This document shows, piece after piece, positions 1 to 64,000 of a stretch of 64,000 nucleotides of DNA (position 1 is its first letter; the number at the start of each line of letters is the position of its first letter). The notes below the pieces were generated by a model, which saw nothing but the letters and a program-made list of their open reading frames with translations, did not search any database and was not told the origin of the DNA. The DNA is from Flaccisagitta enflata (Eukaryota): assembly GCA_965153355.1 (NCBI GenBank), contig OZ231126.1, forward strand, positions 15,624,001-15,688,000, given 5' to 3'. The position numbers and the translations under genes were made by a program.

Positions 1-708
1 CTTCTTACCCAAAGATTTGTACGAGTCTTGGTTTTATAACGTCTGAGATCTTTCTTCCATCTGTGGTGAGGGGTGGGATGTAGGGGGGGGGGGGGAGGAG
101 AGAAAACGAATCGAAATTTGTGACTGTTTTTTCTCTTTATAACATTTTGTAACTCTATAAGAGCCTTTGTCCGTCCGTCCGTCAGCACGAGTCGAAAAGT
201 GTGAAAACGCGCATTTCCGCCCCTGCACACCCGTCCGCAACTGGTATGACCGCGTATCCGGCCTTGTTCTCTCAAGATACCATTTTAGGTTGCTTCCGGG
301 AACCCGCGGGCGGGAATTACGTATTATGTCCTAAATCATGTCACACTGATGTCTCACTGTTTTACGATTATCAAAGTGATTTAGATGAAAGTGCTGATTG
401 AATATTTTTTCTTAAGCATTATCAAGGTGTTCATGCAGTTGCATGCATGCCCTTTTTATATCATTCTATGCCTGAAACTTTATAGGAAACTGTGTTATAA
501 AAGCGTGACAGATTATGAACAGAATTCGTACTTTATGGTCCGCGAATTCCCAAAAAGCAGCCTTTATTATCCCCTATTTTTTTCTACATATAATTTTGTA
601 TTGCCGTTTCTCTCTCGAGCTCATTTTCCTCTTCCTTAACTACTACATACAAATGTTTCATTTGCCTCTTTCCTTTCCTATAAATCGCGCGAGGAAAGAG
701 AGCGAATT

Positions 709-826
<118 letters not shown>

Positions 827-1344
827 TTACAATGAATGAACTCATGTGGTTATAACTCCTCTTTCATTAAAGGGGGTACGTTATGATTATTTCTAGAAAC
901 GAATATTTTTCCGTCTCTTTTTATCTACCAAAGACGTTATTTTTCGCTTATTTCGAACCAAGTCTTAAAAAGAGCTAAACCACGGTGAACGGTGGCAGAT
1001 CAATGGGAATCTTGAACTGATGATTGTCGTTGTATCATGAATTGTGTAATTATTTATACTGCTGTTTTAAGCATTTTAATCATGTATACCTACGAGAATG
1101 AATCTTTATTTATCAATCATAGAATAAAGAAAGCATGCCGATTAGACGCGTTTATTGAGAAAAAAAAATATATGTTTTGTTACAAATGTATGAAAAAAAA
1201 TACTGCTCAAAAATGCCGAAACATCTCTCTTTCTCTCTAAAACGGAGATACTTGAAGAAATGAGCTAAGAATAAAAAAAGTGGAAGCGTGAGGTTAGAAC
1301 CTAAAAGCTGGAATTCCGAGAAGAAAGCGGGAAAATAATCAGAG

Positions 1345-1488
<144 letters not shown>

Positions 1489-2848
1489 GGGATTTGTAAA
1501 AGCGGAGAGGCAGACGGAATGAGACGTTGTGTTTCAAGAAGGAAAAAAACAAAACCTGCAATTCAATTTTAAAGACAACATGTGTAAAATAGATCCTCGC
1601 AAGTACGAGGTTGTATCAGAGAAACCACTGCACTGGTTTGATTATCATCAATGTACTACGTACTACCAAAGAAAACCGTTTTCATGACTTGTGATTATTT
1701 TGAAACGAATTTTTACCCGTGCCATATTGTGAAAAGGTTGAGAGTAGAATGTCCATCATTGACGGATTTTACTTTTCCGCATCAAAAGGGATGAATTGTT
1801 TGAATTTCGATTTACTTGTTATAATGTACTTTATAGTGAAAATGATACCTTTTTGCCTCAGTTACAAATTCTTACATTTCTTCAGCGACTTAAATATTGT
1901 GTATTCTTTTTCTCTACTTAAAGATTGAAGAGAAACTTTATTTTCTTTGCTGCGCATTTATGCAAATCAATTTCATTCCCTCTATAAATTTACTTTATTT
2001 TTCGAATGGAGAAAAACCCGTCTGACATAATCACGTCGATAACGATCGAAAAGTATTATTTGTATAGACAGTAAAAAAAAATCAGCTGTAAATATGTCAT
2101 TGTCGTGAATTCATGCAAGATGTAAGACGCATTTTCATCATGTACATGTACTTATTACCCGTTTGATTATCCAGTATCTCCTATTAATAAAAGTAAGGCT
2201 GTTTATCAATATAATGTCAAGTTAGTCGCAAATACACCAAACATTAAGACAGTTCCCACGTGGTAGCTAGATAAGGAAGCTGCGCGCTTGAAAGCCACAT
2301 CAAACATGTGCCATCCCCGCGTGAACTACCGTGTTACGTACCGGGTTATTCATTCTCTGTCGGTAAGGGATTTACAGCGGTATTATATTATACGCACTCA
2401 TGGAAGCAACACAGAGATTTTGCTTATTATTTTTATGTAATCATTGCAACTTCGGAAATAAAAAAATCGACCGGAAAAAACATGAAGGGGGCAATTTAAA
2501 ACAATGCATTGTAGTCAAACTATCAATAAATTGTGTCTTGGAATGGCATCCACTAAAGCTTAAGAAAGCCGACTACTGCTCTATGCAAATGAGTCTGATG
2601 CATAAAACGATGAAGTGGTATTTCGTTCTCTAAAGTTAAGTTTGCAATTCTAGCCCGTTGATGAATGCGATTAGTCCGATCTTGACATGGAAAGTGGAAT
2701 TTTAGAATTACAAACTAGAGTCTAAAATTGAGATGTCCGACTGCATGATAAATGCCGTGAGTCATTGAAATCCTCTGAGGAAATCGACCCTCGTTAATAA
2801 TCGGGTCAGCAACAACCTACAAACCCTTTAAGCCCAAAACGACACTTT

Positions 2849-2944
<96 letters not shown>

Positions 2945-3971
2945 GACAGACAGACAGAGAGACAGACAGAGAGGCTGGAGAGTTGCATCACAAGTAGCCC
3001 ACAAGAAGGGAGGTACTGACTAAAAAATGCAAACTGACTGCAAGGGAGGTACTGACTGAAAAATGCAAACTGACTGCAAACGGAACAAGGCCGGATACAC
3101 GGCCAATCCGTAGTCGCTGCTGGTGGGCAGGGGCAGTAATGCGAGTGGGCAGGGGGAGTAAATGAGTGGGCGGGAGCTGTATTGACGCCAGGCAGGAACT
3201 GTGATGGTCAGAAATCCGTTTTTCAGTCGATTTCGCGTCATCAAAATTTTCGCGTTCCAGACATACAGACCTACCGACCAAGGGACACACCCTCTTATAG
3301 AGTCGCTTAGGCAGCGACTAAAAACAATATAATACGTAATCGTGGAAAAAAAATAGTTTGCGAGTCAAGACGAAACTCGGACTAGCTTGGTGGACCGGCT
3401 GATGGGCATGGTGGTTTTTGATCTTCATGACACTGCCTATTCAAAACAATCGGGCTTGACGCATTATCATTAGGTGGATTTACGCCCCTGCCCAGTGAAT
3501 CGTTTATAGAATCTTCAGTAAACTGTTAAGTGTTATCATATTAAGTTTTCATCTAATTTACTCGGTTGCTCTCTTTCACGATATGAGCAAGTTTTTTCAG
3601 CGAATTCAGTGTTCTTCCCGATTTTTGAGGACAAACGCTGTTGATGGGGTAGGGATAATGCCATCAGTGACAGACAAAATGTTGATGGGGTAGGGATAAT
3701 GCCATCAGTGATACATGAACAAGTCGCGAACGATTGTTCGATCAACTAAGTGACATGTATTTACGAGATGCGTGCACGTGAATCGTGACTGAGAAGATCT
3801 GTTGAGAAACCTGAAGAAAAGCAAAAAAAAATAACATTCTGTATCTTCTTCAAACAGTGTTTACAAGAATACATAACAAAGGAATACCTTGTTCGATGAG
3901 ATCAGTCGAAATCCTAGATAAAGAAAGGAAAGATACTCTCGGTTTTCGCCAGCGAAAAGTGACAAATATGA

Positions 3972-4067
<96 letters not shown>

Positions 4068-4501
4068 TGTGTATGTGAGAGAGAGCGAGAGTGTGTGTGA
4101 GAGAGACAGAGACAGAGAGGAGACAGAGTGAGAGAGAGATAGACAGTCAGACAGACAGACAGAAACAGAGAGACATAGAGATCCCTAGAGACAGACAGAA
4201 AGAGAAAGAAAGAGAAAGACAGAAATTTAGCCAGAAAGACGAACAGGAGCAGACATAGACATAGTTCGTAACTGAAAATACACAGATACACACGGAAACG
4301 CACGAATTCTTCGCCAAAAAGATCAGAACTACAGGACTTGCAAACTGCACACGCTCGTGTGACAAGAATAAACAAACGACAAGCCGACACGAGGGTACAA
4401 TACTAATGAATTTAGAGCACCTGCCTCAACCATGTTTATTTGTTGATGCCATCTCTTTTTACGACACGTCCGTTGAACACTTTCATTCGTTTCTGTCTTA
4501 C

Positions 4502-5050
4502 TTTTTGGGCAGCGGCCCCAAAGGGGTCGATGACCTATGCTTTCACACATATGGGGGATTTTCTCCTCCTCCTTCTCCTTTTTTGTCCCCCCTCCCTCAA
4601 ATCCTAGTCTAGAGGCCCAAATTCCAGTCTGGAGGCCCAAATCCCAGTCTTGAGGCCCAAATCCCAGTCTCAAGGCCCAAATCCTAGCCTCAAGGCCTAA
4701 ATCCTAGCCTGGAGAACCAGATTTCAGTCTTGAAGCCCAAATCTCAGCCTCTTGGTCAAAATCAGCCGAAGGTCAGATCCTAGCCTGAGGCTAAATCCAG
4801 CCTTAGGCTAGGATTTGGGCCTTGAGGCTAGGATTTGGGCCTTGAGGCTGGAATTTAGCCTCAAGACTGGGATTTGGGCCTCCAGACTGAATTTGGGCCT
4901 CAAGACTTGGATTTGAGGAGAGAGGAGGAGAGAGGAGGAGGAGAATCCCCATATGTGTGAAAGCATAGGTCATCAACCTTCGGGGCCGCTGCCCTGCCCT
5001 CTCAAATTTAACCACAGCCTACTGCTGCAGGCACGGTACTGACCATCTAA
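4502..5050. mobile_element. HINE-like element, family B, with internal ~21-bp tandem repeats in inverted arrangement
   Basis: GGGCAGCGGCCCC..GATGACCTATGCTTTCACACATATGGGG mirrored by CCCCATATGTGTGAAAGCATAGGTCATC..GGGGCCGCTGCCC; internal GAGGCCCAAATCCCAGTCT units flip orientation near 4800. Related copies near 13555-14380, 39240-39755, 55570-56222, 57470-57720. Confidence 0.65.
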
Positions 5051-5144
<94 letters not shown>

Positions 5145-5356
5145 TTTCGCATGAAGCAGTTTTCTTTGTCTTTGACATCTGCTGGGAACTTCCCCTCCTT
5201 TTTGACGCCTTCAATAAGTTTCCATCGGTGGCATCGTCGAATTTGTCGTCAGCATCTGGCTTCCGCCGTCGATCGCCCCGCCGCCGGCCGCCGCCGTCGC
5301 CGCTCCCGTCGATTCATTTCTTTTGCACACTATGTATTGTTTTTTTTTTTTTGTTT

Positions 5357-5554
5357 TTTAGTCGCGTGCTACGCGACTCTACACCCCGCTTTGTCGGTCT
5401 GTCGGTCGGTCCATCCGTCCGTCCATCACACTTTACTTTTTTTGTTTTTTTTGCGGTCTCTGGCCTCACTGCTCCTGCCCAAATGATCCATTGACCTCAA
5501 TTACGGCCCCTGCCAGCCGCACGCGACTGGGGTAGCCTTGTATCCGGCCTTGTT
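5357..5554 (+). mobile_element. HINE/DINE-1-like short element, family A (representative copy)
   Basis: T-run, AGTCGCGT-gct-ACGCGACT hairpin, (GTCY)n tract, 3' subterminal repeat CACGCGACT, short stem-loop GCC..TATCCGGC, ending CTTGTT. Related copies near 158-268, 3085-3325, 8455-8660, 8714-8905, 9020-9210, 15520-15660, 17655-18672, 19020-19172, 40738-40885, 57050-57300, 58098-58292. Confidence 0.75.
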
Positions 5555-5639
5555 TTTCTCTATTTTTGTGATTTTCACGTGTCGTAATTTTCACCTAACT
5601 AATCACGGTAGTCGATTATAATTACATTGCCCTTAGCCA

Positions 5640-5727
5640 TTGTTGTTGTTGTGGTTGTTGTTGTTGTTATTGTTGTTGTTGTTGTAGTTTTTTGTTGTTG
5701 TAGTTTTTTGTTGTTGTCGTTGTCTTT

Positions 5728-5774
<47 letters not shown>

Positions 5775-5855
5775 GCTGTTGCTGTTTGTTGTTGTCGTTG
5801 TCTTTCTTGTTTTTGTTGTTGTCGTTGTTGTTGCTGTTTTTAAGCTGCTGCTGTT
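5640..5855. repeat. Imperfect (GTT)n microsatellite
   Basis: Visible run. Confidence 0.9.
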
Positions 5856-6547
5856 GTACTTGGCGTCGATAACGAAGCAGTATTATTAATATAATGCTCA
5901 AAACAGTTAGTGTGCTGCATTTCAATTCACCCATCATGAAGCAACTCTTTCTTTCTATCATTGGCCCTGATTGGAAGAAGTGTCCATGATTCGAATCCAA
6001 TTGCGTAGTTTTTGTTTCCAAATTATTCCTGACTCAGGAATCCTGAGTTTCCTCGGGGATGCGAATATTTGCATCTTCCGGTCATCTTGATTTTTGTTTA
6101 AAAAATAAGACATGGGTGGCATCCAGAATGAGAGGAAAAGAGGGGTGGCATCCAGAATAAAATGGTGACGATCCAACCTCGCACCGCGGGGGGTTTCATC
6201 ACTTGCTGAAGGACTATCCTTTTTGGGGGGTTTTTATCACTTTTTGTTCAATTTCCTCCTCCTTCTTTTTTCTGCTTCCCTACAGAGAGATCGCCACATG
6301 CAGCGACCTCTTCCATCTGTCTGTTATATTTCGGATGTCCGTCTATCCCCTTGGTGTCTATATGCCCTTCTGTTTCATGTCTCTAGCTGTCTGTTAATAT
6401 TGAACTGGACTTGTTAATTCGTTCAAATATCTGTCTGTCGGCCCGTATCTGTCTGTCTCTGTCTCTGTCTCTCTGTCTTTCTATGTGCCTGCCTGTCTGT
6501 CTGTCTGTCTGTCTCTCTTTCTTTCTTTCTTTCTTTCTTTCTTATTC

Positions 6548-6603
<56 letters not shown>

Positions 6604-6623
6604 TCCTTCTTTCTTTCTTTCTT

Positions 6624-6693
<70 letters not shown>

Positions 6694-6697
6694 ACTC

Positions 6698-6734
<37 letters not shown>

Positions 6735-7026
6735 CTCTCTGGTAGATGAGAAAAAGGGCCGTCCAGAAACAAGAGGAGAGAGATAGAGAAAGAGATCTTC
6801 TCTTTTTTTTTTTTTTGGCTTGTTCCAAAAAGTTATTTTTGTGGGCCATTGATGAAAAATATCGCATCCTGGAAAAACGGAGAAAAGTAAACACAAAACT
6901 TTTCCAATTTTTGGCCCAAAAACGGAGAATTTATATATTTTCCTAAAATGCACGAAAAAGTGAGAGATGCGAGAGAAAAGTGAGGAGGAAGCGGATCCAG
7001 ACGGCCATCTTGGAGTCTAGCATCCA

Positions 7027-7088
<62 letters not shown>

Positions 7089-9392
7089 TATATATATATA
7101 TATATATATTTATCTACATATTTTTATACGTTATATTTTCGTTTTCTTTTCTTTTCTTTTCTTTTCTTTTCTTTTCTTTTTTTTCTTTTTTTTCTTTTCT
7201 TTTCTTTTCTTTTCTTTTCTTTTCTTTTCTTTTCTTTTCTTTTCTTTTCTTTTTTTTTCTTTTCTTTTCTTTTCCTTCTTTTCTTTTCCCTTTTATTTCT
7301 TTTATTTCTCAAATTTGTCTGTTGGTGGCGTTTCTTACTCTTACAAAAGCGAGATTGATAGCACCTTCATGAGCAGTAAATTGTTCCGCGCATCCGAAAG
7401 TGTAGTACACGATGAAGTACGTCGTCTTCCCTTGCCAAAATTCACCCGTTTATTCATGGGTTCCGGACGGACAACGAACGTGAGAAACAAATCTTAAGGA
7501 AAAGAGGGAGAAGGAGATAAAGACAGAGAAGGAGAGAGAACGCAATCAAGTTCCAGTTTGACGGGGGGAGGGCCGCGCCGTGGGCAGAAAGGGTGGTGTT
7601 TTAAGTGTTTGAAGTACTTCATCCAAATATCCAGTATTTGTTTATCAAACAGTTTTTTACTGAAGCTTTAAAACATTTCCTATAAATTTAGACCATTTCG
7701 CAGATTAGTTCAAGCGAGAGCCCATGCCTTTACTACCTTCGGACTGGCCTCATATGAAAGAGAAATAGGAAAATTCACAAGGACTCAGATTTAGGATCTG
7801 AGGTCAATATAATATCTATCCCTGATCCTCGGCGATTTACTGATTGATTACATCCACGGTCCCAAAAAGTAAAAAATAGTAAAATTTTTTCTGCTCCCCC
7901 AAAAAAACCATCACGGTGGCGTAGTAGCAAAAGTAGTGATTCTACCGAATTCCTGAAGCCGATGTTATTTTGTTTAGTTGTGTATTAAAAGCAAATAAAA
8001 TTGCAAAATTCCTCGAACGAGACAATTGGCTCTCGTCCAAAGAGGGCAGGATTGACGAGAAGACACGAAAACCAAGTCTGACGTTTCGTGTCAATGACGA
8101 TGTCCTCGTTGTTGGCTGCGTTGTTGTGTTTTCCCTTTTTCGATGCTTATTGCGAAATATGCATTGCTCTATTTTATTTTAGCCCTTGTTTTTTTTTTTT
8201 CCAATAAATAATTTGCGTAGTTACGGTATGGGATGTCCGCTCGTGGTTTTAAGACCGGCGCCGATCTGAGACCAACTGGATATTTACTATTTTTTCAATA
8301 AGAAATCTGGAAACCATTAAGGCTCCTTTTTTGTCATCAATCGCGTCGGTTGGTGAAACATTGCTTTCATGGCAAATATAGTTCATTTGCTAGTCATCAG
8401 TGGCCCTGCCATATGCCAACCCCTCGGCCTCATGTGTTGGAGCATGCCAACATTTTTAGTAGCGTGCTATGCGACTTTACACTCTGCTTTGTCCGTCCGT
8501 CCGTCCGTCCGTCCGTCCGTCCGTCCGTCAATCGGTCAGTCTGTCTTTTTATGAGTTTTAATTTTTGACCTCACTGCTCCGGCCCAAATGGTCTAGTGAC
8601 CTCAGATATGGTCCCTGCCTATCCGCAAGCGACTGGGGTAGCCGTGTATCCGGTCTTATTTCTACTTATCATGTTAAATTATCGTGGCTTCAGTTAGTGA
8701 TAGTCTTCCACAAACAAGGCCGGATACACGGCTACCCATGTCGCGTGCGGGTGGGCAGGGGCAAATGATGAAGTAGACCAGCTAAGCAGCTGGGCAGGAG
8801 CTGTAACCCCAAAACCCCCTGTAAACGCAAAAAAAAAAAGTTTTATCGACTGACAGACCGAGCAACGGACAGAGCAGGTTGTAGAGTCGCGTGCACGCGA
8901 CTAAAAATCAAATGTAATAATCAAATAGGTAAAGTAATACACAATACGCAAATTCAGAGCTTGAGATCAAATGTAACAAAGGCTAAAAAGAATGAGTCTG
9001 ACCGAGTCATTTCTCAACTTTTTAGTCGCGTGCTACGCGACTCCACACCCCGCTTTGTCGGTCCGTTTGTCCGTCCGTCCATCCGTCGGTCCGTCCGTCT
9101 ATCACACTTTCTTTTTTGGCGTTAATGGGGTTTTTGGCTATACTGCTCCTGCCCAAATGCTCCACTGACCACCCGCACGCGACTGAAGTAGCCGTGTATC
9201 CGGCCTTGTTTTCCCACAACAACAGGCGTCATTATTGGAAGAGTTGGCATTTTGCGAGACAAGAAAAAGGACAAAAGGGAGTTTCTAGATCCGAGTACCT
9301 CTCTATTCTTAAATTGACATAAGATTGAGAGCTACCAACATATCAAATTCCGCAAGATAAGCTACCTGATTTTTTGACAACTTTCTCAAGAC

Positions 9393-9486
<94 letters not shown>

Positions 9487-10834
9487 TGACACGCAGAAAC
9501 AGACAGACCGAGACGTTCAATAGCATAGCAAAGGGGGAAGAGCGTTTTGAACAAAAGGAAGACAAACACGTCAATGAATGACGGATCGACGGAAAGAGAA
9601 GAAAGTGAAAGGAAGAGAAAACGATTTGATCCTACGCAATTATTCCTTGATTTGTGAATTGTGTATAGATTTAAGAAAGTCATTTAGTCAAAAAAGGTGG
9701 AACCAGTAGCTTCGCCATAACATGTGAATTACAGGTAGGTATGAAAGAATTGTCACAATAAGATGATAGGTCATAGATGAAAAATGAGTGAAAAAAAAAA
9801 AAGAAAAGATAAATGCTGGATACATGGCAATCCAGTTGCGGATGGTTTGGCAGGAGCAGTAATTCAAAACCCGCTTTCAGTTCAAAAATGTGATGTATGG
9901 ACTTACACACTTACAGACTTACGGATACATGGCACAGTCCCATCATTTATACGATATCAGGAAATAGAATCATTTTAGGCCCAAAATCATTTTTCTCTTA
10001 CCGGCCAGGATTCCCACTTGCAAAATTCTTAAATAAAAAAAAATGGACCCATCCCAGATTTTTGCACAGGGGACCTAAAAAGGCTGTAGAACAAGATTCT
10101 GATGTTCATTTTGACCTAACTTGAGCCAATAAAAAAAGAAACGTTTTTTTGTGGCAAAAAGAGCTATTTTTCCTAAAAAAATAGTATCAACTGAAATATT
10201 TTGGACTTTTTTTTTTACAGAAACATAAAGTACCAATAGTAATTGATATTTGAGTGAATCTAGAACAATTTTGAATAGGTCTATGAGGTTCAAAAATAGC
10301 ATTGAAGTGCTTAAAAGTGGAGAAATGACCTTAAAATTGAAAAATTGTCAAAGCTGATGTTTTGAAACAGTTTCTAAGGGTAAAATATGCTGTCAGTATG
10401 AGTTTCATCGATTTTCTTAAAAAAACATGGCCGTGATAAGCGAAAAACGCAAAACCGCAATGTGCAAATGAAATCAAAACCCTCAGTAACAAGTGACGCG
10501 TGGTCACAATATCTTCATGGACGGGTGGGCCGGGCCACAAACCCCCATGATCACCCAACGACTCACTCAACCCCCCTTCCCACACCTACACATGAATGAA
10601 AAGCTTCTAAAATGCTCGTTTTCCCACTTTTCGACTCGTTCTGACAGAAAAACCGACAGACGGACGGACAGCTGGACAAAGCCTCTTAAAGAGTTTCATG
10701 TCCTAAACTAAAATTCATGAAGAGAAAATAGCAAATCAATCTCAAATTTGTCTGAGTGAAAAAAATAAACAAAAAAACAAACTAAATCCTGTTTGACAAA
10801 AAAAAGAAACAAAATAAACACGTAGAACCAGTAG

Positions 10835-11044
10835 TACGCCGACTCAAGAACACTTAATTTTCGATTATGATGGCGACAATGGGCTAAATTTGTTGATTCT
10901 TGTTAGCATAACATTCCCTGAAAATTTTATTGTCCTTAATGAACTAGACCAAAAAGCATATTGGGTTTGAAATTCTAAAAAATATGGCAAATATGAGAGG
11001 TATCATTTTTTGTGGGTTTTTTTTTTCAGTTTCAATCTTGGCTT

Positions 11045-11079
<35 letters not shown>

Positions 11080-14000
11080 ATTTGTGTAATTGTGTTTGTA
11101 TTAGGTGTGTCCCTGTCAGACCTCAAATCAGACCTTTCAAGAATCCTAACTAACCTTGGCGTCATAAAAAATGTTGGATTTTTAAAACCTATTATAACAA
11201 ACTTAATTTGAGAGAAACTAAGGAAAATTGGTGATGTCTAGAAAGCTCGTCTAAAGATCTTTCATTTGAGTTGTGTCGCAACACTGTCTCTCAAATGGTT
11301 TAGAAGCTACATCAATTTGAAAAACAATTCTCTTTTTTCACCCTTACGGTGTGTCAGCAATCTTAACCTAAACATAATCTCTTAAAAACCATACTTAACC
11401 TTCTAAAATTGCATCCAAATCGGACAACTTTTACTATCATTTTCACAATGCGAAAGATTTTAATGTTGGTTTGCAAAACTGTGGTTTGAAAGAATCAGTG
11501 ATTGGATTTTATTGAGCATTTTTTTTCATGAATATATGGTTAGAATTGGGAAAAACCTATGGCAGTTTTAGAGTGCTTTCAAAGTACTATATTTAGGGCC
11601 CTCTCCCAACGAAGTAAACTGGATGTGAGCTCAAATAATTCAGAAATAAACAAGTTTTTTTGAAATTGCATCATTTTTCAAAAAACCATAGTAAAAAATT
11701 TCCGATTCTCACAAAAATTGAACCGGTATCAGTAGACACACAATTTAGACATCACTGAAAATTTGAAGGCAATCGGACAAAATCTTCTATCATTTTGGTA
11801 ATAATGAAATTATTAGATGCGTCCTCGCATCTCTATAAGAGGGTGTGTCCGTCCGTCCGTCTGTCCGTCTCCCATTCTCTCAAAATCAGTCAACGCACTC
11901 CCACACACTCAGAAGCCACCCCCAGCCAATATTAGATGCATCCTCGCATCTCTATAAGAGGGTGTGTCCGTCCGTCCGTCTGTCCATCTCCCATTCCCGT
12001 CTCGCATCTCTTGAGCTGCTATTTTGATTATCAATATTTCACTTTCTATCATGGTTGTAGCTTCCGTCCCTCCCACCTCCACAAATCGTTTTTTGATAAA
12101 TCATAATCCATGGATTGATTCTACTTCTCCAGCACAACATTTAATATGTTTCTTGCAGACAAAAAAAAGGTGAAAGTTTTTTTAGAAAGAGGTTGATTGC
12201 CTTTGACCTGAAATTTTCTGATTTAAACATTTACTTCTGATAAAGACATATTGAAAACTTTGGTCTTTGTAAAAAATGAATGCTTATCTACTTTATGCAT
12301 ATAGTATTAGAATTATATAGAAAGTTACAGAGGGTAATGGGTGTCAGTGTCCATGGTGTGGTTATTTTGAGTATAACCCAAAACACTAATGCTTAGGCCG
12401 TGAGTTAGGGCAAATTCGTGTTACATGTTTTAATCTAAAATCCTTCTAAAACTTCACGTACAATAAAAACCTACCAGTAACGACAAGGGCGCATCTATTG
12501 TTTGTCTATCAAACTTGTTAGCAGACTTTCTTTATGACACACCTTAAGGATAAAAAGACAGAGGTTTTCTTTGAATCACTGTAATTTCTAAACGGTTCGA
12601 GCTACTATGTCCAGACACGACTCAAATGAAAGATCATTTAAAGAGCTTTCCAACCATCACCAATTTTCTTTAGTTTCACTTAAATTAAGATGGTTAAAAT
12701 AGGTTTTAAAAATCCGCCATTTTTTATGACGCCAAAGTTATTTGGGGTACATTCAAACCCCAAATCTACTCTCTAGGTCTTGATGTTCTGTAGGACATGG
12801 GGGGGGGGAATTTTTATACTTCTGTAAATCTATCTGTCCCCCCAGGCTTACCCTTATTCAACATACTGATGCTTGAAATCAGCTCTTACAGTCTTTGAAA
12901 TAACCCCCATAGGCCTGAAATTTCTTTCAATCTCGAGATCAGTTCTCTTACACCTAAAGCTCCTATCCAGACCAAGACCTCCAATCATGGATGGTGAGAT
13001 TGCTGCTTCAAGGCCTTCTTAAGACCACAGATCTGCTTCAGGGCGGAACAAACCTGGTTGAGGTACAAGAAAGCTGATAAGGGTTATATGCGGTTAGCGA
13101 TACCCATTGCCCTGCTTTGTTTGACTGTGTATTTGAGTGGAGGGAAGCAGGGCAGCAGCGGTTCATTTGTCTGTCATCTATAATTTATGGCCTTGGAGTC
13201 AAAGAGGGATAATAAGAAGCCTGCAAGGGCTTTTTAGAGACCTAAAAGGGCTGATTCCGGGCCTGAGAGGGCTGAATCCCCTTAGGTCTGATTCTAGCTG
13301 TAAAAGAGTTAATTTGAGGTCTGATAGGGTTGAATTAGTCCTAAGAGACCTGAGGAGCCTAATATGAGGCCTGAGAAGCCTAGTTTGAGGTTTGTGGGGC
13401 CTGATTTGAAGCCTGAGAAGCCAATTAACACCCTAAGCAGGAAATTTGGCACAAGTCCAATGAACCATTTGAATTTTGATAACTGTTCAAAATAGATCAA
13501 ATTTGTCCAAAATATGGCTTGAATGCAAAGATATTGTAATTATGAATATGTAAGAGCCAACAGGTTGCCCAAGGGCAATATGTGGTCAGCTATACCCGTT
13601 GCCCTGCGTTACATCATTGTAAATCAGAATGAGAGGTAGCACGGCAGCGGCCCCAAAGGGGACAAAGTCCTGTCGAACATGGGACTTTTGTTTGTCTGTT
13701 TGTTCATTCATTAGTCCCCCCAGGCCTTCTCAGGCCTGAAATCTGCCCTCTCAGGCCTGAAATCTGCCCTCTCAGGCCTTGAATCTGCGAAAGTAGATTT
13801 AAGGACTGAGAGGACAGGTTTCAGGCCTGAGTAAGCAGATTTCAGGCCTGAGAGGGCAGATTCATTGCCTGAGAGGGCAGATTTCAAGCCTGAGAGGGCA
13901 GATTTCAGGTCTGAGAGGGCAGATTTCAGGCCTGAGAAGGCAGATTGCAGGCCTGAGAGGGCAGATTACAGGCCTCAGAGGGCAGATTTCAAGCCTGAGA

Positions 14001-14767
14001 GGGCAGATTTCAGGCCTGAGAGGGCCTGGGGGGACTTACAAAAGAAGGAACGAACAATCAAACGAACGAACAAAAGTCCCCCTGTGTTCTACGGGACTTT
14101 GTCCCCTTTTGGGCCGCTACCCAATAAGCAGCAATGAAGTTGAATCTGAGAGGGCAGATTTCAGGCCTGAGAGGGCAGATTAAAGGCCTGAGAGGACAGG
14201 TTTCAGTTCTGAAAGGGCAAATTTCAGGCCTGGGAGGGCAGATTCAAGGCCTAAGAGGGTAGATTTCAGGCCTAAGAGGGCAGGCCTAGGGGTAAGTAAC
14301 AAAAGAACAGACGGACAAACAAACAAAAGTCCCCTGTGTTCCACAGGACTTCGTCCCCTTTGGGGCCGCTGCCCAAAAATCTGTAAGCTGATTTTGGTGA
14401 GGCTAGAGGGCTCACTTGGCTCCAGAGAAAGCGGATTTGAGGTTTAGGAGGTCAAGAAAGACAACAATATCTAAAACATCTCGTGCTTGAGAGGGGTGAT
14501 ATGTCCCATTTTGATTAAAGGACCTGATTCCTGGGATTCAACAAGTATTTTTGAATCTTCACTGCTTGAAACAGAAAATCACACCAAGGTCAAAATTTGT
14601 CCAGCTAGTTGATGGCGAATAAAAAAATTGGCTGTTATGCCCTATGTAAGAGAGAGCTAAGTGGACAGTACTTTTAGGCCTGAAAGAACTGATTAAATGC
14701 TTACGAGGGCTGAATTGAGGCTACTAAATAATGACACACTCAATGGCACCAATGAGAACACGCACAT

Positions 14768-14832
<65 letters not shown>

Positions 14833-15013
14833 AAGCCAAGATTGAAACTGAAAAAAAAACACATATTTTTTAGAATTTCAAACCCAATAAGCTTTTTGGT
14901 CTAGTTCATTAAGGACAATAAAGTTTTCAGGGAATGTTATGCTAACAAGAATCAACAAATTTAGCCCATTGTCGCCATCTTAATCAAAAATAGAGTGTTC
15001 TTGAATCGGCGTA
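10835..15013. mobile_element. Non-autonomous DNA transposon, 4179 bp, with ~250-bp TIRs and 8-bp TSD
   Basis: TIRs 10835-~11080 (TACGCCGACTCAAGAACAC...(TG)n) and ~14770-15013 ((CA)n...GTGTTCTTGAATCGGCGTA); TSD ACCAGTAG at 10827-10834 and 15014-15021; second, more diverged inverted pair at 11155-11356 / 12535-12737; no transposase ORF. Confidence 0.85.
13730..14290. repeat. 21-bp tandem repeat (CCTGAGAGGGCAGATTTCAGG) inside a family B element
   Basis: Visible tandem units; explains the PERADFR repeat ORF at 13865-14137. Related array at ~55745-56130. Confidence 0.85.
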
Positions 15014-16679
15014 ACCAGTAGCTTCGCCATAACATGTGAATTACAAGTAGGTATATAAGAATTATCACTATAAGATGATAGGTCATAGGTGAAAAATGAG
15101 TGAACAAGGTCATTAGACCTCAGTCGCGTGCGTCGGCACTTTCAGAAAAGTCAGGCAGACAGACAGATGAACAGACTAAAACATTTTAAAAGACCTTTAA
15201 ACTAGCAGCAAAAAGTCTTAAAAACAACTTTGTGACAAACCAATGGACAGATAGACGGATGGACGGACGGACGGACAAAAAAGTGACTTATAGAGGTGTA
15301 TGAATGACATAAAAACATTCAAAAATTTAAGATATCTTTAAATTAGCTGTAACTCCCTTTGAACAATTTTGTGACGGACAGATGGACAGACAGACCGACC
15401 AACTAGCCAACCAAAAAGTGGCTTATAGAGGCTTATAAATGCCTTAGAAACATTCAAAAACATTTTAAATGTCTTTATTTTGTGTAAAAAGCCTTTTAAA
15501 CAGTATTGTTACGAACGGACCGACCGACCAACCGACGGACCGACTGACCGAAAAGTGGCTTATAGAGTCGCGTAGCACGCGACTAAAAAAAAACAATGCC
15601 GGATACATGGCAATCCAGTTGCGGACGGTTGGGCAGGAGCAGTAATTCAAAAACCGCTTGCAGTTCACGATTATCTGACGGTTTGTTTGTTAGGTCGTTG
15701 GTTCATGATGCAGAAATTTAAATGAGTCGTGGTCTGCAGTATTATGGCATCATCGCTCTATAGCCGGATTGCGAATGCGATGATGGAAATTTACCAGTGC
15801 GGCAGTACCGAGGTTCACAAATAGTTGCGTGTGACCAAGTCTAGACGTGGACGCGACGTGGTACCCTCTGGATACTTATTTTTCTCTCGAAAATAAAAAG
15901 GCCAAATCAAACTCAATAGAATGAAAGGTGTTTATTTCCCGTCCTCATTTTTTTCTCTCGTTCTACTACTGCGTCTGTAGTCAGTACACACGAATCATCC
16001 GCCTGTTCCAATTGTCCCCATTGTCAACGAGAGATATGCGCCTTTCAGAATTGATTTTCGATTGGGATCTCAGAGAGAGAAAAGAGTTTTTGAATGCCGT
16101 TCTTAAAACGCAAATAGATCTAGATCTCATATAATTTCGTTTACTGACGATGAAGCAAGGAATGAAGAAAGAAAAAAACTAATTTTTAATTCAAATTTGC
16201 CAATCATCGATGATAGTTTCTTTGTCAGCCCGTCTGAGTCCATAAAACATTTGTACAAAGAATATAACTCCCAAGCGATCACATAAGTATTCGTTCACAT
16301 GTGGGCTATGTCTGAGATGTGGGAGCTTGTTGAGTTCCCACTATCAGTAGCAGAAATAAAGTCGCTTTATAATTTCGCAGTCAGGCACAAATACTCTGAA
16401 GTAAGGCCGGATACACCGCCAATAGGTAGTAGCTGGCAGGTGGGCAGGAGCAGTTATTTAGGTGGGCAGGGCGGGGGCTGTATTTAAGCTAAGCAGGGGC
16501 AGTAATGCTCAAAAATTACCTTCCTTACCTTCCTTTCTTCGGACGGTCGACGGACACACCTTCTTGTAGTTTCACCTACCCAGCAACCAAAAAAGGAAAG
16601 ATAAGTGGAAGACAAAAGGAGAGCAAAACTGGAATTTTGCTCTTCTTTTGAAAAGACAAAATGAAAGACAAATGGAAAA

Positions 16680-17410
<731 letters not shown>

Positions 17411-17885
17411 TAAGGGGAGTACTAGTCGAGACAGATCAGAGACACTGTATATAGCGTCATGCCTGTTGTTATATGGTCGCTATAAAAATTTTTTGTGCAT
17501 GGCTTTATTCTTAACAGTGCTCACTTTTTTCTTGACCATGTACCACTGATAAACCAAGCTAAAAACATGTTCTGACCGACAAATTGCGCTGAAAGGTAGT
17601 TCCCACGAAATGTAGTCAGGGGAGGTGTGCAGGCCAAGATGATCTAATAAAAATGTTTTAGTCGCGTGCATGCAACTCAACAGCCCGCTTCGTCCGTCTG
17701 TCGGTTGGTCAGTTGGTAGGCTGGTCGGTCACGATTTACTTTTTTTATGATTTTACTTTTTAGTCGCGGACTAGCGATTCTATAAGAGGCTTTGTCCGTC
17801 CGTCCGTCCGTCCGTCCGTCCGTCCGTCCGTCCGTCCGTCGGTCGGTCCGTCACGCTCGAGTCGAAAAGTGGGAAAACAAGCATA

Positions 17886-18617
17886 CACTTTTTTCTTTTT
17901 ATAAGCACGCACCTTTTTCGGCTGAGGCTGAGCGTGCTTAGCAAAATCTCACTTTCGAGGCTGAAATGTGCTTAAGTGCGTTCTTATCATTTATTGATAA
18001 GTAATTATCCTTTTCAGTATAAAATAAAGTACACAGTAGGGTATGGAAACAGTATAGCATAGAGTATTGTATAGTAAAGAATAAAGCATAGTATAAGATA
18101 CAGTATTGAATGTATTTTGTATAGAAAATACACAGTATCTTCTACTGACGTTGTCCTACTTTTATATAAACCATAGGATGAGGTCAGTATCCTAATTTAG
18201 TATAAATCTTTTTTAAATTTTTAGTGTTATTTAAAATCATAATATATCATTCTTTTTTGGTGGTCCTTAACATTATGTTACGGTAATGAATTCTTATTAA
18301 CAATAATATCTAAGCAACAATATTTTTAGATATTATTAGAAATTCAATTATTTCTATAAGTATCAAAATCCTGAATATATTGACAATTTAATATTGATAT
18401 TGATATTGATATTGATATTCTATCAAAGTTTCCTTTGTTTTTTTGTGAAATTCCAACCAAAAATGTCTAAAAATTGGTTTATTTTTGAAAATTCCCCCTA
18501 AAATTTTTTGAAATCAGAAATCTCAGCCTGGAGCGTGCTTAGCAATGTGCTTAAATTTTCCCAATATCTGAGGCTTGGCGTGCTTATAAACAAGGTGCTT
18601 CTAAAAAGAAAAAAGTG
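17886..18617. mobile_element. Tc1/mariner-type MITE (TA TSD) inserted in a HINE-like element
   Basis: TA|CACTTTTTTCTTTTTATAAGCAC ... GTGCTTCTAAAAAGAAAAAAGTG|TA; removing it rejoins a repeat seen intact at ~190-268 and ~19090-19172. Confidence 0.8.
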
Positions 18618-19277
18618 TATCCGCCCCTGCCCACCCGTCCGCGACTGGTATTGGCCGTGTATCCGGCCTTGTTATATTTCAAATAAGGTTACTGACCGAC
18701 AAACGACGCAGGGTGTAGAGTCGCGTGTCCGTGACTCAAAAAATAATTGTTGTAATGTATTGGTGTTCTTTTGTCCTTTTTATTCGCTATGTTAGTCTTT
18801 TGTTATCAAGGTAATTTCGTTTTTATTGTAAATCACTAGGGAGAGTATGCTGACACAAAATTGATCTTTTGTCATTCTTCTCTTATCGGTCGGCCCAGGT
18901 GAAATTTCAAAAAAAATTTTTTGTCAATTATGTAATTTTTGTTATTTTACTTCCGCCGGTGCCCATTCCCCGCGTCACGGGATTTTGCTATGACCCTCGT
19001 GCCTCACAGCTACTCTTTTCTTTTTAGTTGCGGACACGCAGCTCCAAAAGAGGCTCTGTCCGTCCGTCGGTCTGTTGGTCCGTGGTGATCGAGTTGGAAA
19101 GTGTGAAAATGCGCATTTCCGCTCCTGCCCACCCGTCCGCAACTGGTATTGGCCGTGTATCTGGCTTTGTTAATGCATGAAAACAGTGTTGGCAACCTTA
19201 ATATTTAGTGGTGCCAACTGGCTCAATTGCTGTTTAATTTTCTGTTGCCTTTCAACTGCAGACATCCGCACGTTGCC

Positions 19278-22200
19278 ATGTCACGTCGAATCCGTCTATC
19301 CAAACCGTCTCGTCCATCTGGGTTGCCTAAACAACAAAGCCGCAATACCGTCGACGATGAAGAGGACACAGATTCCGTCGTAATTGAAGATCTACCGGAC
19401 AAGGAGTTACTGGAGAAGTTAAGACGGAATGTTAGGAGTCACGATGAGGTGGAATGTACCTTCGCGTCTGCGATCAATTCTATTGAACAAAAGTAAGATT
19501 AGGATGTTATTGTTGTACACTTTTTATTCTTTATAAGAACGACATTTTTTTGGCTAAAGCCTTCAAAGGAGATAGGGATAGCTACTGATAAAAAAACGAT
19601 GTTCTTAATTTTGGGTCAATTTCAAGCCTTGATGTTCTTATAAACTAGGTTCCTATAGAAATTAAAAAGTGGTTGTTGATTTAGAATTTGAAGTTGTATT
19701 GTTGTCTTGTGATAGTTATTGCTGACATTGTTGTCGGGAAAAAAGTCGAAGTCAGTCTTCGACTTTTTGTCGGGAAAAAAGTCAAAGTCAGTCTTCGACT
19801 TTTTGACATATTCGAGAGAAACAGGGTTTTCATTTTCTTATGCGGAAGTTGAGCATCTCCACCGACCGATTGGGGCCTCCAATGAAATTGATAGGGTAAG
19901 TAAATTTGATAATTCTCTTTCATTTGGCGCCAAGCAGAATGCTCTACGACAAATATTTTTCGCGCTATGATTTTTTAAAGATTTATTTATGAAAAATTCG
20001 AATGAAATTTTTTTCGATTTTTTACGGTTTTGTGTAGGATCAATAAAAGAGTGTATTTATGTTTGTTTGAGCATGCAAATACAAGAAAACATGTTTATGA
20101 GCACAGCTGCTCATCTGTGAGGGCGTTTTTGAGCATTTCAGCTCATTTAGCTAACTTAGCTCAGTCTGTTCTTTCTGATTTCAAATATGATAAGTGAATG
20201 AATATTTTTCAACTTGTTTTAAGCAAAAAAACATGTCAGTGAGCAGAGCTGCTCATCTGTGAAGGCGTTTTAAAGTATTCTAGCTCATTTAGCTCATTTA
20301 GCTTGTGCTTTTTCTCTGATTTTAAACAGGATAAATAAATTAATGTTTTGATTTAAGCATGCAAATACAAGAAAGCATGTCAGTGAGCAAAGCTGGTTGT
20401 CTGGTTGAATCATTTTGATTATTTTAGCTCATCTAGCTCATTTGGCTCAGTTCTATTTTTCTCTGATTTTCAGTGCAGTCAATACATACAATTGCTTTTG
20501 ATTTGATCTAACAAAATTTCAGTGACTGAAGAATGTGAAAAGTGACCAATGCTTACGACTTTTTTCCTCACGGCGACAGCCGCCATTACTGGTAGCTACA
20601 TGTAGTTGGCGTTTTAATGGTCGTTGGTGTAGTTCTTGTAGTTCTGATCGTTGTTATTGTTCTCGTCTTATCACAAAATTATCGTGATGCTTTGTGCTTT
20701 AATTCATAGCTCGAACAAAAGTTCTATGTATGGTGGTGTCTCTTTTGTGATATGGTGGATATGTTTTGAACGGGTGAATGTTTGACTTATTGAAGCTAGG
20801 TCAGCAGGCAGTGTTGCCCTCCCTTACTAGCTGCATGAATTTGAGTTTTATGTAGCATGAATTTGAGTTTTATGTAGGATGAATTGTTGCACATGTCACA
20901 TAGTAGTTGTTTTTTCCGATAAAACGCTAACTCGGCCAAACAATCGCTTTTGTAGGTGGGCCCACGATTTGAACTCCTCCGGCGAATCTATGGCGACCGT
21001 CTTCAAACTCGAGGATGAGGATGGCGCTTCTGCGAGCGGAAGTCGGACAAAATCGGCGAAAAAGTCCCAGCAGCAACAATCGCGTCGTCACAACAAAAAG
21101 ACGAAAGCGCCTTCAGAGGCGAGCTTCGCCAGCGACGTTAAATTCAAGTTGGCACCTTCGACTTCGACGAAGAAAAGTCCCGTCGAAAGCTCCAACAAAA
21201 GCTTACAAGTGCCTTTGAAGAGAGTTATGGTCGGTGGCGGCGGCGGAGGAGCAGGAGCAGCCGATCACGGAGCCGACGATGATGATTTGGACGAAGATTT
21301 CCTGGGCATGTCATTAGCGGATCTCAATGGTACCGCTACTATTTCATCTTCCGAAGATTCCAAACGAAATATCAAGATCATCCCATCGTCGTCGTCGAAT
21401 AAACACGCCTGCACCGCGATGGCGACTCCGTCATCTTCTGCCGCCGCCGCCGCCGCCGCCGCGTCATCGAGAGACAATGGCAACAAGTTCGTCTTCAAGA
21501 CGCCTCTCACGGCGGCAAAGACGTCAACGGCGAAGAAAGGCGTTCCTCGACGAAGTTACGACGATCGACCGAGTCAGTCTCCTCTGTTGAAATCCGCCAT
21601 CACACCTTTATCTGCCTCGCGACAAAATGGCGCCTCAAAAGACGGTCGTATCGCCGTCGATGACGTATCCTCGTCCTCTCTGCCTCTTCCTCGCGAATCT
21701 TCCGCCACTTCCTCGATGATGGGCGGATATTTCGATTCTCCGCTCAATTCCACGCCGGCGCCGACCTCCTCCCGACGCAGAAGGCCCTCTATATCGGCGT
21801 CTAGCGCCACCAGCGCTTCCACATTTCGCGACGTCGATGATTCTACGGTGGCCAGCGATACTTCCGTTTCTACACGACGCGCAACAGCTTCTTCCCCGAC
21901 GAGAGTGCTGCATCTGACGGAAAGTGAAGACGATGGTGGCGAGGCGTTGGGGGATGAGGCGACGCTGGGAGACGGCAGTGAGGGGGAAGAGGAGGCTGGA
22001 TTGCAAGAGGAGGAGGAGGCAGCGGCGGAGGCGGGTGTCGGCAATGGAATGTATCATACTACACCAACTTCATTTGCCACGGAAGATGCTGCTGTTGTTG
22101 CTGCTGCAAACATCTCGTCCGCGCACGAATGTTCCACCGCCGGTCCACATTTGATCGCGACGGATGTCGATGATACTGTCGTCGATACGGCGGATGAATT

Positions 22201-23863
22201 TCCGAGTGAGAGGACGTTGAGATCGCGAAAGATACGAGTGGAAGGCAAAGCTGACAAGGAAAACGTTTCTCCGAGGAAGAAAGACAAAGTGCCGGGTAAC
22301 GACTCAGTGGCGTCACGGAGAATTTCTATCGGCGATGAATCTACAACGCCGCCGACGATTCGCGGCGCTTCTGCCATGACGACGCCGACGTTGAATGAAA
22401 TGCAGCGCCGAATAGGTGCCCCAGCATCGCCCAAGCAAATGCGACAACCTCAGCAGCAACTCCCACAGCCTCAGCAGCAACAACCGCGGCCCTCGTCACA
22501 GAGTCAGCCGCGAATTCCCTTGGCAGAAACTCCTGATATCGGTTCTAACGCCCACGTCAAACTTGACGGAAATTCTTTATTAGAGAAAACCACCGCTCTT
22601 TCCACCTCTCAACGCGCGGGATCCGCTTCCTTGCCACCTCGCCGTATCACCGCCATCCGGTTGGGAAGTCCCGAAAAAGTCCCGCGACATACCTCCCAAT
22701 TTTTTTTCAAGCCTTTGATTTCTCAAAACGGAACAAAAGTCGATCGAACACAATCGCGACCGACGGCTGAAGAGCGAGTGGTGAGAAAAGAAGATGAAAA
22801 TGGGGCCAGGGGGAACGAGGTCAATCGGGAATTATCGAAATCCAATCTTGAACTCGATGATGATGATATCGATGACGATGGTGAAAGTGATGATGTTGTC
22901 GTCGAGGAGGAAGAGGAGGAAGAGGAGGAAGAGGCAGATGAGGAGGAAGAGGATGAAGAAGCAGCAGCGGAGGAAGAAGATCAAAGTGACGACTTGGAGG
23001 TGCTGGCAGCCCCTGATGGTAAGGAAAATCAGTCGATCCGTCGTAATCGTGACAGCGAGGAAGTGGATATCGATGATTCCCAGCTTTCGCACATGCTTCG
23101 GACTAGCATTGTCAGTTCCAACGATTCTTTTTCAAATCGACGTCGAGAACAGCGAGAACAGCAACAACAAAAACATCAACGACAACAACAGCAAAACCGG
23201 AAGCAGAAGCATAAGGAATCCACAGTCCTTAAATCTCTCGATAACACCCATTCGCGCCGTAACCCGTTGTCCAATTCGTCTAATCAAAACATCCGCATCA
23301 ACAACAACAAAGACGAGGACTTTTTCGGCAATTTCAAAAACATTTTCGTATCGATGAAACGACTTCAAGGCGAAAACACGGAGATGAGGTCGGAAATGGA
23401 AACTCTTTGCGACAGCCTAGATACGATGCGGGAGGATTTGACGACGACTCAAACGACGTTGGCCGAACGAGAAGAACTGGTGGACAAACTGAAAGAGAAA
23501 CTGAAGCAGAGGGAGCGAGTGTTGGCCGACGAAGTCTGTAAGAATTCGAGATTGACGTCAAAGATTGTCGATACAGAATCGCTATTAACGACGTGTAAAG
23601 AAGAGGCGGAGAGAGAAAAGGACGACGCCGCCGAGAAGCTACGAGAGAAAGAGACGCTGTTGGAGGAAAAGCGACGAGAAAACGAAGAGCTAAACGAGAC
23701 CAACGGCCAGCAGAAACGGAAGATTCTGGATCTGACGCAGACTTTGGATGTCGTGAGGGAGAAGTATCGCAAGACGCTGATGGCCGCCAAGGCGAAAGCT
23801 GATCGAGAGTGGGAAGAGTTCCAAGCTTGGGAGGAAGCCAACGGCAGACCCGTCCAGGATTGA
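19278..23863 (+). CDS. 1040-aa low-complexity protein with acidic tracts and a C-terminal coiled coil; possible Scm3/HJURP-like N-terminal helix
   Basis: Exons 19278-19492 and 20956-23863. Donor AA|gtaag at 19493 and acceptor ttgtag|G at 20955 join in phase 2 (...SIEQK-WAHDLN...) into the 994-aa ORF. Ser/Thr/Pro-rich middle, Glu/Asp tract near 22860-22990, coiled-coil-like C-terminus (LQGENTEMRSEMETL...). Confidence 0.85.
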
Positions 23864-24216
23864 ATGATGTTACTCTGGTTATTCCTTGTATCTTATGAAT
23901 ACGTGGGGTTCATTCTGATATTGAGGGTTGGAGGCTTCACTTATTATTACATGTATACTTTCGCTCGTTAATGCCGTGTAAATTATTTTGTTAAATTTCG
24001 ACGAATTTTACTTGACGTTCTACGTTATAAACCGTTACAAACATTTGACATGGGCTCAAATTTGTGCCATTAACCAAAACCATGTATAAACGTTTTACCA
24101 TTCCATTTGTTTTTAACGTTGCCTAAATCTAAAGTTTGTTTCTTAATTTTCTTCTCGATTCCATTTATCGTTTAGCTCGTTATCTTTGATTAAGTCACGT
24201 GACCAAATATAGCGCC

Positions 24217-24591
24217 ATGAGCGGCGTAGTGTCATTATGGAGACTGACTCCTCGACTGCTTCGTCATTGTCAAAAGAACTCGGTTGCTCTTTCTTCCATC
24301 GACCGATCGGGTAACAATGGCGCTTCATCCATCGAGACTCAGTCTACCACTGTAACTTCGGCACAGCCATCCCGCGGCGTTGCATCGTACATAGTGTTAT
24401 TGCCGGAAGTGCCGCCGGATTCGCCGGAAACCAATCCCGTCATGAGACTCGATTCTCTTCCCGCGTTTAGTGAAATAACCCCCGTCGACTGCGTCAATGG
24501 AGTTGCCAAATTATCCATCGAGTTCGAAACGGAGTTGAGTTTACATTCGGAGAGGCTAACACAGATGCCCAACACATTCGAATCGGTGATT

Positions 24592-24676
<85 letters not shown>

Positions 24677-27600
24677 AATCTGGTCTACTGCGCTATTTTG
24701 GTAACATCATTTGCATAATGTCGTTGTATTCATTTGTGATGAATCCTGTTTCCTGCTTGGGGCATTTTCACCCCTCATGCGTAGATTTTCTACTACATTA
24801 GTTTGTAGGACTGGTAGGACAGATTTCATCAACTTTATGTCCCGCATCACCAATGTTAGGCCCACGACAAAGTTACCCTCATTGTCATTGACATAATGTA
24901 TCATTTGTCATTGTTCATCCTGTGCCCCATTATCATTACCGGTTGCTGGTTCTCTTCGTCCTCAGATATGAGGCACACCCGGTTCATGGTTCATATACTG
25001 TATGCTTCTTTCCTTGTATACTTGTATATATCTACGCCTCTCCTCCGCGTTCACACATCATTCTGGCGTCTGCATTTACTCGTCCTTCATTCCCTACTCA
25101 TTCGCTCATCTACATCCATACGTCCGTCTACGTCCTCAAAGGTACATCCTAACAGATGGTACTCGGCCTAAGCTCAAGGGCATATCGCACTTGGGCAGAA
25201 TCTGGGTCTGTCCGTTCCTTCCCAGACACCACCATCCAAACCTCGACATCTGACTCATTCTTACTCGACTCCACGATTCGCTTTACACCTGGTCTCTCAT
25301 CATCTTCGTACGCTAAAGTGTCGATACCCCAGGTCTGCCTGACGAGCCTAGTTGTGCACCCCCCGGGTAGGGGAAACCTTATCGCCGGACATGTCCACAA
25401 TAGCGCTGGGAGCGTTGGGAGCTACAGCTTGCGGGGGCTCCGGATCGTACGTCGTAGCTTCTGTTCTCGGGGGTAGCCTTTGGCTACTGTGGCAAACGAA
25501 ACGGGGCAAGTTTTCAACTGATGGCAATCCCGTCGATACCACAGGAGAATCCTATTTCACCGGCCAGACCAACTCTTTGCTGCCTACAGCAATCCCCCCC
25601 TTCGCAATACGGGTTACGGCGGGTGATCCCTCGGCATGGGGATCTTAACGGGATCCGTCGGTTCTGTCCACGCCCGGCAAAGGTGCTGTATAAAGCGACG
25701 AGGTTCCTTTTCGTCTCTTCTCTGTGCTCATGTCTCTGTCCACCTCGACTTCTGCATCAAAGACTTCGGTTTGGATGGTACTCTATTCACTCACATTGTA
25801 TATAAAAACATTGAGGAATGCGGAATTGTAAATAACTTTTGTGCTGAACCGGGTGTGTGCTCTTTGAAAATAGGAATTTCTGTTAAAAGACAAAACTGTT
25901 TTACTTTGGGGAATTTAGCTCTCCACATCATCACAATCATCCCCAATTACTACCTTAGCGTCCGCGGCGTGTTTCGAAGTGCAGCGTGACCGCGTCTTGG
26001 TCTCTCGGTTAGCTGGAACACCACGCAGGAAGGCCGCGTGGGACCGCGTTGGACCAACGAGATTAGCAGGAAGTCCGCGTCTCGCCAATTAGCAGGAAAA
26101 GACCGCGCCGAGGTCTATAGATTAGCTGGAATTCCGCGCCTTTGACCCACGTTTAGCTGGAATACGCACCCCCGCTTTGGCGTCGCTGGAATACCGCTCG
26201 CCGGGCACAAACCTCTTTAAAAGTGCCAACTGGTGGCCAAACACCAGCTCCAGACCTAGCATTCTATCGCAATCTTGTTTTATGTTTTGACGGACTAATG
26301 TGCTAAGCGAGTTACAAACTACCACTGAACAACCATGCCTGACTTAACACTTTGGTCACCCTAGTCTGGCACTTCATCGGCAGACTTCTTGTGGGAACCA
26401 GATCAATCATTCTGTTATAACATCGCATCGCATCCCCTTGCATCACATCGCATTTTACTTGAAAGCAAGAAAGAAAATAAAAAAAAAAAGTCTTTGGTTT
26501 CGGCTGAAAGTTTGCTAACGCGTTGGATCATTATCCTACCTTGTTTGTTCATGCATTAATTTCATTCATGTCATCATCGTAACTGTGGAGCCTTGGGAGA
26601 ACAAACCTGCAAAGCCCAGACCAAATCTTTCCCTCTTCTCTTTATTCATCACTGCAACAGGCGCAGTCACCAATAGACAATGTCAATGCCTAGCGTCGAC
26701 TCCCGCTATATTGATGCAGCTGCGTGACTGGATTGGAAACCCCCTAACCTCATAACCAACAACTTGAATGCTGCCTGGATGTGTATTACTAGCATGTTTT
26801 GGACTCATCTTTTGCTGCAGGATTTGACTTGGACACCTTTGACGGAACCGCTGTTGGTAAGGTGCAGTGTTGCAGCTTTGGTGCCTCTAAATCTGGATCT
26901 TTACACTGTGGGTTAATGCGGTTTTGCATCTGTTCTCCTCATGCATTTTGATAATTGCCCATTTGCCAGACAAAACTATCCTAAGATCTTGGATGGGGGC
27001 ACTGCTTCCCATCTACCATCATTGCTTTTAACCAAACGTCTGTTGGATCTTGGATGGGGAATTACCTCCCAGCCCTGATCATCGCCTTCATTCAAAGTTG
27101 CATGTTATCATGTTCCTTATTGTTATGCCTCTTCTGGATTTAATCGTAACCCAGACCCAGCTCTTTGCTATTATTACTACCTATTAATGCCATTATACAA
27201 CTGATATGACTTGTATCTGCTCTCGGCACTGCCGGCCATACACTCTTTCGACGCTGGATAATGGGATCTTTTAGCACCTCACTACTGGATAGACCTCCGC
27301 TGCACCACCTCAAATGGGAGACTGCCCTTAATTTTTAGCACCTCACTACTCATCTATGGTTGACTACTGCCTAATCCCTGAATCACTGTCACACCAACGT
27401 ATTGTCACAGCATCACCATTGAGTGCTGCCGCATGTATTACAGAATCTGGAATCTCTCCACCATCTGCTTTGTTACTTCGCCTGAACTTCTGTTTAAAAC
27501 CCAGATCCAATCATTCGCCACACCAGACTTCAGAATCTCTTGATGTTAACGGAAGAATACTGCCATGAATGGGATATTTGCTTGAACGCAAAAAAGTCGA

Positions 27601-30600
27601 AAAACATGTTTGGAAAAAAACATCCTCTTCCGTCGCTTCAGCTGGAGGGAAAAAACATTGACTGGGTCGAGAAATGGACCTACCTTGGTATCACCGTCGT
27701 CTCACACAAACGCTTCAATTGCTGCATTGAGGAGAAAGTGAAATCTTTCTATAGAAGCGCAAATGCTATCCTGAGGATTGAGGGTCGTTCCAACGACCTC
27801 GTAATGCTCCAACTCTTAGAGACCCACTGTGTGTCAATTTTGAGTTATGGGATAGAAGTAATTCACGTTGCAAATGCAGACACTCGTCGCAAGCTTCGCG
27901 TTGCGTACAATTCGATCTTCCGTCGTGTATTCGGATACCGCATGAGCGAATCAGTCACACAACTACAACACGCCCTCGGTCGACCGACCTGGGAATGAAC
28001 TTGTGGAAAAAAGAAAAGCCAAGTTTCTAGCCTCTGCTCGCGAGTCTACGCTGTTAAAACAGTTTCTGTAGAGTGTTTCACCTGAGACACGTCTGATGTC
28101 GCTCCCCCCCCCCACATTCCCCTTTTGTTCATTTGCTATTGTTTTATTTGAAATTATGTCACCGTGCTACATGAATGCTTCATGTGAATAAACTGGATAT
28201 ATATAAGAGGAGGGATTTAAGCGATGTATTGAGATGATCCACTCTAAACCGTAGATGGCGGATATCATCGTTATCTGACCCCCATGGATTCCTTGGTCTT
28301 TCGACATTACCGCTTACCCTTCCTCAACGCATTGGACACCTGTGACGGTTTCTTTTGGCGGCTGGCTACAGGTGCTGAGGCGCCGCCTTGCCTCATTCTT
28401 GACCAACTTAGATTATTTAAACTGGATTTGAAGAAACCCAGACCCAATTTTTTGCGACATAAAGACAATAGCCACGAAGTTATCAATCACACTTGTCAAT
28501 TCTGATTACAGCAGCCTTCTAGTCAACTCCTGCTGCACAACGTACTGCACAAACACCATCTCTCCATGGTATTCTTTTCCAGACAAAACCCTCTTTGATT
28601 TGTGTATCGAGACGATCCACTTCAAATGGGGTACTGCCTCCAGTATTTAGGTAAGTTCCTACCTAACTGCCGCGGAAAGCGAACAAAATGCCCTTTGCCT
28701 GACTGACCAGATCCAACCCTCGCATTCTTCTATTTGCCGCTTTGGACACCTGGGATGGTTTAGTGATGGCTGGTACACCTGCGATTGTACTACAACATCA
28801 TACTCAACCCTTCTACGCCGCCGTTGTATCGCCCTAACATTGTCACCGCACCTCCATTGCCTCCTGGCGAAATCGCCGCTGCTAGACAACGCCATTCAAC
28901 AACGCCATTCAACAATGCTATTCAACAACGCCGCCCAACAACGCCGCCCAACAAAGCCGTTCAACAACGCCGTTCAACAATGCCCTTCCACAACGCCGTT
29001 TGACAACGCCATTTGACAACGCCGCTTGACGACGCCGCTTGACGACGCCGCTTGACAATGCTGTTTGACAACGCCGTTCAACAACGCCATTAAACAACGT
29101 TCAACAACGCCATTTGACAAAGCCATTCGACAACCATGTTCAACAACGCCGTTCAACAACACCGTTCATTAACCATTACCAGACTCTCCCCTCAAAATAG
29201 ACATACTGGCAATCATTATCTACGGAGCCGCGTTTTGGGCCTCTACCCTTTGGAAATCCTGTGGGCGTCATTGTTATCAGGGTGTTGGGCCTCTCCGACA
29301 CCCTGAAAATCGTCATTTCCAGACAATCCTGCGGTGGAACCATCTTGGTGGTGGTGGAACGTGGCGTGGTGGCGACTCCTCATCAGGGGGCTGTGCCTTT
29401 CTGGCACCCTTACAATTATCGCTACCAGACAATCCTTCTGCGGTGGAACCATCTTGGCAACTGTGGAACGTGGCGCAGTGGCACCTCATCCTAACCAAAC
29501 CAAACCTTCAACACAGAGCCCAGACATTTGACTTCACGGCCAGTGTTGTCTCTTGTTCGGGACGAACAAACTCAAAGAGGGTAGCCTCTGTTAGGCCCAC
29601 GACAAAGTTACCCTCATTGTCATTGACATAATGTATCATTTGTCATTGTTCATCCTGTGCCCCATTATCATTACCGGTTGCTGGTTCTCTTCGTCCTCAG
29701 ATATGAGGCACACCCGGTTCATGGTTCATATACTGTATGCTTCTTTCCTTGTATACTTGTATATATCTACGCCTCTCCTCCGCGTTCACACATCATTCTG
29801 GCGTCTGCATTTACTCGTCCTTCATTCCCTACTCATTCGCTCATCTACATCCATACGTCCGTCTACGTCCTCAAAGGTACATCCTAACACCAAACGTGAT
29901 CATAACTCTCTTGACAACGAGATTAAATCAGTTTTATTCAGGCAGATTAAATTCATTCCTAACCAGCTCGTTTCCCCTTTTCAATTCCTTTCCGAAATAA
30001 ATCGATTCAAAGATTTCTGGAAGGTGACCGTGATGGCTCTGTCCCTAGATAATGCTGGTTGCCTCTTGACTATGGAAGTGACAGGTGGTTAATTCTTCTG
30101 GAAATAACCACCCAGGGTGTGTAACGCTTGTTGTCCATGGTTTTGTAAACTTTTTTTTAGGTGATCCATCCTCTCGAGGTCAAAGCCATGCCTCTCAACT
30201 ACGCATGGAAGACGTTGAAACATCTCAACTACGTCAAACGGTCGGATAAATTCCCAAAGGCTTTCCGTCGCGTTCACCCACACGTGATGGCGGCGAAAAA
30301 CGAGAAATGGTCCAACAAGATCTTGTACAAGGCGGTGCAAGATCTACGCAGCGGCAACAGCGCGGGCGGGGACGGCAGCCAACGACTCGACGAGTATCAG
30401 AGTCGCGTCTTGGACGTCTACGAGCTCAACGGCAGACTCAACGGCGTCCAACTCAACGAACTCGACGCCGAGAAACTCAAATATCATCTTCACAATCTCA
30501 ACGAGGAGAAGCAGCTGTTTCGCGATCAAGTCATGGAACACGAGAGAGCCTTCACGTCGACGTTGGCGGATCCCAACGACGTCGCCGGCATGCCCGAGTT

Positions 30601-33600
30601 TCTTCTCAAGGCCCTCGCAGAGGATCCTTTAGATCCGTTTAAGGGACCATGGAAGGTCGGATTTTGTTTTAGATGAGGATGAGAATGACAATTGTTATGA
30701 TGGGGGGGGGGCATGATGATGTCAGGACTGATTGACGATGATGAGAACAATAAGAATGATCGGTATTGATGATATTGATATTGATGATGATGGTAAGACT
30801 AAGAGGAACGATGATGATAAGAGGGATGATGTCAAAGGAGGAGAATATCGTTGATAAAGTTGAAAATAAGAGGATGACGACGGCAATGATGATGACAATA
30901 ACGACGGTGATACACTTTAGAATGACAACATAAATGTAAAGTATGCCGACAACGATAATGATTGGGAAAATAACGACCATGACGACGATGCAAAATTGAA
31001 TTTGGATATACCAATCATATTTCCGTCCCCCTTCAAAAACAGGTCTCTCTCAAACCGGAATTCTATCACCCGTTCATGGAGTACTGTCCGAATCGAGCGG
31101 CGCGATGGAACGCCTGGTGTGGATTCTACACCAAAGCCAGTCCCGCTTTTGGCCCTCACAAATCCAACAACAAACGCATCGAGGAGATTCGTCTTAACCG
31201 TCTCAAGCAAGCGGAATACCTCGGCTTCAAATCCTTCGCGGAAATGGCCCAAGAGACGAAGATGGCGGGTGGTGTCGACGTCGTTATGGGGTTCCTGGAG
31301 AACATGCGGTCCTTCGCGCGACCCGTTGTCGACGAGCAATTGAAGGAGTTGGAGACGTTCGCTCAACTAGTCGGCGGTCTCGGCGCCGGCAAGAACGCCA
31401 AACTGCAGTTACACGACGTCCCGTTTTATCGTCGGTATCAAAGTCAGACGTACTTCCCCGAGGCTGCCGACGTGAGCAAAACGAGCGTGTATTTCGAGTT
31501 TGAACACGTCTTTCATCAAATGTTGGAAATCGTGGCTCAGCTATTCGGACTCGAGATTTCGCCGTCGACGGAAGGCGTCGTCGATGTTTATCATCCGGGA
31601 GTCAGGGCGTATCAGATTAAGGTAACAAACTTGTGTTTCAAGGTTCATGTCATCGCTCCACCCACATCATTACAATTGTCATCAGTTTTCCGTGTCATTT
31701 CAATTGTCTCTTATTGTCCACGTTGTTTCAATTTTCCGCTCTACTGCAGTCACGTCCTTTCATTTTTCATCGGTTTTCAATGAAATTTCTATTGGCGTCA
31801 GTTCTCCATTTCAACTGGTATCAGTTGTCAATGTTGTTTCATTTGTCATCAGTTAACGCCATTTTAATTGTCATCAGTTTTCAACGTCATTCCAATTGTC
31901 ATCAGTTGACAACATCATTTCAATTGTCATCTTTTGTCAATGTCATTTCAGTTGTCATCAGTTGTCAGCGTCCTTGCAATTGTCATCAGTTGTCATCAAT
32001 TGTCATCAGTTGTCAACGTCATTTCAATTGTCATCAGTTGTCAACGTCATTTCAATTGTCATCAGTTGCCAACGCCATTTCAACTGTCATCAGTTGTCAA
32101 CGTCATTTCAATTGTCATCAGTTGTCAACGTCATTTCAATTGTCATCAGTTGTCAACGTCATTTCAATTGTCATCAGTTGTCAACGTCATTTCAATTGTC
32201 ATCAGTTGTCAACGTCATTTCAATTGTCATCAGTTGTCAACGTCATTTCAATTGTCATCAGTTGTCAACGTCATTTCAATTGTCATCAGTTGTCAACGTC
32301 ATTTCAATTGTCATCAGTTGTCAACGTCATTTCAATTGTCATCAGTTGTCAACGTCATTTCAATTGTAATTGTCATCAGTTGTAAACATCCTTTAATTAT
32401 CATCAGTTGTCAACATCCTTTAATTATCATCAGTTGTCAACATCATTGCATTGAAATCAGTTTTCAACATCATTTTAATTGCCGCCATTTGTCATCCTCA
32501 TTTCATTAATCATCATGTCTCAGCATCGTGCTAGGTATCAGTTGTCAAACTCATTTCAATTTTTGTTAGTTCACGGCGTTTTAATTGTCATCAGTTGTCA
32601 ATGTCATTCCAATTGTCTGTTGTCACTTGTCAATGTCCTTGCAATTGTCATCAGTTGTCAATGTCCTCGAGATTGTTTTCAGTTTTCAACGACCTTTCAA
32701 TTGTCTTCAGTTGTCAACGTCCTTGCAATTGTCTTCAGTTGTCAACGTCCTTGCAATTGTCTTCAGTTGTCTACGTCCTTGATTGTCCTTAGTTGTCAAC
32801 GTCCTTGCAATTGTCATCAGTTATCAACATCCTTGCGATTGTCATCAGTTGTCATTGAGATTGTCCTTGGTTGTCAATGTCGTTGCAATTGTCATTAGTT
32901 GTCAATGTCCTTGCTATTGTCATTAGTTGTCAAAGTCCTTGCAATTGTCATCAGTTGTCAATGTCCTTGCAATTGTCATCAGTCATCAACGTCCTTGCAA
33001 TTGTCATCAGTTGTCAACGTCCTTGCAATTGTCATCTGTTGTCAACGTGCTTGCAATTGTCATCAGTTGTCAACGTCCTTGCAATTTTCATCAGTTGTCA
33101 ACGTCCTTGCAATTTTCATCAGTTGTCAACGTCCTTGCAATTTTCATCAGTTTTCAACGTTCTTGCAGTTGTCATCAGTTGTCAAAGTTCTTGCAGTTGT
33201 CAGCAGTTGTCAACGTCCTTGCAATTGTCATCAGTTGTCAATGTCATTGCTATTGTCATCAGTTGTCAACGTCATTGCTATCGTCATCATTTGTCAATGT
33301 CATTGCAAATGTCATCAGTTGTCAATATCATTGCAAATGTCATCAGTTGTCAATGTCATTGCAAGTGTCATAAGTTGTCAATGTCATGTCAATGTCATCA
33401 GCTGTCAACATCGCAAATGTCATCAGTTTTTCAGTGTCACCGCAAATTAGCCCAACAATTATTTACCCGTAGTCATAGGAAAGTTCTCTATCAAAGGGAT
33501 ATAGCTCAAAATCATGTATAAAAATGGTCCATGAAAATAATTTAGCCATAGGACCCCTGTAAACTATGACCGCCACGCACCCCCCTCCCCATTATAAAGT

Positions 33601-35413
33601 ATAGGAAACCCTGGAGCCCAAAATCTATCCCATATATTTTCTATGGAATATGAGGGGGTGGCGGCCATAGTTTATAGGGGTCCCATTGTAAGGGACAAAA
33701 TCTTGCATACCCTCACACTTCCAAGCGCAAGCCCATCCTCACCATGGCGAAGCGGTCCTTGGTCTAGGAAGGGTTACTTGGGGCGCTTGGGCACACCTGC
33801 CTTGTCTTGAAGGAAGAATGAGTCTGTTGGATATTGATGGAATTGTATTGCATCTAGGAGAGGGAACAGGCTCGAAGTAGTTACGGTGCTGATGGTTGAT
33901 AAATGGTGTTGATCATTGAAGACTACGCGGACAGCTATACAACCCTATACAGGGGCCCCAGTGATACGTCATACAATGTAAGGAAAAGGAGAGAATACGG
34001 TTATTGATGCATCGGTATATAAGAATGACAATAAGGTTAATGATCACTGGGACTGATATTATGACAGTGAAAGATTTAACAATGATCGCAGCTATGACTA
34101 CTTCACGGTAATATTCATCAGATTCTTCCATGGCATTGATAGAGTCCAGCCATGCTACTTTTACAGTTTTTCATCCCTTACACCATTGCTAAATTTTTTT
34201 CTTTGACTATCTTCATACATGATTTTGAGCTACTTCGCTTTGATAGTGCTTTCCTTTGACTTTGTGTGAATTTTTGTTATGCTACTGTAAATGTCATCGG
34301 TTGTCAATTTCTTAGCAAAGGTCATCTGTTGTTAACGTCATAGCAATTGTCAACTATTATTAATGTTTTTGTCATCGGTTGTATACGCCACTCTTGTCAT
34401 TATTGTCACTTGCAGGATTTGACGACCGGCGGTGTGAGTCATCTCTTCGTCGATCCTTTCGCGCGAGAAGAGAAAATCGACGGCACATGGTTTGACACCG
34501 GCAGAGAGCGTTGTGACCTCACTTCTTCCACACCCGTCGGCTATTTGACGTGCAACTTTAGGGAATCGGCAACGCATCCGGGATCCGTTCTGCTCTCCTT
34601 CAACGATATCCACGATTTGTTCTTTGAAATGGGAATGGCTCTGAGGAATTTGCTGTCGACGGTTCCGTACAGTGAGGTGAGAAATTCGATTCCCCTCGTC
34701 ATTGTCTTCTTATATCTTCTTCATAAAATAATCTTCTTTTGAACATCTTCTCATCTTCTAATCCATTAATCTCTCTCTCTCACTCATTCACTCACTCACT
34801 CGCTCGCTCGCTCACTCACTCTCAGATTTCCGGTTCGAAAAACGTGGAATGGGACGCCGTCGATGTTGTGGGATTCGTCATGACTCACCTCCTCACCGAC
34901 TTTTCCATCGTCTCGCGTCTCTCCCGTCACGTCGTCACTGAAGAGCGTCTACCGAAGGACCTGTACGAGCAAATCATCGGCTTTCATCAGCACATGGCGG
35001 CTTACGATCTTCTGTGGCAATGTTGTCTCGCCACCTTCGACATCGAGTGTTACGCCTCCATCAAGACCTTTTGGATGGATCTGATGCGACACATTTTCCA
35101 AATGTACTTTCCTTTCAAATACGAACGGGATTACTTCTTCTTACCGTGTTCCTTCACGCAAATCTTCTCCGAGGAATATCCGGCGGCGTATTACTCGCAG
35201 AAATGGGCGGAAATGGTGGCCGCCGACGCCTGGGCCAAATTCGAAGACACGGGATTTAGTCTCGATAATCCGGAAACGATCGCCGTCGGGCATTTGTTCA
35301 AGTCGACTTTCTTCGAGTTGGGAGGCGGAATTCACGCCACAGAAGTGTTTAGGAGGTTTAAAGGCAACGACCCATCCACGGACGCCATGTTGAAAAAATA
35401 TAAACTCATGTGA
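24217..35413 (+). CDS. M3-family oligopeptidase A (OpdA/PrlC-like) homologue, ~763 aa, probably catalytically inactive, with a mitochondrial-type presequence
   Basis: Exons 24217-24585, 30161-30655, 31043-31621, 34416-34676, 34826-35413, all GT-AG and in frame. Family motifs: LPAFSEI, LGFKSFAEM..TKMA, DPFAREEK..G.W, SG..NVEWDAV, F..EYPAAYYSQKWAEMVAADAW, GGGIHATEVFRRFKGNDPS. Confidence 0.9.
24854..25154 (+). repeat. 5' LTR
   Basis: TG...CA ends with 7-bp inverted termini; appears identical to 29589-29889. Confidence 0.93.
27540..28206 (+). mobile_element. 5'-truncated non-LTR retrotransposon (CR1/L2-group-like), ORF2 C-terminus plus 3' UTR, inside the LTR element
   Basis: Translation WDICLNAKKSK...IDWVEKWTYLG...FYRSANAILR...LLETHCVSILSYGIEV resembles the end of a LINE RT. 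A +1 frameshift near 27996 resumes as EELVEKRKAKFL...*. Ends in AATAAA plus a (TA)n tail. Confidence 0.8.
28887..29170. repeat. 13-bp tandem repeat (CAACGCCGTTCAA-like) inside the LTR element
   Basis: Visible degenerate tandem units upstream of the 3' LTR. Confidence 0.8.
29589..29889 (+). repeat. 3' LTR
   Basis: Appears identical to 24854-25154; followed by TSD CCAA. Confidence 0.93.
31640..33440. repeat. 28-bp minisatellite (TTGTCATCAGTTGTCAACGTCATTTCAA and variant ...CCTTGCAA)
   Basis: Visible tandem array; translated ORFs have a 28-aa period. Confidence 0.92.
33471..34261. mobile_element. Diverged TIR element in oligopeptidase intron 3
   Basis: AGTCATAGGAAAG..CTATCAAAG..TAGCTCAAAATCATGTAT at the left end is mirrored by ATACATGATTTTGAGCTA..CTTTGATAG..CTTTCCTTTGACT at the right end; TSD not resolved. 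Confidence 0.6.
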
Positions 35414-35732
35414 TTTTAAACCCAAGAACGGCGTTGGGAAAGATAAATGTAGAATTCGATATTGCTCTTTCTCTCTCGGGATGACCATCCTCCCATCAGC
35501 GTACCCTAATCTTATTTATTGAGACTTTGGAGGATTTGCTAGAATCCTAGTAAGATTGTGTTGTTCTCCAAGAGAAATCGGTCAATTTTGTTGCGGTATT
35601 TTTCCCCCCCGCTAATCGTTTTTTTTTATAAAGGAGCGAGGATAAAACTTTATCGTTCGTGAGGACAACGGATGATCTTGTTGATCCTTGAATGATTCCT
35701 AAGAACAAAAAAAGAAAGATCAGAGAAAAAAG

Positions 35733-43755
<8,023 letters not shown>

Positions 43756-44352
43756 GGCTCTCTATCGCTTGGCAAGAGAAGCTCCAAAGAAAATTAGGAT
43801 GATAAGTGTCAAAATACTCACAGGGGAAATTACTGCGCCCGTTTACAAGTCTCAATCTTTCAATTTTACTTGGACAAGGAAACCCAAATTCTTGAAAGAC
43901 AATATATTTGCACCTTGGTTATAGACGATGATTCAAGCGCTTGAGGTTTCATCCCGGCGATGCTTGTTGTCATCGTCAATTATCCCCCTCGATTATGGTG
44001 GTTGCAACCACAATGAGATGATTCCCAGTATGCAGTTAGTATCTGTTATGAACCGCAACATTGCAACTGATGCTTCAAATATGAGATTAACATGGCGGAA
44101 TTATTGGGAAACAGCACTTTCTAGTCCAGATTTTAACCGGTTTTTCATCATCTCAATTTGCATGCGACACCTCGTGACATTCCCTGATTTATTTACTACT
44201 TGATTACATATTGAATTATGATTACAACTGTGATTTTTAAATGGAAACCGTAAGCACTTCATCAGCATTTTTATATTAACAGGATGTGTGATAACTGAAG
44301 GATTCTCTCGCCGGTTTCTCTCTGAGGCTTGTTGTTTTCTTATACCGACTTA

Positions 44353-45180
44353 ATGATCACTAGAAGCATCTTAGATCGAGTCTTAACTCTGAATACTCTG
44401 TCGTTTCGCCGCACCATGAGCAAGCTGAACGACACTAACAATGGGGAAGACCCGGTTGAAACGGGCAAACGACTGGCCGCATACGCCGCGGTCGACGATA
44501 ACGTTCGCGCCAACATGATTGTCGGCATTGGCAGCGGCTCGACGATAGCCTACGCCGTCCAACGTCTGTCAGAAAGAGTCCGTCAGGGAATGACGGGGAT
44601 CGTGTGCGTACCGACCTCGTTCCAATCCAAACAGCTCGTCGTGGAGAACCACTTGACGTTGTCCGATTTGGAGCGACATCCGGTTTTGGATGTGGCCATC
44701 GACGGCGCCGACGAAGTGGACGACCAACTGCGACTCATCAAAGGCGGCGGCGGATGTTTGACTCAAGAGAAGATCGTCGCATCCTGCGCCGAGAAATTCT
44801 ACGTCGTCGCCGATTTTCGCAAAGACTCGAGCAAATTGGGAGAGAATTGGAAGAAGGGCGTGCCTATCGAAGTCGTGCCGATGGCGTGGAAGCCGGTTCA
44901 AAGTAAGATAGAGAAGCTGATTGGCGGAGCCGCGCCTCTGCGGATGGCGGTTAACAAAGCCGGTCCCCTGGTGACGGATAATGGTAACTTTATCATAGAC
45001 TGGCGCTTTGAAACGGACGCCGACTCGAAAGCGAGGAATTGGGCGGAAGTGGACCGTCAACTGCAGTGTATCCCGGGCATTGTAGACACGGGATTGTTCT
45101 GTGATATGACTACGAAAGTTTACTTTGGCATGAAAGACGGTACCGTCAAGACGAGAGACAAAATCGTCTGCAAGTGTTGA
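44353..45180 (+). CDS. RPIA: Ribose-5-phosphate isomerase A, intronless
   Basis: Single ORF with [70 protein letters not shown]. Start is ATG 44353 or ATG 44416. Confidence 0.96.
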
Positions 45181-45474
45181 GCCGTTGATCCGTCTGATAT
45201 TGGTTGCTGGACTTGGCGTGATTCCATATGAATTTTTTGTTAATTCCTCCTACCGTTGATAATGTTGCGCCGTCTTAAAGATTTCCAATTAAATATTATA
45301 GAAAATATTATATTAAATATTATTAACCTGTTTGAAATTTTTATACATTTTTTAATCTTTTTAATGTTCGTTGTTTGTTCTTCCTTTAGCCCTTGTAAAT
45401 TGTCTCTCTTCTCGACAACCGATGGATTCTGCACTGTAGACTCCACGTTCAGAGTCAAACTGAAACTTACGAAG

Positions 45475-45751
45475 ATGGCGTCGTGGTGTCAATTATGTAA
45501 CTGGGGACCCATCCTCGCCCTCACCACCATCGCCGTCATTTCCATATCGACAATTCACTGCCATTTGATGTGGTGGCCGATGACCTCGGTCGGGGGCCTC
45601 CTTCACCTCTGCCTCTTCCTCCTCATAGTCACTCTGATATTGACAAACTATTTTCGCGCCGCTCTCGTCGGGCCCGGCTTCGTTCCTTTCAAGTGGCATC
45701 CACCCAAGAGGGCGGACGAAAAATGCCTGCAGTTTTGCACGATATGTCAAG
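45475..45751 (+). CDS. ZDHHC6: Palmitoyltransferase ZDHHC6, first coding exon only (DHHC-domain exons not found in this window)
   Basis: MASWCQLCNWGPILAL...WWP....GG...NYFRAALVGPGFVPFKWHP...LQFCTICQG matches the ZDHHC6 N-terminus (LCHWGPIIAL...GPGFVP..W.P...LQYC.VCQ). Phase-1 donor G|gtgaac at 45752. Confidence 0.82.
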
Positions 45752-46025
45752 GTGAACATGGACGATAAAGGGTTTAATTGCTCAAGTGTAGATAACTGAT
45801 AAAGGGTGATCATTGAACAACTGGCAAAAACTACTTGGCTTTTGGATACAATATTTCAGGTTTATAAAATTTGGATAACAAAAATGTTATACTTTGTACT
45901 TTGAATGACAAGTTATTCTAAGTTACTACGATAGTATATTTAAGAAGGAAAGCTGAAAAGTTTTGGTACTGTTTTCAAATTCGGTGATGTCTTTTGTTTT
46001 ACTGACTTTCTAAGCGGGTTCTCAT

Positions 46026-46114
46026 TTAGGGTTAGGGGTAGGGTTAGGGTTAAGGTTGGGGTTGGGGGTGGTTTTAGGGTTAGGGTTAGGGTCAGGACTA
46101 GCGTTAGGGCTAGG
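46026..46114 (+). repeat. Short degenerate telomere-like (TTAGGG)n array
   Basis: TTAGGG units mixed with GTAGGG, TTAAGG, TTGGGG and TCAGG variants. Confidence 0.8.
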
Positions 46115-49100
46115 TGAGAGCTTGGTTAAATACATTCCAACCCGAATCTACTTGAATTAAAGCTTTGCCTAAAAGGGAAAACGCGATAAAAACAAAAGAT
46201 CAGTATCGTCTTCGAAATTTCTTCCAAAGTTTTTGCCACTTTAGACTGATCACCCTGTAACATGCTTGTCCACCAATCTCTGCCCAATGTCCGTACGTGT
46301 GTGGGTGAGAGTGTGTCTGTGTAGGTGTGTGTTTGGATGATCGTGTTGGGTGTCTGTGTATATTTTCCCTTTTCATCTTCCTCATGGCATGAGTTTATCG
46401 AGGTCGCAGGTTCCTTTAGGTCTTCCTCTCAATCTTCGCTCGCTTCTCGCCTTTGCTCTTTCTGCCGTTTTCGTTGTCACTTAATCTTCGGAAATTGCCA
46501 TTTGATATGCCGAAGTGCTCTTTCTGTCACGCCATTTACTTCCAAGAGGCCTCTTGTTTTGGACAGTCGCTAACCAAGAAAACTAGAAAATAAAACCAGA
46601 AAACAAAGAAGTGGCTTTTCTCACGATAGGATAAGATTCGTGCGTTCATACATGTAAACAAGGAGAAATAGAGATAGACACGAGGAATGACCGTCAGTAT
46701 GTCCTTTAGCGTGATTATACTGTGGGGAAGCAATGTTAGTCAATACGAGGGAGTGAATATTGCGCCGAGATTGCATTGAATTGCATAATTAAGGAAAAGC
46801 CGGAAAGGGACAGGAGGACTCAAAAATGACAAAATCTTACATTTTAACATGAGGCCGTGTTTACATGAACTTTGATCAAAAGTGACAATTTTAAGTGGCA
46901 AATGTCGAGAAACGGCAAGTGAGCAGGGGTAGAACTAGCCATTTTTTTTCATGATTCAAATTCAACAAAACTATACATTACTGTATAGCTTATGAAGGTA
47001 CATATACAAATCCATAGAAGAATTTTGTTAACTGAGCTCATTTTTCATGCAAATTAAGCTTAATTAGACAGATTTGGTATACAAAAAAATACAAAATTAA
47101 GCATATTGTAGCAAAAAATCAATATGAGAATATTTTTTACCTAAATTATGTTTAAACGCAATAGTATGAGGGTGTTTCATGAAAAAAATCGAAATTTCAT
47201 GAATTTTCAAAAAAATCTCTATAAGCACCATTTTTGGTTGGTTGGGCAGTGCTGTATATCTTTGTTCGGCCAAGCTCTTCATCATACTAGTAATGTAGAT
47301 GCTCTTCAACAACTTTCATGCAAAGTTTCAGCCAAATCGGCTTACTCATTCAAAAGTTATGCCACTTTTTCGTTTTTTCATCTGGTAGGTTGGTTGGGCT
47401 GGTTGGGCCGGTTGGGCCGGTTGGACTCATCTTCAGAGGACCAACTTTTTTGGCCTGATCTCTCTTGGTAAAGTCTGTTTTCCCGCAAAAGATCATGGGT
47501 GTAGCTCAAAGGGTTCATGAGATATGGGCATTTTTGGAAATTGGACAAATTGATTTTTTTTCCTTCAAAGTCCGCAAAATCTTGTCTTCCGCTAAGAAGA
47601 AAATAACTACAAAGATCATCCAACGAGCGTATCAATTCTGTTCACACTTTAGGACTGACGAAATGTAAAATTTCATTGTGACTGAACGCCTGGGATTTAG
47701 GGCCTCAAATTTTCAGTGTAGACTCAAAATTTCACGCTCTTTCACGTGGTGAGGTCAGATTTCATGTAAAATGTGTCATTTCCACGCCATAGTGGCATAT
47801 CTTAAGCGTTAGGTATGCGTTAGGAACAAGTTTGGGGGTGTGCGCGAATTAAAACGCTCCAAGAAAATTTTTATTTCTCTGCTTAGGATCAACCCAATAA
47901 CATGAAAATGAAGGAGAACGTCCCTCAAGTAGTTGTCCATCGAATGGCAACAGAAAAAATGCTTTGTTTAAGATTAAGGAGGTTAAAAAAAATAAATATC
48001 ATGATATTCAGCCTTGAGAGAAAAAAAGCAAAAAAATCGAGCAGGGGTAAATTTGAATTATATGCCAATTTTTGGTAACTTATAGTTTGCTTACTAAGTT
48101 GATTTTTTGTGTGTATCCTATGGGACTACTACTAATTGATGAAAACTCATAAAATCATAGGAAAAGACATTTCTTGATTGGTTTTGCTTGCTGTTTTCTA
48201 CTGGAGACAGAATGGAGACAAGCCAAAAAAAGCTCTTTGACCAAATTTTTAGACCCCCTAAGGGTAGGGAGGATCATGAAAAATGGTTTGAAATTGTGCA
48301 TTGGGTAGTCATGAATGTCTTTGAACCATTTAATCCGCATATAATGATGTATCGGAAGCTTGTGCTAACGTAGATTGGTGGAAAGTCGGGCCCTCCTGCT
48401 TGCTGTGGAACCGTGACATTTGCCAAGTAGAAGCTGATGGCCGCTTCTAGGCAGTTGCCGTGTTCAGGGTGGCAGAAAATTCTATAGGTCCAAGGCACGC
48501 TTTTTTCCCGACGCTTTAAGTCCGACTTTCGGTGTTACCCTTGTAATATCACATACTATCAGATTCATCATGTTATTCTGCCTTCTTACCCATGAGCAAA
48601 GCTAAACAAAGACATCTAGAAGCAAAGACAATTTGGAAAATGGATTTTAAATTTCAACAAAAAATACAGTTGACTTCTGTAAAAATGACTGACATTGCCT
48701 TTTGGTTCAATTCAATGTCCTACTTCTTAAATACAATTTCATTCAATAAAATAGGTAAAAGAATTTAAGCTTCGAAAAGGAAATTGATTGAAAAAAAAAT
48801 CAGACTCAAATTGATACGGATTCTATTCAAAAGCAAAATCCGATGTTTAGGCCTAAGAGATGATCTCAAACTCATAGGTTAGATTGAGAAAGTTGGTTTT
48901 TCTCAATGTGTTTTATGGAAAACTTGGAGTGGTGCGCGTAATAAGTAGTTAGCGGGGGTTCTCAAGGCCCTCTTCCATTTATTTCAGTTTGGGTATGGTG
49001 AGGGATATTGTTCCACTTGTCATACAACTCCCCTAAGCGAATATTCCTCTTTACAATACCTAATAAACCTGATTTTCAAGAACCAGGCCAAGTAATGGCC

Positions 49101-50390
49101 AATAAGTGCACCTCGCTTGATTAAGAATTTGTGAATGAACGTTTTTGATGAATGAATGAATGAATGAATGAATGAATGAATGAATGAATGAAAGAAAATG
49201 AATGTGGTAAAGCATGAGAGGTGATAGGAAGAAGAAAAACGTCAGAATTAGCCGTTTTGCACATTTCAAATGTTTGCGTTACCGACCAATCAACCAACCG
49301 ACCAACCGATGGACATGACCTCTTATAGAAGTGCGAGGAAATGATCATTCCCAATATGGAATTAACTGAAATTTTGCTGATGATTGCTAATTTGACAATT
49401 CGTGGCCCCAAGTGTTGGCAAGTAAATTTAACTTGTGACGTAAACAAGGCCAAGTAAGCTAAGTAGGTGCGCCGTGTGGTTCATCCAACATTTGCGTTAC
49501 TGACTGATAACCGACCAATCAATCAACCGACTGACCAACGGACACGTCTCCACACAGCACGCACTTAAAAACATCGTTTTTACTCTTCAGATTTTTCTTT
49601 CTTTCTTTCTTTCTCTTTTTCTCTCTTTCTCTCTTTCTCTCTTTCTCTCCTCCTCTCTCTCGTTTTCCCTTTCTCTCTTTCTTTTTTCTTTCTTTTTCTT
49701 CTCCCTCTCTTTTTTCTCTCCCTCAAATCTATAAGTCCGACTTTTGATCCATTGGTCCTAGGCACGACGTGCCCCGCGTGCCCCTCTTTCTGCCACCCTG
49801 GCCGTGTTTCCCACTAGTTGCTTTTGTCTACGCGATTATTTCGTGCTTTACTGTGCATAGTATTGCATCTCTTTTCATTGGGCTGATGCGTCCTTTTCTC
49901 ACGTTCAGGATAAAAAAAACACACCTTAAGAAACTATGTCTTACCCTATCTTCTTCTACCTCCTGACCTCACAGCCATTGGGGCTCACGATCACCGCTGC
50001 AGGCGCTGCTTTAACCACATCTGCGCTTGACAACGCGTCAAGGACGTGCTCGGATTACCAACGATGAGAGCCCTTATTTTGAACGCTCTGTAAAGCGGCG
50101 TGCCGCTTAGCTGCCGTCAGCAGATGGTCACCGGCCGAAGGCTTAATCGACTCGCTTCTCGGATGGCTTAGTTTCTCCTCGAGTACCCCCTCTTCTCCCA
50201 TATGCGTGTGTCGTCACAAGACGTATCGGTCAAAAGTTTATCTTGTTTTTGCCGATTTTTTTGTTGATCCTTAGTCTTTCTTTCCAGAATATTCTCAACC
50301 AAGTTCTCGCATCTCTATTTTCAAAAATATGACAGGGGTTTTGTATGTTTTTTAAGTAACTTTTTTTTACACAAGTATAACGAGGGAAAA

Positions 50391-50846
50391 ATGGTTCCAT
50401 TGACCTTATTTCAATGTTGGTACGCGCTGAGTGGACCGAGGCTGCATCGGATCCGGGACTTGAATGGATACGGTCTTCCCTATGTACCGAATAATCTGGA
50501 AAAGGTATGACATGAACTCTTGACTTAAGTTTCCTTTTTTTGATTTCGGTTATGTACATATATTAAGCTCTTACTCCATTTCTCTTCAGACTGGTGATTT
50601 TTTCATCAAATGGATGGTGACGATGTATAACGTGGCCTATGGTATCTCACCATTTCTGATGTGGATGCTGTATCGGCGAAACATGTTGAGTCAAGAGGGT
50701 TTTCTGACAATGTTCAAGTATGGGATCTCAGCAAGCATTTTACTTACATTTTCTTCTTCTCTTCGCGCAATTGGAAGGCTTGCAAACAGGTAAAATTACA
50801 GTAGTAGTTGTAGTTGGCAAGCAACTAGCTTTCTTTCTATCTTACT

Positions 50847-50945
<99 letters not shown>

Positions 50946-53191
50946 CCCCTTCTTGTTTGTCTCTCTCTCTGTCTTGCTGTCTCTTTTCATGGTACAACTG
51001 TCGTGTTTTGTAATAATTGTTTTGTTGCATCGTCTATCTCTATTTTACCTCGTTAATGTACAGGGTGTATCACATCAAACAGGACAAAAGAAAACGATGT
51101 ATTTTTGCTTCTAGAAGTGCAAAATCATTTCTGAAAACTGTTTCTAAAAGATAACTTCAGACGATTTTTGAATGATACAGACTTTTGCTAGTCATGGTTA
51201 ACATATATCCTCAATAAAATAATGAAAAAATGCCTTTTTTAACAAAAAATGCTAATTTCTATCCAAAGTCAAGGGTTTTCCTAAGATTTTTCAAGTCAAA
51301 TTCACATATAGATGATAAAAAATGATCAGAAATGTTTTGTAAAGGTGTGCAGGCACTAGTTAATTCCTCATGTTTTTATAAATGCATCATTAATATAGTT
51401 ATTGAAATTTTTATCAATGCACATAAAAACTTTTTGTAATGAAACTTACAAAAAAGTCTCTGGACCTAACCAATATTGTACAATTTTCTCATTTTTTGTA
51501 GAGGTATGATTCTACCTCACAATATCTTTAATTCAAGACCAGTGCCGAGATTGTAGCACCGTTTGTTTGGAAATGAGAGTAGGATAAAAAGATGCTTGTC
51601 AATATACAACAAAACAAGCAAAAACTAAAAGTAAAAACTATACTTTGCTCTAAATAATACAAAGGGATTCAGTTTTCTTAATGAGTATGTGAAATACGAA
51701 TATAAAAATCGTTTTTTTTAAGAACTTTCTGAACATTTACAGAATCATTCTCTACAATTCAGAACAAAGATACATCGTTTTCTTTTGTCCTGTTTGGCGT
51801 GGTACTCCCTGTATTTACTCACTCACGCACTCATTCTTACCCACGCCTCTTTTACTTAATTTGCATTTCTTTTTTGATTGCCCAATCACTTGCGCCCTCG
51901 CAGTGACTACAAACGATTTACCACGTCGTTGTACCGCGCACGTCAAGGGCAAGTCGTGGACATTCGGCGGTACGACTTTGACTTTTGGGCCTGGCCCGTG
52001 GACTTTGACTGGAATGAAGGACCGCGCGGCGATCCACGCACGGACGTCCCGTTAAAACGCATTTTCCCCGCCGAACCGGCAGGGGGAAGGACATTTCTAG
52101 GGAAAATCATCGGCGCTCCTTGGAGTTTTATGTGTTACGCCATGGCGAATACCGTCGGATATCGTCTTCTTTACCCAGGCACGCTGGGTTTTATTCAAAC
52201 GGCTCTCCATAATGCCCTTCTTCAAGGACGCGCCAAGCTCGTTGAGGAACGAGGAGGTATATTATTTGTTTTATTCGATTGAAATCAGGGCATCGGGGCA
52301 CGAAAGAAAGAAAGGAAAGACACATGGCCGTGTGCGAGTTTTCTTACAAATATTAAAACAAGCCCTATGATGGGCAAAAGTCGCGGTCGGTTGGGCAGAT
52401 GCAGTACTAAAAAAATACTAACACTCACACACACAACTGTAACTGGCATAAAATCTCATAGAAAGACAAAAAAAAACGAATTCAAAAGTATCACGGAGGG
52501 ACGGACCGTCACAGCATGGTGTAGACTGTAGAGCCGCGTGTCCGCGACTAAAAAGATGCATAAACTATTTTGAGTCTTGCTTATGGTCTTAACGCGGAAA
52601 GAGATGATCCGCCATTTTCGCCTATAACTTTTGATGTTCAAAGGCAAAACTATTTTCGATCGTAAATGAGTAAAATGACCTATAGAATATCAATATAAAC
52701 CATTTGTTCTTTACTTTGAGTCGAAACAGATGAATATTTTCTGCTTGAAAAGATAAATTTCGCGTTAATAGTGATCTTGTCTTTGTCTTCTCGCGATTTA
52801 CATTCGATCTCATTCGTTGGATGTTTGTGGTGTGCAAGAAAATTCTCAAAATTGCTAAAGAAGTAACATCAATTCCTAAAATGAACTAACTGTGACAATA
52901 ACAGCGGTGACAATTACAACAATATTGACAACACAACAACTGACAATAACAACTGCAAGAATAACAATAACTGTGACAATAACAAGTGAGGATAACGACA
53001 ACAATGAAGACAACAACTACTGAAACACATAACAACTACAATTATAACAATAAAACCAACTACCGCAACAACTACAACTACCGTAACAACCCAAACAAAA
53101 ACACCATGATTATAACAACAGCAATGTCCTGAATCCTATGTTATGGAAGTGCGCGATTTTATTTTCATTATTTCGACTCGCTTCGCTTCCC

Positions 53192-53222
<31 letters not shown>

Positions 53223-53252
53223 GCAACAATAACAACAACTCTTTGCTGCCTT

Positions 53253-53305
<53 letters not shown>

Positions 53306-53803
53306 CTCTTTTTGCTTTAGGTCGTCGCGCCAAGATACGGACACGCGATGGCAACGATATCGATACCATGTTCGTGGATCGACGAAATCGATCCACGCAC
53401 GCATCGGCCGGCGGCAATCCCGCCGACGGACAATTCCTCGTGATTTGTTCGGAAGGCAACGCCGGATTTTACGAGGTGGGATGCATGAGCACGCCCATCG
53501 AATCCGACTACAGCGTATTAGGGTGGAACCACCCTGGTTTCGCCGGAAGCAACGGAACCCCATTTCCGGACCAGGAACAACACGCCATCGACGCCGTCTT
53601 ACAGTACGCCACGTATCGGCTTGGGTTCCCGGAAGAGAAAATCATTCTGTTCGCGTGGAGTATCGGCGGATACACGACCTCCTTCGCCGCCATGAATTAC
53701 CCTCGCGCACGGGCTGTAATTCTTGGTGAGTGTGTTTTGATATGTACACGTGTTTTGGTTTGTGTGACTGATGATTAATTGTGTGACTGTGCCTTCTTCT
53801 TCG

Positions 53804-53894
<91 letters not shown>

Positions 53895-56800
53895 ACGCGC
53901 GCGCGTGCGTGTGGTTGTACTTATGTGTCAGTATCTGTATGCCTGTATCACTGTATCTGTGTGCATGAATTTGTGTGTCTGTATCTGTGTGCGTCTGTCC
54001 ATTTGTGTCTGCACGTTAGTCTGTTTTTGTGTCTCTTAGTGTGTTTACGTCTGTGCCTTTGTGTCTGTGTGTTTGTCTGTGTGTTTGTGTGTGCGTTTGT
54101 GTCTTTGCTTATATACTGAAAATTTTCATCATGTTACCCGAGGTCAACCTTAATGGAGTTTTTGACCCATCTGTGTCATTTTCTATCCAGTGGTAAAAAG
54201 AAAAAAGTTTTCGCTAGGACAGCATTTATTTTTAAACGGGTAATGTTCACGCCCTGAACATTACCCGTCTTAAAATTTCGTTACTCCGCTAGTTGGTCTT
54301 CAAGTGTAGAACAAAGCATGTTTTGCCAAAAACCACAACGCCGTGAGCAATTCCCAACACAATCTTTTTCCCTTTTTCCGCCTATCCCTATTCAACTTTG
54401 CCGCCTTTGTGTGGCTAATTGGTCGAGTCCTCGGTTTTCCTTGTTTGCTTTGTTGCCTGTGGCTATTTTGCTTTCATTCCCTCGTCTTATCTAAGCGCTT
54501 TTTCCCCCTTCCCCGAAATATAGCACCCCACCATTCGGGTGTGTCAATCTGCAAAACATTAATCCATGAGAGTATAACGCTAGGGCATCATGGGGTTACT
54601 CATTTAAATGCTTTCACCGTTTTTCTTTAAAGCTTTTCAGAAAAGTGCCTGGGTTAATCGTATCAACTTCAATGAAATAGCATAATGGTCTTTTTTGGTT
54701 GTGGAATTTGTTTCTTGGCGAACGAGAGTGCAGACATTGCATTAGATTTCGATCGTGAAAAAAAAACGGTTGCCGAATGAATTTTGGAAAAAGAAAAACG
54801 GTGATCGTTCTTAAATCAATAGTCCCATCTTGCGTCAGCGTTATAGTCTCAAATTCAGTCATCACCCGTATTTGACACACCTGACCCCACCATGGTCCAT
54901 GGCCATGGTTCTTCTCTTAAGGTTTTGAATGTCATTTCCATGTATGAGGCTTTATCTCAGGTGGCAGCTCGGAGAAATGGAGAAGAATTTCCATTTTTCC
55001 CTGTATTTGTCGAAACACGATTCGCTTCTGAACTTCCTTGGGGTCAGGCTGTTTATGCTCAAAGGACAAAAAATGCTTTTCAAAAAGACTCAAAAACAAT
55101 AACATGAAAATAAGTTTTAAGTCATTCGTCATGGTCCCGGACGGACCAACTAACAGAGGCCCCCTACTTGTACGATGTGAAAATCAATGACGCATCATCC
55201 TCCCTATCTTGAACTCGGCCTTGTAACAGTTGTCACACTCCTCCTGAGAGCGACCTCGCCCTCTATACTTATTCCCAGAGGAATGATAACGTTGATTGCA
55301 TGTAATTTGCATATCGGGCTCATTTTATTGTCGTTCAGTTGCAGCTCGTCCGACTATCATGATTACGACTCTTTCGTGTCTCTCTTTCCCTTCCTACGCC
55401 CACCGGCGATGGTGGGCGAGAGAAACCGATAAAAAACAAGGCCAATCCTGAAGTCGCGTGCGGGATGTAAATAACTTGATCAATTGAGATGTATTTTGTT
55501 TTGATGGCTGAAAATGACATTGAATGACTAAGAATGACTTTGAGCGACTGAAACGACAAAAAAATGATTAACTAGTCATCCAAGGATCGCACATGGTCAG
55601 CGAGTACCCGATGCCCTGCTAAGGATGGCCTGGAAGAACAGAGAGCATGGGGGCAGCGGCCCCAAGGAGCCAAATGTCCTGTCGTTTACAAGGTGGGCTG
55701 AACGTCATGAGAGCATTAAGAAGGCTGACATGCTTGATTTTGCCAGGCCTGAGCAAAGGCTGATTTAAGAAGATGAAGCTAATTTTGGAGCTGAAAGAGC
55801 TGATTTTTGGCCTGACAGGACTGATTTTGGGCCTGAGAGGCTGATTTTGAAGCAGGAGAGGGCTTTGAGATTTTGGGCTTGAGAAGAGGGCTGATTTGCA
55901 GGGCTAATTTGGGAGCTAATTTGGAGGCTGAAAAGAGCTGATTTTGGGCCTGAGAGGGCTGATTTTGTGTGTCTGAAGAGGCTGATTTTGGGCATAAAGA
56001 GGGCTGATTTTAGGCTTGAGAGGGCTGTTTTGGGCATGAGAGGGCTGATGCAGGCCTGAGAGGGCTGATTTTGGGCTTGGAAGGGCTGATTTTGGGCTTG
56101 AGAGGGCTGATTTGGGGTCTGAGAGGGGCCTCGGGGGGGGACGTACGGACGTACGTACGGACGTCTGGAAATTCACCCCTGTGTCCTACAGGACATCGGC
56201 CCTTTGGGGCCGCTGCCCAAAAAGTGATAAAAAGAAGTTTGACAAACGGACGGATCGACGGATGGACGGACGACGCGGCATGTAGAGTCGTATGCACGCG
56301 ACTGAAAAGTGAAACGCGCGCACGCGACGTTTTGTCCCAGCCTTCTTTTCTTCTAGAACCGGGGTCACGTGACTCTTGTCAACTGCGTCATCTGAGCCTT
56401 TTACTTCGTATCTAATTCCTTCCATGTTTTCTCCTTTTGGAGGGGTTTGGAGATTAGGATATTGGGGTGGGATGATGTATCTGCTCTCAAGAGCTTGAGG
56501 AAAATGGTGAATCTTACGTGTAAGTTTCCTAACACGGTGGTGCGCCTCATACATTACTATTTACTAACTCAGGATGTAGAACAGATCAACGATAACGCAT
56601 AATTTTTTTTTCTTATGACACCCGACGAGCTACAAAGAAATAATCCTACATGGACTTCACATGCAGCGGTACCCGTTTCCTCTTTGAATGCGATGCAAGG
56701 AATAGAGGAAATGGGCTCTTGGGGCCGCTGTCCTAAAGGAGAAATTAGAAACTAACAACTGACGCGAGGTCACAATATCGTTGCGGACGGGTGGGTAGGG

Positions 56801-59661
56801 GCAGCCAACCCCATCCAGACCCAATGCTCCACCCAACCCCCCCTTCCAACATAGACACGTAAACATAAAGCTTCTAAAATGCTCGTTTTCCCACTTTTTG
56901 ACTAGTGTCCACAGACGGATGGATGGACTGACCAATGGAGGGACGGATGGACGGAAAAAGCCTCTTATAGAGTTGCATGTCTGCAACTAAAAAGAAATAC
57001 ATAACCTGAGCTACACACAGAGGAGGAAGAGCGTTACTAATTCTCCTAAAAACAAGGCCGGATACACAGCTACCGAAGTGGCGTGGAGGTGGGCAGGGGC
57101 CATATTTGAGGTCACTGAACAGTAGGGGCAGGAGCAGTGGGGTCAAAGAAATAAAATCACAAAAAAGTAAACTGTGACCGACCGGCCGACCGACCGACCG
57201 ACGGACCGACCGGCGGACCGACCGACCGATAGACGGACGGAGTGGATCAAAGAGTCGCGTGAACGTGACAAAAAAGTCGCGTGCATGCGACTAAAAATTT
57301 TTGTCATGCACTGCGTGACATTTTACAAATGTTAAAAAGTGTTATTTTCCGGGGGCGTCTTTTCATGGCATTGAATGTTAAGTGTAAAACCTGTAATTTG
57401 GTTTAGTTGGTAAAATCATGCATGATAATTTAACTTCATTTTGAGGAAGAGAATGTAAAGATTAAGTACGTTGATAGGGTATGCGATACCACTGCCCTCC
57501 TTTATTTGTAAATGTAAGAGCAAATGTGTTGCCTAAGAGAGCTGATTTGAAGCATGACAGAGATTTTTGGACGTCAGTCTGAGAGGGCTACGTCAAGTCT
57601 CGGGTGGGCTAATTTGGGGCAAAACGCACTGATATTAAGGACGAATGTACAGATGGAATAAGGGACAGGCAAAAATTCCTACAGGACTTCATCCCCTTCA
57701 ATTCGGGGCCGCTGCCCTTAAAACTGAAATGAACGAAAGTGATATTTCCAAGCGCGTGCAGTAGATGTCGTCTATACTTGGAAATATGCGGGCCCTCATA
57801 TCCTAAATACCATTTGTGCAAATGAAATGAAATTGTGTGTTTATAATGTTTATTTCCTATAGGGTTAATACTGGGGTATGGCAGCTCTGTGGATATGAAA
57901 TTCTCTTTAATATATACTAAATCAAATTCACTCAGCTGTGTTAGCTGTTGGAATTGGTCCAGTGGTTAACTCTGATTGATTATGAACAGTTTATTTAATG
58001 ATTCCAGGTTTGAATTGCTGGTTGGTTTTGAAAATCAAGCAAATAGATGAGGCTGAAATTCTGCAAAAATGCGATTGATCCTTCAGTTTTATACAATTTT
58101 TTAGTCGCGTGCACGCGACTCTACAACCCGCTTTGTCCGCCGGTCGGTTGGTCAGTTGGTTGGTTGGTCACACTTCACTTTTTTATGTTTAATTTCATGC
58201 TAAACCTCACTGATCGCTTAAATGGTCGGTGACATAAATATGGCCCTTGCCTGCTTCGCATGCAACTTCGGTATGTGTATCTGGCCTTGTTTTCTAAGGT
58301 GAGCTTAAGGATGCCTTAGCTCATTGTCAACCACTTACTTAGGGTCTTTACGTTACACCAGTAAAATATCAGTCCCCTCACTGTACAGATAGTCAGGTTA
58401 TGAGCTCCCCCGTATTTCCAAGTCTAGACGACATCTGCTGTATTTCCCGGTCTCGTTACCGCCCGATTGCACGCGTTCTAGAATGTCAACGATTTTTAGC
58501 TGTATCATGCTCTATCGAACTTTGCGTGGGTTTTTTATTCTCAGACGCGACGTTCGACCACGTACTCCCTCTCGCGCTAAAGCAAATGCCAGACGCAATC
58601 GGCAGTCTCATACAAGACACCGTCGTCAACCACGCAAATCTCAATAATGCGGAAATGATGCAAAGGTTCTCGCACTTTTGAAATTTGGAATTATTTCTTG
58701 TTCATAAAAAGACCAATTAATTACGTAACATGCGCATTACCCCCCTTGTTTTCTGCATCTAACGTTACCATAGATATCAAGGACCGTTCGCGTTGATCAG
58801 AAGAACTAAGGACGAAATGATCTCCACTGTCGGTCCCCCAAATCGAATCAAAGTGTGGTCCAACAGAGGCAACGACCTTCTCATGTCGCTTTTAACAAAT
58901 AGGTGAATTTGTGGCGGAAAATGTTGTTGTTGTTCACCTCCTCCTCCTTCATCTTCCTCTTTCGCGTTTCCCAGGTTTTACCATCGTTTCTGCTCCTCAT
59001 CTCTCGCCTCTATATCTTCCTCCTTTCCATTTTCCTCTCCGCTTCTCCCCTCTTCTTCCTCCCTCTATATCTCTATTTTCTTCTTTTTCTCACCGTCTGT
59101 AAAATTGAACGTGAATGCATTGGTTTTGCTCTTTGATAAGGACACCGATCCAACCGAAAGCACTTTCCAAAAAAGAAAAAAAAAGCAAATTAACAAGAGA
59201 AAACAAAACATCAAGCTTGCAAACAGTAACGGAGCGTGATAGCTCTCACTAATCATTATACTCAAATGAGCAACCAATTCTGCCGAAGCCAGCCTGTCAC
59301 CGTCACGCCATCCAATTCCGTGCTTGTCTTTCCCAGATATCCCATGATTTTCACGGAAGAAACTCGCGATTTCGTTTTGAATTTTCTCGCTTTGGAAAGT
59401 GAGAGTGAACGAGACAGCGCCCTAGCCGACTCGGGCCTCGAGGAGGAAGTTTGTGAGGCCAAATTCCAGTCTTTCGTCAGCGCCTTAGACTCGGAGCAGC
59501 CAATTTTCCCGCTGACTCTGGAACCCTCCTCGCCGGAAGAGGCTAGACACTTGGCGCTGTTTCTGGTGACGAAACACATGCGTCACTTTAACTCTTCTCA
59601 TTGCACGCCGTTGCCTCTACGGTTTTTCGACATGCCCTGGTCACCGGATAAACGCGTGTGA
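50391..59661 (+). CDS. ABHD16A: Phosphatidylserine lipase ABHD16A (BAT5), ~548 aa
   Basis: Exons 50391-50504, 50590-50789, 51904-52256, 53321-53725, 58545-58665, 58774-58902, 59337-59661, in frame. Motifs GPRL, YDFDFWAWPVDF, DGNDIDTMFVDRR, LVICSEGNAGFYEVG, GWNHPGF, WSIGG (nucleophile), LDATFD, LIRRTKDE, SNRGNDLL, HCTPLP. Confidence 0.93.
51061..51811. mobile_element. Tc1/mariner-type MITE in ABHD16A intron 2
   Basis: TA|CAGGGTGTATCACATCAAACAGGACAAAAGAAAACGATGTAT ... ATACATCGTTTTCTTTTGTCCTGTTTGGCGTGGTACTCCCTG|TA. Confidence 0.82.
53806..53892. repeat. (TG)n microsatellite
   Basis: Perfect run in ABHD16A intron 4. Confidence 0.95.
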
Positions 59662-60674
59662 CGTTGTGGGGACATTTATAACATTTAGAGAGAGAAAAAA
59701 TATGGAAACTTTTGATACAGTGTTTTGATCAGAATCGTTGTTATTACTGCGTGATTGGATTTTGAATGGAGCGAAGTTGATTCGGGGAGGAAGTAGGAAG
59801 CTGAATGTCTCTTTCCTACCCTTTTGAATGTAATATTTAAAGTGGAATGCGATATCATGCCCGATCAAGTAATAACACACTCCGCTTTTACATCGACTAA
59901 ATTGATTTTCATACACTCCTATAACTGGTGCCATGTAGCTTTGATTTCTGTCATTATTTTGCCGCTTTCAGTTAAAAAAAAGATAGGGCGCGTTAACCAC
60001 GTGCACCAATCTGTGATATGTCTGGCTTCTCTCTTGGTTGCTAACGCGTACGCATGAACGTGTGGGGAATCTAATATGCCATGAAAACTTGCCAAAAAGC
60101 TTCGCCGAAACAAAGATCACACTTAATTGTTCATCTTAACACACCGTCGATCAGAATTCCCTCCATTTTCCTTTTTTTTCATCGCCATCTTCTTTCTGTC
60201 GCTTTTCCTTGACGGTTTGGCGTTAAGGGCTAATGATTCATTTTTTTCGCTTCGTGGAACAAACCTTCACGCATAATAGCATACAAGCTCACAAAGATTA
60301 ATCAATAGTTACTAACGAGAAGATGACTACGTCCTACACCGCCTGTGTCCTTGAGTCTTTCTGTTTTTCATCTGTGATCTCAATCCCATACGATTTTCGT
60401 CATATCTACGATTTCGTTCAGACTCCTTGGAGGAAAACCTGTTTAAGCGAGCGAGTTTAAACAAACAAAAGACCAAAAAATCTAAATAGACGAAGATCGT
60501 TCAAAAATACAAAAATAGAATTCAAAAATAAAAAAAGTGTCGCAACATTGTATGTGATAGCTGCTGTGCTATTACAAAGAGGGAAAAAAGAAGAGCAGGC
60601 GCCGGCTAAAAAAAAAGAAATTTCAAGGAAGAATCTCCTTCTCTCATCAATGTCATCGCTGCGTCGTCATCACA

Positions 60675-62920
60675 ATGAGCACGATCGCCCGATCGCAGGT
60701 GTCCGACGTATCGGACGTCGGCGGCATCCCTGGGCTGCGACATCAATCCCTGCTGCAACAGCAGCAGGCTGCGGGCAATCAGCCGTCCACCCCGATTCTA
60801 TCGTCGACGCGGTCGCATCTGCTGTTGCCGCAGTCTCGGGAAATGCGGCGTTTGGAGTCGTCATCTTCCACGCACTCGACGGCCTCCGTCGCGCGCCACT
60901 GGATCGAAAGTTGCTTCAAAAAGAGGGAATGCGTCAAATTCATCCCCTCTTCCAGCCGCGCATCCCGCCCTAGTCAGGCTGCCTCTGTTTTGGCGTCTGA
61001 CGCGTACGAAGGTGATTTTTGTTTGTTGTCGTCGTTAAGACGTTATTGACTCTGGGGCTCATAATGTTTTGTTGAACTGTGGTGCAGTGCTCATGGTCTT
61101 TGTCATTTCACAGGCAATATGACCCCGCCTCCGACACGTGGCGGTGATCGTTGCGGCTGCGGGCGTTTTTACGCGGATCACTCTTACCTCGACTGCGGTT
61201 CTACCACAAGGAACCAACCTGCGCGTCATCTCACCGTGCCCAGCGGCGTTCTGGGCATTCCCGGCGCTCCGACCAAAGATCGCGAGAAAAAGTGGTCCAT
61301 CAAACATCACACTCAAGAATTTCCCACCGATGCCTTTGGCACCATCGAATTTCAAGGAGCGCCGAGTCCCTCGCGAGCGCAGGTTGGGCATGGCATTCGG
61401 TTATTTGGTTTTGATCTCTATTCTGCTCTTTTATCCCGTGTTTGCCTCAACCGTAAGTTTGCTCATGTGCTCTTTTACTGGTTTTGTGTTGATAATCCAA
61501 TCTTCTGTTATTTGATTGATCTGTTGTTTTTTGATTGATCTGTTGTTTTTTGATTGATCTGTTGTTTTTTGATTGATCTTTTGTTTTTTTATTGATCTTT
61601 TGTTTTTTTATTGATCTTTTGTTTTTTGATTGATCTTTTGTTTTTTGATTGATCTTTTGTTTTTTGATTGCTCATAACTTCTTTGTTTGCTCCTTCATGC
61701 TTTGATTGCTCTTCTGTTGTTTGATTGCTTTTTTGTCCTTTGAGTGCTTTTTGGTTCTTTGCTTGCTCTTATGCTCTTATACTCTCCGCTCAATCATACC
61801 TGATTTGTGAAGCTAGAGAAAGCTCTAAGTCTATCCATCCCTTATCCCTCTTTCCTTATGTTCCTCAATTCAGTACATTCGTTTGGCCCACGACACTCGA
61901 TCGGATAACGTCATGGCGCTGTTCAAGCGCCAGTGGAAAGTGGAGTTGCCGAAACTCGTTATATCCGTCCATGGCGGTATCGCCAATTTTGATCTGCAAC
62001 CCAAGCTAAAGAGGATGTTCCGTAAAGGTTAGGTTTTTGAAAAAAGGCCAGCAGGTGACGGCGATTTTATCTGAACTATTGTCAAAAGTAGGGATGTGGA
62101 AGCGATTGACCGCTTCCGATTTAGAGGATGGGATAGCTACTAGTATTTGAACTGTAAAATGGAAGCTGAAGCGGAAGCGGTGGAAGCGGCATTAAAATCA
62201 ACCGCTTCTACATCCCTAGTCAAAAGAGGGAGTTGACACCATGCTCTTGTCTGTGAAAGATCAAAACACTGATGTAGATACGTCCTGAATTTGTCTTTTT
62301 TCTACTCCGTCTCAACAGGTCTTTTGAAGGCTGCCAAGACCGCGGGAGCTTGGATCATTACCAACGGAATGTCGACGGGAGCGGTTCGACACGTCGGCGA
62401 CGCCTTATGCCAGCTCAGCTGCAAGTCGAGACAGAAGATTGTTACGATAGGAATTACCGCGTGGGGAGTCGTGGAAGCCAAAGACTCTCTGCTCGGTCAG
62501 GACGTGGAAGCTCAATATCATCCGGTGAGTTGAGAAGTTTTGAGATCTCAGGCATTGATGAATAGGTCTTCGGAAGCTGTTAACAACTTGGTGAAGGATA
62601 TTGTGACAGCTTTTCACTACTGTAGTCTGCACAGGGTGAATCTGCGAAAGGGAAATCCAAAGGTCTCAGTATTGATGGCGCGCTCAATACGTACATCTTC
62701 CTTGTCGCCCCGTTTTAGGCAATCAACCCCAAGTCATCCAACACTTGCCTCAATTCTACCCACACACACTTTTTGTTGGTGGACAATGGAACCGAGGGTA
62801 AATACGGAGCGGAAATCTTTTTGAGGAAAAATCTCGAACGTCACATTTCTCGTCAAATGCGTTTGACGACGAGGGGACGTCGCCACGGCGTTCCGGTCGT
62901 TACCGTCGTCTTGGAGGGAA
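60675..62920 (+). CDS. TRPM: TRPM-family cation channel (TRPM1/3-like), N-terminal exons only; partial
   Basis: Exons 60675-61011, 61114-61382, 61874-62027, 62319-62524, 62719-~62920. Motifs [105 protein letters not shown]. Confidence 0.9.
62089..62218. mobile_element. 130-bp hAT-type MITE in a TRPM intron
   Basis: TIR TAGGGATGTGGAAGCG / CGCTTCTACATCCCTA; perfect 8-bp TSD GTCAAAAG (62081-62088, 62219-62226). Confidence 0.88.
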
Positions 62921-63217
62921 GTTGAGCCTATTCACATATATATTCAGATAGCTGTGGAAGTTTAGTGAATGATTGGTAAAAAGATTTAATGTTTGACACA
63001 CAGATTGAGTGATTGACACATAGTTGAGTGGTTGTCACTAAGAGTGAGTGGTTGTCACGCAGACGGAGTGAATGACACGCAGATTGAGTGATTGGCGCAT
63101 AGAGTAAAAGTAATACGACTATCTTGGAAGCGTGCGGGTGGTAAGGGTGAATGATATATGAGTCACAGGTGCACTTCGCCGCAGATATAGTGATGACTGA
63201 ATGCGATAACACGGAAT

Positions 63218-63775
63218 TCAAGTGTTATCGGTGCCTGAAAGACTTTGCGCTGTTCCCACTCTATGGATGCCCTTGCGGGACATCCAGGGTTTGGGTGTCA
63301 AGGGGAGCCCTGCCTCATCGGTTATCATGTGGTTATGAAAAATGTGGTCATGTCCTAGCTTACCCAACCCACCTTGTGTCCTAACGGTTAGCATGGACCA
63401 AGCCTTTATTGCCTCCCAGTAGAAGCCACCAGGGGCCATGGTACTCCCTGCTTTTCTTGAGCGCAGCTTTAGCTGCCCCAAGTCTGCCTGGAGGACCTCT
63501 AGCCCATGGTAGCCTGCAGCATGACTGCCAATCAATTCCCCCGCCAATAGCCTAGGAAAAGAATCCCAGGGCATCGTCAGGAGCTTGGCCAGCCATGCCA
63601 CTTTCTGGGCCCTGACCTTGTCCCTAACGTCCGCCAGTTGGGCACCTCCTAGGCTGTATGAGTCCCTTAGCCTTGCCGCCGACACCTCCGGTCTACCTCT
63701 AAAGACCCAAGCCGCCACCTGTCTTTCTACCTCCTGGTACCCTACGGCGCCGGCAATATCAGGCAAGGGGGGAAA
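63218..63775 (-). mobile_element. L1/Tx1-like LINE ORF2 fragment (region C-terminal to RT)
   Basis: WVFRG...GGAQLADVRDKVRAQKVAWLAKLL...FYWEAIKAW...IFHNHMI...W..KGI resembles the post-RT segment of L1/Tx1 elements; GC-rich block in an AT-rich intron. Confidence 0.7.
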
Positions 63776-64000
63776 GATTGCGGTCCTATACCACAGTGGT
63801 TCGATCTCGCAAGAAAGTGCCTTTTTTTTTCTTGAAATAGTGCCTTTCAAATCAAACTTAATGATAACTGAAAGAAAAGAGATTCTCGAATTGAATCGTT
63901 CATACTTACTTATTATCGTTGTCACAAAGCTTTTTATTGTCCTTAGTATAGATAGCGATCCGACGATAAGAAAACAACTTTATTCTTTTTAAAGAATGTA

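Follow-up and report, generated by a model that had tools for sequence, protein, structure and literature searches.

Spliced-leader-resolved operons are described in chaetognaths, where the available text on Spadella cephaloptera (genome 1.05 Gb) gives a distance of 3 nt only from a poly(A) site to the acceptor of the next gene (PMC2481426). For Paraspadella gotoi, the accessible part of the report states that operons hold 18% of genes, that the longest contains nine genes, and that operons were called at <250 bp between gene models (PMC12460157). The gene cluster analyzed here lies in a 64-kb stretch of DNA, hereafter the window. It resembles the chaetognath operons (RPS14-PCNA of S. cephaloptera and those of P. 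gotoi) in its co-oriented, unrelated housekeeping genes, in a poly(A) site of the upstream gene that all but coincides with the start of the next one, and in the setting of a large, repeat-rich genome that is not compact. It is unlike them in that a spliced leader is present there, whereas none was seen at this cluster among 21 of 93 loose contig ends. The P. gotoi criterion uses gene models (PMC12460157); UTR-aware distances at this cluster cover the 3/4 and 4/5 spacers only.

Nematode SL2-type operons are alike in having a polycistronic precursor and co-oriented genes of mixed function, but the available text describes intercistronic regions of ∼100 nt and a specialized SL2 (PMC7986045); the gap here is ≤50 nt or negative, and the source animal appears to be planktonic, marine, and not a nematode. 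Tunicate operons (Ciona intestinalis, Oikopleura dioica) share the near-zero intercistronic distance, and tunicates are described as using a single leader class for monocistronic and operonic genes, the poly(A) site being where downstream genes are resolved (PMC7986045). They differ in their compact genomes and introns and, in Ciona, in the prevalence of dicistronic operons. The best 120 matches to the ribose-5-phosphate isomerase A (RPIA) of the cluster included no tunicate protein, and the best named match to its ZDHHC6 fragment was from a mollusc. Conjoined read-through genes of non-trans-splicing animals also give RNA that is continuous over two co-oriented neighbors. Conjoined transcripts usually have the intergenic part spliced out, whereas the RNA at this cluster still contains the spacer, colinear with the genome and terminated by a poly(A) site.

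The cluster consists of tightly packed, co-oriented, functionally unrelated genes arranged head to tail. As the sequence-only reading had claimed, every locus is on the + strand; Pfam families were detected in five of them (Peptidase_M3 plus TOP_N, Aldedh, Rib_5-P_isom_A, ABHD16_N, and LSDAT_euk of TRPM) and none in gene 1. Co-orientation of seven loci alone has a chance of (1/2)^6 = 0.016 and is not rare genome-wide. The stop-to-ATG distances of 353, 319, 597, 294, and 1013 nt given in that reading were reproduced exactly, the last one separating genes 6/7 and not 5/6. Spacer 1/2 occupies 23864-24216 (353 nt; stop 23861-3, ATG 24217) and contains the palindrome GTCACGTGAC at 24194-24203; spacer 2/3 occupies 35414-35732 (319 nt; stop 35411-3, ATG 35733). 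Spacer 3/4 runs from stop 43753-5 to ATG 44353 (597 nt, or 660 nt to a second ATG at 44416), spacer 4/5 from stop 45178-80 to ATG 45475 (294 nt), and spacer 6/7 covers 59662-60674 (1013 nt; stop 59659-61, ATG 60675). Self-BLAST bore out the repeat-free nature of the spacers, with 0 bases of window-internal repeat in 353, 319, 660, 294, and 1013 nt, and TRF located minisatellites of 1.6-2.2 kb in introns of the cluster genes, in agreement with the introns having been called repeat-rich. Four consecutive stop-to-ATG spacers of 294-660 nt are thus repeat-free, against kb-sized, repeat-filled introns in the same genes. The upstream 19 kb had been described as gene-free; all five tested ORFs there were without a Pfam family, which fits that description and does not prove the absence of genes. 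Rfam at the gathering threshold gave 0 matches in the 64-kb window and an ARAGORN scan gave 0 tRNAs.

Gene 1 (19278-23863, +, from ORFs) has a first exon from 19278 to ∼19493 and a large exon ending with the stop at 23861-3; it encodes a largely low-complexity protein of no assigned family, for which neither Pfam (0 families) nor ESM Atlas (recognition low) gave a usable lead. Gene 2 (24217-35413, +) encodes a neurolysin/thimet-oligopeptidase-like M3 peptidase (Peptidase_M3 1.3e-28 and 2e-34; TOP_N 1.3e-09) with a presequence-like N-terminus; a LINE fragment lies in its introns, as does a minisatellite of 1.6 kb (TRF). Gene 3 (35733-43755, +) is an ALDH3-type aldehyde dehydrogenase with seven exons, defined by tblastn with the spliced 487-aa protein P0133, whose residues 1-487 are covered across all of them: 35733-35990, 36114 to ∼36317, 38057 to ∼38233, ∼38407-38681, 38899 to ∼39120, 43284 to ∼43403, and ∼43539-43755. 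The last intron is removed at a GT..AG joint in all three metatranscriptome runs. Gene 4 (44353-45180, +) is the single-exon RPIA (Pfam 5.7e-64), with two in-frame starts at 44353 and 44416, the former adding a 21-aa presequence-like extension. Its relatives P0001 and P0121-P0125 are 98-99% identical; marine transcripts are 67-99% identical and the closest named proteins 65-66%. The source animal is read as a marine planktonic bilaterian, tentatively a chaetognath. Long and short N-termini both recur among the relatives, in which the presequence is homologous. The RPIA 3′ UTR (45181-45413, +), as given by the reach of one RNA contig, stops 61 nt short of the ZDHHC6-fragment ATG. An origin of RPIA as a retrogene with a fossil leader was ruled out, there being no A-tract after 45413.

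The RNA evidence covers 43200-50840 and comes from three metatranscriptome runs (X1, X2, and X3) of one study; such contigs cannot reveal RNA starts, and a contig over two genes is no demonstration of a single transcript. Depth over 43710-44219 was 18-40 in all three runs, and the ALDH3-RPIA spacer is transcribed throughout, leaving no untranscribed gap between the two genes. DNA carry-over is argued against because the GT..AG intron is removed and several intronic bins have zero depth. A single X1 contig (record 2) is colinear over 43743-44780. In X2, one contig (record 9) covers 44114-44365 and continues with 21 A; the next (record 10, RPIA) begins at 44391, fully aligned, with no contig bridging the two, and record 11 aligns over 45048-45413 and carries 30 further letters that do not align. 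The ALDH3 3′ UTR (43756-44365, +) therefore occupies the whole spacer, with poly(A) addition at ∼44363-44365 and no canonical AATAAA ahead of 44365. The poly(A) site at 44365 is 12 nt past the RPIA ATG at 44353 and 50 nt ahead of ATG 44416, a short poly(A)-to-next-gene distance of the kind by which operon spacing is judged; by the same measure the RPIA contig end at 45413 faces the ZDHHC6-fragment ATG at 45475.

Contig sizes may point to a longer RNA as well. A single JGI contig, 3089 nt long, carries the RPIA variant P0122; the longest contig for the spliced ALDH3 P0133 (487 aa) is likewise 3089 nt, compared with an expected ALDH3-RPIA span of 1464 + 576 + 849 = 2889 nt plus UTRs. Both ORFs most likely lie on the same 3089-nt metatranscriptome contig, the two being equated by size only, and that contig is possibly an assembler merge of overlapping UTRs. 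ALDH3 contigs of 2127 and 1702 nt were also found, and therefore mature monocistronic forms are present too; an RPIA contig is 1053 nt long, and in most relatives RPIA contigs are of monocistronic size (0.9-1.4 kb). In related species no size match linked the two genes (RPIA 3299, 3258, and 1954 nt vs. ALDH3 4255 and 1984 nt). We concluded that the operon idea gains substantial support for ALDH3 to RPIA, from the transcribed spacer, the poly(A) site at the junction, and the apparent two-ORF contig, and that the proposed seven-gene extent is unsupported.

Candidate acceptor AGs had been listed at 19260, 24211, 35702, 44281, 45388/45451, 50374, and 60420, and each is present, the coordinate being the A of the AG. 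The best of the set (19260-19261, +) is 16 nt ahead of the gene 1 ATG and has a pyrimidine fraction of 0.75 over 20 nt, a value reached by just 2.9% of the 3842 AGs in the window, and C at −3; its sequence context would suit either a trans- or a cis-acceptor. The probability of an AG as good and as close at a random position was, for the loci in order, 0.028 (gene 1), 0.137, 0.275, 0.500, 0.019 (ZDHHC6 fragment), 0.161, and 0.568, so that their acceptor-like character is mostly at chance level (combined Fisher p = 0.015, post-hoc). Among the 21 AGs of spacer 2/3, none reaches a pyrimidine fraction of 0.65 with Y at −3. Divergence of RNA from the genome was checked at 44281, 45388, 45451, and 50374. 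Colinear contigs cross 44281 (X1 record 2, X2 record 9) and 45388 (X2 record 11), leaving these two unsupported as acceptors, and a role for 50374 is contradicted by both contigs that reach it, which read colinearly through (X1 record 6, X3 record 19); 45451 lies beyond the reach of every record listed.

The expected shared non-genomic leader did not appear on RNA among 21 of 93 loose contig ends. Contigs at the RPIA 5′ end carry no extra letters (X2 record 10), and those at ABHD16 at most one unaligned letter. Raw-read run X11 gave 19 reads at 90-95% identity, all of them partial matches, which indicates a related species. A leader-encoded N-terminal peptide was found in none of 36 RPIA proteins from ∼12 clusters, the N-terminal extensions in relatives being M-initiated presequences or colinear with the genome. 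A scan of metagenome contigs for relatives' RPIA, intended for comparing 5′ ends, gave at least 80 loci; the matches listed were ≤60% identical, and most were on long, seemingly prokaryotic contigs.

Downstream of RPIA, the "seven genes" become six genes and one dead fragment. The fragment (45475-45751, +) is a ZDHHC6 first exon, covering residues ∼1-92 of ∼390 with 56% identity to a named ZDHHC6-like protein. Tblastn with five ZDHHC6 proteins found no other ZDHHC6 exon on either strand of the 64-kb window (other HSPs E ≥ 0.3), motif scans found no HHC motif in the fragment region, and the protein collection yielded no full-length ZDHHC6 from either the same species or one closely related to it (best match 56% identical). 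RNA depth is 0 over 45495-45749 in all three runs. Gene 6, an ABHD16-like lipase (50338-59661, +; ABHD16_N 1.1e-11; ATG 50391, stop 59659-61), starts ∼4.9 kb past the RPIA 3′ end and 4.6 kb past the fragment. Its contigs begin at 50339 (X1) and 50352 (X3) with ≤1 unaligned letter, X1 depth climbs from 3.46 to 24.8 at ∼50340, and the first intron (∼50505-50589) is removed at a GT..AG joint (X1 record 6). Gene 7 is the 5′ part of a TRPM-type channel (60675-62920, +, from ORFs; LSDAT_euk 8.2e-24) that probably extends past 62920.

One operon of seven genes over 19262-62920, or two meeting at the ZDHHC6 break, with all listed AGs acting as trans-splice acceptors, would accommodate the shared orientation of all loci and the good acceptor at 19260-1. 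We regard it as hardly credible: ZDHHC6 is a lone, truncated exon with zero RNA cover, 4.6 kb separates it from ABHD16, where depth rises at ∼50338, and both contigs there read through AG 50374. The TRPM start is 1 kb past the ABHD16 stop, and this 1013-nt spacer is four times the 250-bp P. gotoi criterion (PMC12460157, available part). Genes for signaling and the nervous system, to which TRPM would belong, are reported to be depleted from P. gotoi operons (PMC12460157). ABHD16 and TRPM are most plausibly transcribed as units of their own, and the operon-like unit does not run on through the dead ZDHHC6 exon. We give an even chance to our preferred reading, in which ALDH3-RPIA, or perhaps genes 1-4, make up a short operon-like unit whose mRNAs are separated close to the poly(A) site, with ABHD16 and TRPM standing apart. 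Judging by the spacing, this unit may include gene 1 and the M3 peptidase as well as ALDH3 and RPIA. Transcription of the upstream gene would continue into the downstream gene. Cleavage and polyadenylation would free the upstream mRNA just where the downstream gene begins, and trans-splicing of a spliced leader onto an AG close to that point would supply the 5′ end of the downstream mRNA, an arrangement described for chaetognaths and tunicates. What we infer is a spliced leader, the acceptor actually used, the lack of an internal promoter, and the linkage of genes 1-2 and 2-3.

Ordinary tandem genes with their own promoters in upstream 3′ UTRs, whose overlapping or read-through transcripts were joined by the assembler, would need neither spliced leader nor polycistronic processing, and we rate this, the main rival, at somewhat less than an even chance. 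It agrees with the missing leader at the loose ends examined, with most listed AGs being at chance level, with the sharp leaderless climb in X1 depth at ABHD16 (∼50340), and with an E-box palindrome, GTCACGTGAC, 14 nt ahead of the gene 2 ATG. The ALDH3 poly(A) site follows RPIA ATG 44353 by 12 nt, and therefore long-form RPIA mRNAs, whose presequence is kept in relatives, must overlap the ALDH3 3′ end. However, the X2 ends abut without broad overlap (poly(A) at 44365, RPIA contig by 44391), and four successive spacers of 294-660 nt are unusual beside kb-sized repeat-filled introns and a repeat-rich 19 kb upstream. A stable mature dicistronic mRNA, with RPIA translated via reinitiation or internal entry and no trans-splicing, would account for the spliced contig apparently holding both ORFs and for the colinear X1 contig (43743-44780); it is very unlikely, given the poly(A) end at 44365, the contigs of monocistronic size (ALDH3 2127 and 1702 nt; RPIA 1053 nt), and the many ATGs in the 600-nt spacer that would impede reinitiation. 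We also consider it improbable that ALDH3-RPIA, perhaps with genes 1-4, is a genuine polycistronic unit of a lineage without described operons (not chaetognath, tunicate, nematode, or flatworm), in which, with the upstream poly(A) site placed within the start of the long RPIA isoform, the choice of 3′ processing site would set presequence vs. short RPIA.

If a leader is found, the short operon-like unit would be a documented multi-gene housekeeping operon in a large, repeat-rich marine invertebrate genome, supporting animal operons as more than a by-product of genome compaction, and the poly(A) site at 44365 with start codons at 44353 and 44416 would offer a junction for the coupling of 3′ end formation and trans-splicing. 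If there is no leader, the cluster would be a clean case of promoters embedded in upstream 3′ UTRs and a warning against diagnosing operons from closely spaced same-strand genes with AGs nearby. The CpG observed/expected ratio is 1.27-1.45 in CDS vs. 0.77-0.88 in repeats, which fits the restriction of methylation to transposons reported for P. gotoi (PMC12460157).

No credible minus-strand gene was found to interrupt the run of seven loci in the window. Gene 1 encodes a protein of no family (no Pfam match, and no lead from the Atlas). By Pfam, gene 2 is a neurolysin/thimet-like M3 peptidase, gene 3 an ALDH3-type dehydrogenase (full model via P0133, a spliced ALDH3 protein), gene 4 an intronless RPIA, gene 6 ABHD16-like, and gene 7 TRPM-like; locus 5 (45475-45751) is the first exon of ZDHHC6 by protein similarity. 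The window genes are spliced with GT..AG introns, and microsatellites, kb-sized minisatellites, and dispersed repeats are all present. The stop-to-ATG distances of the sequence-only reading were all reproduced, 1013 nt being that from ABHD16 to TRPM, and so was its description of repeat-free spacers and repeat-laden introns: window-internal repeats occupy 0 bases in each spacer of 353, 319, 660, 294, and 1013 nt, and the M3 peptidase and ALDH3 introns carry arrays of 1.6, 1.6, and 2.2 kb. The spacers between genes 1 and 2 and between genes 2 and 3 are 3′ UTR-sized and repeat-free within a repeat-rich locus.

RNA was mapped to 43200-50840 of the window using contigs from three metatranscriptome runs of one study (X1, X2, and X3); read evidence overall consists of one study's metatranscriptomes and public protein-collection metadata. 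Near-identical RNA was found in marine metatranscriptomes only, part of 43400-46000 being present in 10 runs from 4 studies; the four best runs for this stretch share 0.37-0.49 of words and all come from one study. A further run of raw reads (X11) is from a related species; its 19 reads are all 90-95% alike, so that true 5′ ends are not visible in them. A GT..AG joint removing 43403/4-43537/8 was detected in all three runs, and a second joint removing 50503/5-50587/9 in one. Depth is zero in several intronic bins, which argues that DNA carry-over is small. The ALDH3 to RPIA spacer is transcribed throughout (43710-44219 at a depth of 18-40 in 3/3 runs), and one X1 contig (record 2) is colinear over 43743-44780. 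An X2 contig (record 9) covers 44114-44365 and continues into 21 A; this poly(A) end, at the edge of RPIA, lies 12 nt past the first in-frame RPIA ATG (44353) and 50 nt short of the second (44416). The X2 contig after it begins at 44391 and is aligned in full.

ALDH3 and RPIA were probably also captured on one spliced, dicistronic contig. The RPIA variant P0122 (282 aa), whose N-terminus equals the window translation just upstream of 44353 save for two residues, sits on a single JGI contig of 3089 nt. P0133 is a full-length ALDH3 of 487 aa, 98% identical across exon 1 and matching all seven exons, and the longest of its contigs has the same length, 3089 nt; the ALDH3 ORF, the window spacer, and the RPIA ORF together require 2889 nt. 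Because of the equal length and the fitting arithmetic, which are the sole grounds for the identity, we take the two proteins as probably sharing one contig. Such a contig must derive from RNA, since the gene extends over 8 kb in the genome. In related species, most RPIA contigs measure 0.9-1.4 kb, with a few of 3.2-3.3 kb for which no tie to ALDH3 was established.

In known operon systems the informative spacing is that between the poly(A) site and the acceptor following it: ~100 nt for C. elegans, ~1 nt for Ciona, and ~30 nt for Oikopleura (PMC7986045), and 3 nt for the one dissected chaetognath operon, from a 1.05-Gb genome (PMC2481426). The ALDH3/RPIA junction has an anatomy of this kind. 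This anatomy, together with the 3′ UTR-sized, repeat-free spacers among genes 1-3, favors an operon-like unit of ALDH3 and RPIA, possibly of genes 1-4, resolved beside the poly(A) site, to which we give about an even chance. Full transcription of the spacer, the poly(A) end, and the probable dicistronic spliced contig are what the data show; we infer trans-splicing, its acceptor, that no promoter lies within the unit, and a possible extension to genes 1 and 2. In a chaetognath or tunicate, this would be one more operon of an already known kind; in a lineage without described operons, which we think unlikely, it would be notable.

Contigs show neither RNA starts nor single molecules, and the same ones can be read in other ways. 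It is a serious possibility, somewhat short of even, that a separate promoter for each gene lies within the 3′ UTR of the gene before it and that overlapping or read-through RNA was joined by assemblers. ALDH3 contigs of monocistronic size exist (2127 nt and 1702 nt, the former fitting a 3′ UTR that extends to ~44365), and the shortest complete RPIA contig, of 1053 nt, is monocistronic in size as well; longer RPIA contigs of 4001 nt (an ENA contig with variant P0121), 2794, 1907, and 1404 nt are without explanation. A stable dicistronic ALDH3-RPIA mRNA would agree with the 3089-nt contig; set beside the poly(A) end at 44365 and the monocistronic-sized contigs, it appears very improbable. Several acceptors or several start sites would each yield long and short RPIA. 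The 21-residue extension of the window RPIA (44353-44415) aligns to the end of relatives' presequences, so any mRNA for the long form must start 5′ of 44353 and overlap the poly(A) site of ALDH3; one for the short form could start just past that site.

A single operon of all seven genes, as proposed by the sequence-only reading, is hardly credible. In Paraspadella gotoi, operons hold 18% of genes and comprise as many as nine (criterion <250 bp), and these operons are depleted of signaling and nervous-system genes (PMC12460157). Acceptor-like AGs had been proposed before every start: those preceding gene 1 and the ZDHHC6 fragment stood out (P = 0.028 and 0.019, respectively), whereas the other five did not (P = 0.14-0.57); the combined p for the set is 0.015, post hoc, and 19% of the window's 3842 AGs have ≥60% pyrimidines in the 20 nt upstream. 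The AG at 50374 did not survive as an acceptor, as ABHD16 contigs starting at 50339 (X1, with 1 extra letter) and 50352 (X3) read colinearly across it and neither carries a leader; X1 depth climbs from 3.46 to 24.8 near 50340. Among 21 of the 93 loose ends in 43200-50840, nothing like a common leader appeared where a gene begins. Loose ends cluster at 48909-49081, with very high depth and many differing flanks; depth peaks for the examined stretch at 48810-49320 (121, 81, and 47), where the varied contig flanks look like those of an expressed dispersed repeat and not of an exon of this locus.

ZDHHC6 had been counted as a full gene, and only residues ~1-92 were found. The exon terminates at a GT donor, and the ~300 remaining residues, including the DHHC domain, are missing from the window: tblastn with 5 ZDHHC6 proteins gave no further exons in the 64 kb (all other HSPs at E ≥ 0.3), and motif scans for the rest were empty as well. 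Its best named match is a chiton protein (56%). RNA depth over the exon is 0 in 3/3 runs, and an X2 contig (record 11) follows RPIA and its 3′ UTR to 45413, 61 nt upstream of the fragment's ATG, and ends in 30 unaligned letters. The lone exon could be a pseudogene relic or reflect a deletion or assembly gap. Beside it, 45750-46260 has an X1 depth of 27-30, close to that of RPIA; a degenerate TTAGGG-like array occupies 46026-46114 within this stretch.

The closest named RPIA relatives are 65-66% identical, and matches on unnamed transcript-sized contigs, in about a dozen clusters, reach 67-99%. We read the source as a planktonic marine animal whose lineage lacks annotated proteomes, with a chaetognath as the leading guess. 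Relatives in at least nine clusters encode the long form, in which a presequence-like N-terminus precedes an internal Met (homologous presequences in P0003, P0005, P0009, P0010, P0012, P0152, P0157, P0159, and P0160), and other contigs begin at that internal Met. The conserved presequence suggests that the products of this single intronless gene are dually targeted. P0011 and P0015 have N-terminal parts that show no relationship until a common position (...GIVCVPTSF), which suggests an intron there in related species, retained in these contigs; the window RPIA is without an intron at this position.

The coding parts of genes 1-4, 6, and 7 have a CpG o/e of 1.27-1.45, against 0.77-0.88 for repeat-rich DNA (1-19000 and 24854-29889), whereas GpC is ~0.8-1.06 throughout, in coding and repeat-rich DNA alike. 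The base composition is compatible with methylated repeats and no gene-body methylation; the contrast is the pattern expected under transposon-only methylation, as reported for P. gotoi (PMC12460157), and would fit a chaetognath source. Three intronic minisatellites, at 31807-33409 (28-nt unit, ~58 copies), 36396-37983 (18-nt unit, ~88 copies), and 40901-43082 (24-nt unit, ~91 copies), are strongly strand-asymmetric in base composition. Long ORFs within M3 peptidase and TRPM introns (27498-27995, plus strand, and 63221-63979, minus strand) look like retroelement remnants; Pfam gave no family above cut-off for either. A short dispersed element occurs on both strands (152-272, 8453-9212, 19014-19172, 56747-57210, 58095-58293, and others), with a translation resembling ...PSVRPSV... 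/ ...SAPAHPSATG...; ARAGORN detected no tRNA-like head in it, and Rfam gave no match. One copy stops 90 nt short of the acceptor-like AG of gene 1. Two copies of the perfect 10-nt palindrome GTCACGTGAC, which has an E-box core, are present in the window (24194-24203 and 56364-56373), and the one 14 nt upstream of the M3-peptidase ATG could be a promoter element.
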